Assembly (NCBI GenBank): GCA_024653945.1
Contig: JANLIT010000002.1
Coordinates: 146,508-210,507 of the forward strand
DNA length: 64,000 bases
Origin: Candidatus Campbellbacteria bacterium
GTDB taxonomy: Bacteria > Patescibacteriota > Minisyncoccia > Phycocordibacterales > EsbW-18
Direction of reading: 5' to 3'
Shown: positions 1 to 64,000 of the stretch, piece after piece
How the letters are laid out: every line of letters starts with the position of its first letter
Position numbering within the stretch: the stretch's first letter is position 1
Made by a program: the position numbers and the translations under genes
Notes under the pieces: model-generated
Seen by the model: the letters and a program-made list of their open reading frames with translations, nothing else
The model's database searches: none
What the model was told of the DNA's origin: nothing

Positions 1-260
1 AAATTGCCATGATTCGTGCGGACGAACACATAACAGAGAACAAGCTTTCTGAAGACGTTCGTTTGGTGTTACAAATTCATGACGAATTGATATTTGAAGT
101 GCGCGAAGAAAAAGTTGCCGAGATTGTTCCTATTATTAAAAATATTATGGAGAAAGCCTTACCCGCGGATAAGGCAGGTGGAGTACCCATTCTTACCGAA
201 GCCTCATCAGGAAAGAGGTGGAGTGAGATGAAAAGGGTAAGCACAAAATCCAAAGCATAA
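1..260 (+). CDS. polA: DNA polymerase I, C-terminal fragment (5' end lies outside the window)
   Basis: ORF 9..260 translation contains ...VLQIHDELIFEV..., the conserved C-terminal motif of family-A polymerases. The frame is open back to position 1. Confidence 0.8.
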   Translation, partial: IAMIRADEHITENKLSEDVRLVLQIHDELIFEVREEKVAEIVPIIKNIMEKALPADKAGGVPILTEASSGKRWSEMKRVSTKSKA

Positions 261-312
261 ATATAATTTAAATGCCCCAGTCTCTAATCTCCAGTATCTA
301 GTCTCTATTTAT

Positions 313-1017
313 ATGTTATACGTCCTACACGGAACAGATAGAAAAAAGGTGAGAGAGGAATCAAAAAAGATTCTTACAGGTCTCGCGATCAAGCGACCCG
401 GTGCGCAAGTGTTTCGTCTTGTTGATGAAGGAGCAACAATTGAACGTCTTAAAGAACTTCTTGAAAGCACTGGGCTTTTTGAAGCAAAATATATTGTTGT
501 ATTGGAGTTTGCTCTTGGTGACGAAATATTTGATGAAGCAATTATGTCGCTAGCACCCGCCCTCGCTGAGTCAAAACATATTTTTGTTATCTTGGAAGAA
601 AAAATAGGAACACCACTACAAAAAGTTTTTGAAGAACATGCAAACAAAGTACAGGAACTCGATCTTCCTAAAGAAGAGAAAAAAAGATTCAACATTTTTG
701 CGCTTACCGACGCGTGCGTTCGTCGTGATAAAAAGAATGCATGGACTGTGTTGCAAAAGGCACTACGCGAAGGAATGGTTCCAGAAGAAATTTTTGGAAG
801 TGTGTGGTGGCAATTTAAAACCCTCGCACTTGTTGATAGAGGCGATACTGAGGGTATGAAACCATTCACTATTACCAAAGCACGAAGTGCCTTGAAACTT
901 TTTTCTCAAGAAGAAATTCATACGTTAACTCATGAACTTGTAACGCTGTACCACGAAGCACGTCGTGAAGGTCCACCGCTTGAAATTGCTTTGGAAAAAT
1001 TTATTTTGAATTTATAG
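313..1017 (+). CDS. DNA polymerase III delta subunit-like protein (tentative)
   Basis: 234 aa. N-terminus MLYVLHGTD and overall size/composition resemble HolA of small-genome bacteria. It lies next to polA. The family assignment is weak. Confidence 0.45.
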   Translation: MLYVLHGTDRKKVREESKKILTGLAIKRPGAQVFRLVDEGATIERLKELLESTGLFEAKYIVVLEFALGDEIFDEAIMSLAPALAESKHIFVILEEKIGTPLQKVFEEHANKVQELDLPKEEKKRFNIFALTDACVRRDKKNAWTVLQKALREGMVPEEIFGSVWWQFKTLALVDRGDTEGMKPFTITKARSALKLFSQEEIHTLTHELVTLYHEARREGPPLEIALEKFILNL

Positions 1018-1648
1018 AGGTGTCCTCTTTCCAAAAAACATCCCGCTCGAGCATGTCTTTGCTGACGACCTCAACGAATTTTTGCATCACAGGAAAACCT
1101 TCGGTCGCTTTCCTCTTTCTTTCGATATGGTCTTGATATGTGTGGTGGGTGCGCTTCAAGGAGCGCTCATTGATTGGATCAAAAAGCTCAAATAGTGGCT
1201 CAATCTTATCAAGTGCATATGCAAAACGTGCTTCGCGACCGTCTTTTTCAGTGTATGCGCGCCAACTTTCATGCCCAATCTCTCGTAAAGACGGAGGTAG
1301 AGATGCAAACACCTCCTCCGCATCAGCTTGTTCACGTTCCTCATCCACTTTTGTTTTCAAGTGATAGGGGATGTCTCCGTGTGTTATCTCACCAAAGTCA
1401 TGGAACAAGAGAATTCGATATAGCTTTTGAACGTCTAGTTTGTCATCAGGGTCCTCAAAAGGCAAAAAATATTCTGCAAGAAAAAGCAACGCAAACACAT
1501 GCTCGGCGACGGACTCGTTGTGTACTGTAAGGTCTCGATCCGATGCATACCGCAGCGTCCGCTTGAGTTTATAGGCGACTTTTATCTGTCGCACAGCTTC
1601 CATAATCTGTTCGTCGGACAGTTTTGTAGAAATGGATATAGGTTTCAT
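1001..1648 (-). CDS. HD-domain phosphohydrolase (YfbR-like 5'-deoxynucleotidase family)
   Basis: Motifs SVAEHVFALLFLAEY and LLFHDFGEITHGDIPY (H..HD...D). The start is taken at the internal MKPISIS because the upstream 36 nt of the ORF overlap tRNA-Lys. Confidence 0.7.
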   Translation of the reverse strand: MKPISISTKLSDEQIMEAVRQIKVAYKLKRTLRYASDRDLTVHNESVAEHVFALLFLAEYFLPFEDPDDKLDVQKLYRILLFHDFGEITHGDIPYHLKTKVDEEREQADAEEVFASLPPSLREIGHESWRAYTEKDGREARFAYALDKIEPLFELFDPINERSLKRTHHTYQDHIERKRKATEGFPVMQKFVEVVSKDMLERDVFWKEDTSINSK

Positions 1649-1652
1649 CTTG

Positions 1653-1726
1653 TCCGCCCGGTTGGATTCGGACCAACGACCCACTCCTTAAAAGGGAGGT
1701 GCTCTACCAGGCTGAGCTACGGGCGG
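1653..1726 (-). tRNA. tRNA-Lys (anticodon UUU)
   Basis: Cloverleaf read on the minus strand. Acceptor CCGCCCG/CGGGCGG; D-arm GCTC-AGCCTGGTA-GAGC; anticodon loop CTTTTAA; T-arm GTTGG-TCCGAAT-CCAAC. Confidence 0.8.
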
Positions 1727-1796
1727 TTAAGTGCGGAACATGGACACTGTACAACAAAATTTTCTTCCAGACAAACTTTTTCATTACTTCATGTTT

Positions 1797-1849
1797 TGTG
1801 TTACGTGCTATATGTTACATGCTACATGTTATATGCTACATGTTACATG
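1797..1849 (+). repeat. Tandem ~14-nt repeat TGTTACATGCTACA (x3.5) ending in the start codon of the SpoU gene
   Basis: Sequence ttacgtgctatatgttacatgctacatgttatatgctacatgttacatgaac. Related copies occur at 9505-9547 and 36753-36850. Confidence 0.7.
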
Positions 1850-2302
1850 AACACATACGTCATCCTTGATAACATTCGAAGCGTGCATAATGTCGGTTCT
1901 ATTTTCCGTACCTGTGATGCTGCGGGTGTTACGAAACTCTACTTGTGTGGACTTACGCCGATACCAGTGGACCGATTCGGGCGCGTGCGAAAAGATATGG
2001 CAAAAGTTGCGCTTGGTGCGGAAAAGAACGCTGCGTGGGAGTATGCATACAATACACAGGATGTAATTGAAAAACTAAAACAAGATGGAGTTTGGATTGT
2101 TGCCGTTGAGCAAAACCCACATTCAAAGCTCTGTACCGATATATCGGTACAGGGACCGATCGCGTTTGTATTTGGTGGGGAAGTGGCTGGTATTTCAAAA
2201 GAAATCCTCAAGATGTGTGATGAAATAATTGAAATTCCTATGCGCGGGAAAAAAGAATCACTCAACGTATCTGTTACTGTCGGCATTATTCTTTTTAGAT
2301 AA
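1847..2302 (+). CDS. SpoU/TrmH-family RNA 2'-O-methyltransferase
   Basis: Motifs LDNIRSVHNVGSIFRTCDAAG ... VFGGEVAGIS ... IPMRGKKESLNVSV are typical of SpoU methylases. The upstream in-frame extension of the ORF overlaps tRNA-Lys and was discarded. Confidence 0.75.
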   Translation: MNTYVILDNIRSVHNVGSIFRTCDAAGVTKLYLCGLTPIPVDRFGRVRKDMAKVALGAEKNAAWEYAYNTQDVIEKLKQDGVWIVAVEQNPHSKLCTDISVQGPIAFVFGGEVAGISKEILKMCDEIIEIPMRGKKESLNVSVTVGIILFR

Positions 2303-2312
2303 ATGACGTCCT

Positions 2313-2340
2313 CCCCGCAGTAGCCTGCGGGGTTTCCTGT
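2313..2340. terminator. Rho-independent terminator hairpin
   Basis: Inverted repeat ccccgcag tagc ctgcgggg followed by tttcctgtt. Confidence 0.6.
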
Positions 2341-2418
2341 TACATTAAAAAAGGACCGCAATGCTTCGCAGTCCCCAGAATGCGGGAGGGTGTTACCCCT
2401 CTGCACGCTCTTGTCGTC

Positions 2419-2712
2419 TTACCGAACGAAGATTTGGAGGACCATCTCTCCTTGCTTGGTCTTGAAGTGACGCTCGCTTCCTTCACCTTCTTCGGAGAAT
2501 GTCACCGAAAGAGGGATCTCGAAAGTCCCAAGGCTGGGGGGATTACTCCCCGTGTCCTCAAACTCCACCACCAAGAGCTCTCGATTCGTATCGACCGTGA
2601 GGCCCTTGATAACACCACCGGACAACTCGTTGTTCTGATTCCTCACAACTCTGCCCGTTGGGGCAGATTTTGCAACATCTTCCCATCCCTTGTCCTGAAT
2701 GAATCTGATCAT
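2419..2712 (-). CDS. Hypothetical small protein (GC-rich ORFan with strong SD)
   Basis: GAGGAGG sits 6 nt upstream of the ATG (MIRFIQDKGW...). GC content is clearly above that of neighbouring genes. No recognisable family. Confidence 0.5.
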   Translation of the reverse strand: MIRFIQDKGWEDVAKSAPTGRVVRNQNNELSGGVIKGLTVDTNRELLVVEFEDTGSNPPSLGTFEIPLSVTFSEEGEGSERHFKTKQGEMVLQIFVR

Positions 2713-2789
2713 ACATACCTCCTCAGCCAAGTGGCCGAAAGTTGACTTCTGGAAGCACTGTAGAGTATTTAGTGTCTTACGTCAAGTAT

Positions 2790-3764
2790 TTAACGATATT
2801 CAAGAATATCAACCACTTTTCCCGTGTCATCAATAAGGGCGATTGCCTCACGCCTTTCTCGCCACAGAGTCTTACTTGAACCCAAAAAGAGTCGCCACGT
2901 ATTTCCTAAAAAGTCAGAATCTGTTTTGTGTAGTTCGAGACATCCATCATATGTGGAATACGTACGTATAAAAGCTCTACAAAAACTAGGGGTGGTGCTT
3001 GCATAGGTTCCGCGGTCACACGAACCAGTGTTTTCAATGCCATCCATGCACGCGTCGTATTCTTCTTCATCGTCAAATGCGTCTGGTGTAATGCCAAATG
3101 ACACAAGGTCTTCATCTTCTAGGAGGGGACACGACTGCCACATACTTGGATTAAAGTTGTAACTACGGTTCAAATATCCTGTACATTTGTTTTCTAAAAA
3201 TCCCGTGTTTATTCCAACTGCGTATCGCGAATTTATAATCGCCCGCTCGCCTGGTGCAAGAAAGACGTTTTGTTCTTTTTTCCACGGCTGGTTACCTTCA
3301 AGAACGGCAACACCTTTTGGTATAGCAACACGAGTACCAGAAACCAGACTTTCAAGTTTCCATCCAGAAATAACAATCGGGGCAGTATTTGCACCACTGG
3401 CTTCAATGATGAGATATTCATCACGAGAATTTTGTGTGTAGGTATTACCCGCGCTCAAAGTAATCATTCCGTGGTATACAGATTGGTTTTTTTCATCAAG
3501 GGCCTCTTGTACCGCCCGTGCAATTTTTGCAATTTCATCTTCAATACGGTTTAATTCGCCCTGTTTGTATTCTGCGTCACTGACAACGCCATCATTATTG
3601 TTGTCATATGAACGGGTGTATGCCGCAGAACTTTCAATAGAATCAGTACCACCCAAAAAACTGTATGACGAAGAATTATTAAGGACGGGAACAGTTTCTT
3701 GTACGTACGAGATAAAAAAGACGGCCGCAATGATAAAAAAAAGAAATTTGACGAGGTCGTTCAT
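2790..3764 (-). CDS. Membrane-anchored secreted protein, possible lamin-tail-like domain
   Basis: N-terminal TM helix FLFFIIAAVFFISYV. Segment VISGWKLES...GTRVAIPKGVAVLEGNQ...LAPGERAIIN resembles an LTD fold. Cys-rich C-terminus. Confidence 0.5.
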   Translation of the reverse strand: MNDLVKFLFFIIAAVFFISYVQETVPVLNNSSSYSFLGGTDSIESSAAYTRSYDNNNDGVVSDAEYKQGELNRIEDEIAKIARAVQEALDEKNQSVYHGMITLSAGNTYTQNSRDEYLIIEASGANTAPIVISGWKLESLVSGTRVAIPKGVAVLEGNQPWKKEQNVFLAPGERAIINSRYAVGINTGFLENKCTGYLNRSYNFNPSMWQSCPLLEDEDLVSFGITPDAFDDEEEYDACMDGIENTGSCDRGTYASTTPSFCRAFIRTYSTYDGCLELHKTDSDFLGNTWRLFLGSSKTLWRERREAIALIDDTGKVVDILEYR

Positions 3765-3812
3765 ATAAAGTAGAGGTTGGAAGTTGGATATGGGAAGTTG
3801 GAATGGGGGTGA

Positions 3813-5102
3813 TTAGTTTAGTTTTTTCAACTCTTCTCTGACTACCGTTGCGTCGTCCCAAGGTATTTTACTCCCATTCGGACCCATAATATACGGGTCG
3901 GTACCTTTGCCGGTTATAAGAACAGCAACACGCGCGTGGGGGTTTGTTGTAGCCATTTTTTGGGCCAGTACGAGTGCTTCATGGAGGGCCTCTCGTCTAT
4001 CAAGAATAATAGAAAGTTTTGATGTATCTTGTATACCCTCCGCCATTTGTTCTAGAATTTTTTGAGGGTCTTCGTCATATGGGTCTTCGTTGGTGAGAAA
4101 AATATGTTGGCAAGATGCTTCGGCAATACGCGCCATTTCAGGGCGCTTCCATGTGTCGCGTCCACCTCCAGTATTTCCAAGAACACCAACAACTCGAGAA
4201 AGAGAGAATGCCTCATAGATGCTTTTTAGTGAATCAGGTGTGTGTGCGTAGTCCACCACCACATCAAACGCTTGGCCTTCTCGTATAAATTCTGCACGCC
4301 CAGGAACGCTGGTTACACTTTCTAGCCCCTCTTTTATTTTCTGGGGTGGAATGTTTTGGCTCTGTGCAAAAGTTGCAGCCGATAGTGCGTTATACACATT
4401 AAAAAGTCCTGGAATAGCGAGATGGATACGCTCTCCACCAAATCCAAACTCATAACCCGTGCTTGTTTGGCTGTACGGTTTTGCGTCTGAAAGATGAAAA
4501 GGAAATGCACGATTGGCGCCACACTCTAAAAACGAAAGTGCCTCAGCATCGTCTGCGTTTGCAATAATCGCAGTATTTTGTTTGTGTGAGTGTGCAAGTT
4601 GTTGTGCGACAGACAATTTTGCATCGCGATAGTTCTCAAATGAGCCGTGTGATTCAAGGTGTTCGGGCGCGAGATTGGTAAAAATAAGCGCATCCATGGC
4701 AATCCATTTGTGGCGGAACTGTTTCGCACCCTCACTCGTCATTTCAATGATTGCCCAATCACATTTCTCAGTAACTGCGTTACGCAGAAACTTTTGCACA
4801 AAAAATCGCCCCGGAATCGTCATTTTGTAGAGGTTGCGTGTTTCGGTGTCGGCAACTTTGAAACGAATGGTGCCAAGAAGCGCGGTTGTGTATCCCGCGG
4901 ACTCAAGAATTGCATTTACCAACTCTGCTGTTGTTGATTTTCCTTTGGTGCCGGTGATGGCAACAACTTTGATATGGCGAGAAGGGAAGCGATAGACAAG
5001 CGTACCGAGGAGGGCGAGTTTCCAGTGGTAGATTGGTTGCAATGCCGTAAACAGCTTTGTGGGAATGAACCGTTTGATGAACCGAAGAGTTTTGTTGAGC
5101 AT
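3813..5102 (-). CDS. murE: UDP-N-acetylmuramoyl-tripeptide synthetase (Mur ligase, MurE-type)
   Basis: ITGTKGKSTT P-loop, DYAHTPDSL motif, Mur ligase middle and C-terminal domains. Confidence 0.75.
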   Translation of the reverse strand: MLNKTLRFIKRFIPTKLFTALQPIYHWKLALLGTLVYRFPSRHIKVVAITGTKGKSTTAELVNAILESAGYTTALLGTIRFKVADTETRNLYKMTIPGRFFVQKFLRNAVTEKCDWAIIEMTSEGAKQFRHKWIAMDALIFTNLAPEHLESHGSFENYRDAKLSVAQQLAHSHKQNTAIIANADDAEALSFLECGANRAFPFHLSDAKPYSQTSTGYEFGFGGERIHLAIPGLFNVYNALSAATFAQSQNIPPQKIKEGLESVTSVPGRAEFIREGQAFDVVVDYAHTPDSLKSIYEAFSLSRVVGVLGNTGGGRDTWKRPEMARIAEASCQHIFLTNEDPYDEDPQKILEQMAEGIQDTSKLSIILDRREALHEALVLAQKMATTNPHARVAVLITGKGTDPYIMGPNGSKIPWDDATVVREELKKLN

Positions 5103-5152
5103 GCTTGTTTATCAAGGTTAAACCTCGATATATCGAGGTTTAACCTTGATGA

Positions 5153-5722
5153 TTACCTGCCACCGAGAATTTTTAGGGCTTCTTTTATGCGTTCGTTTGT
5201 GCCGATTTTTGATACATCAATTTTTTTCACCGCATCACGTGCCTCTGTTTGTGAGTAACCCAATGACACAAGCACTTCCACCACATCAGCATCTTCACGA
5301 AGTTCTCCGCCCATCTCGCCGCGACTGCCGAGTCGGTCTTTGAGCGTTACCACAATGCGCTCTGCAGTTTTCTTTCCAATGCCGGATACTTTGGTGAGGT
5401 AGGTAATATTTTCTTCAGCAATAGCACGTCGAAGTGTCTCGGCACTTGCAAGCGAGAGTACGGCAAGAGCGGACTTCGGACCAATGCCCGGTACCGCTAA
5501 GAGCATTTCAAAAAATGCCAATTCGTCGCGGTCGGCAAATCCAAACAAATCCATAGATGTTTCGCGCACCGCCATATGCGTCCACAACGAAATCGTGTCA
5601 CCAATTTTTATTTTTGATGCCGTGTCGCGTGCCACATGAACACCGTAGCCAATGCCAGCAACATCAATAACGATGAGTCCTGGTTCTGTGTGAAGTGCTG
5701 TGCCTGAAATGTGGGAAATCAT
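5153..5722 (-). CDS. ruvA: Holliday junction DNA helicase RuvA
   Basis: MISHISGTAL...IDVAGIGYGVHV (OB domain), LLAVPGIGPKSALAVLS and VSGIGKKTAERIV (two HhH), C-terminal domain. Confidence 0.85.
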   Translation of the reverse strand: MISHISGTALHTEPGLIVIDVAGIGYGVHVARDTASKIKIGDTISLWTHMAVRETSMDLFGFADRDELAFFEMLLAVPGIGPKSALAVLSLASAETLRRAIAEENITYLTKVSGIGKKTAERIVVTLKDRLGSRGEMGGELREDADVVEVLVSLGYSQTEARDAVKKIDVSKIGTNERIKEALKILGGR

Positions 5723-5861
5723 ATATGAAGTATAAGCTCAAAATCCAAATATCAAAATCCAAAAACTTTTACTACTTGCTACTTGCTACTTTTCTTGCTA
5801 TGTTTACTACGCTCTACAAACTAAGAAGCTATAAAAGCTACAAGCTAAGAAGCTAATTCCT

Positions 5862-6128
5862 ATGCCAATAATCAAAGCAGCAAAAAAGGCACTTCGCAGT
5901 TCCGCACGAAAGCGTGTGGTTAACTTGCGTCGTACACGTGCCATGAAAGAAGTGGTGAAGGATATTCGCGATCTTACAGGAAAGGGTAGTGTAAAAGATG
6001 CGCAGGCAAAACTCGCCAGTGCCTACCAGGCAATTGATAAGGCGGCAAAACTCGGTATTATCAAAAAGAATGCAGCTTCACGAAAGAAATCACGCCTTGC
6101 CAAACTTCTTAAAAAATCATCGCAATAA
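5862..6128 (+). CDS. rpsT: 30S ribosomal protein S20
   Basis: MPIIKAAKKALRSSARKRVVNLRRTRAMKEV..., basic 88 aa. Confidence 0.85.
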   Translation: MPIIKAAKKALRSSARKRVVNLRRTRAMKEVVKDIRDLTGKGSVKDAQAKLASAYQAIDKAAKLGIIKKNAASRKKSRLAKLLKKSSQ

Positions 6129-6133
6129 TTCTA

Positions 6134-6162
6134 AAAACACCAGCCTCGGGCTGGTGTTTTTG
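6134..6162. terminator. Rho-independent terminator
   Basis: caccagcctcgggctggtg followed by tttttgtttg. Confidence 0.7.
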
Positions 6163-6211
6163 TTTGTGCGGTGGTATTGTCTCGGCAGATTCAACCAAGG
6201 GGAGAAACGCC

Positions 6212-6544
6212 ATGGGGAAGACTGTGTGGTATATCAAACCGAAGAATGGACATACCTCGGAAGCAGTCGGGAGAGTGACTTCCGACGAGGACCTGCGTTA
6301 CGAAATAAGATGCTCCGATGGGGTTAAGAGGAATCTTTACCGATGTGAGTGGGGAGTCCTCGAGACCGCCTTGGGCTCGGCGGAGAACATCTATCTTCAC
6401 TTCAATGTCTGGAGACAACGGGGGACCAGTCTTCCGGCGCCCTTTGATCCACGAAAGGTGTTCGTGGGGAAGGAGCCTCCTAAGGTTCAAGCACGTACAT
6501 GGCTCGCCAAGCAGAAGGCGCGCAAGGCCGCTCACACGTCGTGA
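6212..6544 (+). CDS. Hypothetical small basic protein (GC-rich ORFan with SD)
   Basis: AAGGGGAG lies 7 nt upstream of the ATG (MGKTVWYIKPKNGH...). GC content is well above flanking genes. A hairpin terminator overlaps the stop codon. Confidence 0.5.
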   Translation: MGKTVWYIKPKNGHTSEAVGRVTSDEDLRYEIRCSDGVKRNLYRCEWGVLETALGSAENIYLHFNVWRQRGTSLPAPFDPRKVFVGKEPPKVQARTWLAKQKARKAAHTS

Positions 6545-6557
6545 GCGGTTGTTTTTT
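6528..6557. terminator. Terminator hairpin
   Basis: ccgctcacacgtcgtgagcgg followed by ttgttttttt. Confidence 0.6.
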
Positions 6558-6567
6558 TATCTAGAAT

Positions 6568-7143
6568 CTATTCAACAAGATATTTTTCAATCAAACGTCG
6601 GGCAACTTTATTGAGAAGTATGATAACGACAATAATAAGCGCAATGCCAACCTCAAGTCGTGGAAGAAAATGTTGTGTTGAAAAGAGAGAGGCACTGAGC
6701 ACGTATGCCAAAACCCAAATAACGGATGACCACACAAACGTGGTGATTATGTTTGCTTCAAGGAATTGCTTTATGGGAACACCAATCATTCCCATACGAA
6801 TAAGTGTTGGACGACTCAAACCGTATAGAAAACGGGTGATGAGAAGTGATTTAAATATGTGCGCATGAAAAAGATGGTCAAATTGTCCTGCTTCACGGGT
6901 AACCCATGCGCTTATTTTTTTAGAGAGCGAAAGATTGGTGCCGAGCAAGAACCACAACAAATCACCGATAAAAACTCCAAGAAGTGTTATAGCGAGAATA
7001 TCGTAAAAGTTCAAAGAACCTTGGTGTACAAGAAAGGCGGCAAGAAAAAGAGTAAGCTCACCTTCAATGAGTAGTCCAACAAAAATGAGAACGTATGCGA
7101 ATACGTGGTATGTCTGAAGATACTGAAGAAATAGTGTGTGCAT
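6568..7143 (-). CDS. DedA/SNARE-associated family membrane protein
   Basis: Multi-TM protein: GLLIEGELTLFLAAFL, LLGVFIGDLLWFLLG, FLYGLSRPTLIRMGMIGV. Start taken at the ATG at 7141-7143 because the upstream part of the ORF overlaps tRNA-Ser. Confidence 0.7.
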   Translation of the reverse strand: MHTLFLQYLQTYHVFAYVLIFVGLLIEGELTLFLAAFLVHQGSLNFYDILAITLLGVFIGDLLWFLLGTNLSLSKKISAWVTREAGQFDHLFHAHIFKSLLITRFLYGLSRPTLIRMGMIGVPIKQFLEANIITTFVWSSVIWVLAYVLSASLFSTQHFLPRLEVGIALIIVVIILLNKVARRLIEKYLVE

Positions 7144-7144
7144 C

Positions 7145-7234
7145 TGGCGGTGGGAGTGAGATTCGAACTCACGGTCCCCGTTAAGGGACACCGCATTTCA
7201 AGTGCGGCGCGTTAGACCTCTCTGCCATCCCACC
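7145..7234 (-). tRNA. tRNA-Ser (anticodon UGA)
   Basis: Acceptor GGTGGGA/TCCCACC; anticodon loop CTTGAAA; long variable arm GTCCCTTAACGGGGACC; T-arm GTGAG-TTCGAAT-CTCAC; encoded CCA. Confidence 0.85.
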
Positions 7235-7279
7235 AGTACCAAGAAGATACTAACAAAGTCCTCTTTGAGCAAGGTGTAG

Positions 7280-7756
7280 ATGTGGTACGCTATAGGTATG
7301 CAAATTCACCTTGCGTGGAAGACATTGGAATACGAACACAAACCACGGAGCTCCGATTGGTTCTGGGGACTCGGTATTATTGCGATTGCGGGAGTCATTC
7401 TTTCAATTTTTTTAGGAAATTTTCTTTTTGGTGTTGTGATTGGTGTTGGTGCGGTTGCTCTCGGCTTACATGCACTTCGCCATCCGCATATCATAGAGTG
7501 TGAGATTCAAGACAGAGGGGTGCGTATTGGTGACACCCTTTTCCCGTATCGTACGCTTGAGTCTTTTTGGATAGATGAGCGCCTCATTCCAAATCGACTT
7601 CTTCTTAAATCACAAAAAATGTTTATGCCCCACATCATTGTGCCCCTTGCTGATATTTCTACCGATGAGGTTCGCGATACTCTTTTGCAGTATCTAGACG
7701 AAGAGGAGGTGCACGAAACATTTTCTGATAGAATTGTTGAGCTCGCTGGTTTTTAG
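7280..7756 (+). CDS. Hypothetical membrane protein
   Basis: Two predicted TM helices (WFWGLGIIAIAGVILSIFLGNFLFGVVIGVGAVALGL). Acidic C-terminus. Confidence 0.5.
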   Translation: MWYAIGMQIHLAWKTLEYEHKPRSSDWFWGLGIIAIAGVILSIFLGNFLFGVVIGVGAVALGLHALRHPHIIECEIQDRGVRIGDTLFPYRTLESFWIDERLIPNRLLLKSQKMFMPHIIVPLADISTDEVRDTLLQYLDEEEVHETFSDRIVELAGF

Positions 7757-7816
7757 TGGCGCCTCGTCATCATTTTTGCTAGAGTGTGCGTGTTGGACTC
7801 TCGTGTGGAAAATTCG

Positions 7817-7969
7817 CTCCTGTATGGAGTACCATACGGAAGCTCAGTCGGACCACATATGTGCTTGAGCTCCCACGTCCTCGGACCCGAGTAAAAAAGA
7901 AAACAGGCTTTCTTTTTTACTCTCTCCTCGAACGCTTCGCTCTACGCACATGCGTGTCATCCTCTTTTC
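7817..7969 (+). repeat. Conserved noncoding leader element, copy A, directly abutting tRNA-Arg
   Basis: About 85% identical to 12688-12841 (ctcctgtatggagtaccat...gaccacatat...gagctcccacgtcctcgga...aaaagaaaacaggctttctttttt...ctctcctcgaacgct...catgcgtgtca). The reading frames of the two copies differ, so it is not protein-coding. Confidence 0.7.
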
Positions 7970-8041
7970 GCTCCCGTCGTTCAACGGATAGGACGGCAGC
8001 TTGCGGAGCTGCTGATGTAGGTTCGATTCCTACCGGGGGCA
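7970..8041 (+). tRNA. tRNA-Arg (anticodon read as GCG)
   Basis: Acceptor GCTCCCG/CGGGGGC; anticodon stem GCAGC/GCTGC with loop TTGCGGA; T-arm GTAGG-TTCGATT-CCTAC. Confidence 0.7.
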
Positions 8042-8055
8042 CACTACACAATTAT

Positions 8056-8745
8056 ATGAAATTTGAGGAATCCTCAATATCTAAAGAACAAAGGCCAAAT
8101 TCCGAGGTGTATACCAAAGAATACGAAAGAATAAAAACTTGGCTTTTAAAACTTTTTAAGGATAAAAATGAGGAAGAAATAGAGGGCCTGTATTCTGAGA
8201 TACAATTTCTTGTATCTGCTATTGGGGAGGATCCAAGTATAATAATTGAAAAAATTAAGAAAGGGTGGAACCAAGAAGATCCGGAAGAATTTGTTGCTAT
8301 AGTTTTTGGTGCCACAAAAAAATATATAGACCAAAAAATAGAACACCCAGAAATTTTTGAAGAAATACGTCGAGAAAGAAGAATACAACGATTCGGAACT
8401 ATTAAATTGAGTGAACTTATGTATTATAGCCTTGACCTTCAAAACGGTGTGGCGATTATTCACGTCGAACCAAAGGGAAATTTAGGGTTTGGCGGAATAC
8501 TAAAATCATTTCGTGATGGAATGAAAGAGCTTGCAAAACAGGCAAAAAAAGACGAAAGAATAAAAGAAATTAAAGCCATGTCTTGGATAGTTGCATCAAA
8601 CCCCGGTCTCTTAGAAAAAGCTGGTTTTATAGTTGACGGTCCAATGGATGAAAAAACGAAAGTCCAACATTTCGGCGATGAAGAAAGACCGGTTTCGGTG
8701 GCTCACATGAGTAGGGAGACGTTGTTAGAAAAATATCTTGGTTAA
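8056..8745 (+). CDS. Hypothetical protein (AT-rich, first gene of a two-gene cassette)
   Basis: 230 aa, Lys/Glu-rich. Markedly lower GC than its surroundings. Starts 15 nt after tRNA-Arg. Confidence 0.5.
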   Translation: MKFEESSISKEQRPNSEVYTKEYERIKTWLLKLFKDKNEEEIEGLYSEIQFLVSAIGEDPSIIIEKIKKGWNQEDPEEFVAIVFGATKKYIDQKIEHPEIFEEIRRERRIQRFGTIKLSELMYYSLDLQNGVAIIHVEPKGNLGFGGILKSFRDGMKELAKQAKKDERIKEIKAMSWIVASNPGLLEKAGFIVDGPMDEKTKVQHFGDEERPVSVAHMSRETLLEKYLG

Positions 8746-8770
8746 TTGGTCTCTCATATCGGCTAACTAT

Positions 8771-9082
8771 ATGGAAAGTTCTGAACAATATATTCCCGAA
8801 ATACCGCCTACTCCAGATGTGCTAACAACACGTCTTGAGCTTGAGTACCGTGGCAAGCTTCAACACAATATCCTCATAAGCATTGGCAAGAGGGCCTTTG
8901 ACTCGGACTCCGCATATGAGCACGGAAAGAAAATTTTGGATTATATAAGTGCCATTATTGACGCTGATACTCCAGAGGGGGAAGAAATTCGAGAACTTGC
9001 CCGTGCTGAAAAATATGAAGAAGCAGAGACAAAGGTCATCGCGCTTCTTGACTTGAAAAAAGTAGAACTACCCCAAGCATGA
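8771..9082 (+). CDS. Hypothetical protein (second gene of the AT-rich cassette)
   Basis: ORF 8738..9082 overlaps the upstream gene. Start chosen at the internal MESSEQYIP. Acidic 104 aa. Confidence 0.4.
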   Translation: MESSEQYIPEIPPTPDVLTTRLELEYRGKLQHNILISIGKRAFDSDSAYEHGKKILDYISAIIDADTPEGEEIRELARAEKYEEAETKVIALLDLKKVELPQA

Positions 9083-9471
9083 TTCTCGGCATTGATTACG
9101 GAACAAAACGAGTTGGGGTTGCACTCTCGGATACAAGCGAAACGCTTGCATTTCCGCGAGAGGTTTTGCAAAACACAAAGTCGCTCGTAGCCGACATTGC
9201 CGGCATTGTTGCAAAAGAAAATGCGAACATTATTGTGATCGGTCATTCAACGGATACAAAAGGTAAAGATAACCCTGTCATGATTGCAATTCAGAGTTTT
9301 AAAGAAAAACTTGAGAAGGAAATAAACGTGCCAGTTGTGTTTGAACGTGAGTGGTTTTCTTCACAGGAGGCGACACGATTTACGGGTGCAAATAGTATGA
9401 TAGATGCATCGGCTGCCGCAATTATTTTGCAGAGATTTTTAGATAGAAAGAGGGGGGCACAAAACAGATAA
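9079..9471 (+). CDS. ruvX: Putative pre-16S rRNA nuclease / Holliday junction resolvase-like YqgF
   Basis: MILGIDYGTKRVGVALSD N-terminus, RNase H-like fold size (130 aa). Confidence 0.8.
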   Translation: MILGIDYGTKRVGVALSDTSETLAFPREVLQNTKSLVADIAGIVAKENANIIVIGHSTDTKGKDNPVMIAIQSFKEKLEKEINVPVVFEREWFSSQEATRFTGANSMIDASAAAIILQRFLDRKRGAQNR

Positions 9472-9504
9472 CATGTAACTTGAAACAAAATGTGTGGAAT
9501 AATA

Positions 9505-9547
9505 GTGTTACACGTTACATGCTACGTGTTACATAATTCATAACATA
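9505..9547 (+). repeat. GTTACATG-family motif cluster ending in the start codon
   Basis: gtgttacacgttacatgctacgtgttacataattcataacatatg. Confidence 0.6.
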
Positions 9548-9885
9548 TGATTACCATCGACCAATTAAAAACCGCAGATATTCGTATCGGACAAATTCTT
9601 TCTGCAGAAGAAGTTCCCGAGACAGACAAACTCCTTAGACTTACTGTTTCTTTTGGTGAAGAGACACCACGTCAAATTATTTCTGGAATTAAACAGTACG
9701 TTGCTGATATACAAACACTCGTGGGCAAAAAAACCGCATTTGTAGTAAACCTTGAACCCCGCACCATTAAAGGACTTGAAAGCAACGGCATGTTGTTTGC
9801 TGTCTCGACGGGTGAGGGTGAAGAACGACAGTTTTCTTTCATTGTCCCCGAGAGAGACATACCGCCAGGCGCCCGTTTGGGTTAG
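9547..9885 (+). CDS. tRNA-binding domain protein (CsaA / MetRS C-terminal-like)
   Basis: DIRIGQILSAEEVPETDKLLRLTVSFGEE..RQIISGIKQY matches the tRNA_bind OB-fold consensus. Confidence 0.75.
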   Translation: MITIDQLKTADIRIGQILSAEEVPETDKLLRLTVSFGEETPRQIISGIKQYVADIQTLVGKKTAFVVNLEPRTIKGLESNGMLFAVSTGEGEERQFSFIVPERDIPPGARLG

Positions 9886-9894
9886 TATTAAGTC

Positions 9895-10995
9895 ATGACA
9901 TTTACGTCACGAGTTCTTTCTCTTTTTCCTACACCGGCGTATCTCTCCATGCTCGCCGCGGGGATTGATGTGTCTGACAACTCGGTGAAGTACATTACCT
10001 TTTCAAAAAGTCGCACACACGGAAGGCGTTTGAGTGGGTATGGGTCAATGCAAATTCCAAAAGGGGTTGTTGTTGGTGGTAAGGTTGTTGATGCAAAAAA
10101 ACTCACAGAAGTACTCTCTCTTTTTCGAGAAAAATATAAGCTACATTTTGTGCGAGCATCGCTTCCTGAAGAAGAGGGATACATTTTTCCATCATACGTT
10201 CCAACTGGTATCACCAAAAAAGAAGTACAAGAAGTTCTTGAATTTAAATTGGCGGAAAATGTGCCACTTACAGCAAGCGAGGCGGTGTTTGATTTTGATA
10301 GTGTTCGTGATGCGTCTCTTTTTGTTGGTCAGCGACTCGTGTCCGTCTCTGCGTACCCTCAAGCAATTGCTCAACAATACGCAGATTTGCTTATTGCATC
10401 TGGACTTGAACCGTTGTCTCTTGAAATAGAGGCACAGGCAATCGCTCGCGCCATTGTCCCCAAAAGTTTTGTGGGTGCATGTATGGTTGTTGATGTTGGA
10501 AGAACAAGGTCTGGAATTTCAGTTGTACGAGGACAGGCCGTTCGTTTTACAGCTACAGTAGATATCGGGGGGGACAACGTAAGTGATGTCATACTCGCAA
10601 CACTTCCCGCCACAACCGAAGAAGACATGGTGCGAATAAAAAATCAGGAAGGATTGCATTTTTCTGGAGATGCAACCATTCGTCAGGGATTTGAAACTTT
10701 TGCAAAGAGTATTGCCACGGAACTTGACCGTTATATTGTGTATTGGCAAACCCACAAGGATATTAAAGATTCTAACGTATCTCACATCCCCATTGAGAGG
10801 GTGTTTCTCTCGGGTGGTAATGCAAATATTGCAGGTCTTCCAGAGTATCTCGCGCACGCGTTACATATACCTGTTGAAATTGGAAATGTATGGACAAATG
10901 CTTTTTCATTGGATGGATATGTTCCAGAAATACCATTCAATGATTCGCTTGGATATGCGTCCGCAATAGGACTTGCGCTTCACGAGCACGAGTAG
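9895..10995 (+). CDS. pilM: Type IV pilus assembly protein PilM (actin-like ATPase fold)
   Basis: 366 aa. CMVVDVGRTRSGISVV and VDIGGDNVSDVI are characteristic of PilM/FtsA-like proteins. Followed by pilN/pilO-like genes. Confidence 0.75.
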   Translation: MTFTSRVLSLFPTPAYLSMLAAGIDVSDNSVKYITFSKSRTHGRRLSGYGSMQIPKGVVVGGKVVDAKKLTEVLSLFREKYKLHFVRASLPEEEGYIFPSYVPTGITKKEVQEVLEFKLAENVPLTASEAVFDFDSVRDASLFVGQRLVSVSAYPQAIAQQYADLLIASGLEPLSLEIEAQAIARAIVPKSFVGACMVVDVGRTRSGISVVRGQAVRFTATVDIGGDNVSDVILATLPATTEEDMVRIKNQEGLHFSGDATIRQGFETFAKSIATELDRYIVYWQTHKDIKDSNVSHIPIERVFLSGGNANIAGLPEYLAHALHIPVEIGNVWTNAFSLDGYVPEIPFNDSLGYASAIGLALHEHE

Positions 10996-11059
10996 CACAT
11001 GACAGAATTATCCCACTTTTGATTATCTTTGAGGGAGAAGTGCGCGGTATACTAGAGGT

Positions 11060-11707
11060 GTGGTTAATTTGCTTCCAATAAAAAATCAACACATCGTTGC
11101 GTGGGAGCGTCGCGGGAGGGCTCTCCTTGTCGTTTTGATATTTGCTATTTGTTCATTGATTCTTTTGATATTTTTTCTTGCGCCGTCGCTCATTCTCGCA
11201 CGGTCTGCGGTAGGTGGATTTACAGACCAATTGGTTGCCACAAAAACACTTGTTGATTTACAACGGCGACAAAGTGGTACAGAAGTGTTGACAGACATAC
11301 AAACGCGCTCTGACCTCTTGAAAGATGTGTTATCACAGAGATCTTTGACGTCAATTCTTCAAGAGGTGATGCCACGAATTCCAAATGGGGTTTCTCTTCA
11401 ACAAATAACATACAGTACTCAAAAAAAAGAGATATCAGTAACACTTAAAGGAATTGCACAAACACGAAATGCATTGACGTCTCTCGGCGATTCGTTGCGT
11501 TCATCTCCACTATTCTCACGCGTTGATATTCCTGTTTCAAGTTTGGCACGAAGTGTAGATATTGATTTTACTGTAACACTTTTGTTGGAGATGGCAGGAG
11601 ACGTTGTTGAATACGCGGGGACACCAAGAACGAACGTGCCGTTGCCTGAAATGGGCACAGGGACATCAGCGACAACAGGTGCGCTGATAGAAAAAATAAC
11701 ACCATGA
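11060..11707 (+). CDS. pilN: PilN-like pilus assembly protein
   Basis: MVNLLPIKNQHIVAWERRGRALLVVLIFAICSLILLIFF: N-terminal LLP motif plus a single TM, typical of PilN. Confidence 0.6.
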   Translation: MVNLLPIKNQHIVAWERRGRALLVVLIFAICSLILLIFFLAPSLILARSAVGGFTDQLVATKTLVDLQRRQSGTEVLTDIQTRSDLLKDVLSQRSLTSILQEVMPRIPNGVSLQQITYSTQKKEISVTLKGIAQTRNALTSLGDSLRSSPLFSRVDIPVSSLARSVDIDFTVTLLLEMAGDVVEYAGTPRTNVPLPEMGTGTSATTGALIEKITP

Positions 11708-12258
11708 AAAAGGTAACAGAAAAAACGAAACGACGGTACGCTGTGTTTGTGTTTGCCCTTCTTGCGGTAGGTCTTGTTGGTGCATATGTGTGGGCCATTC
11801 TTTTGACCAATCAATACCACAATCAAATCATTCTTACACAAGAAGAACTACTTGTTCAGGTTGAACGCGAACGACGGGTTCGTGACACAGCGGGGGTGAT
11901 TGCTAGTCTCAAAGAAGAGCGTGAAGTTGTAAAAACTTTTTTTAAAACTCCTGACGACGTGATTTCTATTATTGAAGAAATTGAGGGGTTTGGTCGCACC
12001 ATTGGAGCCCTGGTGTCTGTTGTGCAGGTTCAGGTAGATGATGAGGACCCAAAGACGCGTGAAGGAACGTTTGTGGTGAGTATTTTTTCAACAGGTTCGT
12101 GGAAAAAAATGATGAACCTTATAGGACTGCTTGATTCGCTTCCGTATCAAGCAAAAGCAAGCCAAATAACTCTCGACACATCTCAAAAAGAGGGAGGGTC
12201 TACTACCGTTTTACCATGGACCGTTCGAGCGTCGTTATCTATAGTACTTAAAAAATAA
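11704..12258 (+). CDS. pilO: PilO-like pilus assembly protein
   Basis: Single N-terminal TM helix then a coiled-coil region. Translationally coupled to pilN (ATGA overlap). Confidence 0.5.
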   Translation: MKKVTEKTKRRYAVFVFALLAVGLVGAYVWAILLTNQYHNQIILTQEELLVQVERERRVRDTAGVIASLKEEREVVKTFFKTPDDVISIIEEIEGFGRTIGALVSVVQVQVDDEDPKTREGTFVVSIFSTGSWKKMMNLIGLLDSLPYQAKASQITLDTSQKEGGSTTVLPWTVRASLSIVLKK

Positions 12259-12260
12259 GT

Positions 12261-12578
12261 ATGTCATCACTTCAGACAGTTTGGTTATACATAAAGAAAA
12301 AAGCGCATACGTTTTTTGTTGCACAAACAGCCGCGGGTCTCTGGGTCCGACTTCTGTGTGTTGTAATAGTATTGAACATTTTTGGAATCACACTCTCGCT
12401 TATTTTCTTTTCTCGGATACAAAACATGAATCAATCAATCATTGTGCCAGTTGAGGTTGAACAGGCGGATGATGTTGACCGAGCGAGCGTACAAAAAACC
12501 CTCGAGGCTTTTTCTCGTCGTGTGGTTGAATTTGAATACAGAAAAACAAATGGCGTTTCTATTCCAGAGCCGAAGTAA
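12261..12578 (+). CDS. Hypothetical membrane protein (possible PilP-like)
   Basis: 105 aa with one TM helix. Last gene of the pilMNO operon. Confidence 0.4.
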   Translation: MSSLQTVWLYIKKKAHTFFVAQTAAGLWVRLLCVVIVLNIFGITLSLIFFSRIQNMNQSIIVPVEVEQADDVDRASVQKTLEAFSRRVVEFEYRKTNGVSIPEPK

Positions 12579-12687
12579 ACAGAAAATAGTAGCTAGTATG
12601 TGGAGGTTGGTATGTTGGGGTATTAAAATTTTCATAAAAAGTTTGTGAAGGTAAAAGGGAAGTTTTTGTGATAGGGTAGGCGTGTCC

Positions 12688-12841
12688 CTCCTGTATGGAG
12701 TACCATGCGGGAGGTCACTCGGACCACATATAAGCTCGAGCTCCCACGTCCTCGGAATCGAACAAAAAAGAAAACAGGCTTTCTTTTTTGTTCTCTCCTC
12801 GAACGCTACGCTCTATGACTCATGCGTGTCACCCTCATTTT
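12688..12841 (+). repeat. Conserved noncoding leader element, copy B, abutting tRNA-Arg(UCU)
   Basis: About 85% identity to 7817-7969. Confidence 0.7.
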
Positions 12842-12913
12842 CCTCCCGTAGTTTAATGGATAAAACAGGAGACTTCTAAGCTCTTAATGTAGGTTCGATT
12901 CCTGCCGGGAGGA
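12842..12913 (+). tRNA. tRNA-Arg (anticodon UCU)
   Basis: Acceptor CCTCCCG/CGGGAGG; anticodon loop CTTCTAA; T-arm GTAGG-TTCGATT-CCTGC. Paralogous to the tRNA-Arg at 7970. Confidence 0.75.
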
Positions 12914-12963
12914 CAAGAAAAAGAAGAAGACAGGCAGAAAAAAATATGTATAATTGGTCAGTC

Positions 12964-13036
12964 GGGCGCTTAGCTCAGTTGGTAGAGCAACTCTTTTACA
13001 CAGAGAAGGTCGGGGGTTCGAATCCCTCAGCGCCCA
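12964..13036 (+). tRNA. tRNA-Val (anticodon UAC)
   Basis: GGGCGCT-TA-GCTCAGTTGGTAGAGC; anticodon loop TTTACAC; T-arm GGGGG-TTCGAAT-CCCTC; acceptor AGCGCCC-A. Confidence 0.85.
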
Positions 13037-13168
13037 CAAAACAGTGCCTCCGCTACGTATGTAGTGGAGGTTTATGTTTTGTAGAGGCGGTGGGGATTCG
13101 AAGGTCAGAGACAGACGTGTCGAGACGGGGTCGCGGAACTTTTCAACAGAAAAGTATCCGTGACCGAA

Positions 13169-13190
13169 TCCCTCAGCGCCCACCAAAAAC
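13169..13190 (+). other. Duplicated 3' end of tRNA-Val with encoded CCA (tRNA fragment or att-like remnant)
   Basis: cgaatccctcagcgcccacca repeats the last ~19 nt of tRNA-Val 130 nt downstream. No complete cloverleaf can be formed there. Confidence 0.6.
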
Positions 13191-13256
13191 ACCCGAGAGG
13201 GTGTTTTTCTATTTTGGGTATATTAACTTTTTATCTTTAAGGGTCATACTAGGGTC

Positions 13257-13526
13257 ATGAACGAGATAGAGGCAGTTGTAATAGGTAAGGTTCAAAATGT
13301 TGGATTTCGAGAGTTCGTCTCACGACATGCCAACGCACTGTGGCTTCAGGGTTTTGTGCAGAACCAAGGTGTTGGCGAATTGAGGGTGGTTGCGCAAGGG
13401 CCAGAAGATAAACTGGAGCGACTCATAGAACACTTGCACAAAGGTCCGTTTCTTGCACACGTTCGTGATGTACAGGTACTATGGAGAGAACCAACAGAAC
13501 AGTTTACAGAGTTTTCTATAGTGTAA
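13257..13526 (+). CDS. acyP: Acylphosphatase
   Basis: VIGKVQNVGFREFV...GFVQNQGVGELRVVAQG matches the acylphosphatase signatures. 89 aa. Confidence 0.8.
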   Translation: MNEIEAVVIGKVQNVGFREFVSRHANALWLQGFVQNQGVGELRVVAQGPEDKLERLIEHLHKGPFLAHVRDVQVLWREPTEQFTEFSIV

Positions 13527-13629
13527 ACTGTAAGCACGAATACCGAATTACAAAAATCGAAACAAGTACGAATATCTTGAATTTCAAAAACAGTTTTTCG
13601 AATTTCGATATTCATATTTCGAATTTACT

Positions 13630-14355
13630 ATGAATATAAAAATTCTCTACGAAGACGATGATGTTGTGTTTATCAACAAGCCCTCTGGTGTGATGGTGCA
13701 CGAAGACGGGCGCGGAAAAGGTCAAACGCTGGTGGATTGGGTTATTGAACACTATCCCGACAGCGCGACGGTGGGTGAGCCACAAATGCTTTCTAACGGC
13801 ATGATGGTAGACCGTCCAGGAATTGTGCATCGTCTTGATGCTGACACATCGGGTGTGCTTGTGATTGCAAAAACAGAAGATGCGTTTGTGCATCTCAAGT
13901 GTGTGTTTCAGGAACGAGAGGCAACAAAAGTGTATCGAGCATTTGTGTACGGAAGCGTGAAAAAAGATACAGATGTCATCAACCGTCCGATTGGAAAAAG
14001 TAGAACTGACCCGCGCCTATGGTCAGCACAGAGAGGAGCTCGAGGTGTAATGCGTGATGCAATTACACACTACGATGTACTGCAGCGGGGAACAGAACAT
14101 TCATACCTTGAACTACGCCCAAAAACAGGACGAACGCACCAAATCCGCGTGCACCTCAAAGCAATCAATCATCCGGTCATTTGTGACCGTTTATACGCAC
14201 CCAAACAAGAAGCAGCGCTCGGCTTTGAACGCCTCGCACTTCATGCATGCTCACTCTCGCTCATGCTTCCATCGGGAACAATCAAGACCGTTGAGGCGCC
14301 CCTTCCTCCTGATTTTGTTCGTGCAGAAAAAATTCTCAAAAAAGAGGGTAAATAG
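13630..14355 (+). CDS. RluA-family pseudouridine synthase
   Basis: HRLDADTSGVLVIAKT (catalytic Asp) and TGRTHQIRVHL motifs. Confidence 0.85.
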   Translation: MNIKILYEDDDVVFINKPSGVMVHEDGRGKGQTLVDWVIEHYPDSATVGEPQMLSNGMMVDRPGIVHRLDADTSGVLVIAKTEDAFVHLKCVFQEREATKVYRAFVYGSVKKDTDVINRPIGKSRTDPRLWSAQRGARGVMRDAITHYDVLQRGTEHSYLELRPKTGRTHQIRVHLKAINHPVICDRLYAPKQEAALGFERLALHACSLSLMLPSGTIKTVEAPLPPDFVRAEKILKKEGK

Positions 14356-14510
14356 AATCTCCCATGACTCTAGTGGTTTTTTACTATGTTTGCACAATAC
14401 CAAACATCGCAAATTCTATAATTCTATAGAATAAGAGTTTTTGATGACTAATCACCAAGCAATAACACGGGTACTTCATTCTTGCCGTTTTTTTAGAGTC
14501 GTGCTAGAGT

Positions 14511-14966
14511 ATGGTTTCTTTACGAAATATGGCACAAAAAACAACCAAAATATCACCAATAAATATGGACGAACGAAAAGCCCTTCCTCTACGAGCAGGT
14601 GATACAGTTCGTGTCTGGGTAAAAGTTGAAGAAAAGGGAAAAACACGCCTCCAGGCGTTTGAAGGTACGATTCTTGCTCGAAAGGGAGGTACAACGGCGG
14701 GAGCAACATTCACCGTACGACGTGTGTCTGGTGGCTATGGTGTTGAGAAAATCTTCCCTCTCTATTCTCCTGCAATCGATAAAATTGAAATCACTCGCCG
14801 TGTGAAGACACGCCGTGCGAAGTTGTACGATATTCGTGACAAGGCGGCGCGTGAAATTCGCCGACAAATGCGCAAGATGCACACCGTCAACATTTCAACA
14901 GGCACTGCAAAAGATGAAGTAGTAGACGAAGTGGTGGCAGAGGTAGCCGTAGAAGATACAAAATAA
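14511..14966 (+). CDS. rplS: 50S ribosomal protein L19 (with C-terminal extension)
   Basis: [30 protein letters not shown]...[21 protein letters not shown]...ITRR. The start could instead be the internal MAQKTTK. Confidence 0.85.
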
Positions 14967-14975
14967 AAAAAGAAA

Positions 14976-15005
14976 CAGCCCCGACGTAACGTCGGGGCTG
15001 TTTTT
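14976..15005. terminator. Rho-independent terminator
   Basis: cagccccgacgtaacgtcggggctg followed by tttttcg. Confidence 0.75.
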
Positions 15006-15012
15006 CGTTCTG

Positions 15013-15096
15013 TGCGCAGGAGAGGATTTGAACCTCCAAGCCCTTGCGGGCGCTACCACCTCAAGGTAGTGCGTCTACCAATTTCGCCACCTGCGC
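15013..15096 (-). tRNA. tRNA-Leu (anticodon GAG)
   Basis: Acceptor GCGCAGG/CCTGCGC; 3-bp D-stem; anticodon loop TTGAGGT; long variable arm; T-arm GGAGG-TTCAAAT-CCTCT. Confidence 0.85.
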
Positions 15097-15171
15097 GGTG
15101 AGGGCAGTATAAACTAAAGTTGAAAAACAGGGAAGAGAACACAGATTTTGGTTCGGTGCTATTCTACATAT

Positions 15172-16254
15172 ATGCGAGAGACATTTCATAGAGTAAAAGA
15201 TTACTTAGAGCGACACGAACGTCCACTGTCGGCGGTCGCGCTTGTGTTTGGTTTTGTGATGGATTCACTCACACTGAGTCGTATTGATCTTCTCTCAAAC
15301 CAACTCGTTCTTTTTATATATCTCTGTATTGTTGGTTTTTGTATTATTATTCTTGCGTTGCAAGAAACACGAATTGCTGGCCACCCCGTTCTTTTGTGGG
15401 CAGTAACAATAGCACCACTCATCATGCAGATTGTGTTCGGTGGTTTATTCAGTGCGCTTGTTGTTTTTTATTCTCGAAGTGCATCTTTTTCGGCAAGTTG
15501 GCCATTCATTTTGTTTCTTATTGGAATGCTTATCGGTAATGAAACATTTCGTGCGCGATATGAGCGAATGGTGTTTCGTGTGAGTATTTTTTTCATTGCA
15601 CTCCTTTCATTCAGTGTTCTGATTGTTCCTGTGGTTCTTCACTCAATTGGAGTTCTTCCATTTCTACTTAGTGTGTCTGTCAGTATTATTCTTGTGTACT
15701 GTTTTATTTTACTGCTCACTTTTTTTTCTCGAGAGCATGTATACGAAGTTCGACACGTGCTCATGCAGAGTATTGGCATCATTACCATTGTGTACATGAT
15801 TGCCTATATCACCAATATTATTCCTCCTGTGCCACTGGCACTTAAAGATTTTGCCGTAGCACACAGCGTTGTACGTGTTGACGATGGATACCGACTTTCA
15901 GTTGAGCCACATTCACTTTCTGATTACTTCCAATTGTCTGAAATCTACCACAGAACACCTGGTGAGCCGGTGTATATATGGACATCGGTGTTTGCACCAA
16001 CGAAGCTTTCCACGGCAATCGTTCATAACTGGCAGTATAAAGAAGGAAATTCGTGGAAGACGGCAAGCAGAATTTCATTTCCAATTACCGGAGGCAGTGA
16101 TGGGGGATACCGAGGATATTCTATGAAAGAAAATCTGGGAGCGGGTGCGTGGCGCGTGTCTGTGGAAACATCTCGTGGTCAAGTCATTGGACGTGTACGT
16201 TTTGATATTGTTGATGTTGGTGCAACGCAACCCCAACAACTTATTGAGAAATAA
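15172..16254 (+). CDS. Hypothetical polytopic membrane protein with C-terminal extracytoplasmic domain
   Basis: About 7 TM helices followed by a ~130-aa soluble domain. Start at MRETFHRV. Confidence 0.5.
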   Translation: MRETFHRVKDYLERHERPLSAVALVFGFVMDSLTLSRIDLLSNQLVLFIYLCIVGFCIIILALQETRIAGHPVLLWAVTIAPLIMQIVFGGLFSALVVFYSRSASFSASWPFILFLIGMLIGNETFRARYERMVFRVSIFFIALLSFSVLIVPVVLHSIGVLPFLLSVSVSIILVYCFILLLTFFSREHVYEVRHVLMQSIGIITIVYMIAYITNIIPPVPLALKDFAVAHSVVRVDDGYRLSVEPHSLSDYFQLSEIYHRTPGEPVYIWTSVFAPTKLSTAIVHNWQYKEGNSWKTASRISFPITGGSDGGYRGYSMKENLGAGAWRVSVETSRGQVIGRVRFDIVDVGATQPQQLIEK

Positions 16255-16347
16255 TTTTTTTTGTCGCTTTACTGAAGGTTTTTTGGTACAGTATCCCCAC
16301 AACTTGTCTTGAGCGAGCCAGAGCCCGTCCTCGGCGAGTCGAAATAT

Positions 16348-16419
16348 GGTGCCTATAGTTTAGTGGTAAAACTCCGCTCTGTGGCAGCGGTGTCGAGAGT
16401 TCGATTCTCTCTAGGCACC
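16348..16419 (+). tRNA. tRNA-His (anticodon GUG) with encoded G-1
   Basis: G-1 plus GTGCCTA acceptor; anticodon loop CTGTGGC; T-arm GAGAG-TTCGATT-CTCTC; discriminator C73. Confidence 0.85.
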
Positions 16420-16459
16420 CCAATTAGAGGTAGGTTCTGGTCGAGCAAGGGTTGTGACC

Positions 16460-16888
16460 CTACTGGATAAAGTTTATAAGGTATTTTTTTATCGTTACCC
16501 GGATATTTTGTAACACTTTTTCACGTGACGTCGGACGGCTTTTTGCAATACCAACTGCAAAATTATATAAATCGTTCTGATCCATCTTTATCCATTTATT
16601 ATTGTGTGCTAGAAAAACAAGTAGTGTCATAATAGCGACTCTTTTATTGCCGTTTTGAAATGGATGATTTTTTATCATCAAATAAAACAACATCGTTGAT
16701 TTTTCAACCAACCCTCTATACATATCTTTTTGGTCAAAGCTGGTAAATGGAACATCTAAACAACTTTCAAGCGCGTTGGGAAGACGTGTCCTAAAGTCAG
16801 GTATCGGCTCATCCCATGTCATTAGCTCTTTTGCTAACGCAAAAGCAGTAAATTCCACCTCTGCCATTGTGATAGGTTTTGTTTTCAT
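16460..16888 (-). CDS. Fic/Doc-family toxin (death-on-curing-like)
   Basis: HPFQNGNKRVA matches the Doc/Fic motif H-x-F-x-(D/N)-G-N-K-R. 142 aa. Confidence 0.7.
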   Translation of the reverse strand: MKTKPITMAEVEFTAFALAKELMTWDEPIPDFRTRLPNALESCLDVPFTSFDQKDMYRGLVEKSTMLFYLMIKNHPFQNGNKRVAIMTLLVFLAHNNKWIKMDQNDLYNFAVGIAKSRPTSREKVLQNIRVTIKKYLINFIQ

Positions 16889-17139
16889 TCCTTGGCCAAT
16901 CTCCTGAATGCTCCTCCGTACTCTTTCACGGCCTTTTTCACTGCCGTTTCAATTTTTTGTTTTCTACTTGAACCAACAGCCTGACCCAACGCTTCCAAAA
17001 GATCTTCGTGGGCGATTACATAATTACGTCCTATTTTTTCGGCCCTTAGTCTTTTACTCTTTATTTTTCTAAAAACCTCCACACGACTTAAGTGCAATAT
17101 TTTTGCTACCTCTGCCGTGGAATAAAATTTTCTGTTCAT
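16885..17139 (-). CDS. HTH (excisionase/MerR-like) DNA-binding protein, probable cognate antitoxin
   Basis: STAEVAKILHLSRVEVFRKIKSKRL is a helix-turn-helix. The gene overlaps the Doc gene by 4 nt. The 30-bp perfect palindrome lies immediately upstream. Confidence 0.6.
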   Translation of the reverse strand: MNRKFYSTAEVAKILHLSRVEVFRKIKSKRLRAEKIGRNYVIAHEDLLEALGQAVGSSRKQKIETAVKKAVKEYGGAFRRLAKE

Positions 17140-17140
17140 A

Positions 17141-17170
17141 TTCGTATAGTAACATATGTTACTATACGAA
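17141..17170. promoter_or_regulatory. Perfect 30-bp palindrome, candidate autoregulatory operator of the HTH/Doc operon
   Basis: ttcgtatagtaacat|atgttactatacgaa starts 2 nt upstream of the antitoxin start codon. Confidence 0.6.
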
Positions 17171-17274
17171 ATAAGGCTTTAAAAAGGGGCTCGTGGGGGA
17201 ATGGGGTCAGACCCCTTTTCCTCATTAGTTCCAGCTCGAGATAGCCACCCCCAAATAGTGGAAGTTAGTGGTTA

Positions 17275-17294
17275 CCTGCCTGCCGGCAGGCAGG
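17275..17294. repeat. REP-like perfect 20-nt palindrome CCTGCCTGCCGGCAGGCAGG (copy 1 of 4)
   Basis: Flanked by ggaagttagtgg / gggatgttggaagttgg. The other copies are at 20019, 57524 and 59219. Confidence 0.75.
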
Positions 17295-17363
17295 GATGTT
17301 GGAAGTTGGTGATTTGTCCAAGTACTCTAATTGTAGTTTGAACTGGTATACTTTTGGTATGGT

Positions 17364-18053
17364 ATGGAAGAGCGTTCACACAAAACAAAAACAATTCTCA
17401 TTACGGGAATAGGCAAAGGAATTGGGAAGGCGCTTGCGCAAAAATTTCTCGCGGAAGGAAACCGTGTTATTGGTACAGCACTAACGGGTGCCGTTGATTT
17501 TTCTGATCCAAACCTCTCCGTGTTTCATCTAGATATACGAAGTGAAGAAAGTATAGAGAAATGCGTTGCAGACATTAAAAATACAGGGCATACGATAGAT
17601 ATTCTCATTAATAACATCGGCGTGCTTCTTGATGAAGACGAGACGGTAGTTGTTATGGACAAACTGCGAGGAACGTTAGAAGTAAATCTTATCGGCACGA
17701 TTGGTTTTACTGAAAAAGCCATTTCTCTTTTGTCTGAGGGAGCCCATCTTCTAACCATCACCTCCTCGGCTGGCTCAATCACTCAAGTAGCGACCGAGAG
17801 TCATTTTCCTGGACACTATCCTGCATACAAAATTTCAAAGGCCGCTCTCAATATGTATGTCAAAACACTTTCAGAGAGGTTGAAAGGGAAGGCGATTGTT
17901 TCTGCAGTTCATCCTGGGTGGGTAAAGACCGACATGGGTGGACAAGAGGCCGATGTAACACCGGAAGATGCCGCTGATGGAATCTATACTCTTGCCCTCT
18001 CTCAACCTGAAACAGGACACTTTTGGTTTAGAGACAAAGAATTGCCGTGGTAA
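17364..18053 (+). CDS. Short-chain dehydrogenase/reductase (SDR) family oxidoreductase
   Basis: ILITGIGKGIGKALA Rossmann motif; NNIG; YPAYKISKAA (YxxxK catalytic pair). Confidence 0.8.
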   Translation: MEERSHKTKTILITGIGKGIGKALAQKFLAEGNRVIGTALTGAVDFSDPNLSVFHLDIRSEESIEKCVADIKNTGHTIDILINNIGVLLDEDETVVVMDKLRGTLEVNLIGTIGFTEKAISLLSEGAHLLTITSSAGSITQVATESHFPGHYPAYKISKAALNMYVKTLSERLKGKAIVSAVHPGWVKTDMGGQEADVTPEDAADGIYTLALSQPETGHFWFRDKELPW

Positions 18054-18544
18054 GTACTTCTGATATGGAAATAAGAAAACCCGTTTTAAATAAAGGTATT
18101 CTGAAAAAGAAAACTTTTACGAATATTTCCGTGACGGAACTTGAGGGTGTTTTTATTGTTGGTGGTTCTTTAGAAAATCAGAATATTGAAGATATAAAAA
18201 TTGATACCAGCGCCCTAGAAGACATCTCCTTTCAATCCTCAAAAGTAAAAGATATACAATGTATTGATTCAACCCTCACAGGTGCTAACTTTGCCGGAGC
18301 TTCCTTTGAACAAACTTATTTTGAAAGAGTTTTAATAACAAAAAGTCGTTTCCAAGGGACACAGTTTATGGGGTGTGTTGTCCGTGATGTGATGATTGAG
18401 AAATCAAAGTGTGCAGATGTATCATTTAGGTTTGCAAAAATAAAAGATGTGGTTTTTCTTGGTTGTGATTTAGAAAATGCCGACTTCATGGGGGCTAGTA
18501 TGGAGAATGTTGTGTTTAAGGATTGCAGTCTTAGGAATTCATAA
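18047..18544 (+). CDS. Pentapeptide-repeat protein (interrupted by in-frame TAA at 18542-18544)
   Basis: Tandem A(D/N)LxG-type repeats. After the TAA the same frame continues for 49 more repeat-like codons (FSQTKLKNISFKDADIEG...) to a TAG at 18692. Confidence 0.65.
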   Translation: MVSTSDMEIRKPVLNKGILKKKTFTNISVTELEGVFIVGGSLENQNIEDIKIDTSALEDISFQSSKVKDIQCIDSTLTGANFAGASFEQTYFERVLITKSRFQGTQFMGCVVRDVMIEKSKCADVSFRFAKIKDVVFLGCDLENADFMGASMENVVFKDCSLRNS

Positions 18545-18811
18545 TTTTCCCAAACAAAATTAAAAAACATTAGTTTTAAAGACGCAGATATTGAAGGAAT
18601 TGTGATAGACAAAAACTCACTCAACAGTATTACTGTCAATACGGGGCAGGCCCTATATCTTGCCACACTATTGGGGTTTAAAATTGAAAATTAGGTCTAA
18701 AAAATTTATTTTTTTAAAACATTGCTCTTACTGGTAATTAGGAATACTATCCTCACCAGAAGAAATTGTTCCTCGTCAGCTTCACCCCACCACCAACCTA
18801 GGAGACGTGAC

Positions 18812-19498
18812 ATGAGCGTGAGTGAGAAGGTTATCGTAGCCACAGACGAGCTTCCTCTCGGTGCGTGCTTGGATTTGGCGCGCGCCATCGGGCAACAGGT
18901 CTATGCGTTCAAGGTTCACAACCTGTACGATATGGACCCGTCCATCGTCACCCAGCTTCACAAGGCAGGTGCGCGACGCGTCTGGGTTGACGCGAAACTT
19001 CACGACATCCCGAACACGGTCAGGCTTCGTGCTCAGGCATTCGCCGACGCAGGTGCAGACATCATCACGGTGCATGCATCGGGTGGTATCGAAATGATGA
19101 TGGCCGCACTTCAGAGCGGTATTCCCGAGATCTTTGCGATTACGGTTCTCACCTCTCTCTCGGAAGAGGAGACGCATCTATTACATGGGCAGCCGTCCAA
19201 GGCGGCAGTGCTCTACCTCGCGCGCATGGCCAAGCTTGCCGGCATGCAAGGTGTTGTCTGTTCGCCGAAGGAAGTCGGCATTCTCTCCAAACGTCCCGAG
19301 CTCAAAGGTCTCACTCTCGTGACGCCGGGAGTTCGTTCCGTCGGTAAGGATGCCGGCGACCAACAGCGTGTTGATACGCCCCTCGCGGCACTCAACGCCG
19401 GTGCGTCCTACCTCGTTGTGGGTCGCCAACTCACAAAGGCGCCCGATCCTGTCGCCGCTCTCGCCCAGCTCGAAGAAGAGATCGCCGAGGTAATCTGA
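18812..19498 (+). CDS. pyrF: Orotidine 5'-phosphate decarboxylase
   Basis: VIVATDE, DAKLHDIPNTV (the D-x-K-x-x-D-I-P-x-T signature), VHASGG. AGGAGACG SD. GC content is clearly higher than the window average. Confidence 0.8.
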   Translation: MSVSEKVIVATDELPLGACLDLARAIGQQVYAFKVHNLYDMDPSIVTQLHKAGARRVWVDAKLHDIPNTVRLRAQAFADAGADIITVHASGGIEMMMAALQSGIPEIFAITVLTSLSEEETHLLHGQPSKAAVLYLARMAKLAGMQGVVCSPKEVGILSKRPELKGLTLVTPGVRSVGKDAGDQQRVDTPLAALNAGASYLVVGRQLTKAPDPVAALAQLEEEIAEVI

Positions 19499-19603
19499 AG
19501 CTTTTTTGGTTCAAACCGTCCACCAACGAAAAGAAAAACCGTTGGGAGGGCGGTTTTTCTTTTTTAGACTATAAAAATAATTTTAGTCGGGTATACTTTT
19601 AGT

Positions 19604-19951
19604 ATGAACACAGTACTTCCTTTAGATGTCGTAGTACCGTTTATTGGATTTGTTCTCTTTTTTGTCGTACAAGCAACGGGCAAGACAAGCGAAAAAGCAC
19701 TAACGCTTACTGTGATATTTCTCAGCGGAGGTATTTTTGCATTGCATTACAACGTGGGTGAAATAGCACTTTTCCTACTCGGTCTTGCTTTTGGTTTGGT
19801 AATTGAGATTGGATTACGAAAACTTGGATCGCAACAGAAATGGTCACGTGCATCTCTATTTGGTATTCCATATTGGTTACCATTTGCATGGGGAATTGGA
19901 TTTGTCATTATTACTCGTGTTGGTATTTTTGTCCGCGCTTTCTTTTTGTAA
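19604..19951 (+). CDS. Hypothetical membrane protein (4 TM)
   Basis: Hydrophobic 115 aa. No recognisable family. Confidence 0.45.
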   Translation: MNTVLPLDVVVPFIGFVLFFVVQATGKTSEKALTLTVIFLSGGIFALHYNVGEIALFLLGLAFGLVIEIGLRKLGSQQKWSRASLFGIPYWLPFAWGIGFVIITRVGIFVRAFFL

Positions 19952-19958
19952 AAACACT

Positions 19959-19981
19959 GAACTTTTGCAGAACAAAAGTTC
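19959..19981. repeat. GAACTTTTG-cagaa-CAAAAGTTC palindrome (inverted-orientation copy of the pilB/pilC upstream element)
   Basis: The reverse complement region tccgtacctgaacttttgttctgcaaaagttcag matches 33494-33529 and 35436-35467. Confidence 0.65.
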
Positions 19982-20018
19982 AGGTACGGAATGAGTTTTG
20001 CTTCTCAAAAAACTCTCG

Positions 20019-20038
20019 CCTGCCTGCCGGCAGGCGGG
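20019..20038. repeat. REP-like palindrome, degenerate copy (cctgcctgccggcaggcggg)
   Basis: One mismatch relative to the 20-nt consensus. Confidence 0.6.
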
Positions 20039-20133
20039 GAGCCCGATGAGGGCGAGAGGGAGTGCTTTTTCAGTAGAAAAAGACACGTGTTTTTGGGAAG
20101 CAAAACGAATGTAGAGTTTTCCACAGCCATCCA

Positions 20134-20163
20134 TTGACAGGTGAACGACCGTTCACCTATACT
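20134..20163 (+). promoter_or_regulatory. Sigma70-like promoter (TTGACA-18-TATACT) with embedded LexA/Cheo-type box GAACGACCGTTC
   Basis: ttgacaggtgaacgaccgttcacctatact is 40 nt upstream of the small ORF that precedes lexA. GAAC-N4-GTTC is the Gram-positive-type SOS box. Confidence 0.65.
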
Positions 20164-20204
20164 TATAACCAACAAAAGGTTATAGGTAACTAACAATTAT
20201 TCAT

Positions 20205-20399
20205 ATGAAGTACCAAGACTACATACAATATATAGATAAAGAGATTGAGGCCCTTAACTGGACTATTGATGAAAAAATAATGCAAGGAATTTCGTATCGT
20301 TCTGAAGCAAAGAGACACAAAGAGCTGATACGGTGGGCACGACGCAATCGTCGTCCATCACTTTTTAAAAGACTTTCATCAGTCATGGCACTCTTTTAA
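20205..20399 (+). CDS. Small basic protein co-transcribed with lexA
   Basis: 64 aa. Its stop overlaps the lexA start (TAATG). It lies downstream of the SOS-box promoter. Confidence 0.45.
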   Translation: MKYQDYIQYIDKEIEALNWTIDEKIMQGISYRSEAKRHKELIRWARRNRRPSLFKRLSSVMALF

Positions 20400-20971
20400 T
20401 GCTTACCGAGTACACACAAAAACTTCATTCGTTTTATGAAAAGAATAAACGAATGCCAACGTATACAGAGATGGCGAAGCTTTTCGGTTTTAAATCTAAA
20501 AACGCAGTTTTTAAAGTTGTTGAAAAACTTGTTGAAGCGGGTGCAGTAACCAAAGATTATCTCGGACGTCTCACACCAACAATGCTCTTTGGTGAAGTAA
20601 AAATGCTCGGCTTCATTGAGGCGGGTATTCCGTCACCAACAGAAGAACACGAATTTGATTCTCTTACGCTTGATGAGTGGCTCATCAACGATCACAATGC
20701 GACATTCATTCTTAAGGTAAAAGGGGACTCCATGGTGGACGCGGGAATTTTTGAAGGAGATTTCGTACTTGTTGAACGCACCGACACATGGAAGGTGGGG
20801 AATATTGTGGTTGCTGACATTGATGGGTTGTGGACACTCAAATATTTACGTCGTAATGCAGAGGGCTACTATCTCCAACCGGGAAACAAAAAATATCAGA
20901 ATATCTATCCCCAAGAGGAACTCAAAATTGGTGCAGTGGTCCGCTCGGTGATTCGACGGTACGAAAAATAG
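20399..20971 (+). CDS. lexA: LexA repressor
   Basis: N-terminal winged HTH, Ala-Gly-type linker, S24 peptidase domain with GDSM (catalytic Ser) and Lys (VGNIVVADIDGLWTLK). Confidence 0.85.
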   Translation: MLTEYTQKLHSFYEKNKRMPTYTEMAKLFGFKSKNAVFKVVEKLVEAGAVTKDYLGRLTPTMLFGEVKMLGFIEAGIPSPTEEHEFDSLTLDEWLINDHNATFILKVKGDSMVDAGIFEGDFVLVERTDTWKVGNIVVADIDGLWTLKYLRRNAEGYYLQPGNKKYQNIYPQEELKIGAVVRSVIRRYEK

Positions 20972-21007
20972 CCAAGCCCTCCACAAGACTCTAACAGGGT
21001 TGACACA

Positions 21008-21028
21008 GTATACCCCATGGGGGTATAC
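21008..21028. promoter_or_regulatory. CsoR-type operator (perfect palindrome GTATACCCCATGGGGGTATAC) overlapping the -10 of a TTGACA/TATACT promoter
   Basis: A GC-rich ATACCCC..GGGGTAT dyad like known CsoR operators. Sits directly upstream of csoR-copA. Confidence 0.65.
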
Positions 21029-21039
21029 TGCTTTTATAT

Positions 21040-21306
21040 ATGCATACACACATACATAAAAACGTTGAAAACCGTCTCAAACGTATTGAGGGGCAAGTTC
21101 GTGGTTTACAGAAAATGGTTGTAGAGGGTAAGTACTGTATTGATGTTATTACCCAATCATCGGCCATCAGAAATGCACTTGCCTCGGTGGAGGACTTAAT
21201 GTTGCAAAACCACTTGACGCAACACGTAGTGCACCAGATGAAACACGGCAAAGAAACGAAGGCGGCACAGGAGATTCTCAAAGTGTACAAACTCAAACGA
21301 AAATAA
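21040..21306 (+). CDS. csoR: CsoR/RcnR-family metal-sensing repressor (DUF156)
   Basis: 88 aa. [40 protein letters not shown]...H...H fits the C-H-C copper-sensing helix-bundle layout. Confidence 0.75.
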
Positions 21307-21311
21307 TTTTT

Positions 21312-23669
21312 ATGGATACTACAAAAACATACAACATAAAAGGAATGCACTGTGCGTCATGCGCAGCAATTATTGAGAAAACCTTTAAGAAAACAGACGG
21401 TGTTACATCCGTACAAGTAAACTATGGCACAGAAACCGCAAAAGTTTCTTTCGATGAGTCAAAAACAAACCCAACAGATCTTTCAAAGAAGATAGAGCCA
21501 CTCGGATACTCTCTACGCTTGCCAGATAGCCCGAGTGTGAAAGAAACGAGTCCCGTTAGAGGCCGCGAAGACATGGAGCGGTCTTCTGACTCTAATGGGA
21601 TGGGAATGTCTGAGGATGAACATTCGGCACATCTCGGTCTTAATCAATCCAAAAAAGAGAAATTGGCAGAACTGGCTGACATGAAAAGTAAAATTATTTC
21701 AGTTATTCCACTTACCATCATCAGTACCATCATTTTAGTGTGGGATATTGTTGCGCGATTTAACTCAGGCGCCGCAATGCCGGAGTTTTGGAGTGAATTC
21801 TTTCACCACCTACTTCCTATAATGGCGACCTATACACTTTTTGTTGTAGGACAGCCATATCTTCTTGGTTTTTACAGATTTCTTCGTTATGGCAAAGCAA
21901 ACATGGATACGCTTATCGGTATTGGTACGTCCGTGGCGTTCCTCTACAGTTTTATTGTTACTGCGTTTGAAGAAACATTACGACCATTCATTAATGTAGA
22001 TAATACGTACTATGACGTTACCATTATTGTTATTGCCTTCATTGCATTTGGTAAATATCTTGAGGCGCGTTCAAAATTAAAGACAGGAGATGCGATTGAA
22101 AAACTTCTCAATTTGCAGGCAAAAACAGCACTCGTGATTCGTGATGGAAAAGAAATAGAGATTCCGGTGAATGAGGTGAAACACGGAGACGTACTTGTCG
22201 TAAAACCCGGCGCAAAAATTCCTGTTGACGGGACAATCATGGAAGGCTCTTCGTTTGTGGACGAGTCCATGGTGACAGGAGAGCCGATGCCTGCACAGAA
22301 AAAAGTGGGGGATAGTGTTGTTGCTGGAACCATTAATACCACAGGTTCATTTACATTCACCGCAACAAAAGTTGGCTCGGAGACACTGCTTGCTCAGATT
22401 ATTCACATGGTTGAAGAGGCACAGGGAAGCAAGGCACCGATTCAGGCACTCGCAGATAAGATATCTGGTGTCTTTGTCCCAATTGTGCTCGTTATTGCCT
22501 TCGTAACTCTGGGTACATGGCTTCTTGTGGGGACACAATACCTCGGATTCTCACAAGCACTTTCATTTGGGCTCGTGTCGTTCGTGGGAATTTTGGTGAT
22601 TGCGTGTCCGTGCGCACTAGGGCTCGCAACGCCGACGGCAATTATCGTTGGAGTGGGCAAAGGTGCAAAAGAAGGTATTCTTATTAAAGATGCAGCAACA
22701 TTAGAGAAATTACATAAGGTGGATACGGTTATTGTGGACAAAACAGGAACCATCACCATTGGAAAACCAACACTTGTTGATATTCAGAATTTCTCAAAAA
22801 TGTCAGATGATGAACTTGTATCACTTCTTGCATCACTTGAGAAAAAATCAGAACATCCTATTGCACACGCAATTGTGTCGTATGTACAAGATAAGGCTAT
22901 TAGTGTTGAAGATGCTTCAAATTTTGAAGGAATTCAAGGAAAGGGTGTGACGGCAACGGTCAAAGGAATTCAGTACTATGCGGGAAATGTAAAATTGATT
23001 TCAGACCTCGGCACTTCTTTTGATGCTTCAAAAATTGAAACGTTTACCGCGCAAGGAAAAACTCCAGTTATTCTTGCGACGAAAGAGAGCGTTCTCGGGT
23101 TTGTTATGGTTGCTGATGAAATAAAAATAGAATCAAAACAGGCAATTGCAGATCTTCACAAACTCGGAATCAAAGTGGTGATGCTCACCGGAGATGATGA
23201 GAAGGCGGCGAAATACATGGCATCTCTTGTTGGTATTGATGACGTGGTAGCACATGTGTTGCCACAGGACAAGTTGGCAAAAATAAAAGAATTGCAGTCG
23301 CGGGGACGTATTGTTGCTATGGCAGGAGATGGAGTGAATGACGCACCGGCACTTGCTCAAGCGGATGTTGGTATTGCGATGGGTACAGGAACTGATGTTG
23401 CCATAGAATCAGCAGGCATTACGCTTCTTGGTGGAGATATCTCAAAGCTAGTGAAAGCAATTAAGCTTTCAAAGATGACCATGTGGGGAATCAAGCAAAA
23501 CTTGTTCTGGGCGTTTATTTACAACATCGTTGGTATTCCACTTGCTGCAGGAGTATTTTATCCAGTTTTTGGATGGCTACTCTCTCCGGTGTTTGCTGGT
23601 TTTGCGATGGCAATGTCTTCAGTGTCTGTGGTATCAAATTCCTTACGAATTAAAACTAAAAAATTATAA
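21312..23669 (+). CDS. copA: Copper-translocating P1B-type ATPase
   Basis: N-terminal HMA ([12 protein letters not shown]), CPC in TM6 ([12 protein letters not shown]), DKTGTIT phosphorylation site, [10 protein letters not shown]. Confidence 0.9.
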
Positions 23670-23682
23670 GTAATTAAAAAAT

Positions 23683-24306
23683 ATGAATAATAAAATTATT
23701 TTTGGAATCGGAGGAATCATTGCCGGCCTCCTGCTGGCGTTCATTCTTACACCTGGGGGTTTTTTCGGGTACCGTACCGCAGGATTTAGAATGATGGGCT
23801 TTGATACTGAAGGCGTAGGGAATACCCAAGTGATGAATGGTATTGATAGACATTTTATTGAACAGATGATACCGCACCACGAGGGAGCCATAGCAATGGC
23901 TACCCTTGCACTACAAAAGGCAGTGCATCCAGAAATTAAAACATTGGCGCAGGCAATCCTTGTGGCCCAAACAAAAGAAAATGTAGATATGAGAGTATGG
24001 TACGGAGAGTGGTTCGGTACAGATGCCCCCGAGAACACCCTTTCCATGATGGGGGGGATGATGTCACAAAGAGGAATGCATATGGGTGGGCAGGAAGATA
24101 TAAACAAACTGAACACTGCCGCAGATTTTGACAAGGAGTTTATTGAACAGATGATACCGCACCACCAAATGGCAATTATGATGGCACAGATGCTAAAAGC
24201 TGGGACCAGCAGACTGGAAATGTTAACTCTTGCAAATAATATTACCGAATCGCAGTCAAAAGAAATAGAACAAATGGAAAGTTGGTATAAGAGTTGGTAT
24301 AAGTAA
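23683..24306 (+). CDS. DUF305-family protein (copper-resistance associated, two repeats)
   Basis: Signal/TM followed by two FIEQMIPHH..AI.MA repeats. Confidence 0.7.
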   Translation: MNNKIIFGIGGIIAGLLLAFILTPGGFFGYRTAGFRMMGFDTEGVGNTQVMNGIDRHFIEQMIPHHEGAIAMATLALQKAVHPEIKTLAQAILVAQTKENVDMRVWYGEWFGTDAPENTLSMMGGMMSQRGMHMGGQEDINKLNTAADFDKEFIEQMIPHHQMAIMMAQMLKAGTSRLEMLTLANNITESQSKEIEQMESWYKSWYK

Positions 24307-24349
24307 AATTATATAAGTTAAGATTATTAGATTAATTAAAGAACTTATT

Positions 24350-24571
24350 ATGAAACTATCTAAATTAATGCATGTCGTCAGTGTTATCGTGGGGTTTGTC
24401 GGAATCATAGTGTTTGCAGGTGCCATTCTAGGTGGGTCGGATAATTTGGTTTTTGGAATTACAAAAGTGGGTGCTCTACTCTGTGCCGGAATTCTTATTC
24501 TTATAGCAATTTGGTTTGCGATTGCAACAATTCATCACACGATGCTTGAGAAGCGAGGAGGAATTGTTTAA
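24350..24571 (+). CDS. Small membrane protein (2 TM)
   Basis: 73 aa, hydrophobic. Confidence 0.4.
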   Translation: MKLSKLMHVVSVIVGFVGIIVFAGAILGGSDNLVFGITKVGALLCAGILILIAIWFAIATIHHTMLEKRGGIV

Positions 24572-24589
24572 TAGATTAATAAAAATTAT

Positions 24590-24853
24590 ATGGAACTATC
24601 ATTAAAAAAATATGGTTGGAAATGTGTACTTGGCTCGGAGGTTATCTACGTTATTTGTCTTCTTGGGGGGTATATTCCATGGCGTTCAGAAGTAGCCACC
24701 GAATTACACCACCGTTTGTTTGAAACTCTCCCCGGTTTTGTGTGGGGAAATTCTAGCAGTATTGTTCTTGGTGCGGTGTATATGTTTGTCTTTGCTTGGA
24801 TATTTGGGAGTTATATGGTCTGGATGCACAATTCAAGTTTAAAGAAGAGCTAG
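24590..24853 (+). CDS. Small membrane protein
   Basis: 87 aa, two hydrophobic segments. Confidence 0.4.
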   Translation: MELSLKKYGWKCVLGSEVIYVICLLGGYIPWRSEVATELHHRLFETLPGFVWGNSSSIVLGAVYMFVFAWIFGSYMVWMHNSSLKKS

Positions 24854-24870
24854 AGTACCCGCTTGACTAC

Positions 24871-24889
24871 TATACCCCGTGGGGGTATA
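24871..24889. promoter_or_regulatory. Second CsoR-type operator (TATACCCCGTGGGGGTATA) within a TTGACT/TATAAT promoter
   Basis: cttgactactataccccgtgggggtataatg has 8-bp arms identical to the csoR operator. Confidence 0.6.
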
Positions 24890-24912
24890 ATGAACTTCAA
24901 TATGAATATGAA

Positions 24913-25332
24913 ATGAATATGAATTCTCTGTTTAAAAAAAATATAGCCATCATTGTTCTGGTAGTATTTTCAATGCTGGTTCTTTTCAGTTTTGGTGTGG
25001 TGGCACATGAGTCGGGGAAACAAATGACGGGCGACTGCCCCTTCTCAACGGCGGGAGCCACCATTTGTCCACAAGATGTACTTTCGGTGGCCATTCACCA
25101 CATCTCTGCGTATAATTCGTTTTTTAATGTACCAACAAGTTTTGGATTGACCGCACTCATTATTTCTGTGTTGTCGGTAATCGCCACTCTGTTTGTTATT
25201 TCCCCGCGGTTACAGCTACCGAGTCGATTGGTTTTTGCCCATACTGTACACACCTCTCCCACAGTCAATTCATATACTAGGAAAATAATTCAGTGGCTGT
25301 CTCTTTTTGAAAATAGCCCCTCCCGCACCTAA
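24913..25332 (+). CDS. Hypothetical membrane protein downstream of the second CsoR box
   Basis: MNMNSLFKKNIAIIVLVVFSMLVLFSFGVVAHE...CPFSTAGATICPQD. The upstream part of the ORF track entry overlaps the promoter and was trimmed. Confidence 0.45.
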   Translation: MNMNSLFKKNIAIIVLVVFSMLVLFSFGVVAHESGKQMTGDCPFSTAGATICPQDVLSVAIHHISAYNSFFNVPTSFGLTALIISVLSVIATLFVISPRLQLPSRLVFAHTVHTSPTVNSYTRKIIQWLSLFENSPSRT

Positions 25333-25430
25333 AAGCACTTAAAAAGTCTAGCTTTTTAAGTGCTTTCGACTCGCGCATGCATCGCGGGTTTTTGTATTAC
25401 AAAATACTACTCACTTCTAATCTACAAATT

Positions 25431-25946
25431 ATGAAACCACAAACAGTTATTATCACAGTCCTTGCATTCGCCACTGTTATAGGTCTTCTTGTTGTCGGCT
25501 ATAACAAAAACGGAAACGCAGCAGCATCTGTACAAGGTGTGTCAGCGGTTACAGGAGAAAGTGGACTCACTGTGTCTGAAACCCTCTATGATTTTGGCAC
25601 AATATCCATGAAAAATGGAAACGTAACAAAAGATTTCACACTTACTAACCCGACCGATGCAGATATTATGGTTGGTCGTGTTGAAACGTCATGTATGTGT
25701 ACAGCTGCATATATTGTTGAACCGGATGGAACCAACAAGGGACCGTTTGGTATGCCGGGACACGGAGGTGCGGTTCCTCCAGCAAATGAAATAATCCCAG
25801 CAGGAGAAAGTCGCATCATTCGTGTTGTGTATGACCCAAATGCTCACGGTCCAGCAGGTGTTGGAAAAATTGACCGTTTCATTACCATCACAGATTCTGC
25901 AAACCAATCTATTCGTATTGAAGTTAAAGCTGTAGTAACCCCATAG
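25431..25946 (+). CDS. DUF1573-like secreted protein
   Basis: Signal anchor followed by FGTISMKNGNVTKDFTLTN...VETSCMCTAA, which resembles the DUF1573 S-C-x-C-T motif. Confidence 0.45.
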   Translation: MKPQTVIITVLAFATVIGLLVVGYNKNGNAAASVQGVSAVTGESGLTVSETLYDFGTISMKNGNVTKDFTLTNPTDADIMVGRVETSCMCTAAYIVEPDGTNKGPFGMPGHGGAVPPANEIIPAGESRIIRVVYDPNAHGPAGVGKIDRFITITDSANQSIRIEVKAVVTP

Positions 25947-25950
25947 TCAT

Positions 25951-26730
25951 ATGAAAAAACTTATTATTAGTATTGGGGTGGTGCTCATCGCACTTAGTGC
26001 GGTTGTTGTTCTGAAGTACAGTCCCGGATTCTCAACATTCCTATGGAACGCGAGCAATGGCGGTGTCTGGCTCCTGCCTCTTGTTGGTTTTTCGGCGCTT
26101 CTTGACAGTGTGCATCCGTGCTCATTCTCGATTTTGCTCATCACTATTGCGTTTCTCTTTGGTCTACAAATGACCAGAAAGAAAATTCTCCAGATTGGTG
26201 GATTCTACATTGCTGGAATCTTTGCCGCGTACTTTACGATTGGCATCGGTATCTTGAAGGTCATCCACATCTTCAATGTGCCGCACTTTATGGGGAAACT
26301 TGGGGCAGCGCTCCTTATTATCTTCGGAATACTCAACCTCCTCGGCGCGCTCTTTCCGAAGTTCCCTATAAAACTCAAACTTCCTGACGCTGCGCACGGG
26401 GCGATGAGTAAACTTATTAACACCGTCTCCGTGCCAGCAGTGTTTGCTCTCGGATTACTAGTTGGACTCTGTCAGTTTCCATGTATGGGTGGTCCGTACC
26501 TTATGGTTATTGGTCTTCTGCATGACCAAGTTACCTACTTCTCAGGTCTTGGATATCTCCTCCTCTACAATGTGATTCTCGTTGTACCACTTGTAGCGAC
26601 CCTTTGGATTGCTGCAAATCCAACACTTATCGACAAAATTATGCTGTGGAAAAAAACCCAAATGAAAGACGTTCATCTGTGGGCGGGTATTGCAATGATT
26701 ATTATCGGCATCCTAGTACTTTTCATCTAA
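25951..26730 (+). CDS. ccdA: CcdA/DsbD-family thiol:disulfide transporter
   Basis: 6-8 TM. Conserved Cys in TM1 (VHPCSFS) and TM4 (CQFPCMGGP). Confidence 0.65.
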   Translation: MKKLIISIGVVLIALSAVVVLKYSPGFSTFLWNASNGGVWLLPLVGFSALLDSVHPCSFSILLITIAFLFGLQMTRKKILQIGGFYIAGIFAAYFTIGIGILKVIHIFNVPHFMGKLGAALLIIFGILNLLGALFPKFPIKLKLPDAAHGAMSKLINTVSVPAVFALGLLVGLCQFPCMGGPYLMVIGLLHDQVTYFSGLGYLLLYNVILVVPLVATLWIAANPTLIDKIMLWKKTQMKDVHLWAGIAMIIIGILVLFI

Positions 26731-26731
26731 T

Positions 26732-27121
26732 ATGACATTTCTCAAGAAAGTCTGTCCGGTGTGCACGCTCGTAGCTCTCACATGGCTTTCAATGTTTGTG
26801 TTCAAGGTACTTGGGTATGCCGTTAATAATGAGCTCCTTGCGATGCTCATGGGCGGTAGTGTGGTTGGTATCTCGTACACACTTGCCGCACGACTGCGAC
26901 CTGTCTTTCATAAACCAGTGACGATGTATTGGAAGCTCATTACAATCCCTCTCGGGTTTATAGCCATGTATGCGACTTTACAGTTTATGTGGTGGTATAC
27001 CGTCGGGGCAGTAGGTATATACGCTCTTGTGTGGGCGGTTTTCAACGGTATGTTTACCGCAACGGAGAAGGGGGAACATTTAGAAGACATTACTAAAGCA
27101 TTAGATACGTGTTGTGAATAA
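26732..27121 (+). CDS. Hypothetical membrane protein with CPVC motif
   Basis: 129 aa, 4 TM. N-terminal CPVC and C-terminal CC. Confidence 0.4.
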   Translation: MTFLKKVCPVCTLVALTWLSMFVFKVLGYAVNNELLAMLMGGSVVGISYTLAARLRPVFHKPVTMYWKLITIPLGFIAMYATLQFMWWYTVGAVGIYALVWAVFNGMFTATEKGEHLEDITKALDTCCE

Positions 27122-28070
27122 TTATATGGAAGAAACAAAATACACAGAAGAAACTATAGTAAACAATCCAGCACCTCGCAGTGGTTCAAATCCAATACCA
27201 CTCGCAATTCTTGTTGCTGGAGTTCTTATCGCTGGTGCAATGTGGTTCAGAGGTACTGGTGGAGTGGGTCAACTTCAGGCGACAGGTGACAAAGAAGTAA
27301 ACAGTCAAGTGTTGGCTTTTGAAGAGTCAATTATTCCATCGGAAGGTGTTGTCTTACCAGCAACGTGGGGTGATCTTGGAGCAAAACTTGTCAGTGTTGG
27401 TGCAATTGATGTTGAAAAATTAAAGACAACCTATGATCAGAGGGGCGCACTTCCAGAGGGATTTAATAAACTTCTCCTTGAACAAAACAATGGCAAGTTA
27501 AAAATAACTCGTGAGAATTCCGCCTATCTTCTCAATCTCTTATGGGCGCTCGGGCTTGCAAGCGATAATTCTATTTTGGAATCAGGAGAAATGTCTGACC
27601 CGAAGTATGGTGGTGCACAAAACTTTACTTCAACCGCTGGTTGGACAATTGCACAAGGTAACCCAATGGACCACTACAGCAAACATAGATTCTTCAATCT
27701 CACACCAGAGCAACAGGCACTCGTAGACAAAGTATCGCGGGGCATATTCCGTCCATGCTGTGGAAACTCCACACATTTTCCTGACTGCAATCACGGCATG
27801 GCGATGCTCGGCCTTCTTGAACTGATGGCATCACAAGGTGTGAGTGAAGAAGACATGTACAAAGCAGCTCTTGCAGTCAATTCGTACTGGTTTCCTGATA
27901 CCTATCGTACCATTGCGACATACATGAAAAACAAAGGTATCGCATGGGCGAATGTGTCTCCATCAGAAGTGCTTGGTGCACAATACTCGAGTGGTACGGG
28001 ATACGCAAAAATTAAGGCACAAGTTACACAACCACAACAGCAACAAGGTGGAGGTGGGTGTAGTGTGTAG
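27114..28070 (+). CDS. Hypothetical membrane-anchored protein with CCGNSTHFPDCNHG motif
   Basis: 318 aa, one N-terminal TM, C-terminal Gly run. Possible metal-binding Cys/His cluster. Confidence 0.45.
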   Translation: MNNYMEETKYTEETIVNNPAPRSGSNPIPLAILVAGVLIAGAMWFRGTGGVGQLQATGDKEVNSQVLAFEESIIPSEGVVLPATWGDLGAKLVSVGAIDVEKLKTTYDQRGALPEGFNKLLLEQNNGKLKITRENSAYLLNLLWALGLASDNSILESGEMSDPKYGGAQNFTSTAGWTIAQGNPMDHYSKHRFFNLTPEQQALVDKVSRGIFRPCCGNSTHFPDCNHGMAMLGLLELMASQGVSEEDMYKAALAVNSYWFPDTYRTIATYMKNKGIAWANVSPSEVLGAQYSSGTGYAKIKAQVTQPQQQQGGGGCSV

Positions 28071-28155
28071 TTTGCTTAAAAAGCAACCATTGCACGTTGT
28101 AAAAAGTTGGATATCCAACAAAAACTTCTTACCAATAATATAGTGCTCTATACCT

Positions 28156-28443
28156 ATGCATATTCACGATGAAAAAAATAATAGTGGCATGATGTGGATG
28201 ATGGTGCTCTGTTGTGTTCTACCACTTCTTCTTATAGTGATTTTTGGTGCGGGTGGAAAAGCAATCGGTGCTCCAACGTGGTTTATTTTTGGTGGAATTA
28301 TAGTGATGGTGGTGATTCACTTCGTTATGATGAGAAAATCACACAAACATTCTGATGAACAGCATGAAGTAACTGATACAAACAACAAGAAGCAAGATAC
28401 CAAAAACGATGCGGGTCATTCTGGACACAGCTGCTGTCACTAA
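28156..28443 (+). CDS. Small membrane protein with His/Cys-rich tail (HSGHSCCH)
   Basis: 95 aa, two TM. Metal-binding-like C-terminus. Confidence 0.45.
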   Translation: MHIHDEKNNSGMMWMMVLCCVLPLLLIVIFGAGGKAIGAPTWFIFGGIIVMVVIHFVMMRKSHKHSDEQHEVTDTNNKKQDTKNDAGHSGHSCCH

Positions 28444-28446
28444 TAG

Positions 28447-28668
28447 TTGTTAAAAACAAATACTATGGAAAACAGAGTTAAATCACTAATTAAAAAGCTG
28501 AGTAGATTTGGGTTTAGTGTAAAAGAAAAAGATCGTATTGATCCTGTGTGTGGAATGAAATCAACAAGCGATTTATTTGAGAGCGACTATCGGGGTAAAA
28601 TATATTATTTTTGTTCCGAACACTGTAAAAACCAATTCGATGGCAATCCAAGCACGTATGTAAAATGA
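28447..28668 (+). CDS. YHS/TRASH-domain metal-binding protein
   Basis: DPVCGMKS...YYFCSEHCKNQF is a YHS-domain Cys pattern. Confidence 0.7.
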   Translation: MLKTNTMENRVKSLIKKLSRFGFSVKEKDRIDPVCGMKSTSDLFESDYRGKIYYFCSEHCKNQFDGNPSTYVK

Positions 28669-28669
28669 C

Positions 28670-29119
28670 ATGGACAAAAAACAGAAGTCAAAAACCTATC
28701 TGTTCGCCATTAGTGCGACCGCCGTACTCCTGCTTGTCTATATAGGTGTAGTTACAGCGGTATCTGGATGGAAATTTGCCCAAGATCAATTTGGAAATTA
28801 CTGGTACTTTCTGGTCAGTTTAGCGGGTGGTTTCGGAGTCCAAGTTGGGTTGTACTCATATCTCAAACAGCTCGTGACAAATGGCGGTATGGTTGTAGGG
28901 GGTAAGATAATGGCTACGACAGGGACAACCTCCACACTCACAATGATTTCTTGCTGTGCACATTATCTAGCAAACATAGTACCAATACTTGGGATTGCGG
29001 GGGTGTTGTCTACCATCGCTCAATATCAAGTTGAGTTTTTCTGGGTTGGGCTTGCTTTCAACGCGCTTGGCATTGTCTTTATTAGCAATAAAATAATTAC
29101 ATACAAAAGACGCGTATGA
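28670..29119 (+). CDS. Hypothetical membrane protein (CCAHY motif)
   Basis: 149 aa, 4 TM. Confidence 0.4.
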   Translation: MDKKQKSKTYLFAISATAVLLLVYIGVVTAVSGWKFAQDQFGNYWYFLVSLAGGFGVQVGLYSYLKQLVTNGGMVVGGKIMATTGTTSTLTMISCCAHYLANIVPILGIAGVLSTIAQYQVEFFWVGLAFNALGIVFISNKIITYKRRV

Positions 29120-29580
29120 GTATAAAAAAATCACTATGGATAATTATGACGATCGCCGCTGTCATTGCGGGGGCTTTTGTGTTCTATAAGAAGCTACCAT
29201 CTCTGCCGGCATCTCCAATTGAAGTTGTCACACCATCTGCAATACATACATGGGAGACAAAGATTGACGAACAGGCCGGCGTGACGGTGTCTGTCACTCC
29301 GGAAATAAACCTGGTAGATTCACAAGAGTGGAAGTTCGACATTATTATGGATACCCATTCGGTTGAGTTAGATCAGAATATGACCGAAGTTGCTGTGCTT
29401 GTCGATGACTTTGGAAATGAGTACGGTCCAACTACATGGGAGGGTGCGCCAGTAGGAGGTCACCACCGAGGAGGTGTTCTTGTCTTTACTCCGATTGTGC
29501 CGTATCCACAACATTTGAAATTAAATATACAAGGCGTTGGTGGCGTGCAAAGATCGTTTTCGTGGATTCTGACCGAATAA
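29116..29580 (+). CDS. Hypothetical secreted protein
   Basis: 154 aa, N-terminal signal anchor. No recognisable family. Confidence 0.4.
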   Translation: MSIKKSLWIIMTIAAVIAGAFVFYKKLPSLPASPIEVVTPSAIHTWETKIDEQAGVTVSVTPEINLVDSQEWKFDIIMDTHSVELDQNMTEVAVLVDDFGNEYGPTTWEGAPVGGHHRGGVLVFTPIVPYPQHLKLNIQGVGGVQRSFSWILTE

Positions 29581-29632
29581 CGTTATAGATGCGAGCGTCA
29601 TGCTGGTGCGTTTTGTGGTACAATGACGCACT

Positions 29633-30667
29633 ATGGCAGATTTAAATCAAAAAAAGTACACATTTCATGTTCATGGAATGCACTGTAAAGCATGTGTGCT
29701 TTTGACGGAAGCCGAACTAAAAGAATTGCCTAACGTGTCGTATGTAAAATCAAGTCTTACCAATCATTCAGTTGAAGTGGTGGGGGATTTTGGTGACAAA
29801 ACACCAGAGCAAATTGCGCAGGAATTGACCATTCCATTGAAAGCAAGTGGGTACATCGTGTCGGTTGAACGACAAGAACACACAGCAATATGGAGTGATT
29901 TTAAAATCGCGATTCCAATAGCACTTGGGTTTGCGGTGCTCTTTGTTCTGTTACAAAAGGCAGGACTGGTGAATCTTATCAACGCAAATGGCGTGTCGTA
30001 TGGAACGGCATTTGTTATTGGTATTGTTGCATCGCTCTCAACATGTATGGCAGTTGTTGGGGGACTCCTCCTCTCTATGTCTGCAACGTTTGCCAAGGAG
30101 GGAGACAAGATTAAACCACAACTCATGTTTCATGGCGGGCGCATTGTTTCATTCTTTCTTCTCGGTGGGGTTATTGGTGCGCTGGGATCGGCATTTACAC
30201 TCGGTACAATGGGAACGTTTATTTTAGGTCTCCTTGTTGCACTCGTGATGCTCATTCTCGGCATCAATCTTCTCGATGTATTTCCATGGGCGAAAAAGTT
30301 ACAACTATCAATGCCAGCATTTATAGGGAAGCATGCGCACGGTATTTCAAAATTCAATCACACACTCACACCACTTCTCGTTGGTGTTGCAACATTCTTT
30401 TTGCCGTGTGGATTCACACAGTCAATGCAGTTGTATGCACTTACAACAGGAAGTTTTATGAGTGGGGGACTCACCATGCTTGCCTTTGCCCTCGGTACAC
30501 TACCAGTTTTGACACTCGTGAGCTTTAGTTCATTTAGTATTAAAAATAGTTCAAAATCGGGCATCTTCTTTAAATCAGCAGGACTTATTGTTATTATGTT
30601 TGCACTGTTTAATCTCATTAACAGTCTTGTGGTCATCGGTCTTATTCCACCAGTTTTTAGCTTCTAG
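29633..30667 (+). CDS. Heavy-metal-associated (HMA) domain fused to a polytopic membrane domain (DsbD_2/UreH-like)
   Basis: N-terminal GMHCKAC HMA motif. 6-8 TM with conserved Cys (STCMAV, FLPCGFTQ). Confidence 0.6.
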   Translation: MADLNQKKYTFHVHGMHCKACVLLTEAELKELPNVSYVKSSLTNHSVEVVGDFGDKTPEQIAQELTIPLKASGYIVSVERQEHTAIWSDFKIAIPIALGFAVLFVLLQKAGLVNLINANGVSYGTAFVIGIVASLSTCMAVVGGLLLSMSATFAKEGDKIKPQLMFHGGRIVSFFLLGGVIGALGSAFTLGTMGTFILGLLVALVMLILGINLLDVFPWAKKLQLSMPAFIGKHAHGISKFNHTLTPLLVGVATFFLPCGFTQSMQLYALTTGSFMSGGLTMLAFALGTLPVLTLVSFSSFSIKNSSKSGIFFKSAGLIVIMFALFNLINSLVVIGLIPPVFSF

Positions 30668-30674
30668 TATCCGT

Positions 30675-31064
30675 ATGAACAAACTCACACTTCTGTCATT
30701 CGTTATTGCCGGCGCACTTATCTTTTTTGCGTTCACTTTCTCTAAATCAAACCCACTTCCAAATGATGTTCCAGAAAACAACGTTTCAATTGTGGATGGG
30801 GTTCAGGTTGTTGAAATTCTTGCAAAAGGAGGATACTTTCCTGAAAAAAGTGTGGCAAAGGCAGGTATTCCAACTATTTTGCGTCTCAAAACCAGCGGTA
30901 CGTTTGATTGTTCATCAATAGTCCGTATTCCGAGCTTGAATATCACGAAAAATCTGCCACCATCGGGAGGTCTTGATGTGGACCTCGGAAGTCCAAAAGC
31001 CGGAGTGATGCAGGGAACATGTGGTATGGGTATGTACCCATACGAAATTGATTTTCAAGAATAA
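30675..31064 (+). CDS. Secreted protein, possible cupredoxin-like copper-binding domain
   Basis: Signal anchor then a small beta-rich domain with C...GTCGMGMY. The cupredoxin_1-like assignment is tentative. Confidence 0.35.
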   Translation: MNKLTLLSFVIAGALIFFAFTFSKSNPLPNDVPENNVSIVDGVQVVEILAKGGYFPEKSVAKAGIPTILRLKTSGTFDCSSIVRIPSLNITKNLPPSGGLDVDLGSPKAGVMQGTCGMGMYPYEIDFQE

Positions 31065-31135
31065 TTTAATTATTTTCTGGTATATTCTGCACATAATTTT
31101 GAAAAAAGGTATGTGCGGGATATACTCTCTCTGTT

Positions 31136-31678
31136 ATGGAAACAATCCCCTATCCAATCATTAATACGCTCATCATGCTCGGCATTGCCGTGCTGCAGGT
31201 GGCATCTCTTACACTTTTGCTCGGATTGCTCAACGTGCGTGGGTTTTCTTCTGTGGTTTCGTTTGTCCGCTCTCGTGGAATGACCATTTCGTTTCTTATT
31301 CTTTTCGCGTCATTTATTGGTAGCTTGTACTACTCAGAAATTGCTGGTTTTCCAGCATGCTCGCTGTGTTGGTATCAGCGAATTCTTCTCTACCCGCAAC
31401 TTATTCTTTTTGGCGCCGCGTTGTGGAAGGGAAGACAGGATGTGTTTTTGTACACCAACACACTTTCGGCTGTTGGGTTATGTATTGCGCTGTACAACAT
31501 TGCCATTCAAACATTTCAAACAGTTTCCACTTTTTGTGATCCAGGAGGATTGGCCGTGTCATGTCTTCAAAAATATGTTATTGGGTACGGATACATTACT
31601 ATTCCGGTGATGTCAGCAACGGCTTTTGCACTTCTTCTTCTTATTGGTTGGGCAATGAGCCCCAAAATGGACAAGTAA
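31136..31678 (+). CDS. dsbB: DsbB-family disulfide bond formation protein (BdbC-like)
   Basis: 4 TM. CSLCWYQR in the first periplasmic loop and a second Cys pair (CDPGG..C). Confidence 0.75.
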   Translation: METIPYPIINTLIMLGIAVLQVASLTLLLGLLNVRGFSSVVSFVRSRGMTISFLILFASFIGSLYYSEIAGFPACSLCWYQRILLYPQLILFGAALWKGRQDVFLYTNTLSAVGLCIALYNIAIQTFQTVSTFCDPGGLAVSCLQKYVIGYGYITIPVMSATAFALLLLIGWAMSPKMDK

Positions 31679-31747
31679 GGGTTTTTTGCACTGTGGTATA
31701 ATGATCTTATTAGTACAGTTGTTTTTATTTAATTTCCATATTTATTT

Positions 31748-32410
31748 ATGCACCAAAAAACTATCTGGGTTCTTATTATTGTTATCCTTCTTGCCGGCGG
31801 TTGGTATTTTATGTCGCGTAAGACGGTGGAAGCTCCTAATGACATAGCAACAACAACACGGCAAGGTTCCGTGGGTACGCTCACTGACGGTGTGTACGCA
31901 CTTGATGTAGAGAAAAGTTCCCTTACATGGACGGGAAGTAAGACACTCATTAAAGAATATTTTGACAACGGAACGCTTTCATTCAAGGAAGGGTCTGTAA
32001 TTGTAACGGGGGGCACTCTTGTTGCGGGTTCGTTTGTTGTTGATATGAAGTCATTCAAAACGATTTCAACAAGCAATCAAAAAGTTCCAGGAAGCGCTCT
32101 GGAGACTCATCTCAAATCGGCAGATTTTTTTGATGTTGCAACGTATCCGATTGCAACCGTTGGTATCAAGAGTGTTGAAAACGGCATCGTGAAAGCGGAC
32201 GTAACCATTAAAAATGTGACGAAGGAGGTTTCTTTCCCGGCAACAATTTCACAAGATGGAAAAACACTTTCAGGCACAGCATCACTGACTCTTGACAGAA
32301 CACTGTGGGACATTCGTTACGGTTCAGGCAAATTCTTTAGTGATCTTGGGGATAAGGTTATTTCAGACTCGGTCAAAATTGACCTTACACTCGTTGCGCA
32401 AAGTAACTAG
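31748..32410 (+). CDS. YceI-like family protein
   Basis: Signal anchor followed by a YceI lipocalin-like domain (LTWTGSKTLIKEYFDNGTLSF...DVATYPIATV...GKTLSGTASLTLDRTLWDI). Confidence 0.75.
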   Translation: MHQKTIWVLIIVILLAGGWYFMSRKTVEAPNDIATTTRQGSVGTLTDGVYALDVEKSSLTWTGSKTLIKEYFDNGTLSFKEGSVIVTGGTLVAGSFVVDMKSFKTISTSNQKVPGSALETHLKSADFFDVATYPIATVGIKSVENGIVKADVTIKNVTKEVSFPATISQDGKTLSGTASLTLDRTLWDIRYGSGKFFSDLGDKVISDSVKIDLTLVAQSN

Positions 32411-32526
32411 CACACAAAGAGATTCAATCTCTAAGAACGACACCACCCTCACTGTGTAACATTTTACTGACCTCGGCGTATACTGGAGTAGATAGTACCA
32501 ATATTAAACAACTAACATTTCATTAT

Positions 32527-33387
32527 ATGGAAACAAGTGCAGTACAAAAAGCGGTAAAGTATCTTGGGTGGCTTTGTATCGTTCTCATTATTTTTGTTGG
32601 TGTTTCAGCATTAAATGCTCTTAAAGAAAACCGCTACATTGGCGGAGGGGTTTCTGCGTCTAACGTCATTACCATCAACGGTGAAGGCGAAGTATTTGCG
32701 GTTCCCGATATTGCAGAAATAGGTTTTTCGGTTTTTGCAGAGAAAAAAACACTAACCGAAGCACAGAGTGTATCGGCAGAAAAGATGAATACAATTCTCG
32801 CATTCCTTAAAGACCAAGGAATTGATGACAAAGATATTAAAACGACCAACTACAGTGCAAATCCGAAATATGAATGGACAAACGAAGTAACGCCAATGTC
32901 TAGTGGTTCGTCTGGTGCCGCAGAGCCTGGATATGGTGGTGTGCAAACATCTGTTGTATATCCTGACTACTACCCACGACCACAAAATCAAGTCATTGTT
33001 GGGTATGAAGTTCGACAAACTATTACCGTGAAAATTCGTGATACAGAGAAAGTCGGGGCACTCGTTTCTGGTATTGGTGAGAAGGGTGCGACCGATATCT
33101 ACGGTCCAACATTTACCATTGATGATGAGGTGGCATTGCAACGCGAAGCACGTCAGAAAGCAATTGATGATGCAAAAAATAAAGCAGAACAATTGGCAAA
33201 AGACCTCGGTGTAAGAATCGTGCGCATTGTAAGTTTCTCGGAAAATGGTGGTGGCTACTACCCAATGATGTTTAAGGGTATGGAAGCAACAGTATCAAGT
33301 GATTCTTCAGTTCCACCCGTCCCCCAAATTCCAGTTGGTGAGAACAAAATCACTGCAAACGTTTCTATTACGTACGAAATTCGCTAG
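32527..33387 (+). CDS. SIMPL-domain protein (YggE/DUF541-like, oxidative stress associated)
   Basis: N-terminal TM then ITINGEGEVFAVPDIAEIGFSV ... ITANVSITYEI, the SIMPL architecture. Confidence 0.7.
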   Translation: METSAVQKAVKYLGWLCIVLIIFVGVSALNALKENRYIGGGVSASNVITINGEGEVFAVPDIAEIGFSVFAEKKTLTEAQSVSAEKMNTILAFLKDQGIDDKDIKTTNYSANPKYEWTNEVTPMSSGSSGAAEPGYGGVQTSVVYPDYYPRPQNQVIVGYEVRQTITVKIRDTEKVGALVSGIGEKGATDIYGPTFTIDDEVALQREARQKAIDDAKNKAEQLAKDLGVRIVRIVSFSENGGGYYPMMFKGMEATVSSDSSVPPVPQIPVGENKITANVSITYEIR

Positions 33388-33420
33388 CTCTGCACTCGTC
33401 TCATATTTTGTAGAAGCACG

Positions 33421-33442
33421 AAAACCGCCTGGTGGCGGTTTT
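33421..33442. terminator. Rho-independent terminator nested in a 14-bp long-range inverted repeat
   Basis: aaaaccgcctggtggcggtttt, flanked by tattttgtagaagc ... gcttctacaaaata. Confidence 0.65.
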
Positions 33443-33502
33443 CTCCTTCCAGCGCCGCCGCGCTTCCAGAGGCTTCTACAAAATAGAGACTCACTCCGTA
33501 CC

Positions 33503-33529
33503 CCGAACTTTTGTGTTACAAAAGTTCGG
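33503..33529. promoter_or_regulatory. CCGAACTTTTGTGTTACAAAAGTTCGG palindrome with conserved flank, upstream of pilB
   Basis: ctccgtaccccgaacttttgtgttacaaaagttcggtgaaaataca is near-identical to 35436-35480 upstream of pilC. Confidence 0.6.
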
Positions 33530-33578
33530 TGAAAATACAAGAAGTGCTACAATATACCTAACACCCTAACACCTTTTC

Positions 33579-35327
33579 ATGCACTTTGATTTACAACAAC
33601 TCATTCAGTTTCTTGTTGATACAAAAATGCTTTCCCTTGGTAAGGCGCAAGAACTTGAAAAACGGGCCCTCGAGCAAAAAATGTCGTTTGAGGATCTCGT
33701 TGTGTCCGAGGGAATTATTCCTGAAGATGATTTGCGGAGAGCAAAATCGCACGTTCTCGGCATTCCATTTGTTGATTTAAAGAATGAAAAAATAGATTTC
33801 AAAACACTGTCGCTCATTCCTGAACCGATTGCTCGTTCAAATAATGTTGTTGCATTTCGTGTTACGGGCACAGATTTAGAGGTTGCCATGTTGGATGTGC
33901 AGGACCTTAAGGCAATTGACTTCATAAAAAAGAAAACAGGTCTTAGCATCCTTCCGCGTCTTACCGATGTTGACTCAATAAAAAATGCACTCATTCAATA
34001 CCAACGAAGTTTGAAATTGGAGTTTGGTGATATTTTGAAAAATGAGGCAGCTGCACTTTCTGCTACATCGGGAAGTGTTGGTGAAAATGCCTCTGGAGAA
34101 ACACTCAAAAAGTTAGCCGAAGATCTTCCCGTGGTACGTATTGTTGAAACGCTTATCCGCCACGCGGTTGTTGAGGGTGCATCTGATATTCATATTGAAC
34201 CCATGGAAAAGGATTTGCTTATTCGGTACCGCATTGACGGACTACTTCATGATGCAATGACCTTACCCAAACAGGTTTCGGCCGGAATAGTCGCGCGCAT
34301 TAAGGTGCTTTCCAATTTAAAACTTGATGAAAAACGACTACCACAGGATGGACGATTTAAAATGGACATTGAAAGTGAACGTGTGAGTTTTCGTGTTTCA
34401 ACACTTCCTATTTACTACGGAGAGAAGATTGTGATGCGTATTCTTCACGAAGGCGCATCCGGTTTTACACTTGAAACACTCGGTTTTCACGGAGAAGGAC
34501 TTGAAGCGCTCCATTGGGCAACAAAGCAGGCAACGGGATTGATTCTTGCAACCGGTCCGACTGGGTCAGGTAAGACAACGACCCTGTATACAGTTTTGGA
34601 TATTCTCAACACACCAGATGTAAACATTTCAACCATTGAAGACCCAATTGAGTATCAGATGCCACGGGTAAATCAGACGCAAGTAAAACCAGAAATAGGG
34701 ATGACGTTTGGAAATGGATTGCGCGCACTTGTTCGTCAGGACCCGGATATTATTATGGTGGGAGAAATTCGTGATGGAGAAACGGTCGGACTTGCAATCA
34801 ACGCCGCATTGACCGGACACCTCGTACTCTCAACAATTCACACAAACTCCGCAGCTGGTGCGGTGCCAAGAATGTTGGACATGGGTGCGGAACCATTTCT
34901 TATCGCATCTACGCTCAAGGTCATTGTTGGTCAGCGTCTTGTGCGTGTTCTTGCACGAAAAGAAAAATATTCTCTGTCTGCGGATGAATTAAAAGCGCTT
35001 GGTAAGTCAGTTGACCTTGATCGCATGCTCGGCTTTCTTATAACCGAAGGATTGGTTGCAAAGAACGCAACGTGGAAAGAAGTTCCGTTCTATCGTCCAA
35101 AAGAAGTGAAAGACGGAGATGATGGATACAAGGGGCGTATTGGTATTCATGAGGTGCTTAAGGTTTCAAGTGCACTACGCGAACTTATGATTAAACGTGC
35201 CTCAATGGAAGAAATGGAAAATCAAGCAAAGAGCGAGGGAATGATGACGATGATTGAGGACGGTGTCTTTAAGGCGGTTATGGGTTTGACGACCCTTGAG
35301 GAGGTGTTGCGTGTGGTTACCGAATAA
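33579..35327 (+). CDS. pilB: Type IV pilus assembly ATPase PilB (GspE family)
   Basis: GPTGSGKTTTLY Walker A, Asp/His boxes, N-terminal GSPII_E domain. 582 aa. Confidence 0.9.
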   Translation: MHFDLQQLIQFLVDTKMLSLGKAQELEKRALEQKMSFEDLVVSEGIIPEDDLRRAKSHVLGIPFVDLKNEKIDFKTLSLIPEPIARSNNVVAFRVTGTDLEVAMLDVQDLKAIDFIKKKTGLSILPRLTDVDSIKNALIQYQRSLKLEFGDILKNEAAALSATSGSVGENASGETLKKLAEDLPVVRIVETLIRHAVVEGASDIHIEPMEKDLLIRYRIDGLLHDAMTLPKQVSAGIVARIKVLSNLKLDEKRLPQDGRFKMDIESERVSFRVSTLPIYYGEKIVMRILHEGASGFTLETLGFHGEGLEALHWATKQATGLILATGPTGSGKTTTLYTVLDILNTPDVNISTIEDPIEYQMPRVNQTQVKPEIGMTFGNGLRALVRQDPDIIMVGEIRDGETVGLAINAALTGHLVLSTIHTNSAAGAVPRMLDMGAEPFLIASTLKVIVGQRLVRVLARKEKYSLSADELKALGKSVDLDRMLGFLITEGLVAKNATWKEVPFYRPKEVKDGDDGYKGRIGIHEVLKVSSALRELMIKRASMEEMENQAKSEGMMTMIEDGVFKAVMGLTTLEEVLRVVTE

Positions 35328-35444
35328 CTCTCCACTCGCCTAGATTGCCTCAAAAGCACGCGTCGTTTTCTGCTGAAAACGCGCTCACTCTCGGACTCAC
35401 GTCCTCCGAGAGTCTTTTTCGGCAATAGGCGAGCTCCGTACCAC

Positions 35445-35467
35445 GAACTTTTGTTGTACAAAAGTTC
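35445..35467. promoter_or_regulatory. GAACTTTTGTTGTACAAAAGTTC palindrome with conserved flank, upstream of pilC
   Basis: gctccgtaccacgaacttttgttgtacaaaagttctgtaaaataca. Confidence 0.6.
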
Positions 35468-35531
35468 TGTAAAATACACAGAATCCACCACGTGTGGGTT
35501 TTTTTGTGCGTAACTATGCGATAATGGTGCT

Positions 35532-36743
35532 ATGCGTTTGAAGTACAAAGCGGTAGCGGCTACAGGTGAAGTCTACGAAAAAATTACGGACGCGGAAGAT
35601 TCATTTGCGCTTGCCAAACAACTCACCGAAGAAGGTGAAACCCTTGTTGTTGCGACCGAAATAAAAGAAAAGGTATGGTATCAGCGATTTAATATTGACT
35701 TCGGAGGTGGTATTAAAATTACAGAGAAGATTACGTTTGCAAAAAATCTTGCAGCAATGGTTGATGCGGGTCTTACAATATCGCGAGGTATCGCAATTAT
35801 GGAACGACAATCAGGAAGTAGAAAGTTTCGTGAAGTACTCTCTCTTATTGGTGCAGAAATTCAAAAAGGAACACCTGTTTCAGCTGCGTTTGCAAAATTT
35901 CCAAAAGTATTTACAACGCTTTTTGTTGCCATGGTTCGTGCTGGAGAAGAATCGGGGAAGCTTGGAGAGGCACTACGTATTACCGCCGAACAGATGGATA
36001 GAAGTTTTGCACTCCGCCGTCGTATTCGTGGTGCGATGATGTATCCAGCCGTTATTATGTCGCTCATGGTGGTTATTGGTATTCTCATGCTCATGTATGT
36101 TGTTCCGACACTGACGACTACCTTTAAAGAATTAAAAGTTGACTTACCAGCAAGCACCCAGTTTATTATTACCATTTCGGACGGACTCGCAAATCATCCA
36201 ATACTCTATATTGGAGGACTCATACTTTTTGTTGTGTTGTGTATGCAGGCACTCCGAACTACTACGGGAAAGCGTCTGTTTGAACGTGCCATCATGCATT
36301 TGCCGGTTATTAAAACACTTGTGCAACAAACAAACTCTGCGCGTATGGCACGAACGTTCGCTTCACTCCTCTCGTCTGGTGTTGAAATTGTGTCAGGTAT
36401 CGGTATTACGAGTGATGTGCTACAGAACTCTTTTTACAAAGCGGTCTTAAAAGAAGCAGAAACAGAAATTCAAAAAGGAACACAACTTTCTGTTGTTTTT
36501 GCGCGGTATCCAAAGTTATATCCGCCCATGGTGACCGAAATGGTTGCTGTTGGAGAAGAAACGGGAAAACTACCGGACATGTTTCTCCAAATTGCGACAT
36601 TCCTTGAAACAGAAGTTGACCAGAAAACAAAAGACATGTCCACGATTATTGAGCCACTCCTGATGGTGGTTATTGGTGCGGCTGTTGGGTTTTTTGCCGT
36701 ATCAATGATTACACCAATTTACTCGCTTTCATCAAGTATTTAG
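35532..36743 (+). CDS. pilC: Type IV pilus inner-membrane platform protein PilC (GspF family)
   Basis: Two T2SSF repeats, 3 TM, 403 aa. Confidence 0.85.
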   Translation: MRLKYKAVAATGEVYEKITDAEDSFALAKQLTEEGETLVVATEIKEKVWYQRFNIDFGGGIKITEKITFAKNLAAMVDAGLTISRGIAIMERQSGSRKFREVLSLIGAEIQKGTPVSAAFAKFPKVFTTLFVAMVRAGEESGKLGEALRITAEQMDRSFALRRRIRGAMMYPAVIMSLMVVIGILMLMYVVPTLTTTFKELKVDLPASTQFIITISDGLANHPILYIGGLILFVVLCMQALRTTTGKRLFERAIMHLPVIKTLVQQTNSARMARTFASLLSSGVEIVSGIGITSDVLQNSFYKAVLKEAETEIQKGTQLSVVFARYPKLYPPMVTEMVAVGEETGKLPDMFLQIATFLETEVDQKTKDMSTIIEPLLMVVIGAAVGFFAVSMITPIYSLSSSI

Positions 36744-36752
36744 GACAAGAGA

Positions 36753-36850
36753 CATGAAACATGTAACAGGAAACATGTACCATGAAGCATAAAACAAATA
36801 ACAAAACACAAGAATCAAATTGTTACATGGTACATGCTACACGACACATG
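36753..36850 (+). repeat. GTTACATG/CATGTAAC motif cluster spanning the pseudopilin start codon
   Basis: catgaaacatgtaacaggaaacatgtaccatg...ttgttacatggtacatgctacacgacacatg. Confidence 0.6.
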
Positions 36851-38623
36851 AATGCTGGGTTCACCCTTGTGGAGACAGTGGTCGCATCCACGATATTTCT
36901 TCTCATTGCAGTGAGTTTGTATCAAGCATACACAACACTTTTTCGTGTCATTAATTCATCGCGTGTCAATCTTGTCGCATCATCCCTCGCGACTGAACAG
37001 TTTGAAATTATACGCAACATGCCGTACGCAAAAGTTGGTGTTGCCGGAAGTATTCCTTCGGGCCTTGTTCCTCATACCCAAACACTCATACGTGATGGAT
37101 TTACATTTACCGTGACAACGATTGTGCGAAATATTGATAACCCGTTTGACGGCACGCTTGGGGGAACACCCAATGACACGGCTCCAGCTGACTATAAGCT
37201 TGTGGAGACAGAAATTGCATGTGACACGTGCAGAGACTTTCCACCAAAGATATTTACAACACACGTTAGTCCAAAAAACCTTGAGCTCGCCTCAACAAAT
37301 GGTGCACTCTTTGTTCGTGTTTTTGACGCGAATGGTGTGCCGGTACAAGGTGCTGATGTGCGTGTAGAAAATAATCAAATCGTGCCGTCTATTCGCATAG
37401 ATGACGTTACCGATACCAATGGAAACTTGCAACTTGTTGATATTCCGCCAGGCGCGGGGGCGTATGAAGTATACGTGAGTAAAGACGGATACTCTTCAGA
37501 CCAAACATATACCGCCACAGTGAGCAACCCAAATCCAACGACGCCGTATGCAACGGTTGCCCAACAGCAGGTTACCCAAATTAGTTTTTCTATAGACAAG
37601 GTAAGTTCGTTGTCTATTACCAGCGTTACGCAAACATGTGAAGCAGTTGCCGGTGTTGGTATTGATATACAAGGCAGTAAGCTTATAGGCACAAGTCCTG
37701 ATGTAAATAAATACTCTCAATCGCATACAACGAACGGGTTGGGAGAAAAAGTAATAAATGATTTAGAGTGGGATACCTACTCACTTTCGGTGAGTGGTAG
37801 TACATACCAACTTCTCGGTCTTATTCCACTTCTTCCTCCAACAATTGCACCCGACTCCAATCTTGATGTACAAGTGGTTGTTGGCCCACTTAATCCAAAC
37901 GCACTACTGGTAACTGTTAAAGACAGTGCAACAGCACTACCTATATCCGAGGCAGATGTTGCGATTACGGGGGAAGAGACGCAAACAACAGGGCGAGGAT
38001 TTTTGCGACAAACGGATTGGTCGGGCGGGTCTGGTGAAACGGTGTGGTCTGGTGGTTCTCGATATAGTTCAGATGATGGAAACATTGAAACCGATACGCC
38101 GGCGGGTGTTATGGAGTTGGTATTGTTTGCGGGATCGTACACTCCATCGGGTGATCTCACATCGTCAATATTTGATGTCGGAACAACAAGTAATTTTTAT
38201 AGAATTACGTGGCAACCAGAGGATCAGCCACCGCTTGCGGGCGCAGACCCTGTTCGTTTTCAGATTGCAACAAGTAATGATGTGGCGACAACGACATGGA
38301 ATTTTCTCGGACCAGATGCAACGAATGGTAGTTACTATACTGTTGCAGACCAAAATATTAATGTGGTCCACAATGCACAGCAATATTTTCGATACAAAGT
38401 TTTCTTAGAAACCGAGGATGTGTCCGTTACACCAACTATTTCAGACGTTTCGTTCACGTTTACCTCAGAGTGTGTTCCACCAGGTCAAGTTACATTTTCA
38501 GGACTTTCAAGTGGTTCGTATACTGTTTCTGTGTCAAAATCGGGATATCAACCATACACAAGTGCTCCACTATCAGTAACGAGCAATTTTATATCATATG
38601 AAGCGATTCTTACCCCAGAATGA
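36827..38623 (+). CDS. Prepilin-type N-terminal cleavage/methylation domain protein (large minor pilin/pseudopilin)
   Basis: Leader MVHATRHMNAG|FTLVETVVASTIFLLIAV (class III signal), then ~570 aa of beta-rich repeats. Start ambiguous (36782, 36827 or 36848). Confidence 0.7.
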   Translation: MVHATRHMNAGFTLVETVVASTIFLLIAVSLYQAYTTLFRVINSSRVNLVASSLATEQFEIIRNMPYAKVGVAGSIPSGLVPHTQTLIRDGFTFTVTTIVRNIDNPFDGTLGGTPNDTAPADYKLVETEIACDTCRDFPPKIFTTHVSPKNLELASTNGALFVRVFDANGVPVQGADVRVENNQIVPSIRIDDVTDTNGNLQLVDIPPGAGAYEVYVSKDGYSSDQTYTATVSNPNPTTPYATVAQQQVTQISFSIDKVSSLSITSVTQTCEAVAGVGIDIQGSKLIGTSPDVNKYSQSHTTNGLGEKVINDLEWDTYSLSVSGSTYQLLGLIPLLPPTIAPDSNLDVQVVVGPLNPNALLVTVKDSATALPISEADVAITGEETQTTGRGFLRQTDWSGGSGETVWSGGSRYSSDDGNIETDTPAGVMELVLFAGSYTPSGDLTSSIFDVGTTSNFYRITWQPEDQPPLAGADPVRFQIATSNDVATTTWNFLGPDATNGSYYTVADQNINVVHNAQQYFRYKVFLETEDVSVTPTISDVSFTFTSECVPPGQVTFSGLSSGSYTVSVSKSGYQPYTSAPLSVTSNFISYEAILTPE

Positions 38624-38691
38624 TACCTGCCTATATATGTATTCTCACAATACTAAAAAAGGATTCAGCCAGCACTAAACATTATATTTTT

Positions 38692-39333
38692 ATGATACTT
38701 TCTTTTATTACAAAAAAACCTTACAGAAAGAGACTGTTGTTTAGTGCTGGGTTCAGTCTCGTAGAGGCACTCGTCGCCATGGGAATTTTTACTGTCATTG
38801 GTATTGCGGTGATGACCTTTTTTTCCGACATTTTTTCATTCTCAAAGAGTGCTCAGGGACAATTACAAATACAGCAAGAATTGCAGGTGTTAACACGACG
38901 AATGAGTGCCGAGCTCCGTGCCGCGTCACAAAGTAGTGTTGGGTCATATGCGCTTGCAACGACCTCATCATCAACACTTTCGTTTTATGTAGATACTGAT
39001 AACGATGGCGTGAAAGAGCGGATACGATATTTTCTCCAAGGAACAGAACTAAAAAAAGGAACCTTGAAACCAACAGGGAGTCCGTTGGCGTATACAGGGA
39101 GCGAAACCACACGGAGTATGGTAAAAAATGTGCAAGCAACAACCACACCATTATTTTCGTACTACGATACCAACTATGCCGGAACAACAACACCGCTTAC
39201 GCAACCGGTTACTGTATCAAGCGTTCGTCTTGTGAAGATAACTATTGTTGTTGATGATAATGCACTTATTCCACCACCAGCGATTATTGGAACAACGCAG
39301 ATCTCTCTTCGTACCATTAAAGATAATTTGTAA
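38692..39333 (+). CDS. Prepilin-type minor pilin (PilW/GspJ-like)
   Basis: KRLLFSAG|FSLVEALVAMGIFTVIGIAV prepilin N-terminus. Confidence 0.65.
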   Translation: MILSFITKKPYRKRLLFSAGFSLVEALVAMGIFTVIGIAVMTFFSDIFSFSKSAQGQLQIQQELQVLTRRMSAELRAASQSSVGSYALATTSSSTLSFYVDTDNDGVKERIRYFLQGTELKKGTLKPTGSPLAYTGSETTRSMVKNVQATTTPLFSYYDTNYAGTTTPLTQPVTVSSVRLVKITIVVDDNALIPPPAIIGTTQISLRTIKDNL

Positions 39334-39336
39334 ACA

Positions 39337-40782
39337 ATGTATTCTCTTTTGACAAAAAAACGTTTGACGTCCAGTCAGGTCCTACACAAAGGAGGATTAT
39401 TGGTAACGGTGCTCGTTTTTGCATCCATTGGTATTTTAATGCTGACAGGGCTCGTTGCTTGGACAGGAATGAACGCACGGGTTTTGCGGACTGCAACATC
39501 ACGCGAACTCGCCTTTCATGTTGCGGAGGCCGGTATTGATTACTATCGATGGCATTTGGCACACGCACCAACTGACTACCAAGACGGAACAGGTGTCGCT
39601 GGTCCATATGTTCACCCGTTCTATGACACCGCAGGAAACATGGTTGGAAATTTCTCTCTCACCATTACGGCGCCAGTAGCGGGGTCCACGATTGTGAGAG
39701 TGCGTTCCACAGGTTCCACTATTGCAGAACCAACAATCACACGAAAAATTGAAGTACTCTTTGCCATTCCATCGTTTGCAAAATACGCGTGGGTGTTAAA
39801 TAGTTTCGTGAATTTTGGTTCAACTGCGTATGTGTATGGACCAATTCACTCAAACACAGGATTGCGTTTTGACGGTATTGCATACAACTTAGTAACGAGT
39901 GCCACATCAACATTTGATGACCCAGACCATTCGGGTGGATATGAATTTGGGGTTCATACGCACGATTCTCCTGTTGATCCGCTCCCACCAGCGGCGGTAC
40001 CTAATCGCGCGGATGTCTTTGTTGCGGGTCGCCAATTTCCAGTACCTGCAGTTGATTTTACTGGAATCATTTCAGATTTGTCACAAATAAAAAGTGCCGC
40101 ACAATCAGAGGGACGCTATTTTGCGGCATCAGGAGGTCTCGGGTATCATGTGGTGCTCAAAACAAATGATACGTTTGATTTGTATCGTGTAAATACCATG
40201 TACTCAAAAAGTGGGTGTTCATGTAGTGGTACGGGGTGTGGAACGTTGAGTATCAAAAGTGGTGGAGAAACGTTCCTTAGTAACTACACATTTCCAGCGA
40301 ACGGTCTTATTTTTGTGGAGGATCATATGTGGGTTAATGGAACGATTGATGGCGCGCGTCTTACCATAGCGTCTGCAAAGTTTCCTGACAATCCTTCAAC
40401 ACGGACAAATATCAATGTTACTAACGATATACGATATACGAATTATGATGGCACCGATGTCATTGGTCTCATTGCACAGGGTAATTTTAATGTTGGTTTA
40501 GTGAGCGAGGATGACCTTCGTGTTGATGCGGCAATTATTGCTCAAAATGGACGAATAGGTAGGTATAGCTACACTTCTGAGTGTTCACCGAATCATTTGC
40601 GCACACTTCTTACCACATACGGTATGTTGGGTACAAACCAGCGATCTGCCCTGTGGTATGGGAGTAATGGCTATCAAACCCGTAATTATATTTACGATGC
40701 AAACTTATTGTATGCGCCTCCGCCATCTTTTCCGCTTACTGCAGACCAATACATAACTATTTCCTGGGAAGAGGTTGAGTAA
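39337..40782 (+). CDS. Pilus-associated protein with PilX-like N-terminal hydrophobic segment
   Basis: N-terminal GGLLVTVLVFASIGILMLTGLVAWTG. Last gene of the pilin cluster. 481 aa. Confidence 0.4.
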   Translation: MYSLLTKKRLTSSQVLHKGGLLVTVLVFASIGILMLTGLVAWTGMNARVLRTATSRELAFHVAEAGIDYYRWHLAHAPTDYQDGTGVAGPYVHPFYDTAGNMVGNFSLTITAPVAGSTIVRVRSTGSTIAEPTITRKIEVLFAIPSFAKYAWVLNSFVNFGSTAYVYGPIHSNTGLRFDGIAYNLVTSATSTFDDPDHSGGYEFGVHTHDSPVDPLPPAAVPNRADVFVAGRQFPVPAVDFTGIISDLSQIKSAAQSEGRYFAASGGLGYHVVLKTNDTFDLYRVNTMYSKSGCSCSGTGCGTLSIKSGGETFLSNYTFPANGLIFVEDHMWVNGTIDGARLTIASAKFPDNPSTRTNINVTNDIRYTNYDGTDVIGLIAQGNFNVGLVSEDDLRVDAAIIAQNGRIGRYSYTSECSPNHLRTLLTTYGMLGTNQRSALWYGSNGYQTRNYIYDANLLYAPPPSFPLTADQYITISWEEVE

Positions 40783-40809
40783 GTGTATGGCATGATATAA
40801 TGGGTGTGT

Positions 40810-41571
40810 ATGCGTTTACTTTTTGTTGCTAATTGGAAAATGAATCCCGACTCTGTGCGTGAGGCTGTTATGTTATGGAATGCAACGAAGAAATACGCAC
40901 AAAAGGCTCGTAAGACGAGTGTGGTTGTCTGTCCACCAACGCCTTTTATTGCATCATGTGCGACAAAGAGTGATGGTTTGGTTTTTTTTGGTGCGCAAGA
41001 TGTGTCTCTTTTTCCTAATGGAGCACACACCGGAGAAGTTTCAACGGGTATGCTCAAAGATATGCATGTTCGATACATTATTGCAGGACATTCAGAGCGT
41101 CGTGCTCTTGGGGAGTCAAATGAGTTAATCGCTCGAAAAGTACAAGCGGTCCTTGCATCAGGCCTTACACCAATTCTCTGTATTGGGGAACATGAACGCG
41201 GTATGCATGGGGAACATTTTGCATTTATTGAAGAGCAGATACGAGGTTCTCTACATGGTATTTCAAAAGCACGAGCACCAAAAATAATTCTGGCGTATGA
41301 GCCATTGTGGGCAATCGGCAGAACATCTGCACAGGCAATGAGCCCAAATGATGTTCATGAAATGGCATTATTTATACGAAAAATACTTTCAAAAATGTAT
41401 GGTCGCTCGGTTGGTATGTCAATTCCCATTTTGTATGGTGGGTCTGTTGAACCGAGCAACATCAACCCCATTGTGCGCGAGGGTGCGGTGCAAGGTGTTC
41501 TTGTTGGACACGCAAGCCTTGTTGCAAAAAATGTGGCTGACATGCTTTTTGCACTAGAAAAAGCACACTAG
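40810..41571 (+). CDS. tpiA: Triosephosphate isomerase
   Basis: FVANWKMN, AYEPLWAIG, ILYGGSV motifs. Confidence 0.9.
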   Translation: MRLLFVANWKMNPDSVREAVMLWNATKKYAQKARKTSVVVCPPTPFIASCATKSDGLVFFGAQDVSLFPNGAHTGEVSTGMLKDMHVRYIIAGHSERRALGESNELIARKVQAVLASGLTPILCIGEHERGMHGEHFAFIEEQIRGSLHGISKARAPKIILAYEPLWAIGRTSAQAMSPNDVHEMALFIRKILSKMYGRSVGMSIPILYGGSVEPSNINPIVREGAVQGVLVGHASLVAKNVADMLFALEKAH

Positions 41572-41576
41572 AATAT

Positions 41577-42698
41577 ATGTTGAAATCTATTACTGAAGCA
41601 CCCATCTCTCTCGGTGACCGTGTCTTGGTCCGTGGAAATCTTAATGTTCCTATTGAACATGGTGTCATAGCAGATACCTCCAGGGTTCTCGGAAACCTAC
41701 CCACACTGCGGTTTCTCAAGAGTAAAGGCGCAAAGGTTATTCTTATAGGACATTTGTCTGTTGAAGGGGAATCTCTTAAAACCGTTGCGGGCGTTCTCGC
41801 ACAGCACATTCCGGTTTCGTTTCTCACTAATCCGTTTAATTCTGAAGGAAAAGAAGTACTAAAAAAAATGGCAGATGGAGATATTGTGTGTATTGAAAAC
41901 ATTCGTCAATTTCCCGAAGAAGAAAAAAACGACGTAGATTTTGCAAAAAAACTTGCTGGGCTTGCTGACATGTTTGTGAATGACGATTTTACCTCTGCAC
42001 ATCGTGCGCACGCGTCTGTTGTTGGTGTGCCGAAATTGATACCGTCATACATGGGACTGGAATTTGCGGAGGAATATACACATCTTTCTCAAGCGTTTAA
42101 CCCGCAACACCCGTCGGTACTTATTGTTGGTGGTGCAAAACCGGAAACAAAACTCCCATTGATTACGGCACTTGCGCCTCACATGGATACAGTGTTTGTA
42201 TTTGGTGTTTCAGGAAACTCACTTCTTCGTGCAAAGGGATTTTCTGTTGGAAAGTCTCTGGTTGCTGTATCCAGCGATGAATCTCTTCAAACTATTTTGG
42301 CCATGCCAAACATATCTGCATATAGAGACGTACTCACTATTGATACAGGCGGAAAAGAACATGTACTCAAACCAGAAGCAATTGGGCCGGATGACACCAT
42401 TGTTGATGCTGGACCAGAGACACTGGCACACCTTTCTCAAGTTGTTTCTGGTGCGTCATTTGTGTTATGGAATGGTCCACTTGGCTTGTATGAAAAAGGA
42501 TTTTCTGTAGGAACGCAGGAATGTGCGCGCGCCATTGCGTCATCACATGCTGAAAGTATTGTTGGTGGTGGAGATACTGACGCCGTTCTTGCCGAGGGTC
42601 ATATCACGGGACACTTTTCTTTTATTTCATCTGCCGGCGGAGCGATGTTGGAATTTTTGGCGAAAGGAACACTTCCGGGGATTGAAGCGTTGAAGTAG
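41577..42698 (+). CDS. pgk: Phosphoglycerate kinase
   Basis: VLVRGNLNVP N-terminus, IENIRQFPEE, GGGDT C-terminal motif. Confidence 0.9.
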   Translation: MLKSITEAPISLGDRVLVRGNLNVPIEHGVIADTSRVLGNLPTLRFLKSKGAKVILIGHLSVEGESLKTVAGVLAQHIPVSFLTNPFNSEGKEVLKKMADGDIVCIENIRQFPEEEKNDVDFAKKLAGLADMFVNDDFTSAHRAHASVVGVPKLIPSYMGLEFAEEYTHLSQAFNPQHPSVLIVGGAKPETKLPLITALAPHMDTVFVFGVSGNSLLRAKGFSVGKSLVAVSSDESLQTILAMPNISAYRDVLTIDTGGKEHVLKPEAIGPDDTIVDAGPETLAHLSQVVSGASFVLWNGPLGLYEKGFSVGTQECARAIASSHAESIVGGGDTDAVLAEGHITGHFSFISSAGGAMLEFLAKGTLPGIEALK

Positions 42699-42760
42699 TT
42701 GACGGATGTGGTTTCTCCATGTATTGTCGACACGGATACAGTTCTTTCAGGGAGGGAATT

Positions 42761-42982
42761 ATGAACAAAGACGACCCATCGCTCGCGTATCGCCAGGAAC
42801 AGGACGAATTTGCCATCTACGGATCGAATGGAAGTGGTCCTGTCGTGCTTTCACTCGAGGATTTTCGGAAACTTCTCGATGAAGGACACCGTCTGCTTCT
42901 AGACCGAAGTCTGCGTCGTCATGAGTGGAACAAAAAGACTCCACCCAACGATTCCGCGGAGGTATCTCATCAGGAGGCATGA
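42761..42982 (+). CDS. Hypothetical small acidic protein (GC-rich ORFan, SD GGGAGGG)
   Basis: MNKDDPSLAYRQEQDEF... 74 aa. Strong SD. Confidence 0.45.
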   Translation: MNKDDPSLAYRQEQDEFAIYGSNGSGPVVLSLEDFRKLLDEGHRLLLDRSLRRHEWNKKTPPNDSAEVSHQEA

Positions 42983-43023
42983 TGCTGTTGACGACAACGT
43001 AGCCTTTTCAAAGGAGGTGGCAT

Positions 43024-43269
43024 ATGTCACTGCACAGGAGCTTTCATTCCAAGATCTCACGGTCTCGTCGGAAGACTCGGCAGCAGACGCCAGGTCAGGC
43101 TCGTTCTGCCGAGCGCAAGCGCCAGTGCCAGAAGCGTCGGTTGAAGGGAGCCGATGTAGGGCGTCTCTATCAGGAGGCTCTGCGTCAGAGCGAGGAATTC
43201 CGGCGCTTCGAAAGGGACAGGGAGGCGAAGAACAGAGATAGGTATCCCTACAGCTACAGTCGCTGGTAG
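43024..43269 (+). CDS. Hypothetical Arg-rich basic small protein (GC-rich ORFan, SD AAGGAGGTG)
   Basis: MSLHRSFHSKISRSRRKTRQQ... 81 aa, about 30% Arg/Lys. Confidence 0.45.
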   Translation: MSLHRSFHSKISRSRRKTRQQTPGQARSAERKRQCQKRRLKGADVGRLYQEALRQSEEFRRFERDREAKNRDRYPYSYSRW

Positions 43270-43318
43270 GTTTTCGAAGCAAGAAGCAAGCCTCGCACGG
43301 AAGTGTGGGGCGTTTCAT

Positions 43319-43735
43319 TTATATAAATGCATTTCGAATTTTTTCTCCGGTCTGTTGCATTTCTCCTTCAGCATAGGGTTTGCCGTGCCACTGCTCGCGC
43401 CCGTCGTCTGCTAAGCGTGGAATGACGTGTATGTGGGCATGGAACACAATTTGCCCCGAAATACCACCATTGTTTGAAACGATATTAACACCGTCACAAC
43501 CAGTTTTTTTCAAGGCGGTAGCCACTTTCTTTGCTGTGATTACCACGTGACTAAGTGTTTCTTCGGGTGTATCAAATATGTTCAAAAAGTGTTTTTTGGG
43601 AAGAACAAGTGTGTGCCCAGGATTCACAGGATTGAGGTCTAAAAAAGCAAAGGTATATTCATCTTCGTATACCTTTTCTGCAGGAATTTTTCCCGCCACG
43701 ATTTTACAAAAAATACAGTCTGACATACCTGCCAT
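43319..43735 (-). CDS. HIT-family (histidine triad) hydrolase
   Basis: C-terminal HAHIHVIPR histidine triad. Ap4A hydrolase-like fold. Confidence 0.8.
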   Translation of the reverse strand: MAGMSDCIFCKIVAGKIPAEKVYEDEYTFAFLDLNPVNPGHTLVLPKKHFLNIFDTPEETLSHVVITAKKVATALKKTGCDGVNIVSNNGGISGQIVFHAHIHVIPRLADDGREQWHGKPYAEGEMQQTGEKIRNAFI

Positions 43736-43756
43736 TGTAGCGGTATACTGCTCTCA

Positions 43757-45511
43757 ATGAAAGAGTACACAATTGCTGAAAAACCAAGCGGGGAGAGGGC
43801 ACGGGAGCTCGCCGAATACTCGGAGATTGTTCAAAATCTCTTATTTCACCGAGGTATTGTGACTGCACCCGCAGCGGAGGCGTTTATTTCGCCAGACTAC
43901 GACCGTGATGTGCACGACCCGTTTTTGCTCCACAACATGGACAAAGCAATTGAGCGTATTCTTTTGGCGATAGAGCGCAATGAACACATTGCACTCTTTT
44001 CTGATTTTGACGCAGACGGTATTCCTTCTGCGGTGGTGATGCACGACGTCCTCAAAAAAATTGGATATGAAAATTTCTCTATCACTATTCCACACCGAAA
44101 TATAGAAGGGTTTGGTCTCAATGAAACGGCAATCTCAAATTTTATTGAGAAAAAAGTCGGACTCATCATCACACTTGATTGTGGTATGGGAGATGTTGGA
44201 CATATTGCTCGCGCAACCGAAGCGGGTATTGATGTCATCATCACCGACCACCATATGGAAAATCAAGAGGTGCCGAAAGCATTTGCAATTGTGAATCCAA
44301 ACCAAGAAGGGGACACGTATCCAAACAAAAATTTGTGTGGCGCAGGTGTTGCGTTCAAAGTCGCACAAGCATTTCTTCAAAAACTAGAGGACAAAAGTAA
44401 AAAGAAAGAGCTCACACCTGCATTTATGCTCCACCCGTCCATTGCCCCAGGGTGGGAGAAGTGGCTTTTGGATATGGTTGGTATCGCAACACTCTCTGAC
44501 ATGGTCTCGCTCACGGGAGAAAATCGTGTGTTTGTGCACTATGGACTTCTTGTGTTACGAAAGTCACCACGTCTCGGTGTTCGCACACTTCTTTCACATT
44601 TGCGGATAAAACAACACACGCTCACCGAAGATGATGTGGTATTTATGATTACTCCACGGATTAATGCAGCATCACGCATGGATGAACCAGAGGCAGCATT
44701 TCAACTTCTTTCAACAACAGATCTGACGGAAGCAGAAACACTGGTGCGTCACTTGGATACTATCAACAACGAACGAAAAGGTGCGGTTGCGCAGATGTCC
44801 AAGGAAATAAAACAAAAATTTGAGGAAACACCAAATGAATTTCCAGTTATTGTTGTGGGGAATACGCACTGGCGTCCAGGCTTACTTGGACTCGCTGCAA
44901 CACATGCGGTTGAAGCCTACGGAAAAAGTGCCTTTGTGTGGGGACGGGGAGACGCGGCCGTTATTAAAGGCTCCGTGCGGTCCGATGGGCGTGTTGGTGT
45001 GATGGAGTTGATGAGTGAAGTACGACATCTCTTTATTGAATTTGGGGGACACAAGTATTCGGGCGGTTTTTCTATCACGGTAGAAAATCTCATGTTGTTG
45101 GAAGGTGCACTTTCAGAGGCACATACAAAACTTGCATCAAAAGAAGTTTCTGAAGAAAAGCTTACCGTTGATGCAGTACTTTCTCTTGATGATGTTACAC
45201 AAACTACGTACTCAGACATTACACAACTGGCTCCTTTTGGTGCAGGAAACCCAAAACCAGTGTTTGCATTTGAACAGATACAAATTGATAGAGTAGAAAT
45301 GTTTGGAAAAGAAAAACAGCATATTAAATTACTTTTTAAAACATCAGCAAACAAAATGATTTCTGCAGTGAAGTTTTTTGCGAAAGGAAATCCTACATTG
45401 GAAGGGTTGTCAGCAGGGCAGAGCATCACACTTCTTGCATCTCTTGAAAAAGAAACATTTGGCTACACGAATGGCATCCGATTGCGCATTGTTGACGTAC
45501 TCACGTCCTAA
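43757..45511 (+). CDS. recJ: Single-stranded-DNA-specific exonuclease RecJ
   Basis: DHH motifs (FSDFDADGIPS, DCGMGDV, ITDHH), DHHA1 domain, C-terminal OB. Confidence 0.8.
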   Translation: MKEYTIAEKPSGERARELAEYSEIVQNLLFHRGIVTAPAAEAFISPDYDRDVHDPFLLHNMDKAIERILLAIERNEHIALFSDFDADGIPSAVVMHDVLKKIGYENFSITIPHRNIEGFGLNETAISNFIEKKVGLIITLDCGMGDVGHIARATEAGIDVIITDHHMENQEVPKAFAIVNPNQEGDTYPNKNLCGAGVAFKVAQAFLQKLEDKSKKKELTPAFMLHPSIAPGWEKWLLDMVGIATLSDMVSLTGENRVFVHYGLLVLRKSPRLGVRTLLSHLRIKQHTLTEDDVVFMITPRINAASRMDEPEAAFQLLSTTDLTEAETLVRHLDTINNERKGAVAQMSKEIKQKFEETPNEFPVIVVGNTHWRPGLLGLAATHAVEAYGKSAFVWGRGDAAVIKGSVRSDGRVGVMELMSEVRHLFIEFGGHKYSGGFSITVENLMLLEGALSEAHTKLASKEVSEEKLTVDAVLSLDDVTQTTYSDITQLAPFGAGNPKPVFAFEQIQIDRVEMFGKEKQHIKLLFKTSANKMISAVKFFAKGNPTLEGLSAGQSITLLASLEKETFGYTNGIRLRIVDVLTS

Positions 45512-45577
45512 GCATATAGTGCGGGCAGAAGCACCCGACGGTATACTACTCTCGGGATAAGAAGAAAGGAGTCGACC

Positions 45578-46195
45578 ATGTCTCACGACACGCTCGGCAG
45601 AACAGTTGTGGCGTTTATGGATGCCAGCGAGGAGTCCCAGAATCTCATCACCGATTTTGCGGAGAAGCTCATGAATCCTACCCCCGAGTGGGTTCGAGAG
45701 TCAAAACACTTTCTTCGCAAGGAGCCGTGCTGGGTTTCGTATGGGGTGGTTGCCACTCCGATGCTCAACCTCCTCGAGTTCTTCAAAACTCGAGAGGGTC
45801 TCGGGGTCTCGTGGGAGTTTAAAGAGCAAATTCTCGCTCCAGCGCTCGCGATGGGGGGCGACTTGCTGGCAACGGTTGGCACGCCGTTTGACCTGCCGAA
45901 GGACATGGACGAGGGCGAAATCCGCAAGGAGCTCGGCGAGAACCATGTCTTCGAAGATGCTCGCTCGTTCTGCCTCTACCTTGCCAGCGCTCTCGGGCGT
46001 CAGTGGGACGGCAAGGATGGGGACTTCCTGACCAATGGGAGCGCGAACACCTTCTATGTTTGCGGACTCAACGGTGAGGTCTTTGTGGTCGACGCCTACT
46101 GGAGCACTGACGACAGCGGGTGGAGCGTGCTAGTGTATTACTTAGACACCATTCGCTGGGATGCAGGTGACCGTGCCTTTCCCTGCAGTTCCTGA
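45578..46195 (+). CDS. Hypothetical protein (GC-rich ORFan with AAGGAG SD)
   Basis: 205 aa. No recognisable motifs. GC content higher than the flanking recJ/rnhA. Confidence 0.45.
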   Translation: MSHDTLGRTVVAFMDASEESQNLITDFAEKLMNPTPEWVRESKHFLRKEPCWVSYGVVATPMLNLLEFFKTREGLGVSWEFKEQILAPALAMGGDLLATVGTPFDLPKDMDEGEIRKELGENHVFEDARSFCLYLASALGRQWDGKDGDFLTNGSANTFYVCGLNGEVFVVDAYWSTDDSGWSVLVYYLDTIRWDAGDRAFPCSS

Positions 46196-46268
46196 AGAAG
46201 TTTGGGCCCGCCGATGCACAAGAGTGCAGGGCGGGTCTTTTTCGTATTTATTTTGCTACAATATCGGG

Positions 46269-46694
46269 ATGAATTACATTGTCTACACAGATGGAGGTGC
46301 GAGAGGAAATCCGGGTCCTGCGGGAATTGGTTTTGTGATTGTTGAAGGAAATATTACCGTTAAACGCGGGCACGCACACATTGGTGAGACGACAAATAAT
46401 CAAGCCGAATATGAAGCACTTATTCGAGCGCTTACGGAACTCGATATCCGTATGCCTAAAAAAGGAAGAGAAGAACATAACGTGGAGGTTCGTATGGACA
46501 GCGAATTGGTAATTAAACAACTTCGTCATGAATACAAAGTGAAAGACGTTGGGTTGAAATTACAGTTTGCAAAAGTTGACGCACTTCTTTCGCGGTTTCC
46601 ACACGTCACCTTCAAGCATATTTTTAGAGCACAAAATGCAGAGGCGGATGCACTTGCCAACGAAGCGATGGATGTACACCATACATCCAAATAA
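46269..46694 (+). CDS. rnhA: Ribonuclease HI
   Basis: YTDGGARGNPGPAGIGFVI, NNQAEYEALIRAL, DSELVIKQL, NAEADALANE are the catalytic D-E-D-D residues. Confidence 0.85.
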   Translation: MNYIVYTDGGARGNPGPAGIGFVIVEGNITVKRGHAHIGETTNNQAEYEALIRALTELDIRMPKKGREEHNVEVRMDSELVIKQLRHEYKVKDVGLKLQFAKVDALLSRFPHVTFKHIFRAQNAEADALANEAMDVHHTSK

Positions 46695-46779
46695 TCAATA
46701 ACCAAGCATCACATTCCAAACAAAATCATCATAGATAAAAAACCAGCACCACTCTGAAACACATCAGTGGTGCTGGAAG

Positions 46780-47022
46780 TCATACGGCGATGATGACCAC
46801 GGCTTTTCTTTTTTGAAGTTCGGCAAGATCAAGGTCAAGCAGGTACATTCCCGCAGTCACTCGAACAAGACAGCATTCTTTGTCCGTGAAGAACAAGGAT
46901 TCTGTCCTACGAGTAAAAACAACCTTGAATTGTTGGAATGTAACCTCCGTGCCATACCTCTCAGTAAACTCGGTGTAAACGAGCTCTGCGGGTACGACAA
47001 CAACAAGTTTTGCAAACCCCAT
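46780..47022 (-). CDS. Hypothetical small protein
   Basis: 80 aa ORF. An alternative +strand ORF of similar length overlaps it. Strand choice uncertain. Confidence 0.25.
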   Translation of the reverse strand: MGFAKLVVVVPAELVYTEFTERYGTEVTFQQFKVVFTRRTESLFFTDKECCLVRVTAGMYLLDLDLAELQKRKAVVIIAV

Positions 47023-47119
47023 AGGTTCCCCTTTCTCTCATCTGTCTGAATCCTAGCAGAGAAACTACCGTCCTCCAATTTTATCCTGTCTTTATGAGGA
47101 AAGGGTACGCTAGAAGACC

Positions 47120-48607
47120 ATGCCGAGTATTTTTGTATATGCTGGAGTCATTGGTTTTCTTGTGGGTGTTGCGGTGAGAAGTGTGTTTGAGGTGCCAATG
47201 ATTTTTGAGGTTTGTGTGGGAATTGTTGGAGTCTGTGTATGTGTGGCAGGTGCCGCACGGCGCGGGAGTACCCGCGCCGTGCTCTCGTGTGGTATCTGTT
47301 TTGTTCTTTTTTCTGCTGGGCTCATTCGTGCAGATGTTTCATTTGCGAACGATGGAAATTTCCTTGATGCACAACTCGGACAAACAATAATTGAAGGAAT
47401 TGTTGTCGGTGAGCCCTCGTTTACGGAGAAATCTCAAAATGTGACGCTCAAAGTTTTGCACGAAAAAGAAACAGCACGCGTGAGTATTATTACTTCGCCA
47501 TTCCCTCCGTTTGTGTATGGCGACGTGCTTCGGGTATCTGGAAATCTCAAAAAACCCGAATCATTTGTTACTGATAACGGCTCAACGTTCAACTATCCAG
47601 CGTATCTTGCTAAAGACGGCATTTTTCAGCAGATGCTGTTTCCTATAATAGACATTATTTCACGTGGCAAAGGAAACTTTTTGTATCGCGCGTTGTTTTC
47701 TGTTCGACGACGGTTCGTTGATACTGTTGCCACACATCTACCCGAACCGAACGCATCACTCCTTTCAGGAATTTCTATTGGTGCAAAAGATGGTATGGAT
47801 GATGCAACAGATGAAATGTTTCGGCGGGTGGGCTTGATTCATATTGTCGTGTTATCTGGATACAACATTACGGTTGTGTCAGATACGGTGATGCGACTTC
47901 TCTCGTTTTTACCACGTGCGTTTATGTTGGGAGGGGGAGGTGTGGTGGTACTTTTATTTACTATTATGACTGGTGCAACGGCCACAGCGGTTCGTGCAGC
48001 AAGTATGGCAGTGCTCGCGCTTCTTGCTCGAATAGTGGAAGCGAAATACGACATTGTTCGCGCGCTGTTTCTTGTTGCGTTTGTGATGGTTCTACACAAT
48101 CCGCGCGTACTGCTGTTTGACCCGTCGTTTCAGCTTAGTTTTCTGGCGACGTTTGGGCTCATCACACTTTCACCGATTATTGAGAAAAAACTCGCGCGTG
48201 TTACCAACACGTTTTCATTGCGTCAAACACTTTCTGCAACACTTGCCACACAAGTATTTGTGGTACCACTATTGGTACATATGAATGGGCAGGTGAGTTT
48301 CATTTCGCTTGTTGCGAATGTTGTTGTGTTGCCAGTCATTCCGCTCTCCATGTTTTTCACGTATCTTTTGGGTGGTATTGGTCCATTTGTAGCACCAGTC
48401 GCAACACTTCTTTCATTTCCAACATTTGTTGTTTCCGAATACATTTTGGAGGTAAGTGACTTTTTCTCGCGTGTACCCTTTGCATCAGTTGATGTTGGTT
48501 TGCATCCTGCCATACTCCTTGTTGTGTACAGTGTACTTCTCTGGTGGATTTGGAAACAACAACACCCACCAAAGAGGCGGGTGTTGGGTGACAACCAGAA
48601 TGTGTAG
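47120..48607 (+). CDS. comEC: ComEC/Rec2-family DNA internalisation channel protein (no lactamase domain)
   Basis: N-terminal DUF4131-like TM/OB region. Competence domain with DDATDEMFRRVGLIHIVVLSGYNITVV and multiple TM helices. Confidence 0.75.
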   Translation: MPSIFVYAGVIGFLVGVAVRSVFEVPMIFEVCVGIVGVCVCVAGAARRGSTRAVLSCGICFVLFSAGLIRADVSFANDGNFLDAQLGQTIIEGIVVGEPSFTEKSQNVTLKVLHEKETARVSIITSPFPPFVYGDVLRVSGNLKKPESFVTDNGSTFNYPAYLAKDGIFQQMLFPIIDIISRGKGNFLYRALFSVRRRFVDTVATHLPEPNASLLSGISIGAKDGMDDATDEMFRRVGLIHIVVLSGYNITVVSDTVMRLLSFLPRAFMLGGGGVVVLLFTIMTGATATAVRAASMAVLALLARIVEAKYDIVRALFLVAFVMVLHNPRVLLFDPSFQLSFLATFGLITLSPIIEKKLARVTNTFSLRQTLSATLATQVFVVPLLVHMNGQVSFISLVANVVVLPVIPLSMFFTYLLGGIGPFVAPVATLLSFPTFVVSEYILEVSDFFSRVPFASVDVGLHPAILLVVYSVLLWWIWKQQHPPKRRVLGDNQNV

Positions 48608-49033
48608 TTATACGTTGTCTGCTGACTCTGATTCTGAACCCGTGTCAGTTGCACGACATGCTTTTGCGTCTGTTTTGAATGTTTTCCAGGCACTCTTGCG
48701 GGCACTGTTCCACGTTCTCCACATGCCTTTCTTCGCATCTTTAAAACTTTTCCACGCAGCCTTGATTGCCGCATTGCGTTCTTTTCTGTCTTCTATTTTC
48801 CACGCTTCAACAAGTGCATCTCGACGTGCCTTGAGTGCAGTTGTGGCAGTGGTATGTAGTGTGTCCCACGCAGTAATAATTGTATTCTCACGTTTCTCAA
48901 CCGCCGTTTGCATGCACGTAAGGTCTACGATTTTTCCATTCGATCTAGGTGATGAAGAATCGCTTTCTGCGAGTGCGGGCGTAGCAGAAAGTAAAATACC
49001 AACCACCATTAAAAATGCAATAAGTTTTTTCAT
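48608..49033 (-). CDS. Hypothetical secreted/lipoprotein-like protein
   Basis: Signal peptide MKKLIAFLMVVGILLSATPALA. Lys/Ala-rich helical repeats. Confidence 0.5.
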   Translation of the reverse strand: MKKLIAFLMVVGILLSATPALAESDSSSPRSNGKIVDLTCMQTAVEKRENTIITAWDTLHTTATTALKARRDALVEAWKIEDRKERNAAIKAAWKSFKDAKKGMWRTWNSARKSAWKTFKTDAKACRATDTGSESESADNV

Positions 49034-49125
49034 ACAACAGTAATGATTATGTAGTAATTATTAAACGACACCCGTGTACGAATGTCGTTTATAGTATATC
49101 TGATATTGCTGTAGTTGCCACAAGT

Positions 49126-49725
49126 CTATGAAACTCGTTCGTGGACAAACAACTCATTCGCTTTAGTCCAGTTGAAATTTTCAAGGTAGGCATCAATATA
49201 CTTCATCTTGTCTGCAGGTGCATAGTCCATGAGATATGCGTGCTCCCACATGTCCAGCATGATGATTGGATGAAGTCCGACAAGATGACCGAGGTGTTGC
49301 TCATCAACCCACTGTGTGAGAAGTCGATCGCCCGCAGGATCATAGAGGAGTGCGGCCCAGCCAATGCCTCGAGTGAGAGCGATTGCTTTAAATCGAGCCA
49401 TGAACTGAGGAATACTTTCCCATGTTTTGGTTATTTCAACAGCGAGGGGCGAGTCAGAAGGGAGAGGTTGAGAACCACCTTCGAGTGCGCCGAAGTAAAA
49501 CTCATGATTGCGCATGCCGTCAAATTCAAAGGCAAAACGTCTCTGGAGCTCACCGAGAGCGTATGCATTCTTCGTAGAATCCTTCGCATACTCCTCAATT
49601 TGGCTCAAAATAAGGTTTGTATTTTTTACGTATCCCTCGTAGAGCTTAAGGTGGGTCTCAATAGTCTTTTGAGATAGACCGGAGAGGGCGGGGAGGTTGA
49701 ATTCTTGTGGTTTGTAGTCGGTCAT
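49126..49725 (-). CDS. sodA: Fe/Mn superoxide dismutase
   Basis: DMWEHAYL signature. N-terminal helical and C-terminal alpha/beta domains. Confidence 0.9.
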   Translation of the reverse strand: MTDYKPQEFNLPALSGLSQKTIETHLKLYEGYVKNTNLILSQIEEYAKDSTKNAYALGELQRRFAFEFDGMRNHEFYFGALEGGSQPLPSDSPLAVEITKTWESIPQFMARFKAIALTRGIGWAALLYDPAGDRLLTQWVDEQHLGHLVGLHPIIMLDMWEHAYLMDYAPADKMKYIDAYLENFNWTKANELFVHERVS

Positions 49726-49989
49726 AAAGGTTACAAATAGGAGACATAGGTCAGATGCCCAGAAAAAGTCTCCAAGATACTAATAATGGTAAAAGTATAG
49801 CATAATCTAAAAAATGGCTCAACTAAGCCACTTTTAAAGGTACTGGTTGACAGACTCTAGAAAGTATTTTCCTCTATTGACAAAACTTGCCCTAGGGTTA
49901 TAATAAAGGACCTTTCTTCGAAAGACCGTCCCTTGTGGGCGGCCTTTTGTATCTATGAGAATAGGTACAGCGAGGCGAGGCAAAACTAT

Positions 49990-50580
49990 ATGAAATCAAA
50001 AATTCTAGCAAGCTTTCCAAGTTTTTCAGCCAAAGTATGTGCTTTCGGTCTTATTCACGTATTAACGTTTGGTACAGGTGTTAATCTTCTCTCAAATCCA
50101 TCCGTTGTTACGGCTGCGATTGCAGGGGATGAGGCAACACCGGTCGTTGATGTACAGGATGAAATTTTGTGGTTTGCCCGAGCTATTTATTCGGAAACCA
50201 AAGTTCCCGCTGAGCAAACACTCGTTGCGTGGGTTATTCGTAACCGTGTTGAATCAGGCAAGTTCCGCGACACCTACAAAGGAGTAGTGTTACAACCCGG
50301 TCAGTTTTCAGGATTTTCTTCTGTTGACGCGCAGTATGGTATTAACTCATCACTGACACTTGAAGATGAGAATCCTTCATGGAAAAGTGCGGTTGCAATT
50401 GCGGAGGCGGTGTATGTTGCTAATCCAATATTACGCCCCTTGTCTGCAGATGTGCTTCACTTCTATTCACCAATTTCTGTTGTGAATACCCCAAAGTGGG
50501 CGCAAGGACGTGACGCAGACCACGTGGTTCGCGATATGCGAGGAAACGCACGTTTTGCCTTCTACGCCGATATACTATAA
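49990..50580 (+). CDS. Cell-wall hydrolase, SleB/CwlJ-like (Hydrolase_2 family)
   Basis: Signal/TM then FARAIYSETKV...EQTLVAWVIRNRV...YKGVVLQPGQFS. Confidence 0.55.
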   Translation: MKSKILASFPSFSAKVCAFGLIHVLTFGTGVNLLSNPSVVTAAIAGDEATPVVDVQDEILWFARAIYSETKVPAEQTLVAWVIRNRVESGKFRDTYKGVVLQPGQFSGFSSVDAQYGINSSLTLEDENPSWKSAVAIAEAVYVANPILRPLSADVLHFYSPISVVNTPKWAQGRDADHVVRDMRGNARFAFYADIL

Positions 50581-50593
50581 ACAAAACAAAACC

Positions 50594-50625
50594 ACCCCGC
50601 ACATTTCTGTGCGGGGTGGTTTTTG
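50594..50625. terminator. Rho-independent terminator
   Basis: accccgcacatttctgtgcggggtggtttttg. Confidence 0.7.
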
Positions 50626-50698
50626 TATACAAATTGCTTTTCTTCTGCTATACATGCAGATAGGTTTGGTCTTTTAATCAACGAATATGGAGGGTGCC

Positions 50699-52027
50699 AT
50701 GGTTCAAACACTTCGTCGTGTGGCAGCAAAGGCCCGGGCGGTACGGTCAGAAGACCTCTTTTACTGTCCTGTCCATCGGTCTAGAATTAGTGTTGGGGCA
50801 TGTAAGGCATTCTGCTCTGTTCCGCAGAACAACACGGAACGGTGCACGAGGGAGTTTCACTGCGAGTCGCCGTGGCGACTCTGCTGGGCGTGTCTTCTGA
50901 ACCACGGTTTAGGAGAGAGGGGTGGTGTGGCAGAAAACAAGGACCGCGGACTCTGTGATTTTCATCTCAAGAACGGTATTGAGAAGCGTCCCGATTGGGC
51001 GCCAAAGAGAGATGGAGAAAGCGGGCACGGTTCTTCTATCGACGACATCTCAGACCGTATCAGGAGTCACTCGCACACGGCGGGGGGTGGAGGAAGCGGT
51101 ACAGTAAAGACACAGAAGACTATCCATCTCGTCAAAGGGAAACAAGTTCCCGTCGACACCGTTCTTGAAGTTGACTGTGCGCTGGTAGTTCCTCTGAGTG
51201 AACAGCCACGCACGTACTTCGACAAAGATGAGCTCGAGGGTCTCCTCAACTCAATTGCCGAAGCGGGGCAGATTCAGACCGTTCCGGCGGTTTCACTTCC
51301 CGACGGCACATTCCGCATTCGTGATGGTGAACGACGGTGGCGAGTGTGCACGAAGCTCAAGCGTCCGCTACGTGTCGTTGTCGTTCCCGAGCTTCCTCAT
51401 GAGGAGGAGATTGAACAGGCGGCAATCGCAAACTTCCTTCGGCAAGGTCACACACCGATTGAACAAGCGCGCATCTTCATGCGACTCAAGGAAGGACCGC
51501 TGAAGCGCACCGTCGCGAAGATTGGTCAGATGTTTGGCATGACGACCGCGAGCGTCTACAACCACCTCATCCTCATCGAGAAGCTCGACGTGCGCGTTCA
51601 GAATCTCATGGATCCGGTGAAGCAGGGAAGTTCAAAAGCAATCCTGCGTCCCTCGGTGGCTCAGTATCTCACCGCATTTCACGAACGTCCTGAAGAGCAG
51701 GTGGGGCTCGCGCGAGAAATTATGAAGCGCAAGCTCAACCTGCGCGAAGCAAAGACCTTGATCGACAAGTATGCCGACAAGCTCAAGATCAAGACGGGGC
51801 GTGGGCGAGAGGCACAACCGTATGACCACATCCGGACTATCAAACGGACGATGGCAAACACCAGTATCGTTCTCGATCGGTTCTCGGAATTCTCCGACGA
51901 CGATTGGGAGCGTCTGTGGAAGACGCACTCATGGACCGAGCGGGAACTTGTTGCCAATCGTTTGACCACGCTCATCAAACGACTACAGGAGCTCCAAGGT
52001 CACGTTGACCGGACGCTCAAAGGTTAG
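50699..52027 (+). CDS. ParB-like nuclease-domain protein with N-terminal 8-Cys cluster (GC-rich island)
   Basis: N-terminus CPVHRS..C..C..C..C..C..C..C. ParB_N motif FRIRDGERRWRV. HTH TVAKIGQMFGMTTASVYNHLIL. GGAGGG SD. GC far above the window average. Confidence 0.65.
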   Translation: MVQTLRRVAAKARAVRSEDLFYCPVHRSRISVGACKAFCSVPQNNTERCTREFHCESPWRLCWACLLNHGLGERGGVAENKDRGLCDFHLKNGIEKRPDWAPKRDGESGHGSSIDDISDRIRSHSHTAGGGGSGTVKTQKTIHLVKGKQVPVDTVLEVDCALVVPLSEQPRTYFDKDELEGLLNSIAEAGQIQTVPAVSLPDGTFRIRDGERRWRVCTKLKRPLRVVVVPELPHEEEIEQAAIANFLRQGHTPIEQARIFMRLKEGPLKRTVAKIGQMFGMTTASVYNHLILIEKLDVRVQNLMDPVKQGSSKAILRPSVAQYLTAFHERPEEQVGLAREIMKRKLNLREAKTLIDKYADKLKIKTGRGREAQPYDHIRTIKRTMANTSIVLDRFSEFSDDDWERLWKTHSWTERELVANRLTTLIKRLQELQGHVDRTLKG

Positions 52028-52232
52028 TGTGAAGAAGGTCTTTTTGCGGCGCGGTGGGGAAGTCCCTACCGCGTCGTTTTGTTTTTCATACAATATATAG
52101 AGCACACAAAAGACCTTGACTTTTACGTAATTCCAAGTATAATCGTCCTCGGAAGTAGCTTGTAAACTAAGAAACAAAAGAAGTACAAAACTGGAGCATA
52201 CTGCTCCACAACTCTCTCGAAAGGAGAGCAAC

Positions 52233-53462
52233 ATGCGAAAGCTCGCGATAGCGCTGTCTGTCCTCGTTCTCATGATCGTCGCCGTTCCGGCGATGGCATT
52301 CGAGATTACTCCAAACAACCCGATCGACAACGGCAATTTCGCCAAGTCGACGGCGTCGTGCGACGGCAAGTTCCTGATCGGACAGTCCGGTCAGAACAAT
52401 GTTGAAGTGTACACCCACGCGGGTGTCTACCTCAACTCGTTTGGGGCACCTAGCTACCAGCTCTCCGGATTCTTCGGTGAGTCGTTGGCCGTCACTCCCA
52501 ACTGCGCGACGGCCGTCGTCGGCGCCAAGGGGTACGATGGCACCGGTGCCATCTTCGTCTTCGACTGGAACGCATCTCTGGGTGAGTATCAATTCGTCGT
52601 GAAGAAAACGGCGGCGGGGCTCGTCCCGGGCGATGACTTCGGTCAGTCGGTCGCGGTGACCGACGATGGTCAAACCGCCTTTGGCGCGTCGTACCTCAAG
52701 AACAAAGTGTCTTCGTTCGCGCGGTCTGCAAGTTGGACCGAACACGTCGTTTCGATGCCCGATCTTTCGGCTAGCGATTACGCGGGGTTCGCCCTGTGTG
52801 TCGCGGGCGACGACTTGGGTGTCGGTGTTCCTCTGCAGTACAACAGCGGCATTCCCGGTGCACTCTACGTTCACCGAAAAAATACTGGTGGCGCAGGAAA
52901 CTGGGGGTACGTGACCAAGTTCACAGGCCTCGAGCGTCTCGGGTATTCATGCGGAGGGAGCGGACCACGTTTCATCTCCGGCGCTCCGCTTCACAACTTC
53001 GACACACTTCCTCCAGGGTCTGGTGCTGGACAAGGACAGGGTGTTGTGGTGACGTTCCGCCGACACGTCGGCGGGTCGTACACCGTCGAGCATACCTTTG
53101 CCCCCTCGCTCGGCTTCGCCGAGTGCGGTACGTCCGTCGGGATTTCCGGGATCAACGTCATGTTCGGCTGTCCGTACGCGGACGTGGGTTCGGTGGACGA
53201 TGGAAAGTCCAACGCCTTCTCTCGGGCAAACGGTCTGGGGAACTGGACTTCCGAGTTCACCCTGTTCGACAACGACCCACAGGTACTCGATCGTGTCGGA
53301 TTCTCCTGCGCTGTCGGTGGTGGGGAGGGGATTGCCGGTGCGCCGTTTTCCGGTGAGGTTGCTACCAATGCCGGAGCCGCATACTACAACACCTACTCGT
53401 TGGTGTTTGCCGACGGCTTCGAGTACGGCGATACGTTGGAGTGGTCGTCCGCCGTTCCGTAA
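52233..53462 (+). CDS. Secreted FG-GAP-repeat protein (integrin-alpha-like beta-propeller) (GC-rich island)
   Basis: Signal peptide MRKLAIALSVLVLMIVAVPAMA. At least four FG..A....GD..G..D...GAP-like repeats (FGESLAVT, FGQSVAVTDDGQTAFGAS, VGFSCAVGGGEGIAGAPF). AAGGAGAG SD. Confidence 0.6.
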   Translation: MRKLAIALSVLVLMIVAVPAMAFEITPNNPIDNGNFAKSTASCDGKFLIGQSGQNNVEVYTHAGVYLNSFGAPSYQLSGFFGESLAVTPNCATAVVGAKGYDGTGAIFVFDWNASLGEYQFVVKKTAAGLVPGDDFGQSVAVTDDGQTAFGASYLKNKVSSFARSASWTEHVVSMPDLSASDYAGFALCVAGDDLGVGVPLQYNSGIPGALYVHRKNTGGAGNWGYVTKFTGLERLGYSCGGSGPRFISGAPLHNFDTLPPGSGAGQGQGVVVTFRRHVGGSYTVEHTFAPSLGFAECGTSVGISGINVMFGCPYADVGSVDDGKSNAFSRANGLGNWTSEFTLFDNDPQVLDRVGFSCAVGGGEGIAGAPFSGEVATNAGAAYYNTYSLVFADGFEYGDTLEWSSAVP

Positions 53463-53615
53463 GTTTCTTGGTTTTCTTCGCGCCGGGCACCCTTCACAGG
53501 GAGCCCGGTGTTTTTTTATCCAGCACTTATGTTAAGTGCTGGATTTATTTCTTTTGGAGGAGCTAAGCTCCTCCAAACTAATCTGGATTTTATCTCACGG
53601 ATATATACTGAACAC

Positions 53616-54488
53616 ATGCGCTCATGGAAACTATATCTTTTTGCACTCGCGCTTCTTGTTTTTATAACGGGAAGTATTTGGTATGTTGCACACCAATTTG
53701 AACGTGAGCCAGTTTTAACCGTTGCATTTTTAGATATTGGACAAGGCGACTCTATATTTATTGAAAGCCCGTCGGGAAAGCAGATGCTTATTGATGGTGG
53801 TCCAGACAAGCATGTCATACAACAACTCTCTCGTGTGATGCCGTTTTTTGATAGAAGCGTTGATGTCGTTCTCAACACACATCCGGACAAAGACCACATC
53901 GGCGGATTGCCCGAGATACTGCGTCGCTATGATGTGTCGTACGTTATGGATCCAGGAATTGAATCGGACAGTGGAACGTACGGATACTACATACAACTTG
54001 TCGAACAGGAAATACAGAAGGGCGGAAAATATATTGAAGCTCGGCGAGGACAAATAATTAATTTTCAAGATGGTGCATACGTGCGCATTTTATTTCCTGA
54101 CCGTGACGTAAGCGCTGTGACAAACAATAACAATGCATCTATTGTTGTGCAGGTTGTGTATGGAAACACAGAAGTGATGCTGACAGGTGACGCACCACAA
54201 AGTATTGAAAAATATGTGGTGGCGCTTGACGGAGCAACACTCAAGAGTGATATTTTGAAAGCGGGACACCATGGTTCACGAACATCAAGCTCTCCTGAAT
54301 TTGTACGAGCAGTTTCTCCGACGTACGCGATTATTTCTGCGGGAAAAGATAATCAGTATGGCCACCCACACAAAGAGGTTATGCAACTTTTTGCATCATC
54401 AAGCATTCAAACCCTCGCCACATACGACCTCGGTATAATCATTTTTGAAAGCGACGGGAAAACAGTAAAAGTAGAAAGTGGTATGTAG
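53616..54488 (+). CDS. Metallo-beta-lactamase-fold protein, ComEC C-terminal domain-like
   Basis: One N-terminal TM. DIGQGDS, HPDKDHIGG, AGHHGSRTS motifs as in the ComEC lactamase domain. Start chosen at MRSWK because 53508-53600 forms two perfect stem-loops. Confidence 0.65.
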   Translation: MRSWKLYLFALALLVFITGSIWYVAHQFEREPVLTVAFLDIGQGDSIFIESPSGKQMLIDGGPDKHVIQQLSRVMPFFDRSVDVVLNTHPDKDHIGGLPEILRRYDVSYVMDPGIESDSGTYGYYIQLVEQEIQKGGKYIEARRGQIINFQDGAYVRILFPDRDVSAVTNNNNASIVVQVVYGNTEVMLTGDAPQSIEKYVVALDGATLKSDILKAGHHGSRTSSSPEFVRAVSPTYAIISAGKDNQYGHPHKEVMQLFASSSIQTLATYDLGIIIFESDGKTVKVESGM

Positions 54489-54600
54489 TAAGCACAGAAG
54501 TTCAACTCTGCCGGGGTGGGGTTTCCACGGTGAACGGTGTATGGTTTCATACACACGTGCTATTATGTATGGACGTTATTACCTTATCTATATAAACACT

Positions 54601-55260
54601 ATGTCAGAAAAAATAACCAAATATCTCACACCTGTCGTCGCACTGTTCTTCGCAACTGCGCTTGGCGTTACCGCCGCAACTACTATTGGGACGGACATTG
54701 TGACAGGGGGAATCCTTACCGTAACAGGTACTTCAACATTATCGGGGAATATACAGGGACTCGCAGGTGTTGAACAACCCAGAGCCCTGTTCGGCGACAC
54801 TGAAGCAGTTTTGTATGGTGATGGCGCAACACCGCCAAGTATTACTTTGGGTGGAACCGCTGTTTCTCTCTTTAGTCCTGATACTTCATCAAATGTTACC
54901 GTGCAAGATACCTCTGCAAGCATAACCTCAGGACTCGCATCTATTACGGTGTATAGTTCAGATTCCATTTCTATTTCTACCTCAAACCTGCAAGTCCCCG
55001 CCCTTATCACTGCAGGAAACGACACCGTGATTGACGCGGGAGGTGACGGGACAGCACTCTCATTTGATTCTTCTGGTGGTGGTCCGGTGAAGTCAAACGT
55101 CCCTTTTGCCATCCCGTCTGCCGCAACCCTTCCTGCCTGTTCCAGCGGTATTGCACCTGCCGGATTTGCTGCGCTTATGTTGGATACAACCGGCCCCGAC
55201 TTATGTTTCTGTAACGGTACTTCCTGGGCACCCGTTGATGGGACGGGCACGTGCTCGTAA
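54601..55260 (+). CDS. Secreted Gly/Thr/Ser-rich protein
   Basis: Signal peptide, low-complexity beta-rich sequence, C-terminal Cys pair. Confidence 0.45.
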   Translation: MSEKITKYLTPVVALFFATALGVTAATTIGTDIVTGGILTVTGTSTLSGNIQGLAGVEQPRALFGDTEAVLYGDGATPPSITLGGTAVSLFSPDTSSNVTVQDTSASITSGLASITVYSSDSISISTSNLQVPALITAGNDTVIDAGGDGTALSFDSSGGGPVKSNVPFAIPSAATLPACSSGIAPAGFAALMLDTTGPDLCFCNGTSWAPVDGTGTCS

Positions 55261-55397
55261 TTTGTAATTTATTAAGGTGGCATTTATAAACAAAAATCAC
55301 GCTTTGTGTCTGTAACAGTACTGCGTATGTGTTAGTTTCAGATACAGTAACGGCTTGTACTTTTAACGCAAACTAATTACATTAATACACACCAGAT

Positions 55398-55919
55398 ATG
55401 AAACATATACAAACTCTTGTTTTTGTGGCGATGTTATTTGTTTGTGGTTTTGTTCTTACTCCAAAAACATACGCGACGTTTGACGAGGTCACACTTGAAA
55501 CAGCGGCGATTATTACCGTTGGTGTGTACGATTTAACTATCTATGGAAGCAGTGCCGAAATCGCAAGTATAACCGTTGATGAAAATGATTTTTCAGTTAC
55601 CATCGAGAATGGTTCCGCTATTGTCGTTGCTTCAGCGGATAGGGTTGCTTTTTCACACGACGGGAATGCACTGTATGTAACAAGTGAAGTATGTAGTGAT
55701 ACCGAATCTCGCCTTGGTCTTGCTTCTGCAAGCGACACCACAACAATAACAGTTACTCCTTCAGGAACGTGTACATCTGAATCCGTGGGTGGGGGTTCTT
55801 CAGGAAGGAGACATGTTCTTGTTCCTCAAAATACCCAAACACTTCTCGAACAGTTCCAACTGCAGCTGATTGAGCTTCTCAAACAATATCTTGCGTTACT
55901 CGTGGCCTCGATGCACTAG
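55398..55919 (+). CDS. Hypothetical secreted protein
   Basis: Signal peptide MKHIQTLVFVAMLFVCGFVLTPKTYA. 173 aa. Confidence 0.45.
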   Translation: MKHIQTLVFVAMLFVCGFVLTPKTYATFDEVTLETAAIITVGVYDLTIYGSSAEIASITVDENDFSVTIENGSAIVVASADRVAFSHDGNALYVTSEVCSDTESRLGLASASDTTTITVTPSGTCTSESVGGGSSGRRHVLVPQNTQTLLEQFQLQLIELLKQYLALLVASMH

Positions 55920-55926
55920 TTGGTAG

Positions 55927-56012
55927 CCCCGACGCTACGGTCGGGGTCCCGACTGAAACGTCGGGAAAAGTAGAAAGCAAAAACACTCGGCATACTGCCG
56001 AGTGTTTTTTGT
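55927..56012. terminator. Three consecutive hairpins ending in a bidirectional terminator
   Basis: ccccgacgctacggtcgggg; cccgactgaaacgtcggg; acactcggcatactgccgagtgt followed by tttttt. Confidence 0.65.
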
Positions 56013-56018
56013 TGAAAC

Positions 56019-56273
56019 CTATTTGAGGGCGCCGACTTTCTTGAGGGCGGCATACGCACCATTTTTGCGAATTGTTTTCATGCCACGGTTTGACACGACA
56101 ACGTGTACACTTTTTCCGAGTTCAGGAATAAAAAGCTTGCGCTTCTGTAAGTTGGCCTTTCGGCGCTTCTTACCTCGTTTTACGCCAGGGTTAAACTGTG
56201 TCGCACGTGTTCTGTTGCTGTAGCGACCAGCGGTTAGTGTTGTTGCTCCTGTTATTACGCATTCTTTGGACAT
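56019..56273 (-). CDS. rpmB: 50S ribosomal protein L28
   Basis: MSKECVITGATTLTAGRYSN... basic 84 aa typical of L28. Confidence 0.75.
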   Translation of the reverse strand: MSKECVITGATTLTAGRYSNRTRATQFNPGVKRGKKRRKANLQKRKLFIPELGKSVHVVVSNRGMKTIRKNGAYAALKKVGALK

Positions 56274-56334
56274 AAATCATTTATGAGAAATTTGACTTTA
56301 TTGAAACTTGATACTAGCACAGTAAAATGTGCCA

Positions 56335-56365
56335 GTCAAAGCCCAAAATCCAAAGCACAAAGCTC
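56335..56365 (+). repeat. AAAATCCAAAGCACAAAGCTCAAAA module (left arm flanking the four-helix-bundle gene)
   Basis: Module copies also at 232-262 (partial), 5745-5770 (AAAATCCAAA x2), 56771-56795 (each sub-module inverted) and 58071-58096. Confidence 0.6.
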
Positions 56366-56370
56366 AAAAA

Positions 56371-56760
56371 ATGACAAACGAAGTTCAACAAGAGAAGAAA
56401 ATATTTGATTTAGAAGAACGAAGTAGGACATTTGCAATGAATGTTCGACATTTTACGTCCACTCTTCAAAAAACTCAGGCAAATATAGAGGACGGTAAAC
56501 AACTCGTCAGGTCGTCAGGATCAGTGGGGGCTAATTACATTGAGGCAAATGAGTGTTTGAGTCGTAAAGATTTTGTTTTTCGTATACGAATTTGTCGTAA
56601 AGAATCTCGAGAAAGTAGCTATTGGCTTAGCCTTATTTCAATTAACACCGAGGAACTCGAAGGAGTCCGAAAACGCTTATACCGTGAGTCGTTGGAACTT
56701 GCTCGAATATTTAGTACTATCATGTGGAACACTGAAGCCAAAATAAAATCTTCTAAATAA
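56371..56760 (+). CDS. Four-helix-bundle protein of the 23S-rRNA intervening-sequence type (PF05635-like)
   Basis: GSVGANYIEANEC...RKDFVFRIRICRKESRESSYWL is the hallmark motif of this family. Confidence 0.7.
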   Translation: MTNEVQQEKKIFDLEERSRTFAMNVRHFTSTLQKTQANIEDGKQLVRSSGSVGANYIEANECLSRKDFVFRIRICRKESRESSYWLSLISINTEELEGVRKRLYRESLELARIFSTIMWNTEAKIKSSK

Positions 56761-56802
56761 TTTTTTTGGATTTTGTACTTTGAGCTTTGTGCTTTCCTCA
56801 TC

Positions 56803-57411
56803 ATGTCTGAAACCATTATTGTTATTGCTATTGTAATGTTGTCTGTCGTTTTGCACGAAGTGGCGCATGGCTACATGGCAAATGCATTAGGCGACCCGAC
56901 CGCACGACTCGCTGGTCGTCTCACACTCAATCCAATTTCTCACCTTGACCTCATTGGTTCTATTATTGTTCCAACCGTCACATGGCTTTCGGGAGGATTT
57001 ATTTTTGGATGGGCAAAACCGGTTCCATACAATCCGTACAATTTGCGTGCGGGGAAGTGGAGCGAAGCGTACGTTGCCCTTGCTGGTCCTGCAACCAATC
57101 TTCTCCTTGCTCTTATTTTTGGTTTACTCGTTCGTTTTGCGGGAGGGGTACTTCCTCAGGGCGTTCTCTCTGTCGCAGTTCTTGTTGTGGTGACCAATAT
57201 TGCGCTGATGGTATTTAACCTTATCCCTGTACCACCATTGGATGGTTCAAAGGTGCTTATGGCTGTACTCCCACTCCAGTGGGCATCACGTTTTCAGCAA
57301 ATTGAACGATTTGGGTTTATTTTTGTGTTTATTGTGGTTATCGTCGGATGGCGTTTCATTGCGCCCCTCGTCGGCTTCTTGTTTACCCTTATTACCGGCA
57401 TTTCTTTTTAA
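56803..57411 (+). CDS. Site-2 protease family (peptidase M50) membrane metalloprotease
   Basis: HEVAHG (HExxH) in TM1. LDG in a later TM. About 6 TM. Confidence 0.8.
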   Translation: MSETIIVIAIVMLSVVLHEVAHGYMANALGDPTARLAGRLTLNPISHLDLIGSIIVPTVTWLSGGFIFGWAKPVPYNPYNLRAGKWSEAYVALAGPATNLLLALIFGLLVRFAGGVLPQGVLSVAVLVVVTNIALMVFNLIPVPPLDGSKVLMAVLPLQWASRFQQIERFGFIFVFIVVIVGWRFIAPLVGFLFTLITGISF

Positions 57412-57523
57412 ATCAGGCGGGTCCCCCAAGGGGATTGCGATTTGCAACCCTGCTGTGCAGGGGCAAATCGGGAACTTGCACGAGGGCTCTTTCTATAGTA
57501 TTCTCCCTGAAGCCGCTCCTGCG

Positions 57524-57543
57524 CCTGCCTGCCGGCAGGCAGG
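57524..57543. repeat. REP-like 20-nt palindrome (copy 3), followed by a T-run
   Basis: cctgcctgccggcaggcagg then gatttttt. Confidence 0.75.
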
Positions 57544-57651
57544 GATTTTTTAAACCGGACCCCGCACTCTCAGAGTGGTAGGGGAAAGAAAAAAAGAGTG
57601 CGGGATGACGACTTTGAAAGTCTCGCCTCGCTCACTAACAAAGTCAGCCAC

Positions 57652-58068
57652 ATGTCTACAATCAACCAACTCATACGAAAGAATCGAAAGAAATCAGCTC
57701 GTAAGACAAAGACGACTGCTCTTGGTCGTGGTTTTAACACACTTGAGAACCGACCATCACGATACCCATCTCCATTTAAGCGTGGTGTGTGTACACAAGT
57801 GAAGACAACAACCCCAAAGAAACCAAACTCGGCTATTCGAAAAATTGCGCGTGTACGATTGACGAACGGTCAGGAAGTAACGGCGTACATTCCAGGAATG
57901 GGACACAAGTTGCAGGAACACTCGGTGGTGCTGTTGCGAGGCGGTCGTGTAAAAGACATCGGAGTTCGTTACACTATTGTTCGTGGAACATTTGATGCTG
58001 AAGGAGTAGAGAAGCGAAGAAAAGGACGAAGTCACTATGGGGCAAAAAGACCAAAAGTAACCAAATAA
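57652..58068 (+). CDS. rpsL: 30S ribosomal protein S12
   Basis: [10 protein letters not shown]...[54 protein letters not shown]. Confidence 0.9.
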
Positions 58069-58070
58069 GC

Positions 58071-58096
58071 ACAAAATCCAAAGCACAAAGCTCAAA
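58071..58096 (+). repeat. AAAATCCAAAGCACAAAGCTCAAAAG module between rpsL and rpsG (gene-less copy)
   Basis: Followed 28 nt later by ttttttggatttt (inverted sub-module). Confidence 0.6.
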
Positions 58097-58169
58097 AGAA
58101 CTTTAAATTATAAACAATCAAACATTTTTTGGATTTTAAATTTTGAACTTCGAATTTTAACTCATCATT

Positions 58170-58667
58170 ATGCGTCGCAAACTAAAAGAACGAGAAAAAC
58201 ACCCAATGCTTCCAGACCGAGTGTACCACTCAGTTACGGTCAGTAAGCTTATTGCGCACGTGATTAAAGATGGAAAGAAGAGTGTTGCTCAAAAGCTTGT
58301 GTATGATGCATTTGATATTTTGAAGACAAAGAACAACATTGAAGATCCTTCGGCATTTTTGGAACAAACAATTCAAAGTGTTGCGCCAACAATGGAAGTT
58401 CGCTCACGACGTGTGGGAGGTGCAAACTACCAGGTTCCTCATCCGGTTCGTCCCGCACGACAATTGGCCCTCGCACTTCGCTGGATTCTTGAAGGCGCTC
58501 GTGCAAAGAAAGGTGCAGATTTTGCAACACGACTCGCAGGAGAATTGCTTGCCGCAAGTAAAGGGGAGGGAGGTGCCATGGCAAAGCGTGACAACGTTCA
58601 CAAAATGGCAGAAGCCAACAAAGCATTTGCTCACTTCGCACTTGCGAGACCGAAAAAAAGAACGTAG
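58170..58667 (+). CDS. rpsG: 30S ribosomal protein S7
   Basis: VAPTMEVRSRRVGGANYQVP...ALRWI is the S7 core. Confidence 0.9.
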   Translation: MRRKLKEREKHPMLPDRVYHSVTVSKLIAHVIKDGKKSVAQKLVYDAFDILKTKNNIEDPSAFLEQTIQSVAPTMEVRSRRVGGANYQVPHPVRPARQLALALRWILEGARAKKGADFATRLAGELLAASKGEGGAMAKRDNVHKMAEANKAFAHFALARPKKRT

Positions 58668-58686
58668 TCATCATTTTTTCAAACAC

Positions 58687-58710
58687 GAAAACCGCCAACT
58701 GGCGGTTTTT
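58687..58710. terminator. Rho-independent terminator
   Basis: aaaaccgccaactggcggtttttt. Confidence 0.75.
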
Positions 58711-58783
58711 TGTTGACATAAATATCGAGAAAGAGTAGTGTGTTTTTAGGTTTTGTACTCTGTCTACAAAGAAAGGAAAAACA

Positions 58784-59068
58784 ATGACCACCGTTTCGCT
58801 GGAAAAGCTTCGAGAGGCCGTCGACTTTCTCAAGGGGGAAGAAGAAAGACTTCGACAGGTTTGTAAGCGAGCCTGTTACTGCGAAGAGAATCACATGGAT
58901 CTCAAAGGGGCGTGCCACCATTGCAACACTCACGGTCTCGTTTTCGATCTTGCGAAGACGGGTGGAAAAATTCTCGAGATGGAGACGGAGGAATTCCACA
59001 TCGAAGCACCGACCTTTCTCGCTCGTGTGCAGAAGCAGTTTCCTAAGGCAGCCGCAGCGGCTATCTGA
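58784..59068 (+). CDS. Hypothetical Cys/His-rich small protein inserted between rpsG and fusA (GC-rich)
   Basis: 94 aa with CYCEENH...CHHCNTHG (putative Zn site). Followed by a hairpin and a REP-like palindrome. Confidence 0.5.
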   Translation: MTTVSLEKLREAVDFLKGEEERLRQVCKRACYCEENHMDLKGACHHCNTHGLVFDLAKTGGKILEMETEEFHIEAPTFLARVQKQFPKAAAAAI

Positions 59069-59218
59069 GTCTGGTAGTCGCACCCCGCGAGCTCATATGA
59101 GCGAGCGGGGTTTCTTCATACCTATATATTTTTTCTCGTGTACATTGCCAAAAAGTCCAATGGTGCTATAGTGTCGTTGCCCGTGTGGGCGTTTTTATAT
59201 CATTGTTATTCCAACATC

Positions 59219-59238
59219 CCTGCCTGCCGGCAGGCAGG
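59219..59238. repeat. REP-like 20-nt palindrome (copy 4, inverted flank orientation relative to copy 1)
   Basis: ccaacatcc-cctgcctgccggcaggcagg-taacttccaac. Confidence 0.75.
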
Positions 59239-59369
59239 TAACTTCCAACTTCTAACCTCTACTTTATATGGACCGCGACTATCCTCTAGAAAAAGTACGT
59301 AACCCCGCACCAACGCAATGCGTGGTACGGGGCATGCTTCGGTATCAACATGTTCTAAATCATTAAACT

Positions 59370-61514
59370 ATGAATAGAGATTACCCACTTGAGAAAGTAA
59401 GAAATTTTGGAATTGTGGCGCACATTGACGCAGGAAAAACAACCGTGTCTGAGCGCGTGCTTTTTTATACAGGAGTGTCTCACAAAATTGGTGAAGTGCA
59501 TGAAGGAGATACCGTCATGGATTGGATGGACCAAGAGCGTGAACGTGGTATTACGATTACCGCCGCGGCAACGACGTGTTTTTGGACACCGTCGTATGAC
59601 ACGACGAACACGGCACTCAAGCACCGATTCAATCTTATTGATACCCCAGGACACATTGACTTTACGATTGAAGTGAAGCGCTCTCTCCGTGTGTTGGATG
59701 GTGCCGTTGTGGTATTTGACGGTGTGTCAGGAGTTGAACCACAGTCAGAAACAAACTGGCGTTATGCAGAAGAAGGAAAGGTGCCACGTATGTGTTTCAT
59801 CAACAAGTTGGACCGCATTGGTGCATCATTTGAACGCTCATACGCCTCTATTCTTGACCGCCTCACCAAGGACGCAGTTCGCATGCAAATTCCAATTGGT
59901 GAGGAAGAAAAACATGAAGGTGTGATTGATTTGCTCACGATGCGCGCATTTTATTTTGAAGGAGATAAAGGTAGTGTTCTCCGACAAGATGACATTCCTG
60001 AAAACTTAAAAGCAGACGCAGAAAAATATCGTCACGAACTTATTGAAAAAATTGTCTCCGAGGATGAAGCACTCATGCATCTGTACTTGGAAGGAAAAGA
60101 AATTCCACTTGCCGAACTAAAAGCGGTGCTTCGCAAGGCGGTTATTGCAAACCTCATCATTCCGGTGTTCACTGGTTCTGCGCTCAAAAACAAAGGTGTT
60201 CAATTAGTACTTGATGCGGTTATTGATTACCTCCCATCACCGCTTGATATTCCTCCCGCAAAAGGAATTGACCCAAATACAAATGAAGAAATTGTTCGTC
60301 ATGCGTCCGATGAAGAACCCTTCGCAGCTCTCGCATTTAAGGTGCAATCAGATCCATTCATTGGTCAGCTTACATTCTTCCGCGTGTACTCAGGTTCCCT
60401 TGAAGCCGGTTCGTATGTGTATAACGCTACAAAAGAAACAAAAGAGCGCGTTGGGCGTATTGTGCGTTTGCATGCAAACGATCGAGAAGAAGTGAAGAAA
60501 GTGTTTGCTGGAGAAATCGCAGCAGCGGTTGGACTTAAGGACACAAAAACATCCGATACGCTCTGTGATGAAGAGCACCCAATTATTCTTGAACGAATTA
60601 AAATTCCCGAACCAGTTATCTCTCTCCGTATTGAACCAAAAACAAAGGCAGACCAAGAAAAACTCGGCATGGCACTCAAACGTCTTTCGGATGAAGACCC
60701 AACCTTCCGCGTAACATCAGATCCAGAAACACTCGAAACCATCATTGCGGGCATGGGCGAATTGCACCTTGAAGTGCTTGTTGAACGCATGCGTCGTGAA
60801 TTTTCAGTTGATGCGAACGTTGGTAAGCCACAGGTGGCCTATCGTGAAACGATTCTCGGGGAAGCAGATGTTGAAAATAAATATGTTAAACAAACTGGTG
60901 GAAAAGGTCAGTATGGTCACGTGAAGATTAAAGTGAAGCCGATGGACACATCTATAAAAGATGAAGATTTGCCAAAGAACACAAAGCGAGATGAGGGATT
61001 TGAATTCATCAACAGCATCAAAGGAGGTGTTATTCCACAAGAATTTATTCCAGCAGTTCAGAAAGGACTTCGCGAAGCGATGGACCGAGGTATTGTGGCT
61101 GGTTATCGCATGGTGAACGTGTCCGTTGAACTCTATGATGGTTCGTACCACGATGTGGACTCATCTGAAATTGCGTTCAAGATTGCTGCATCACAGGCGT
61201 TACAAGAAGCTGCACGAAAATCACGCCCCGTGCTTCTTGAACCAATTATGAAAATTGAAGTGGTTATTCCAGAGCAATTCATGGGGGACATCACCGGAAA
61301 CCTTTCATCAAAGCGTGGACAAATTGAAGGGATGGAAGACCGCGGTCAGCTCAAAGTGGTTCGTGCGTTTGTTCCACTCTCTGAAATGTTTGGATACAGT
61401 ACAGCGCTTCGTTCTATGACGGAAGGACGTGGAAACTCAACAATGGAATTTGACCACTACGAAGTGGTTCCTGACAGCGTCGCAAAAGCAATTATTGAAC
61501 AGCGAGCAAAGTGA
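59370..61514 (+). CDS. fusA: Elongation factor G
   Basis: [10 protein letters not shown]1 motif, DTPGH, NKLD, domains II-V. 714 aa. Confidence 0.95.
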
Positions 61515-61639
61515 TAGTTGCACGTCGTTGATGATGTGTTACTCTCAACAAAGGTTCTTTTTCTTGGAGACGGGAGGTGCTCATAAAACACCGCAGTGAG
61601 TGCGGCAGTGCGGCAAAACCTGTGAGGATTGCCGTTCGT

Positions 61640-61674
61640 GCGCCAGTGGGTAACCACTGGCGCATTTTCTTTTT
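61640..61674. terminator. Rho-independent terminator
   Basis: gcgccagtgggtaaccactggcgc followed by attttcttttt. Confidence 0.7.
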
Positions 61675-62053
61675 ATTATATTTTTAACAAATTGACTTCC
61701 ATGATAGTGAGGCGTATCGTCGTTTTTAGGCAGTTCTTACAGACAAGTCGGAGAAAGGGCTCCCATGAAGAACCTTTTAAGGGAAACTGCAATTCTCTTC
61801 AAGCTTCTGGTTTTTGTTTCTCTTGCCTTGGTATATGTACTTGTCGTTGGCATTCCTGCCAGCGCAAAACGAGCCTAGGAGCGTTCCCACTAGCACCGGA
61901 GCCGTCCACAGTACGTTCAACTCACCCCGCCAAGGCAGGGTGATTTTTTAACAGTCCAACACACTTTTTACGGTCTTCTAAACGAGATATCCACTGTTAA
62001 GCCATTATTAAGAGAAATGAACTCAATAGTGCTTTATACTTGTAGGTAGCTCT

Positions 62054-64000
62054 ATGAGTCAGCCACTTTTCATTGAAAATAAGAAATTTATATCGACAAA
62101 GGAGGCGTCGAAACTGTCTGGTTATACCAGTGACTATATTGAACAGCTCAGTCGAGCGGGAAAAATCGAGTCAATGCTCGTGGGTCACGTTCGACTTGTT
62201 GAAGAAAAAAGCTTTCTTGCGTTTGTGGTGGGGGCAGAATATAAAGGTTTCGGCACACCTGCCCCCACTCTAGCTTCTGTAGAAGAATTTCCTGTTTTGA
62301 CGGACACACCAGAGACACTTGACGTACCGCATCCAGTCACCACAACTCCTACGCCTGCACACAACATAGCATCACCATATCGTTCTCCTAAAAAACTTCC
62401 AGCAGCCAGCACGCTCGTTGGCATATTTTTTATTTTGCTTGGACTCTTTGCACTTGAAACACATCCTGCATACGCACGCAAAACATATGACACACTCGCT
62501 CGCGTACCACACACGGTTCTTTCTTTAGAGGGAGTTGTTGTGAAGATACTTGCAGATGGAACTCGCGACACACTCAACATGACAGTAAGAGGTTTTGAAA
62601 CGTTTGCACGCACAGCACCACGACAGACATACAACACTCTTGCAGAAGTACCGAACACCGTCCTTACTTTTGTCACACACCCAATAAAAACAATTCAGGC
62701 AGTTGTACAGAACATACACACTTTTGCACGGACTCTCGTTAATATCAACTCTACGATTACGGGCATGTATACCACTGGTGCAGAAAAAACAGTAGCCCTG
62801 ACACTTGGGGGTTTTGATACCGTTGTGAGTGCAACACAACAACTTGCTCGAAACACACAATCGGTTTTCAAGAAAAGCCTTGCAGCTGTCGCGGAAAGTT
62901 TTAATGCGCCAAGTGTGGGCACTACCACACCAAGCACACCAACTTTTTTTGAAAGAATGGGGATTTTTTTTGGAAGAGTACGACTTGCACTACGCTCGTG
63001 GCTTGGTATCACCAATACACCACAGACCGTCATCAATCTGCCCTCAAACACTTCGCCAACCCTACCACCGTCGACAGTGACACAACCAATAGTGCAAGGA
63101 CCAGAGCGCACGATTGAAACACGCACCATCACAACCAATACCGTCTCCGGCATCACTTTTCTCGACATGACGAATGCCATTTCTGGACTTCGCGCAGAAC
63201 TGCTTCCTAAAATTAGAATCGCAGCTCTGTCTCCTGATAATCGTTCTCCCGACAACTTTCTCGAACTCTCCGGCGGTACACTCACGGGCACACTCACCGG
63301 CACATCACTGTCACTCTCAAACAACCTCTCTGCTCTTTCTGCCAACATTGATAGCGGAACCCTCGTTATTGATGACATAAACAATCGTGTTGGCGTTGGC
63401 ACGACCTCTCCAACCGACACGTTATCAGTCAACGGTCCTGTGTATCTTGTAAATACCACCCCAGGAGCAACAGGAAACCGACTCTACTCTGATTCGTTGG
63501 GCGACCTCTACTGGAGTGGCAACCTTGTTGGTGGTGGCGCTGTCGGTACATGGACATCTGCAGGTGGTGATGTGTACCGCCCAACGGGCAACGTCGGCAT
63601 CGGCACCACTTCCCCATATGCCAAGCTCTCCGTTGCAGGTGACCTCGCGCTTACCGGCGGTTTGTATGACAACAATGCAACGCGTGGCACAAACGGTGCA
63701 GTACTCTGGTCAACAGGTACCGGACTCACATGGGTCGCCACCACCACCCTTGGTCTCGCGGGATTTCCTGTCGACTACATCAATTCGTCATCCACGATTG
63801 CCCATGCAGGCAACGCATCACTTGGCAACCTCATCCAGTGGAATGGCAGTGCGTGGGTTGCGACAGCAACATCGACACTCAACGTACTGCACTCGTCTCT
63901 CGCAGGATTACTCACTGACGATCACACCCAGTACGCCTTGCTTGCAGGACGTTCTGGCGGACAAACGCTTGTTGGTGGTACATCTGGCTCGGCGACATTG
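62054..64000 (+). CDS. Large surface protein, partial (3' end outside the window): N-terminal HTH-like segment, one TM, then tail-fibre-like Gly/Thr-rich repeats
   Basis: Open frame from the ATG at 62054 to the window end with no stop. STKEASKLSGYTSDYIEQLSRAGKI is HTH-like. TM LVGIFFILLGLFAL. Repeats of the form VGIGTTSP.AKLSV / VGVGTTSPTDTLSV. Confidence 0.6.
   Translation, partial: MSQPLFIENKKFISTKEASKLSGYTSDYIEQLSRAGKIESMLVGHVRLVEEKSFLAFVVGAEYKGFGTPAPTLASVEEFPVLTDTPETLDVPHPVTTTPTPAHNIASPYRSPKKLPAASTLVGIFFILLGLFALETHPAYARKTYDTLARVPHTVLSLEGVVVKILADGTRDTLNMTVRGFETFARTAPRQTYNTLAEVPNTVLTFVTHPIKTIQAVVQNIHTFARTLVNINSTITGMYTTGAEKTVALTLGGFDTVVSATQQLARNTQSVFKKSLAAVAESFNAPSVGTTTPSTPTFFERMGIFFGRVRLALRSWLGITNTPQTVINLPSNTSPTLPPSTVTQPIVQGPERTIETRTITTNTVSGITFLDMTNAISGLRAELLPKIRIAALSPDNRSPDNFLELSGGTLTGTLTGTSLSLSNNLSALSANIDSGTLVIDDINNRVGVGTTSPTDTLSVNGPVYLVNTTPGATGNRLYSDSLGDLYWSGNLVGGGAVGTWTSAGGDVYRPTGNVGIGTTSPYAKLSVAGDLALTGGLYDNNATRGTNGAVLWSTGTGLTWVATTTLGLAGFPVDYINSSSTIAHAGNASLGNLIQWNGSAWVATATSTLNVLHSSLAGLLTDDHTQYALLAGRSGGQTLVGGTSGSATL

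Follow-up and report, generated by a model that had tools for sequence, protein, structure and literature searches.

The stretch of DNA analysed here, a 64,000-nt (64-kb) window of a Candidatus Campbellbacteria genome, carries three clusters of heptanucleotide repeats built on the motif TACATG, located at positions 1799-1849, 9505-9549 and 36745-36850, which is where a sequence-only reading had reported them. They overlap the starts of a SpoU/TrmH gene, a tRNA_bind gene and a pseudopilin gene, respectively (gene calls are crude longest-ORF calls), and will be named hereafter sites 1, 2 and 3; related genomes and contigs are denoted by L numbers. The repeat unit had been taken to be 14 nt long, a view that did not hold: the true period is 7, the 14-mer being two alternating heptamers, and the unit is TGYTACA (= GYTACAT; reverse complement TGTRACA/CATGTAA). 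Tandem Repeats Finder (TRF) reported 1799-1849 with period 14 (3.6 copies, 89% matches) and also with period 7 (6.9 copies), and 36752-36796 with period 7 (6.4 copies). Chains of at least three ACRTG at 7-nt spacing occurred three times in the window and not once in 100 dinucleotide-preserving shuffles, and all six GTTACATG/CATGTAAC octamers found in the 64 kb fall within the three sites. With a looser pattern (ACRYG), a single chain was matched in 1.49 Mb of relatives versus three ACRTG chains in the 64-kb window; by these counts the TACATG family is a local bloom in this genome. The tracts are non-random, intergenic and start-adjacent, rather than being equally common within genes or at a distance from starts, and at each of the three sites the start ATG keeps to the 7-nt register of the array. 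What the copies have in common is the unit and not extended sequence, as blastn between the three gave no match at E<1e-4. In an Rfam search of the window only 7 tRNAs reached the gathering score, with no match for the TACATG tracts.

Site 1 is an array of about seven heptamers of the type that forms the right arm elsewhere (1799-1849, plus strand; TGTTACG TGCTATA TGTTACA TGCTACA TGTTATA TGCTACA TGTTACA TG). The SpoU/TrmH start had been placed at the last ATG of the array, and this agrees with a Pfam alignment that begins at residue 3; the ATG lies at 1847-1849, and NCBI lists an identical protein of 151 aa. Over its 51 nt, the array has no stop codon in any of the three frames (random expectation 0.012) and two ATGs in each frame, so that the remark that an ATG-bearing unit provides starts in several frames was correct. 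Upstream, a tRNA-Lys gene on the minus strand (1652-1726) is followed by a spacer (1727-1798) that is conserved in L210 and L211 and is likely to hold the tRNA-Lys promoter on the minus strand (TTGTCT-17-TACAGT, recognized by eye, with a sub-threshold scanner score). Complementarity between this spacer and the array is weak (73-82% over 11-15 nt), and the palindromy of site 1 is likewise weak or internal. The orthologous SpoU array counts seven units in each of the window, L210 and L211, and in L211 it has been retained despite a 422-nt insertion upstream of it. Because the array is kept in three genomes at a protein identity of ~78%, alongside a conserved TATGCTACAYGYTACATG, its conservation hints at selection for a function rather than at a neutral passenger, a point against the explanation favoured below.

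One possible function is that the TACATG arrays are themselves promoters, in which tandem weak -10-like hexamers (nATGyT/TATATG) would start transcription at the array ATGs and so give leaderless or short-leader mRNAs. The -10-like hexamers of the TACATG sites are only weak ones (nATGyT in the arrays; TATGCT-N9-ATG and CATAAT-N9-ATG), but the window, L210 and L211 all have TATGCT-N9-ATG in front of SpoU. SpoU moreover heads a transcription unit, as the tRNA-Lys and an HD-domain gene lie upstream on the other strand, and the L210 spacer outside the tRNA promoter region is essentially all array. The L203 ortholog bears TATAAT-N6-ATG at the equivalent place; a TGTTATA variant recurs near the 3′ end of the array in L167, L155, L117 and L190; and a sister family, described below, has TATACT-N6/7-ATG. 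However, a promoter scan revealed no sigma-70-type -35/-10 pair at any of the three sites, TATATG is devoid of the critical T at -7, and by hand reading the TATA-containing units of site 1 precede out-of-frame ATGs. The geometry is also inconsistent in L155, and site 3 is internal to a pilus operon, all of which makes array promoters an improbable explanation.

At site 2, the junction between the RuvX and tRNA_bind genes, the repeats form two arms on the plus strand. The left arm (AACAGATAACATGTAACTTGAAACA, 9458-9487) overlaps the RuvX stop codon (TAA, 9469-9471), and the right arm (9505-9549) reads GTTACAC GTTACAT GCTACGT GTTACAT AATTCAT AACATAT G; over 25 nt the left arm is 80% complementary to 9506-9530. 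Both orientations of the motif, which had been claimed for site 3 and do occur there, are also present at site 2 (CATGTAAC at 9472). The tRNA_bind start is indeed within the cluster (ATG at 9547, in array register, with CATAAT 9 nt upstream; NCBI has an identical protein of 112 aa). In the relative L201, tRNA_bind likewise begins ATGATTAC. Of the three TACATG sites, only site 2 is flanked by a 7-nt direct repeat (ATAACAT).

Site 3 lies within the pilus operon, between pilC and the pseudopilin gene, and is on the plus strand throughout. Its left arm, made of ACA-containing heptamers (36745-36790; GACATGA AACATGT AACAGGA AACATGT ACCATGA AGCAT), begins 2 nt past the pilC stop codon (36741-36743) and is followed by an A-rich loop or spacer (36791-36819) and a right arm (TTGTTACATGGTACATGCTACACGACACATG, 36820-36850). 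The arms are 73% complementary over 30 nt, and in the minimum-free-energy hairpin (z = -2.9) 36773-36784 pairs with 36827-36837. The ATG at 36827, previously designated as the pseudopilin start, does lie inside the element, but the start is ambiguous, since ATGs at 36782, 36827 and 36848 are in frame and all within the element. The latter two, in the right arm, are in array register, and the N_methyl motif starts directly after 36848; judging from the short leader peptides of relatives, read by hand, we favour 36827.

A phase-variable tract had also been suggested earlier; expression would then be switched or tuned as slippage added or removed units of 7 or 14 nt. Nothing at these sites supported it, the repeats being imperfect and the orthologous SpoU arrays of the three genomes all having seven units. 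At site 1, no perfect direct repeat is longer than the 13-nt ATGCTACATGTTA (at 1819 and 1833), and unit identity (TRF) is 75% for the 7-nt period and 89% for the 14-nt one, which falls short of a long near-perfect repeat. Perfect (TGTTACA)n arrays do exist in unrelated metagenome contigs that have the same flanks, and these differ by whole units (L095/L113 versus L186 versus L129; L110 versus L126). There is also a precedent in Haemophilus influenzae, where, according to two reports (PMC12721329, PMC8262952), phase-variable 7-bp simple sequence repeats (SSRs) lie upstream of hmw1A and hmw2A, the heptamer array being situated, as here, between promoter region and start codon. The hmw repeats, though, are long perfect arrays whose variability has been demonstrated, and they control surface adhesins, whereas the present arrays are imperfect, equal in count among orthologs and associated with housekeeping genes. 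Furthermore, as the arrays are upstream of the start codon, a change in unit number would leave the gene's frame intact if the last ATG is used. No variation in copy number was seen; independent assemblies of relatives are identical, and such re-assembled contigs, being 100% identical, are uninformative in this respect. We regard phase variation as very unlikely.

The TACATG sites are not isolated. Tracts with a lag of 7 numbered 13 in the window, versus 0-6 at other lags, and 40 in 80 related loci (1.35 Mb), versus 1-9 for lags 4, 5, 8, 10, 11 and 13. This enrichment is concentrated in the ~13% of the sequence that is non-coding, which holds 72 of 93 tracts (77%); 42 of the 72 non-coding arrays abut a start codon, and others are placed after stop codons or beside terminators. 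Equivalent 7-nt arrays whose unit has no ATG occur in the same genome and in relatives (AAATCC/AAAGCAC, TTCGAAT, GTTGGAA, AGTCTCT and AAGCTA types), so ATG content is not the defining feature. Period-7 elements are common in this Candidatus Campbellbacteria (CPR) genome and in related Paceibacteria, and the three clusters look like one family of a lineage-wide class of repeat elements rather than like a signal dedicated to translation, although some part in translation is conceivable. Among the first 88 arrays that were surveyed, 40 had an inverted partner within 600 nt, whereas ~5% would be expected. The layout CATGTAAC, loop, GTTACATG is found in the environmental contigs L167, L155, L121, L163 and L138, and L155 has two copies that are alike in the arms and part of the loop, unlike in their flanks, and sharply bounded (CATGTAAC...GTTACAT).

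Within the window, the class is represented on the plus strand by a different family (277-309; CCAGTCT CTAATCT CCAGTAT CTAGTCT) directly upstream of a holA-like start at 313, and on the minus strand by a GTTGGAA/TTCCAAC array (3776-3807) lying between the stop codon of a Mur-ligase gene and the start of the gene that follows on that strand; L201 has the same family at the equivalent junction. Also on the minus strand, AAGTAG and TTTGGAT arrays are followed by TATACT-N6-ATG of ruvA (5723-5800). A hairpin of the CGAAT/TTCGAAT family (13540-13629, plus strand) fills the junction between acylphosphatase and pseudouridine-synthase genes. Further downstream, inverted AAAGCAC/AAATCC arrays (56329-56370 and 56761-56799) surround a PF05635 (23S_rRNA_IVP) gene at 56371-56760 (cassette 56329-56799, plus strand), and an 'empty' hairpin at the rpsL/rpsG junction (58067-58160, plus strand) has a left arm 97% identical over 31 nt to that of the PF05635 cassette. 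Long inverted arms bracket the PF05635 gene in three of three cases (window 56329-56799, L005 152-622 and L018 17292-17663); among the data examined, no ORF-bearing copy of the TACATG family was found.

Paired arms of this kind could act in the mRNA. They would hide the start codon, which is in the 3′ arm, until translation of the upstream gene as far as its stop codon at the base of the 5′ arm opens the stem, thereby coupling the two genes, or they would be cut by RNase III to leave a short-leader or leaderless mRNA. The site-3 fold and those of L042 (z = -5.9) and L007 (z = -3.8) are consistent with such a hairpin, as are arms that run from stop codon to start codon, the arm-flanked PF05635 genes, and the leaderless geometry that the genome seems to use. 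On the other hand, sites 1 and 2 fold like shuffled sequence (z = -0.7 and -0.4), site 1 has no same-strand upstream gene, and in L042 the arm layout recurs between convergent genes. Moreover, sense and antisense folding energies are unbiased, the antisense of the TACATG family folding equally well or better, and among the sense-strand mismatches of 26 hairpins there were 19 G·U, 36 A·C and 91 other (non-wobble) ones, hence no G·U excess of the kind taken to mark a selected mRNA hairpin, a pattern that speaks for the DNA level instead. Neither the mismatch types nor the folds of sites 1 and 2 support a role as an RNA structure or as the RNA leader raised in the sequence-only reading, and we consider an mRNA hairpin unlikely.

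The repeats just upstream of the start codon might instead be coated by a single-strand-binding protein that covers ~7 nt, such as S1 or a cold-shock protein, which would assist or regulate initiation in a genome with few Shine-Dalgarno sequences. This idea has been proposed, with candidate proteins, for the TAACTGA repeats of Beggiatoaceae (MacGregor 2015, PMC4679880), which occur as 2-6 or more copies of 7 nt in marine Beggiatoaceae, some cyanobacteria and Bacteroidetes, with one dominant heptamer and direct repeats in 169 of 170 sets. The two systems are alike in being intergenic, near start codons of unrelated genes including ribosomal-protein operons, and in SD-poor genomes, and at all three sites direct heptamer repeats do precede the start codon by no more than a few nt. 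On the sense strand the arrays are, in addition, AT-rich and G-poor (A 39%, T 37%, G 10%), unit families are conserved across genomes, and the description of this genome as largely without Shine-Dalgarno (SD) sequences was roughly right: an SD-like word occurred at 8 of 82 crude gene starts, versus a background of 7.7%, hence no enrichment. In contrast to the TAACTGA repeats, no single heptamer dominates here as direct repeats; many unit families coexist, about half are inverted pairs (40 of 88), arrays also follow stop codons or flank terminators, and the TACATG unit contains ATG. Given this diversity of units, that orthologous genes work without arrays, and that no binding protein was identified in this analysis, a coated array appears unlikely.

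Sequence-specific operators, e.g. for LexA or a nearby HTH_17 protein, would be another use for such repeats, as TGTWACA is a 7-bp and ACATGT a 6-bp palindrome, and a perfect 30-bp palindrome with GTAACATATGTTAC lies at 17141-17170, upstream of an operon of HTH_17 and Fic/Doc genes. GTAACATATGTTAC-like matches are nevertheless at chance level (5 observed, 3.1 expected), the LexA-type box here is GTGAACGACCGTTCAC (20141-20156), the downstream genes are functionally unrelated, and many other unit families exist, leaving this explanation barely credible.

Comparison of orthologous junctions showed that the elements are gained, lost and replaced. Relatives show at these junctions a spacer of 1-6 nt, another heptamer family or, upstream of SpoU, an array of seven units as in the window. 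The RuvX/tRNA_bind junction, of the TACATG type in the window, is reduced to TAA-T-ATG in L203 and L206 and occupied by a TTTGGAT-type element in L201, and the pilC/pseudopilin junction in relatives is either free of elements or holds a member of one of four distinct heptamer families. The polA/holA junction in four genomes is either empty or filled by one of three different families; it is empty in L203, and has a TTCCAAC-type array in L211 and a TTCGAAT-type one in L206. Since orthologous junctions may be empty or otherwise filled, the TACATG tract is not required for expressing these genes. Near-identical sequence is found at non-orthologous loci: window 5728-5765 is 97% identical over 38 nt to L201 9957-9994 (the core of ~75 nt of homology between the ruvA element and one upstream of tRNA_bind), and 13596-13628, in the right arm of the TTCGAAT-family hairpin, is 94% identical over 33 nt to L206 3607-3639, upstream of holA, whereas coding DNA between those genomes is ~69-80% identical. 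The sister families recur in this manner within and between genomes at 94-100% identity, and the 5728-5765-type element ends in TATACT-N6/7-ATGATT in both the window and L201. Identities of 94-97% across genomes could also be the mark of a conserved binding factor rather than of mobility.

Taken together, we favour, with slightly better than even confidence, the explanation that the clusters are dispersed and probably mobile junction elements of a REP-, MITE- or foldback-like kind, with a right arm that is open in three frames and has ATGs in all of them. Such an element is typically an imperfect palindrome filling the gap between two genes: an A-rich arm that sets in at the stop codon of the upstream gene or next to it, a central loop (in other copies an intrinsic terminator or a PF05635 gene), and a T-rich arm extending into the downstream start codon. 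The architecture of the elements, their enrichment, their turnover at orthologous junctions and the identity between loci are observations, whereas mobility, slippage and promoter activity are inferences. An element may spread between junctions by copy-and-paste or recombination, and be resized and homogenized by slipped-strand events. Elements would persist at stop/start junctions because little else is dispensable in a ~90% coding genome. In the TACATG family, the right-arm unit contains ATG and, with period 7, successive ATGs cover the three frames; this arm has no stop codon in any frame, while the left arm does carry stop codons. Next to a gene, an ATG-bearing, stop-free right arm can therefore offer one of its ATGs as the initiation codon, or at least have one that shares its register. 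A canonical leaderless-type promoter sequence (TATACT, 6-7 nt, ATG) is present in at least one sister family, and the right arm of the elements may carry promoter signals. In the cell, the elements would most probably provide or alter the promoter and 5′ end of the gene that follows, and would less probably stand in for a Shine-Dalgarno sequence or act as a phase switch.

Among known repeats, REP/BIME elements and MITEs are short, dispersed, imperfectly palindromic intergenic sequences. The TACATG elements are likewise dispersed (three in 64 kb, containing all six diagnostic octamers), imperfectly palindromic (25 nt at 80% for site 2, 30 nt at 73% for site 3, and paired arms for 40 of 88 in the class) and polymorphic in presence among relatives, and their sequence families are conserved across related genomes. 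One MITE, in Porphyromonas gingivalis, is reported to contain a minisatellite (PMC4596501). The present elements differ in that no RAYT or other transposase was seen, in an unsystematic search, nor, apart from the sharp boundaries of the L155 copies and the ATAACAT repeat at site 2, were target-site duplications, terminal inverted repeats or other defined termini found. Arms built of 7-bp sub-repeats are more like those of eukaryotic Foldback transposons. In the heptanucleotide long simple-sequence repeats of Mrazek et al. (2007; summary in PMC4679880), period 7 is similarly a favoured non-coding length, with several intergenic families per genome. Cyanobacterial STRR heptamers are of this kind as well. 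Both are described as simple direct arrays, a description that does not include palindromic pairing, stop-to-start placement or cross-genome reuse at different junctions. Putative mobile promoters have been described as highly similar upstream sequences before non-homologous genes (Matus-Garcia et al. 2012, PMC3488235; Nijveen et al. 2012, PMC3575422). The two sister-family pairs above correspond to this pattern, among them the AAGTAG/TTTGGAT element, which with its TATACT-N6/7-ATG lies upstream of ruvA in the window and tRNA_bind in L201; by contrast, the TACATG loci share upstream sequence at the level of the unit only, and a canonical promoter is not evident there. Finally, 23S rRNA intervening sequences carry a PF05635 ORF inside a long stem that is processed by RNase III. 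The PF05635 cassettes resemble them in their long inverted arms, in all three cases, but are located between protein-coding genes, not in rRNA, and have heptamer arrays as arms.

A bolder and doubtful version of the mobile-element explanation, which we put forward tentatively, is that these elements represent an undescribed foldback-type mobile class of Patescibacteria of the Campbellbacteria/Paceibacteria group, with arms of 7-bp units in several families, a PF05635 form and ORF-less derivatives, that home to gene junctions as portable intergenic regions. The PF05635 (Avd/23S-IVS-protein-like) gene would then be the ORF cargo, from which the ORF-less hairpins would derive. The left arm would donate stop codons to the junction and the right arm a leaderless-type promoter and/or an initiation codon for every frame, in which case foldback elements would rewire operons in genomes that are largely without Shine-Dalgarno sites.

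The clusters that the sequence-only reading had described at 1797-1849, 9505-9547 and 36753-36850 match that description in the sequence, and correspond to the TACATG-type sites 1, 2 and 3 as delimited here (1799-1849, 9458-9549 and 36745-36850). The genes 3′ of them encode a SpoU/TrmH methylase, a tRNA_bind-domain protein and a prepilin-type protein (pseudopilin) with an N_methyl motif, respectively. The repeat unit, however, is not the 14-mer proposed. Site 1 is reported by TRF either as period 14 (3.6 copies, 89% matches) or as period 7 (6.9 copies), and positions 36752-36796 as period 7 (6.4 copies); the unit is therefore the heptamer TGYTACA (equivalently GYTACAT), and the site-1 array reads TGTTACG TGCTATA TGTTACA TGCTACA TGTTATA TGCTACA TGTTACA TG. 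The window has three chains of at least three ACRTG at 7-nt spacing; 100 dinucleotide-preserving shuffles gave none. The six copies of the octamers GTTACATG/CATGTAAC in the 64 kb all fall within the three sites. The family is over-represented in this genome: even a looser ACRYG pattern gave a single chain in 1.49 Mb of relatives.

At all three sites the start ATG keeps the 7-nt register of the array. The starts placed within or at the end of a cluster are consistent with NCBI proteins that are 100% identical and labelled Candidatus Campbellbacteria, both for SpoU (start 1847, 151 aa) and for the tRNA_bind protein (start 9547, 112 aa); the latter is further supported by the ortholog in L201, a related locus, which begins ATGATTAC. 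For the pseudopilin, the proposed ATG at 36827 does lie inside the element, but the choice of start is ambiguous, since 36782, 36827 and 36848 are mutually in frame and all within site 3. That the ATG-bearing unit offers starts in several phases was borne out: with a period of 7 nt successive ATGs shift frame, so that the canonical right arm carries them in all three. A canonical right arm is also stop-free in any frame (51 nt at site 1; random expectation ~0.012), and left arms contain stop codons. Array stretches may be translated as N-terminal extensions, for example as the MVHATRHM-type prepilin leader from 36827, the counterpart of which in the related locus L005 is MVHDSRSM.

Many heptamer arrays have an inverted partner. 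That is, for 40 of the first 88 arrays surveyed a partner was found within 600 nt, compared with ~5% expected, and the usual order is upstream stop codon, A-rich arm, middle section, T-rich arm and downstream ATG. The middle may be a loop, an intrinsic terminator (L042, L012 and L121 among the compared loci) or a gene of family PF05635 (23S_rRNA_IVP). The arms are 80% complementary at site 2 (9463-9487 / 9506-9530) and 73% at site 3 (36760-36789 / 36821-36850), and site 1 consists of a right-arm-type array only. A candidate left arm for site 1 at 1737-1759 was rejected, being weakly complementary and conserved as a segment in the relatives L210 and L211; the tRNA-Lys promoter region is the simpler reading of this segment. 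The PF05635 gene of the window (23S rRNA intervening-sequence protein / Avd-like; 56371-56760, in the element 56329-56799) has inverted heptamer arrays as its exact borders, on the left CAAAGCC CAAAATC CAAAGCA CAAAGCT and on the right TTTGGATTTTGTACTTTGAGCTTTGTGCTTT; inverted repeat arms also flank the remaining two PF05635 genes among the loci compared (L005 171-551 and L018 17292-17663). The hairpin between rpsL and rpsG (58067-58160) is empty, with no ORF, and over 31 nt its left arm shares 97% identity with that of the PF05635 cassette (56339-56369), so that it looks like an ORF-less derivative of the cassette.

The TACATG family is one of several with 7-bp units. Other period-7 tracts in window spacers are of AGTCTCT (277-309), GTTGGAA (3776-3807), CAAAATC and CTACTTG (5739-5796), TTCGAAT (13596-13626) and AAAGCAC/AAATCC (56329-56370, 56761-56799 and 58067-58160). 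Among lags of 4 to 15, lag 7 accounts for 13 window tracts and any other lag for 0-6; in 80 related loci (1.35 Mb) there are 40 lag-7 tracts, against 1-9 for the remaining lags not divisible by three. In a survey of 93 lag-7 tracts, 72 lie in non-coding DNA, which makes up ~13% of the sequence, and 42 abut a start codon; thus the tracts are not as common within genes and away from starts as they are beside starts. This start-adjacent enrichment, however, is shared by the whole period-7 class and is not specific to the ATG-bearing motif.

Orthologous junctions in relatives differ in array type. Between the RuvX and tRNA_bind genes, L203 and L206 have TAA-T-ATG and no array, L201 (85% identical protein) has a 64-nt AAGTAG/TTTGGAT-type element ending in TATACT-N7-ATG, and the window has the TACATG type. 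The acylphosphatase/pseudouridine synthase junction is a 6-nt spacer in L206, an AAATCC/AAAGCAC hairpin in L201 and a TTCGAAT hairpin in the window, and polA/holA is empty in L203, of TTCCAAC type in L211, TTCGAAT type in L206 and AGTCTCT type in the window. Between pilC and the pseudopilin gene no array is present in L001, L003, L005 and L008-L010, other heptamer families are found in L002, L006, L007 and L004, and the TACATG type in the window. Upstream of SpoU, L203 (which has TATAAT-N6-ATG) and L206 are without array, and L210 and L211 (SpoU 78-79% identical) share with the TACATG-type window an orthologous array of seven units, in both relatives GCTACAT GCTACAT GTTTTGT GTTTCGT GTTGTAT GCTACAC GCTACATG. 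TATGCT-N9-ATG is common to all three. The array of L211, an 811-kb Campbellbacteria genome, is still joined to the gene despite a 422-nt insertion just upstream (9511-9932), which carries a 76-aa minus-strand ORF, parts the tRNA-Lys promoter region from the array and is absent from the window and L210. Across these junctions, then, arrays have been gained, lost or exchanged, and in some cases kept.

Closely similar elements also occur in front of different genes. Window positions 5728-5765, upstream of ruvA, are 97% identical to L201 9957-9994, upstream of tRNA_bind, in a homology that spans ~75 nt and includes TATACT and ATGATT; 13596-13628 is 94% identical to L206 3607-3639, a copy that precedes a different gene. 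As coding DNA of the compared genomes is only ~69-80% identical, this points either to recent spread of the elements or to constraint. Moreover, two TACATG-type elements of the environmental contig L155 are homologous from CATGTAAC to GTTACAT, part of the loop included, in unrelated flanks. Most economically, the three clusters can be read as members of one family of REP/MITE/foldback-like junction elements whose arms are heptamer arrays; their overlap with start codons would follow from a right arm that ends in ATG and can provide one in any frame. Such elements would be mobile, their arrays would change by slippage, and they may donate promoters. The nearest published parallels include the TAACTGA heptamers of Beggiatoaceae (PMC4679880), the heptanucleotide LSSRs of Mrazek 2007, as cited in PMC4679880, and putative mobile promoters (PMC3488235); literature searches on CPR heptamer repeats and on PF05635 with repeats yielded nothing specific, and no account of such elements in CPR genomes was found.

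Could the arrays be phase-variable tracts, as had been proposed? The repeats are imperfect, the orthologous SpoU arrays are equal in unit count and the available assemblies are identical (the available contigs of relatives are 100% identical, so that they show no strain-level copy-number variation), so that phase variation is unsupported. An apparent 21-nt (3-unit) expansion of the window SpoU array relative to L210, seen in a by-eye alignment, was discarded, as MAFFT gives 7 versus 7 units. Differences of whole heptamer units do occur among perfect (TGTTACA)n arrays that have homologous flanks (L095, L113, L129 and L186; L110 and L126). These six are metagenome contigs of unrelated organisms, and on their opposite strand repeated ATG-TAA start-stop units lie between GGAGG and the downstream ATG. 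A metagenome scan for TGYTACATGYTACATG gave, among the matches listed, mostly unrelated sequences, including eukaryote-like microsatellites, and only a CPR-like contig subset was informative; the last array ATG opened a long ORF in 13/142 of the matches listed, compared with 20% for a random ATG.

A second alternative is a structured leader or a regulator-binding site. Site 3 folds better than shuffled sequence (z = -2.9), and sites 1 and 2 do not (z = -0.7 and -0.4). In 26 hairpins of known transcription direction, sense-strand mismatches comprise 19 G·U, 36 A·C and 91 other (non-wobble) mismatches; folding energies do not differ consistently between the sense and antisense strands, the TACATG family folding better antisense, and no Rfam family matches the elements. 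Together these results favour palindromes formed and eroded as DNA over a selected mRNA structure, which was rejected on the G·U/A·C mismatch counts and the comparison of strands. LexA or another operator was likewise rejected: the LexA-type box of this genome is GAAC-N4-GTTC, and a palindrome at 17141-17170 linked to an HTH_17 gene resembles the heptamer unit, though not significantly. One LexA-type box, GTGAACGACCGTTCAC (20141-20156), lies upstream of a 64-aa ORF (20205-20399) and a Peptidase_S24 / LexA-like gene (20399-20971). The 17141-17170 palindrome, TTCGTATAGTAACATATGTTACTATACGAA, is perfect over 30 bp and abuts the start of a minus-strand operon with genes for an HTH_17 protein (16885-17139) and, at 16460-16888, a Fic/Doc-family protein; this toxin-antitoxin-like pair probably uses it as an autoregulatory operator.

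The window holds further palindromes. A perfect GC-rich one, CCTGCCTGCCGGCAGG(CAGG), occurs four times (17275-17290, 20019-20034, 57524-57539 and 59219-59234), twice inside GTTGGAA heptamer arrays; 17271-17304 and 59209-59242 are exact reverse complements of each other, and a related palindrome, CCTGCGCAGGCAGG, interrupts a heptamer arm at 11350 of L002. Between a Mur-ligase gene and ruvA, both on the minus strand, lies a near-perfect 40-nt inverted repeat without heptamer periodicity, ATCAAGGTTAAACCTCGATAT|ATCGAGGTTTAACCTTGAT (5111-5150). A hairpin at 33494-33527 recurs at 35434-35467 with 91% identity over 34 nt, its core GAACTTTTGT..TACAAAAGTTC at 33505-33527 and 35445-35467; the copies precede a T2SSE-type ATPase gene (33579) and pilC (35532) and could serve the pilus genes as a common operator or terminator.

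The relatives of the window PilC are Patescibacteria/Parcubacteria MAGs. Window genes were taken as crude longest-ORF calls, and samples are small. On these calls the premise of a genome poor in SD sequences roughly held, with SD-like words not enriched at gene starts (8/82 against a background of 7.7%), and TAnnnT hexamers 5-8 nt 5′ of the ATG were ~3-fold enriched (12/82 versus 4.6%). This is the geometry expected of leaderless mRNAs, and the two results suggest that leaderless or very-short-leader mRNAs may be frequent in this genome. Clear cases are the TATACT-N6-ATG starts of ruvA (5722, minus strand) and the gene at 19604; the start at 35532 is another instance of the general start-site pattern. 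At the three sites no consensus sigma-70 promoter (-35/-10 pair) or terminator was found; weak -10-like hexamers are TATGCT-N9-ATG at SpoU and CATAAT-N9-ATG at tRNA_bind. Because its upstream neighbours lie on the other strand, SpoU must, judging from gene order, have its own promoter within ~120 nt, which makes some promoter activity within or beside its array plausible, if unproven.

How transcription and translation start is poorly understood in the tiny, gene-dense genomes of CPR/Patescibacteria. The elements repeatedly occupy 1-nt gaps of formerly coupled genes, and some bring both a -10 box and a start codon; since arrays offer ATGs in three frames, start codons will be misplaced by gene callers. 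If mobile, the elements would bring regulatory change to genomes that are streamlined in other respects. If passive repeats, they would still be a useful marker of lineage-specific repeat blooms, and a further case of the unexplained prokaryotic preference for heptanucleotide repeats.

Follow-up and report, generated by a model that had tools for sequence, protein, structure and literature searches.

GC-rich, Shine-Dalgarno-led genes scattered through an AT-leaning, SD-poor Campbellbacteria genome

The genome of a Candidatus Campbellbacteria organism (Parcubacteria, CPR), studied here through a window of 64,000 nucleotides from a 238-kb contig of a metagenome-assembled genome (MAG), holds two gene populations that are probably unlike in history and in their way of starting translation: its core is AT-leaning and lacks Shine-Dalgarno (SD) motifs, whereas a variable minority is GC-rich and carries them. 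On balance, we favour the view that the nine ORFs of this minority belong to the flexible genome of the lineage, being horizontally transferred, SD-led units at permissive gaps amid an SD-less core whose mRNAs are probably often leaderless. Horizontal gene transfer (HGT) into Patescibacteria is already known; the new angle is the split between two initiation modes.

The first-pass annotation had singled out eight loci as GC-richer than the native genes and preceded by an SD motif. All eight, comprising nine ORFs, are present with the motifs it had listed, which are purine-rich, of the GGAGG type that is a feature of SD-type initiation, and lie 5–10 nt before the ATG:

2419–2712, minus strand: C1, a 97-aa ORF of no known family (hypothetical protein MCR4274656.1); GC3 0.61; SD GAGGAGG 6 nt before the ATG
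6212–6544, plus strand: C2, a conserved small protein of 110 aa, unannotated in the source record; GC3 0.63; SD AAGGGGAG
18812–19498, plus strand: C3, pyrF (orotidine-5'-phosphate decarboxylase); GC3 0.66; SD AGGAGA
42761–42982, plus strand: C4, a 73-aa ORF (hypothetical protein MCR4274709.1); GC3 0.49; SD GGGAGGG
43024–43269, plus strand: C5, an Arg/Lys-rich 81-aa ORF of doubtful coding status; GC3 0.68; SD AAGGAGGTG
45578–46195, plus strand: C6, a 205-aa member of a rare uncharacterised family; GC3 0.70; SD AAGGAG
50699–52027, plus strand: C7a, a ParB-like protein with a Cys-rich N-terminal extension; GC3 0.60; SD GGAGGG
52233–53462, plus strand: C7b, a secreted FG-GAP-repeat protein; GC3 0.71; SD AAGGAGAG
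58784–59068, plus strand: C8, a 94-aa protein between rpsG and fusA, unannotated in the source record; GC3 0.57; weak SD AAAGGAAA

Per-gene GC3 values and SD energies of 77 hand-curated window genes (these nine candidates and 68 others) confirmed the contrast between a GC-rich, SD-led minority and SD-poor natives of lower GC. The candidates have a GC content of 0.51–0.60 and a GC3 of 0.49–0.71 (mean 0.63, n = 9), against a mean GC of 0.43 and a GC3 of 0.28–0.49 (mean 0.37) in the other 68 genes (GC3, Mann-Whitney p = 1.7e-6). GC content steps up and down tightly at the candidate ORF borders, the flanking intergenic DNA being AT-rich, and the codon shift spans all amino acids and codon families, as expected of a different compositional background. 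SD strength was scored by pairing the 20 nt that precede each start with ACCUCCUUU and taking the energy of the duplex; predicted pairing is −5.9 to −13.1 kcal/mol in the candidates (mean −9.6) and averages −1.0 kcal/mol in the 68 others (p = 1.9e-6). The two sets remain apart when each native gene is given the best SD among all its alternative starts (p = 1.2e-5). An energy of −7.3 or below occurs with a probability of 0.044 at random ATGs in the window and of 0.109 at ATGs internal to GC-rich genes; since eight of the nine candidates pass this threshold, the binomial p against the internal-ATG background is 1.7e-7.

The weakest members are C8, whose SD (AAAGGAAA) reaches −5.9, C4, whose GC3 is no higher than the top of the native range, and C5, whose codon log-likelihood is positive in no frame and whose sequence is absent from the protein collection. 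Coding support is also weak for C4, which had no homolog in the 1.9 Mb of Patescibacteria DNA searched; the C1 frame is favoured by the codon model. Six of the nine lack a Pfam family. Describing the genes as ORFans holds only in part, since C2, C6 and C8 do have homologs elsewhere. Three homologs of C6 (45–57% identity) occur at different sites on other CPR contigs, each SD-led and GC-richer than its neighbours, and for C8 a search of 1.84 billion representative proteins yielded 14 homologs, across which the motif CxC..D..G.C..C is invariant. The structure model of C6 (pLDDT 71) matched no PDB fold, and that of C8, which is helical (pLDDT 82), had no significant match in the PDB comparison. 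C3 is a full-length pyrF (Pfam PF00215, E = 3e-44, 151.9 bits against a cut-off of 27) with thousands of homologs, the best of which are all from Patescibacteria (CPR), at 66–74% identity.

The native genes differ from the candidates in their promoters as well. A native-type −10 box (TATACT-like) is found 4–12 nt before the start in 13 of the 68 natives (3% expected) and in none of the nine candidates, and this position, so close to the ATG, implies that many native mRNAs are leaderless, which would in part explain why the natives have no SD. In one such case, a leaderless recJ mRNA is implied:

43720–43759, plus strand: −35/−10 pair CTGACA-18-TATACT, ending 7 nt before the recJ ATG (43757)

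Genomes rich in leaderless mRNAs are known from Actinobacteria and Deinococcus and as the 'group C' pattern of gene finders. The window natives resemble them in lacking an SD and, in many genes, in placing the −10 box just ahead of the start codon; unlike there, the leadered SD class here coincides with compositionally foreign genes, and no description of a leaderless pattern in Parcubacteria was found in the searchable literature. Bacteroidia retain an anti-SD but make little use of it, SD-led genes such as rpsU being rare there. The window resembles lineages of this kind in that its core is SD-poor and a few genes stand out by a strong SD; here, though, what stands out is not a ribosomal autoregulatory gene but a set of GC-rich genes that vary between genomes. 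Among Parcubacteria, only 48% showed an anti-SD motif, about half reportedly lacking it (PMC9297842), which casts some doubt on SD pairing in the window's lineage; neither the window nor the 181 loci retrieved for comparison contain a 16S gene.

Promoter-like and terminator-like sites flank each candidate gene. The former include sites at 2785–2757 (minus strand) for C1, 42699–42727 for C4 and 52116–52143 for C7b, and the latter a hairpin at 2376–2351 (minus strand) just past the C1 stop, terminators at 6526–6550 for C2 and, strongly, at 52046–52077 for C7a, and a hairpin at 43290–43311 for C5. C6 has a −10 box of native type, GGTATACT, at 45542–45547, 30 nt upstream, which predicts a leadered mRNA.

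A colinear 80 kb of the closest complete genome, CP064977.1 (closed, 811 kb), was compared with the window. Its genes with a window homolog have a GC3 of 0.29–0.52 and no SD below −6.5, save two marginal cases (−6.9). Twenty-one genes have a GC3 of at least 0.53, 20 of them without a protein-level homolog in the window and roughly half preceded by a strong SD when their starts are taken as called; the genome also carries a shared, unannotated and GC-rich C2 ortholog. These GC-rich genes sit in the very gaps used in the window (trmH–hyp324, pgk–HIT, recJ–rnhA, cwlJ–MBL and rpsG–fusA): the trmH–hyp324 gap, the slot of C1, holds two other small GC-rich SD-led ORFs, the pgk–HIT gap, where C5 lies, a different GC-rich ORF of 124 aa, and the recJ–rnhA gap a GC-rich ORF of 196 aa with only weak N-terminal similarity to C6. 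Eight of the nine candidates, C2 being the exception, are absent from the colinear region, compared with 24 of the 68 natives (p = 0.003); pyrF, for instance, was not found at its corresponding place. A variable 7-kb block is low in GC and SD-less, so that not all accessory genes are GC-rich. The absence of eight candidates, together with the presence of other GC-rich genes in the same gaps, is as predicted by repeated acquisition and turnover at permissive slots, and accords with foreign-derived cassettes of a flexible genome lodged at slots that recur.

Because the source is a MAG and the composition jumps are sharp, we also considered chimeric assembly or binning contamination with reads of GC-richer organisms, which we regard as very improbable: the inserts measure 0.3–3 kb and lie inside the 238-kb contig with native genes on both sides, the pattern recurs in the closed genome and in independent assemblies from other samples, and orthologs of C2, pyrF, the ParB-like gene and C8 are found at the same junctions.

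We propose that the core genes drifted to AT-leaning codons and initiate without SD pairing, often on leaderless mRNAs with a −10 box before the ATG, and that the GC-rich genes came by horizontal transfer as self-contained units, each with a promoter some tens of nt upstream, an SD leader, one ORF and a terminator. Such units would be confined to a small number of permissive gaps that separate core transcription units and that related genomes reuse. The gap contents would turn over or pass from one lineage to another; the likeliest route is uptake of DNA and then recombination through the conserved flanking genes, and ComEC and type IV pilus genes are present in the window. A newly dropped-in gene could not easily gain a promoter exactly at its ATG and would hence depend on its SD, which selection would keep.

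The earlier reading of the loci as insertions stands as regards their foreign composition and their absence, with one exception, from CP064977.1; for C2, pyrF, the ParB-like gene and C8 it does not extend to fresh single insertions, since homologs sit at conserved positions in related genomes. All of these orthologs carry an SD-type motif, and their GC is clearly above the native level except for that of C8 (GC3 0.47). The exact C2 sequence is absent from the protein collection; its CP064977.1 ortholog (L008:10351-10677) occupies the same rpsT–dedA slot and shares 80% aa identity (dS 0.79, dN/dS 0.15), with a GC3 of 0.71, an SD AAAGGAGGAAGG (−11.9) and a promoter and leader conserved with C2. 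In locus L003, pyrF lies in the same slot alongside pyrE, both GC-rich and SD-led, and its leader is homologous to that in the window. The C8 homolog in L021 is 70% identical, also upstream of fusA and preceded by the same SD-like motif. Values of dN/dS between 0.04 and 0.15 for the four genes (0.11 for C8) show purifying selection, and SD cores persist in the diverged leaders of C2, pyrF, ParB-like, C6 and C8 orthologs. For C2 and pyrF, GC4 is ~0.65 in both lineages at saturated synonymous divergence, with a strong/weak turnover like that of natives; in a two-state model both genes behave as if stationary at this value, and decay toward the native 0.36 needs an ancestral GC4 of ~1.0. Counts of GC-to-AT changes show a weak excess only, after allowing for parsimony bias.

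This persistence of slot, SD and (C8 ortholog excepted) GC at saturated synonymous sites, the stationary behaviour of C2 and pyrF, the C2 promoter and leader common to both genomes, and the native-type −10 box of C6 speak for an endogenous two-tier system, in which long-standing residents keep a GC-rich codon equilibrium of their own and initiate in an SD-dependent manner, through selection (e.g. a separate translational or regulatory channel) or GC-biased repair in cassettes that recombine frequently, with transfer irrelevant or ancient. C2, pyrF, the ParB-like gene and C8 may belong to such a class with its own initiation signals, and a foreign origin leaves unaccounted for why the long-resident C2 and pyrF stay GC-rich. 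We nevertheless hold this explanation to be a tentative one, well behind transfer in probability. Besides the eight genes missing from the closest complete genome, most candidates are singletons at 90% identity clustering, and slots hold unrelated genes in different genomes. High GC is not intrinsic to the C6 and pyrF families, as a GC3 of only 0.34 was measured for the C6 homolog of a genome with 33% GC and CPR-type pyrF is AT-rich in L105, L107 and L110; classical translational selection is unlikely, given that ribosomal-protein genes show no GC3 shift. A non-vertical history, as transfer would predict, is suggested by the C6 family's presence at three different sites, by ParB-like identities incongruent with those of the flanks, and by a pentapeptide gene adjoining pyrF with a dS of 0.15 against 1.0–1.4 for its neighbours; saturated synonymous sites limit such comparisons.

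The donors of horizontally transferred units were probably GC-richer organisms, at least partly other Patescibacteria, the group to which every relative that could be traced for pyrF, C6 and the ParB-like gene belongs. The suggestion of a phage, episome or host as donor drew no sign from PHROG, whose sole match was a generic ParB-like one for C7a, from PADLOC, which gave no matches, or from IMG/VR scans, in which C6 and C7a had no relatives. Codon-usage matching tracks only GC3 and picks out no donor, and other GC-rich Paceibacteria are also SD-poor and hence do not suggest themselves as a source of SD-led genes.

Acquired DNA is more often AT-richer than its host, whereas the candidates are GC-richer. 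Islands and islets at integration hot spots are a general concept of bacterial flexible genomes. The units described here share with genomic islands and with the HGT regions of Patescibacteria, to which up to 13% of genome length has been attributed (PMC12455944), an atypical composition, a patchy distribution, the repeated use of certain gaps in the core gene order, a large share of genes without known function, and a tendency of transfers to stay inside the phylum. They are unlike islands in consisting for the most part of lone genes, each with a promoter and a terminator of its own, in showing no mobility genes or tRNA-linked att sites here, in differing from the core in translation start signal, and in that some keep their composition over saturated divergence. 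With integron cassettes they have in common that they are small, mostly single-ORF, strain-variable units of unknown function; they differ in having their own promoters, in being scattered singly rather than in an array, and in lacking an integrase and attC-like repeats (cassette ends share no imperfect inverted or direct repeats).

The largest island contains C7a, which has ParB_N (PF02195, 41.3 bits) and HTH_ParB (PF17762, 23.6 bits) domains, both above cut-offs. We file it only as ParB-like, because no ParA-like gene was noted beside it or its homologs in the neighbour tables and because it has an extra N-terminus of 150 aa, rich in Cys. Full-length homologs (41–75% identity), all SD-led, occupy the same Hydrolase_2...MBL slot in L017, L018 and L019/L020, with a GC3 above that of every called native neighbour in L017, of both in L019 and of most in L018. 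Identity to the L019 protein is 76%, against 53–63% for the flanking core genes, and 42–43% to those of L017 and L018, against ~60% for the flanks. In L019/L020, a distant homolog of C7b (25–29% identity; GC3 0.70, SD-led) adjoins the ParB-like gene in swapped order.

That a ParB-like gene sits in this island, and that CP064977.1 has a 9-kb GC-rich island in the same slot, would suit an unrecognised GC-rich, ParB-bearing integrative element or episome of Patescibacteria, inserting at the 5' ends of conserved genes or at set positions between genes, with single genes left as cargo or remnants after decay. The pyrF–pyrE pair, which in both L003 and L103 moves together as one GC-rich, SD-led unit, points the same way, as do duplicated 5' ends of the downstream core gene, namely a ruvX fragment with an inserted ORF in CP064977.1 and, in the window, a fusA remnant:

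59268–59303, plus strand: duplicate of the opening 12 codons of fusA, lying ~100 nt before the true fusA start

We consider such an element unlikely, in view of the PHROG, PADLOC and IMG/VR results described above and the promoter and terminator of every gene; the window's islands showed no gene for an integrase, transposase, relaxase or replication protein, the candidates' Pfam domains include no integrase or transposase, and no att-like or flanking direct repeats were found. The fusA remnant marks past recombination in the rpsG–fusA slot. In favour of transfer into permissive gaps, this slot measures 6–300 nt in most of ~77 Paceibacteria loci but is expanded in the clade of the window.

The window lies on a contig of 238,534 bp from a metagenome-assembled genome (NUW02_ locus tags) assigned to the Parcubacteria group of Patescibacteria (NCBI taxonomy), has a GC content of 44.6% and encodes typical CPR housekeeping genes along with type IV pilus genes, ComEC and seven tRNAs. 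We determined composition and Shine-Dalgarno (SD) pairing for each of 77 hand-curated window genes, with SD pairing expressed as the duplex energy (kcal/mol) of the 20 nt upstream against ACCUCCUUU, and compared the nine ORFs flagged in the first-pass annotation with the 68 other, native genes.

Third-codon-position GC (GC3) and SD pairing of the window genes
GC3: nine flagged ORFs, 0.49-0.71 (mean 0.63); 68 others, 0.28-0.49 (mean 0.37)
Duplex energy, kcal/mol: nine flagged ORFs, -5.9 to -13.1 (mean -9.6); 68 others, mean -1.0

The claim that the flagged loci are GC-richer and SD-led relative to native genes was confirmed, as GC3 and SD energy both separate the two sets (p ~2e-6 for each, Mann-Whitney, nine versus 68). 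The SD contrast persisted when native genes were granted their best alternative start (p = 1.2e-5), and against a null of ATGs inside GC-rich genes, 10.9% of which reach -7.3 or below, eight of the nine flagged ORFs passed this value (p = 1.7e-7). The rise in GC is limited to each flagged ORF, with AT-rich intergenic DNA on both sides, the codon shift is seen for every amino acid, and each ORF has its own promoter-like and terminator-like sites. Six of the nine lack a Pfam match; the remaining three encode PyrF, a ParB-like protein and an FG-GAP repeat protein. The weak points in the set are the SD of C8, the GC3 of C4 and the coding status of C5, three of the flagged small ORFs. A TATACT-like box is found 4-12 nt before the start of 13 of the 68 native genes (3% by chance) and of none of the nine flagged ORFs, and this placement just before native starts is the arrangement of predicted leaderless mRNAs, which would in part explain why native genes lack an SD. 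The window places SD-led initiation side by side with leaderless or SD-less initiation in one tiny genome, a clean natural comparison.

Comparison with an ~80-kb stretch, colinear with the window, of the closed 811-kb genome CP064977.1 revealed a similar division. CP064977 genes with a window homolog have a GC3 of 0.29-0.52 and SD energies that stay at or above -6.5 in all but two marginal cases (-6.9), while 20 of the 21 genes with a GC3 of at least 0.53 are without a window homolog at the protein level, and 10 of the 21 have an SD of -7 or below at the called start. The gaps between core genes that hold these GC-rich genes are those of the candidates (trmH|hyp324, pgk|HIT, recJ|rnhA, cwlJ|MBL, which contains a 9-kb island in CP064977, and rpsG|fusA), and the colinear region lacks eight of the nine candidates, as against 24 of the 68 native genes (p = 0.003). 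The rpsG-fusA gap, 6-300 nt in most of ~77 loci, is expanded in the window's clade. The accessory proteins are mutually unrelated, with one paralog pair only, in CP064977, in an all-against-all phmmer comparison of 56 proteins; the flagged ORF C6 and the CP064977 ORF of the same gap share weak similarity in the N-terminal part only. Shared gaps, patchy presence, own expression signals and the codon shift together are the hallmark of foreign-derived flexible-genome cassettes in recurrent slots, a pattern that fits the share of horizontal gene transfer (HGT) reported for Patescibacteria, up to 13% of genome length and mostly intra-phylum (PMC12455944). Since the same pattern occurs in a closed genome and in independent assemblies, an assembly artefact is very unlikely as its cause. 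Variable genes are not uniformly GC-rich: a ~7-kb low-GC, SD-less block (~23683-30667), comprising DUF305, DUF1573, CcdA-like, YHS, HMA-membrane and several small membrane protein genes, is not present in the colinear CP064977 region. HGT islets are an already known kind of feature in Patescibacteria; in the searchable literature, we found neither a coupling of core and flexible genes to leaderless and SD-led initiation nor the persistence of GC-rich codons in such genes.

The proposal that these genes were repeatedly acquired held in part: they are flexible, compositionally foreign and located at reused slots, but several are conserved residents rather than fresh insertions. Homologs at conserved positions in relatives were found for C2, pyrF, the ParB-like gene and C8, and all are GC-raised except that of C8. 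The C2 gene (6212-6544) has an ortholog in the same rpsT|dedA slot of CP064977 that is 80% identical, with a dN/dS of 0.15, a GC3 of 0.71 and the SD AAAGGAGGAAGG; promoter and leader are conserved between the two. C8 (58784-59068) is one of a small family of proteins that share an invariant motif of four Cys, and a 70% identical homolog is also located directly upstream of fusA, with the same SD-like motif and a GC3 of only 0.47; a metagenome scan with the C8 alignment gave no matches. Both are conserved small protein genes under purifying selection that are absent from the protein collection and appear to be unannotated in the source assembly, C2 being uncalled in CP064977 as well. For annotation, SD strength and GC3 jointly flag the flexible genome in such genomes, and genuine small genes such as these two are overlooked. 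C6 has three homologs at differing sites in other CPR contigs, each SD-led and the GC-richest gene locally, including one in a 33% GC genome (own GC3 0.34). Structural models of C6 (pLDDT 71) and C8 (pLDDT 82) had no significant PDB match.

Full-length homologs of the ParB-like gene occupy the same slot, between Hydrolase_2 and MBL genes, in three further genomes (loci L017, L018 and L019), with an FG-GAP gene alongside in one of them. All three are SD-led with raised GC3: no called native neighbour in L017 and neither of the two in L019 reaches the value of the ParB-like gene, and in L018 most native neighbours are below it. The closest pyrF homologs are all from Patescibacteria. In a further contig (locus L003), pyrF lies in the same slot adjoining pyrE, both genes being SD-led with GC3 values of 0.68 and 0.72, respectively, among surrounding genes at 0.3-0.4. 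The pyrF leader is homologous between the window and L003, and the dS of pyrF (1.31) is that of neighbouring genes. Across the orthologs compared, SD cores are kept while the surrounding leader sequence diverges, a pattern that we read as selection on the SD, which would then probably be functional in these organisms.

Several observations point to exchange between lineages. The ParB-like protein of the window is 76% identical to that of L019, where flanking core genes are 53-63% identical, and 42-43% identical to those of L017 and L018, where the flanks are at ~60%. Further traces, and a motif next to one of them, are as follows.

18065-18544: pentapeptide-repeat gene beside pyrF, dS 0.15 versus L003 (neighbours 1.0-1.4)
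59268-59303: copy of the first 12 fusA codons, located ~100 nt before the true start of the gene
59240-59267, and 3762-3776 on the minus strand: CT-rich motif AACTTCCAAC..CCTCTACTTTAT, which precedes the fusA duplicate and is also found before hyp324; similar motifs precede holA and hyp158 in CP064977
L008:13691-14897 (CP064977.1): 51-aa ruvX 5' fragment, then a 161-aa ORF, then intact ruvX

The pentapeptide-repeat gene is absent from CP064977, and its low dS points to a low-GC accessory gene recently exchanged between lineages. The fusA duplicate has GC-richer codons than the real fusA, and ruvX in CP064977 bears the same signature as fusA in the window: a second copy of the 5' end of the core gene that follows. 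The ParB-like identities, the pentapeptide-repeat dS, the fusA remnant and the ruvX fragment fit a route in which DNA uptake would be followed by recombination anchored in the conserved flanks. A phage, an episome or a host, put forward earlier as the source, found no backing, and neither did a defence origin: PHROGs gave generic ParB matches only, PADLOC none, and IMG/VR scans with the ParB-like gene and C6 were empty. No att-like direct repeats were found around the inserts. Donor assignment by codon usage was uninformative because the correlation simply tracks GC3: the best match was a Phycisphaerae locus (r = 0.77), and a GC-rich Vogelbacteria locus reached r = 0.66.

The GC-rich codons retained by long-resident genes need explaining. 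In native genes, the strong/weak class (G or C versus A or T) differs between the window and CP064977 at 37% of four-fold sites, where GC (GC4) is ~0.36, implying a per-lineage decay factor of ~0.43. GC4 is 0.63-0.65 for C2 in both genomes and 0.65-0.66 for pyrF, with turnover similar to that of native genes, and simple decay to the native value would require an ancestral GC4 of ~1.0. An apparent directional GC-to-AT excess in pyrF (22:4) became smaller once native controls showed a parsimony bias of ~2.3:1 toward the rarer state, and is weak after allowing for it. High GC is not intrinsic to the families, given C6 in locus L011 and the AT-rich CPR-type pyrF in loci L105, L107 and L110. Candidate explanations are that the genes are replaced again and again from a GC-rich pool, that repair is GC-biased where cassettes recombine, or that selection acts; each would shed light on gene exchange and retention in episymbiotic CPR bacteria.

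The two-class pattern is also relevant to the anti-SD loss reported for Parcubacteria: Tsurumaki et al. 2022 (PMC9297842) detected the motif in only 48% of the group. No 16S gene is present in the window, the CP064977 loci (23S only) or any other fetched locus. In a crude survey of ~70 rpsG loci, few genes of the Paceibacteria loci (mostly 0-15%) had an SD of -7 or below, close to the random-ATG rate of the window; this automated survey of 70 loci is underpowered because its first-ATG rule mis-sets starts, and of the 10 GC3 outliers in the window itself only 4 came out as SD-led. On a broader reading, which we consider rather unlikely, Campbellbacteria-type genomes would hold two stable tiers, an AT-leaning, leaderless, SD-independent core and long-held, SD-paired flexible genes at a GC-rich equilibrium. 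Through the second tier, flexible genes would then be expressed by a channel of their own, and this in a group for which anti-SD loss has often been reported; were the anti-SD truly absent here, the alternative would be equally odd, with the conserved SD-led genes translated another way or kept for another cellular context.

The window contains several further elements.

17275-17294, 20019-20038, 57524-57543, 59219-59238: REP-like hairpin, the GC-rich palindrome CCTGCCTGCCGGCAGGCAGG, in four copies that are all intergenic
1777-1850, 9491-9550, 36740-36851: 14-nt periodic GTTACATGCTACAT-type repeat arrays
7814-7944, 12685-12815: 131-nt element, two copies 89% identical
56339-56369, 58067-58097: 31-nt A/C-rich element AAGCACAAAATCCAAAGCACAAAGCTCAAAA, two copies 97% identical
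47120-48607, 53616-54488: ComEC in two genes ~5 kb apart, DUF4131+Competence and metallo-beta-lactamase
62054-64000: Thr/Gly/Ser-rich ORF of >648 aa, running past the window end

Two of the four palindromes adjoin the AACTTCCAAC motif, in opposite orientations. The periodic arrays lie directly 5' of native genes (trmH-like, tRNA-binding protein and pilin-like), and the 131-nt element, which has no Rfam match, lies directly 5' of both tRNA-Arg genes (GCG and TCT anticodons). The 31-nt element is found upstream of a 23S_rRNA_IVP-family gene and between rpsL and rpsG, with weaker copies elsewhere. Between the ComEC parts are sodA, the cell-wall hydrolase gene and the variable slot, and the split and gene order are identical in all relatives examined. 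The terminal ORF has no Pfam match and probably encodes a surface protein; its GC of 0.54 stems from amino-acid composition, as its GC3 is 0.43.

Follow-up and report, generated by a model that had tools for sequence, protein, structure and literature searches.

A structured, noncoding insert at the 5′ ends of tRNA-Arg genes in a Candidatus Campbellbacteria genome and its relatives

INTRODUCTION

Several described systems bear on the locus reported here. Structured, non-autonomous repeats include MITEs, REP/REPIN sequences, Correia elements, and Rickettsia palindromic elements, while SegB of phage T4 is a free-standing homing endonuclease cassette residing in a tRNA region. Among noncoding RNAs, some are matured by tRNA enzymes or mimic tRNAs, with MALAT1/mascRNA, tRNA-linked small RNAs, and viral tRNA-like structures as examples. 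Integrative elements target tRNA genes, and archaeal cases are known in which tRNA fragments occur together with mobile elements (PMC3293823, PMC9897764). In Patescibacteria, tRNA genes often hold group I introns, which are selfish structured RNAs (PMC13011429). Here, we describe a short structured sequence found twice in a 64-kb stretch of a Candidatus Campbellbacteria genome (the window), each time abutting a tRNA-Arg gene, and compare it with these systems.

RESULTS

Two noncoding leader copies directly precede tRNA-Arg genes

Alignment of the two copies delimits a block of 154 nt at 7816 to 7969 (copy 1) and one of 155 nt at 12687 to 12841 (copy 2), both on the + strand and spaced 4,871 nt apart. 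Each adjoins an intact tRNA on the same strand with no gap, and these were identified by both ARAGORN and Rfam as tRNA-Arg(GCG) (7970 to 8042) and tRNA-Arg(UCU) (12842 to 12914). The leaders are identical at 134 of 155 positions (86%) and the tRNAs at 56 of 73 (77%), while the 60 nt on either side of the repeat pair (43 to 55% identity) cannot be aligned. The first base of the aligned blocks differs, being G in one copy and C in the other. Three leader blocks of 16 to 19 nt occur exactly twice each in the window; in shuffled controls, the two 19-mers averaged 0.00 and 0.02 matches and the 16-mer averaged 0.28, reaching two matches in 7 of 100 shuffles. No open reading frame runs across all nine homologues of the element. 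These results bear out most of what a first-pass annotation had described, namely, direct repeats about 4.9 kb apart, about 85% identical, at least as conserved as the tRNAs that they adjoin without a spacer (anticodons GCG and UCU), and noncoding, with the adjustment that both blocks start one base earlier.

The block is an insertion that varies among relatives

We compared the window with 26 loci of relatives (labeled L below), 330 kb in total, representing about ten lineages of one CPR clade. The element was present in about nine lineages and missing in others. Across the 330 kb, covariance model R1 recovered copies only directly 5′ of tRNA-Arg, at either gene and always in the orientation of the tRNA, and none at Lys, Ser, Val, Leu, or His tRNAs; the window copies scored 178.8 bits (copy 1) and 161.7 bits (copy 2). 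The two tRNA-Arg genes are ancient paralogues that occupy syntenic positions in all relatives. The first-pass annotation had also pointed out that the copies bracket ruvX and pilMNO, but since ruvX-pilMNO synteny is the same in relatives missing one or both copies, we consider the bracketing incidental and assign it no role.

Comparison with empty orthologous sites shows that the block is an insertion between an extended −10 sequence (TGnTAGAGT or TGnTAGGGT) and the +1 position of the tRNA. At empty sites, the tRNA starts 8 nt (L001 and L023) or 10 nt (L010/L013) past the same −10 with no leader, and TGnTAnAGT or TGnTAGGGT is retained upstream of filled and empty sites alike. Upstream of copy 1, the promoter-like element TGcTAGAGT (7777 to 7785, + strand) corresponds to TGnTAnAGT, which relatives retain at the same place before tRNA-Arg(GCG) whether the site is filled or empty. 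Its putative promoter role is read from sequence, and it was not listed by a simple −35/−10 scan. Similarly, TGaTAGGGT (12669 to 12677, + strand) lies 9 nt before copy 2, and in L017 TGgTAGGGT lies 6 nt before a tRNA-Arg(TCT) that lacks the element. Given that the promoter-like element lies outside and upstream of the repeat and also occurs at empty sites, an earlier suggestion that the repeat is itself a conserved promoter or regulatory block is not supported.

Traces of former copies appear to persist in this spacer. Twelve nucleotides past the −10 of copy 1, at 7798 to 7808 (+ strand), we interpret CTCTCGTGTGG as a remnant of the 5′ half of an earlier P1, the hairpin that opens the element (see below); it sits near the distance from the −10 (8 to 10 nt) at which tRNAs start at empty sites. 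Similar half-P1 remnants, located upstream of the current P1, were found in L008 (TTCGTATG), L015 (TCCTGTATG), and L017 (GCTCTCGTATCG).

Variation extends to close strains. L025 and L027, which are empty, and L026, which is filled, share an identical neighboring protein (P0014) and differ at one base in the upstream flank, and the first base of the element in L026 falls exactly where L025 and L027 have the first base of the tRNA. At Arg(UCU), L025 instead holds a decayed copy scoring 50 bits, and the Arg(UCU) sites of L017 and L008 are empty or otherwise occupied. Furthermore, phylogenies of the element and the flanking gene disagree: L016 and L008 share 96% identity in the neighboring protein and 88% in the element, L016 and the window share 87% and 97%, and L015 and L024 share 61% and 80%, such that the element is the more conserved of the two in several pairs. 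We conclude that it has been gained, lost, replaced, and exchanged independently of flanking genes. The presence/absence pattern itself could have arisen from loss by short repeats and homologous exchange alone.

A covarying fold opens with a hairpin that tracks the host acceptor stem

Nine distinct copies, of which copy 1 is one, support a six-helix fold consisting of P1 and one long irregular hairpin. Of its 46 pairs, 94% of cells are paired (41 to 56% with partners slid), and 19 pairs are altered on both sides (2 to 6 with partners slid); none of 500 shuffles attained the observed values. Both window copies fold strongly, with z-scores of −6.1 (copy 1) and −4.1 (copy 2), and the differences between them are compensatory. 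The long hairpin, helices 2 to 6, spans 7850 to 7962 in copy 1, with an A/U apex hairpin at 7889 to 7922, and 12721 to 12834 in copy 2, with its apex at 12760 to 12793 (both + strand). Both-side changes occur in 17 of the 36 pairs of helices 2 to 6, helix 3 carries an invariant U·G wobble, and the unpaired motifs CAGUCGG, UCCC, CUCG, and CCUC are invariant. Of three dyads proposed from the first reading, one proved to be a local hairpin: aaaagaaa-acaggc-tttctttt, which forms the apex of helix 6. The other two were not supported: cacatatgtg is not kept in copy 2 and pairs with a distant 3′ partner in the covariation-supported fold, as does the GAGC of agcttgagct. Searches against Rfam 15 returned only tRNA matches (window positions 7000 to 14000 at E ≤ 10, the whole window at gathering score, and L009 at E ≤ 1).

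P1, of about 12 bp, consists of a repeat of tRNA nucleotides 1 to 8 paired with a segment resembling the 3′ strand of an acceptor stem. In copy 1 (7816 to 7843, + strand), the 12-bp hairpin reads GCUCCUGUAUGG-AGUA-CCAUACGGAAGC, and its lower part, of 7 bp, is similar to the acceptor stem of the tRNA that follows (GCUCCCG/CGGGGGC); in copy 2 (12687 to 12714, + strand), it reads CCUCCUGUAUGG-AGUA-CCAUGCGGGAGG, and the lower stem resembles that of tRNA-Arg(UCU) (CCUCCCG/CGGGAGG). In every lineage, the lower stem matches the acceptor stem of its host. At pair 5, P1 and host tRNA show the same state (C-G or U-A) in nine copies, several of which may agree by shared ancestry; in L016, one of the nine, pair 5 has switched along with its tRNA even though the element is nearly identical to that of the window.

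The resulting 8-nt repeat on both sides of the element (GCTCYYGT/GCTCYCGT) carries a mismatch at position 6 in five of the 10 copies with a readable P1 (both window copies, L008, L015, and L016), and it is explained equally by target duplication or by insertion at +1 of an element carrying its own copy. The sole inverted relation between the element ends is that of the 7-nt P1 3′ strand with tRNA nucleotides 1 to 7. An alternative strand-swapped fold is 3 to 12 kcal/mol worse than P1 plus tRNA, and a thermodynamic switch is therefore not predicted.

The same genomes carry other inserts at tRNA ends

Mirror-image elements occur at other tRNA ends in these genomes. One in the window, related but distinct, lies at the 3′ end of tRNA-Val(UAC) (13038 to 13183) and comprises a terminator-like hairpin (13046 to 13071), a segment resembling the acceptor and T-stem 5′ strands (about 13085 to 13104), a module of two hairpins, and a 19-nt exact repeat of the 3′ end of the tRNA (13165 to 13183), all on the + strand. 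Such 3′ elements have T-loop-to-3′-end repeats of 17 to 23 nt, typical of att sites. At tRNA-Ser, 5′ elements have an 18-nt repeat and fold best with the upstream repeat as the acceptor strand. An integrase-less island of 1.3 kb lies between 47-nt repeats at tRNA-His in L005.

In L020, an HNH endonuclease gene lies between the same promoter type and tRNA-Ser, and in L008, an HNH-like open reading frame adjoins tRNA-Arg(UCU). Neither shares sequence with the Arg element. We count this common niche, between promoter and tRNA +1, toward a selfish reading of the element.

DISCUSSION

Comparison with known systems

Like integrative elements and their miniature, cis-mobilizable (CIME-type) remnants that lack an integrase, the Arg element is inserted at a tRNA end, leaves an intact tRNA with a partial direct copy of its end, and is polymorphic among strains. 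It differs in its position at the 5′ end, its length of about 154 nt, and its 8-nt repeat folded with an acceptor-3′-like partner in a covarying structure. A direct repeat that equals the tRNA end, flanks the insert, and regenerates the tRNA is only weakly developed in the Arg element, while it is clear in the 3′ elements, which have the classical form, and in the tRNA-Ser 5′ elements. No parent element or integrase was found for the Arg element, and no cognate tyrosine or serine recombinase was identified among about 60 window open reading frames.

With MITE- and REP-type repeats, the element shares small size, lack of coding capacity, hairpin formation, variable presence, a possible short target duplication, and predicted transcription with neighboring genes. 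It is not dispersed, however, occurring as one or two copies per 20 to 64 kb examined, at tRNA-Arg +1 only across the 330 kb. Its strand relative to the tRNA is fixed, it has no clear terminal inverted repeats, and its end hairpin adapts to the host tRNA; no transposase-encoding parent was found in the window. A hairpin at the left end beside a fixed target is also compatible with palindrome-associated elements (PATE) of the IS200/IS605 type, although no TnpA (Y1 HUH) was seen in the window.

Homing endonuclease cassettes such as SegB and the HNH genes in L020 and L008 resemble the element in their position, variable presence, and probable dependence on RNase P and on read-through from the promoter of the tRNA, but the element encodes no protein. 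Group I introns occur in the same phylum and also form a first helix from tRNA sequence and an internal complement. However, the tRNA here is uninterrupted, and the site of insertion is +1 instead of the anticodon loop. As with MALAT1/mascRNA-type RNAs, the downstream tRNA would set the 3′ end of the RNA via RNase P, and as in tRNA minihelix mimics, the 12-bp 5′ hairpin matches the length of stacked acceptor and T stems; the element differs in copying its adjacent tRNA and in its proposed mobility, and its processing is predicted. A T-box or other tRNA-sensing leader was rejected, since the element lies upstream of a tRNA and no T-box model matched.

Origin and role of the element

We give about an even chance to what we regard as the best explanation, that the leaders are copies of a non-autonomous, noncoding, RNA-structured mobile element of about 154 nt that uses tRNA promoters and RNase P. 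From its niche between the extended −10 promoter of the tRNA and tRNA-Arg +1, the element would be transcribed as a long 5′ leader and freed by RNase P cleavage at +1, thereby hitch-hiking on tRNA expression and processing while the tRNA is left intact. P1 may arise because the first 8 nt of the target are either duplicated on insertion or brought along by the element, with selection on the RNA hairpin, as 5′ end protection or a processing handle, keeping its partner strand complementary. The element would spread at the DNA level, inserting at the 5′ end of the tRNA or replacing a copy there, through mobilization in trans or through recombination that follows DNA uptake, and it would be primarily selfish rather than a host need. 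We found no transposase, integrase, reverse transcriptase, or HNH gene in the roughly 60 window open reading frames, and the element itself encodes no enzyme. The window and 26 loci yielded no autonomous version, no excised form, and no copy away from tRNA-Arg. The first-pass proposal of a structured pre-tRNA leader was right as to structure, lack of coding, and position past a promoter-like element; it missed the lineage-specific insertion, the acceptor-stem copy, the exchange independent of flanks, and the kindred elements.

It is possible, but in our view unlikely, that the element instead benefits the host as a tRNA-Arg-specific cis leader or cotranscribed small RNA. P1 and the hairpin might modulate tRNA maturation (e.g., through competition for RNase P or RNase Z) or titrate a factor that recognizes acceptor stems, or the excised RNA might act in trans, with patchiness reflecting a useful allele spread by recombination. 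Confinement to two Arg isoacceptors, strong conservation of structure and sequence, and the tracking of the host acceptor stem by P1 are consistent with such a role, and conservation exceeding that of the neighboring gene, together with invariant unpaired motifs, would also fit a host function. Transformation is a plausible route of allele exchange, given that ComEC and type IV pili are encoded in the genome. Yet the element is dispensable, with close strains and whole lineages lacking it at one or both Arg genes, and its decayed copy in L025, the remnants of replaced copies, the analogous elements at unrelated tRNAs, the HNH cassettes in the same niche, and the unfavorable strand-swapped fold all argue against this possibility.

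Much less probable is an inert scar, the fused attL/attR (CIME-like) remnant of a larger element once integrated at the tRNA-Arg 5′ end. Integration that regenerates a tRNA with a partial copy is well known, archaeal 5′ fragments included (PMC3293823, PMC9897764), and the tRNA-His island and the att-like repeats of the 3′ elements show comparable arrangements. However, a scar would not be expected to keep 46 pairs and accumulate 19 double compensatory changes while the neighboring protein fell to about 60% identity; moreover, the repeat is imperfect and only 8 nt long, no integrase is encoded nearby, and phage, plasmid, and viral collections gave no match. We find it more improbable still that the element is degenerate or novel and intron-like, with P1 pairing a "5′ exon" copy of tRNA nucleotides 1 to 8 with an internal guide in the manner of group I introns, spliced now or once. 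This P1 geometry includes a U·G at position 6 in five of nine copies, and the frequency of group I introns in Patescibacteria tRNA genes (PMC13011429) and the best fold of the tRNA-Ser 5′ elements agree with it. That U·G is not conserved in the remaining copies, however, and no intron family, including Intron_gpI with its catalytic core (P3 to P9 and the G-binding site), matched at E ≤ 10. The downstream tRNA is complete, so splicing is not needed. A group I core would not fit into the 154 nt of the element. Finally, the fallback of the first-pass annotation for a leader without conservation or compensatory change, a recent functionless duplication of leader and tRNA, is scarcely credible and is refuted: the presence of both copies in one genome, at a distance of 4.9 kb, would suit it, but the tRNAs are ancient syntenic paralogues, the element occurs in at least eight other lineages, and it is kept there upstream of tRNA-Arg with many compensatory changes.

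Returning to the mobile-element reading, we can only speculate on how far it extends. The Arg element, the tRNA-Ser 5′ elements, and the tRNA 3′-end elements might form one undescribed class of CPR mobile structured-RNA elements, each with a minihelix-like copy of the host acceptor region used for targeting or processing guided by base pairing or by tRNA enzymes (RNase P, RNase Z, or the CCA-adding enzyme). Such homing to tRNA ends would be unlike that of integrases, DDE transposons, or introns, and we hold this unification to be doubtful.

Implications

The element accounts for irregular spacing, partial tRNA copies, and gaps in assembly near tRNA genes in metagenome-assembled CPR genomes, and it is a source of strain-level markers. 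Its acceptor-stem-tracking hairpin is a natural experiment on how tolerant tRNA-processing enzymes are of what lies upstream of a tRNA, and base-pair-guided targeting, if it applies, could make the element a programmable insertion system. Although the very small genomes of CPR bacteria (Patescibacteria) are regarded as streamlined, several kinds of small structured inserts occur at the tRNA genes examined here; if these include a mobile RNA that relies on tRNA promoters and RNase P, this would represent a new bacterial niche for selfish elements and one more structured RNA family missing from Rfam.

The Arg element occurs twice in the window and is non-coding

The first-pass annotation had proposed a leader of about 150 nt duplicated in front of two tRNA-Arg genes. 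Alignment confirmed two discrete blocks, with similarity beginning abruptly at 7816 and 12687 and ending at 7969 and 12841, where tRNA-Arg(GCG) (7970-8042) and tRNA-Arg(UCU) (12842-12914), both called by ARAGORN and Rfam, follow with no spacer. The leaders are more alike than the tRNAs (134/155, or 86%, versus 56/73, or 77%), and the 60-nt flanks on either side share only background identity (43 to 55%). Three leader blocks of 16 to 19 nt each occur exactly twice in the window; chance matches are not expected for the two 19-mers (shuffle means of 0.00 and 0.02), and two matches to the 16-mer were reached in 7 of 100 shuffles. Fold z-scores against shuffles were -6.1 for copy 1 and -4.1 for copy 2. 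The leader was also correctly judged non-coding: no frame is open in all homologues, and a protein-coding reading of this block, hereafter the Arg element, is ruled out by the shifting of the open frame between them.

Filled and empty sites in related genomes

Using PilM and the neighboring protein, whose gene (7280-7756) shortly precedes copy 1, we gathered 26 syntenic loci from related genomes (labels such as L001). The neighboring protein is identical to an NCBI entry from a metagenome-assembled 'Candidatus Campbellbacteria bacterium' genome, which places the source among the CPR/Patescibacteria. Identity to the window ranged from 87% down to 58% for the neighboring protein in loci fetched through it and from 33 to 60% for PilM in loci fetched through PilM. 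Gene order is the same in all loci: tRNA-Ser, a 152-aa gene, tRNA-Arg(GCG), ruvX, a tRNA-binding-domain protein, pilMNO, and tRNA-Arg(UCU)/tRNA-Val. Because this order is kept in all relatives, the two tRNA-Arg genes are old paralogues, making a recent duplication of leader plus tRNA unlikely. A composite transposon bracketing ruvX-pilMNO is likewise ruled out, since synteny is unchanged in relatives without the copies. In every relative examined, the CGN-decoding tRNA-Arg at the 7970-8042 locus carries a GCG rather than an ACG anticodon; should these genomes have no ACG isoacceptor elsewhere, A34-to-inosine editing would not be used for their Arg codons.

The tRNA-Arg(GCG) site is filled by the element in the window, L016, L008, L017, L020, L015, L022, L024, and L026 (element-bearing L018 and L019 have the same sequence as L017, and L021 the same as L020). 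It is empty in L001 and L023, where the tRNA lies 8 nt past a conserved TGnTAnAGT, in L010 and L013 (10 nt), and likewise in L025 and L027. L009, L011, L012, and L014 have the neighboring protein as in L010 and L013, the same short gap, and no match to R1, a covariance model of the element built on nine distinct copies. The closest comparison is between empty L025 and L027 and filled L026, which share an identical neighboring protein (P0014) and an upstream flank differing by one base; the L026 element begins at the exact tRNA start position of the other two (...gtgcccac, then GCTCTCGT). At tRNA-Arg(UCU), the element is present only in the window, 9 nt after TGaTAGGGT, and in L025, as a decayed copy scoring 50 bits with R1; in L017 the tRNA itself follows TGgTAGGGT after 6 nt. 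Over 330 kb of window and loci, R1 matched only copies directly 5' of tRNA-Arg (12 full-length matches of 145 to 180 bits, with the L026 copy cut by the contig end) and nothing at Lys, Ser, Val, Leu, or His tRNAs or elsewhere. Relative to the empty sites, the leader is an insertion that comes and goes between lineages.

Whether filled or empty, the sites are preceded by a conserved extended -10-like motif (TGnTAnAGT or TGnTAGGGT). The tRNA starts 6 to 10 nt after it at empty sites; at filled sites P1, the first hairpin of the element, or an older half-P1 remnant starts 6 to 12 nt after it. Within the element itself, no promoter or terminator signal of its own is conspicuous. Since the element lies at about the distance from this motif at which the tRNA otherwise starts, the tRNA promoter should drive its transcription, making it a 5' leader of the tRNA. 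RNase P cleaves tRNA precursors at +1, and the leader would presumably be cut off and released there.

A conserved two-part fold

The consensus fold and pair counts were obtained from a nine-sequence alignment. P1 forms a hairpin of ~12 bp capped by an NNUA tetraloop. Next comes an irregular hairpin of 113 nt built of five helices (helices 2 to 6); its apex is the A/U hairpin already spotted in the first-pass annotation. Across the 46 pairs, 94% of cells hold a standard pair, versus 41 to 56% when the partner is slid by 1 to 3 columns, and 19 pairs have changed on both sides, versus 2 to 6. None of 500 shuffles equalled the alignment in paired cells, in pairs or cells with changes on both sides, or in covariation score; further pair types were no more numerous than in shuffles (464/500). 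Helix 3 contains one invariant U.G wobble, and all copies are oriented as the tRNA is. Apart from that wobble, G.U and A.C exceptions are about equally frequent, so the case for conservation at the RNA rather than the DNA level rests mainly on the invariant wobble, fixed orientation, and promoter context. Even at permissive thresholds, Rfam searches matched nothing but tRNAs, and the element stayed unmatched at E<=10.

P1 resembles the acceptor end of the host tRNA

Nucleotides 1 to 8 of the tRNA recur in the 5' strand of P1, and the 3' strand of P1 resembles the acceptor 3' strand. In the window, the P1 lower stem is GCUCCUG/CGGAAGC at the GCG site (host acceptor GCUCCCG/CGGGGGC) and CCUCCUG/CGGGAGG at the UCU site (CCUCCCG/CGGGAGG). 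The corresponding stems are GCUCUUG/CGAAAGC in L016 (host GCUCUCG/CGAGGGC), CCUCUCG/CGAGAGG in L017 and GCUCUCG/CGAGAGG in L022 and L024 (host GCUCUCG/CGAGAGC in all three), ACUCCUG/CAGAAGC in L015 (host GCUCCCG/CGGGGGC), and GCUCUCG/CGAGAGU in L026 (host GCUCUCG; the contig stops before the tRNA). Pair 5, either C-G or U-A, agrees between P1 and tRNA in every copy with readable P1; the L016 element is 97% identical to that of the window, and two of the few differences form pair 5, switched together with its tRNA. The sequence of the upper stem, UAUGG/CCAUA, is specific to the element and shows a compensatory change of its own, to UAUCG/CGAUA, in L022. The bottom position of P1 is G.G in L022 and L024, which looks as if a GCG-type 5' strand had a partner inherited from a UCU-type setting. 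In our reading of these sequences, the 5' strand is probably set locally, either because the target is duplicated or because an element inserting at +1 brings the copy with it, and the partner strand follows through selection for the hairpin. The sequences would allow P1 strands to pair with tRNA strands instead; in all nine sequences, this swapped pairing is predicted to be 3 to 12 kcal/mol worse than P1 plus tRNA, with strand indexing one column off for L017 and L020. Given these less stable predicted energies, a riboswitch-like thermodynamic switch between P1 and the acceptor stem is not indicated.

Replacement and spread of the element

Element and flank phylogenies disagree. L016 is 96% identical to L008 in the neighboring protein and 88% in the element, versus 87% and 97% to the window; L015 is 61% and 80% identical to L024, versus 75% and 67% to the window. 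Upstream of the present P1 lie what we read as remnants of an earlier P1 5' half in the window (7798-7808, CTCTCGTGTGG), L008 (TTCGTATG), L015 (TCCTGTATG), and L017 (GCTCTCGTATCG), and these half-P1 remnants suggest that the element was inserted or replaced here more than once. With the decaying copy in L025 and the HNH gene at the equivalent tRNA-Ser junction of L020, these are dynamics of selfish DNA. Since the window encodes ComEC and type IV pilus genes, the element could plausibly be exchanged through DNA uptake followed by recombination.

Outside these loci, an exact 19-mer search of JGI metagenomes gave one match, a chance hit on a high-GC contig without a tRNA; three patterns searched against viral contigs gave nothing or chance matches in GC-rich coding DNA; and BLAST found nothing in phages and only the A/T hairpin in plasmids.

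Two coding sequences share the niche of the non-coding elements. An HNH endonuclease gene in L020 (7897-8355, minus strand; Pfam HNH/HNH_3 above threshold) lies between an extended -10 promoter and the +1 of tRNA-Ser, and a 105-codon ORF in L008 (15966-16280) with an HNH-like CxxC...DHxN...CxxCH pattern and no Pfam HNH match abuts and reads into tRNA-Arg(UCU).

Related elements at other tRNA ends

Further small elements, built on a similar plan, accompany many of the tRNAs in these loci. Those at 3' ends include an exact 17- to 23-nt copy of the tRNA 3' end, from the T-loop on, 92 to 231 nt downstream of the real one. The intervening segment resembles the acceptor 5' and T-stem 5' strands of the host tRNA (in L008 even the T-stem G.U is kept) and pairs with the distal copy, closing a two-hairpin module. 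Such elements occur at Arg, Arg, and Leu tRNAs in L009 (10572-10731; 15029-15173 and 18085-18228, both minus), at Arg, Val, and Leu tRNAs in L005 (12481-12619, 13918-14148, and 17220-17377), in L008 (10618-10743) and L017 (10745-10930), and at tRNA-Ser in L024 (about 1326-1506, minus). A 160-nt example in L012 (828-987) is polymorphic, with identical flanks at the empty sites of L010 (6545) and L013 (799). The Arg(UCU) 3'-end copy shows an internal 52-nt replacement between L009 and L010. The 3'-end inserts make up one family or several. The window has a 146-nt element after tRNA-Val(UAC) (13038-13183) with a terminator-like hairpin (13046-13071), an acceptor-5'/T-stem-5'-like segment, a two-hairpin module with GGGGTCGCGGAAC...CCGTGACCGA, and an exact 19-nt tRNA 3'-end copy (13165-13183); a second terminator-like hairpin follows at 13185-13208.

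A mirror-image 5' element is found at tRNA-Ser in L001, L009 to L014, and L015, for example at tRNA-Ser(UGA) in L001 (8172-8281), L009 (9828-9937), and L015 (2798-2890), all on the minus strand. The promoter-proximal place is taken by 18 nt copied from the 5' end of the tRNA; ~92 nt that include an acceptor 3'-strand copy come next, ahead of the full tRNA. In the predicted minimum-energy fold, the upstream copy serves as acceptor strand. The window has an empty tRNA-Ser site (7235-7250, minus), and the 18-nt copy of its relatives sits at the window's tRNA start. Neither the 3'-end nor the tRNA-Ser 5' elements matched Rfam.

Several further features were observed near these tRNAs. A search for kb-scale islands flanked by tRNA-end repeats turned up only a 1.3-kb AT-rich segment after tRNA-His in L005 (17468-18866), bounded by a 47-nt repeat that begins in the anticodon stem and extends to the tRNA 3' terminus, and containing one 371-aa membrane-protein ORF and no integrase. 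In L009, an N run in the GTDB scaffold (10770-10867) precedes a third tRNA-Arg 3'-end copy with flank, which looks like a scaffolding artifact at a polymorphic insertion site; filled and empty alleles of the 3'-end element (P0003 lineage) are both visible in this scaffold. Order and strand of tRNA-Arg(UCU) and tRNA-Val vary among relatives: Arg then Val on the plus strand in the window (12842-13037) and L017, Val then Arg on the minus strand in L009 (15174-15345) and L001 (12666-12840), and abutting genes in L020 (2076-2222). These rearrangements go beyond a single inversion and might be mediated by inverted tRNA-end copies in the elements.

Directly after tRNA-Arg(GCG), the window holds an AT-rich cassette of two ORFs (8056-9082; 229 and 114 aa, no Pfam matches) with no tRNA-end repeat at its far side. 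The same position holds different genes in every relative, including a DUF5652 protein, ORFs of 321 to 331 aa, and a ruvX fragment (L016), and we therefore regard it as a variable islet. Tandem 14-nt units related to GTTACATGCTACAT occupy three intergenic regions (1777-1850, 9491-9550, and 36740-36851), one array standing immediately before the tRNA-binding-domain gene at 9547. A GC-rich perfect palindrome, CCTGCCTGCCGGCAGGCAGG, occurs four times between genes (17275-17294, 20019-20038, 57524-57543, and 59219-59238) and could be a REP-like or terminator-like element.

Nature of the Arg element

We give an even chance to the reading that the Arg element is a non-autonomous, RNA-structured mobile element specialized for the junction between tRNA-Arg promoter and +1, expressed and trimmed through the tRNA promoter and RNase P, with a 5' hairpin derived from and matched to the host acceptor end. 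Mobilization might proceed by insertion through the 8-nt repeat, whether site-specific or microhomology-mediated, by hairpin-guided single-stranded DNA transposition, or by homing-type gene conversion once the tRNA 5' end has been broken. The main rival, which we consider possible but rather improbable, is a tRNA-Arg leader or cotranscribed small RNA that is useful to the host and spreads by recombination. Conservation of the element beyond that of the neighboring gene and its invariant unpaired motifs would fit such a role, whereas its dispensability, decay, and replacement remnants, and the company it keeps (other tRNA-end elements and HNH cassettes), argue against it.

The element lacks, or shows only weakly, the defining features of each near known system, among them free-standing homing endonuclease cassettes. 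Integrating elements leave miniature remnants and tRNA fragments (PMC3293823, PMC9897764), but the repeat here is just 8 nt and folded into a hairpin, and the ~60 window ORFs include no integrase, recombinase, transposase, reverse transcriptase, or HNH gene; an inert att scar is unlikely. An intron is also unlikely: Patescibacteria tRNAs do harbor group I introns (PMC13011429), whereas the Arg element lacks a catalytic core and leaves the tRNA gene uninterrupted. Unlike MITE- or REP-like structured repeats, it has neither dispersed copies nor clear terminal inverted repeats. Neither in Rfam nor in the literature searched did we find such elements described; papers on Patescibacteria tRNA group I introns and on tRNA fragments left by integration came nearest. 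We would place the Arg element among small non-autonomous elements with tRNA genes as their target. Together with its sister elements it may represent a new class that uses a mimic of the tRNA minihelix for targeting or processing, a proposal that we regard as less likely still but as having a real chance.
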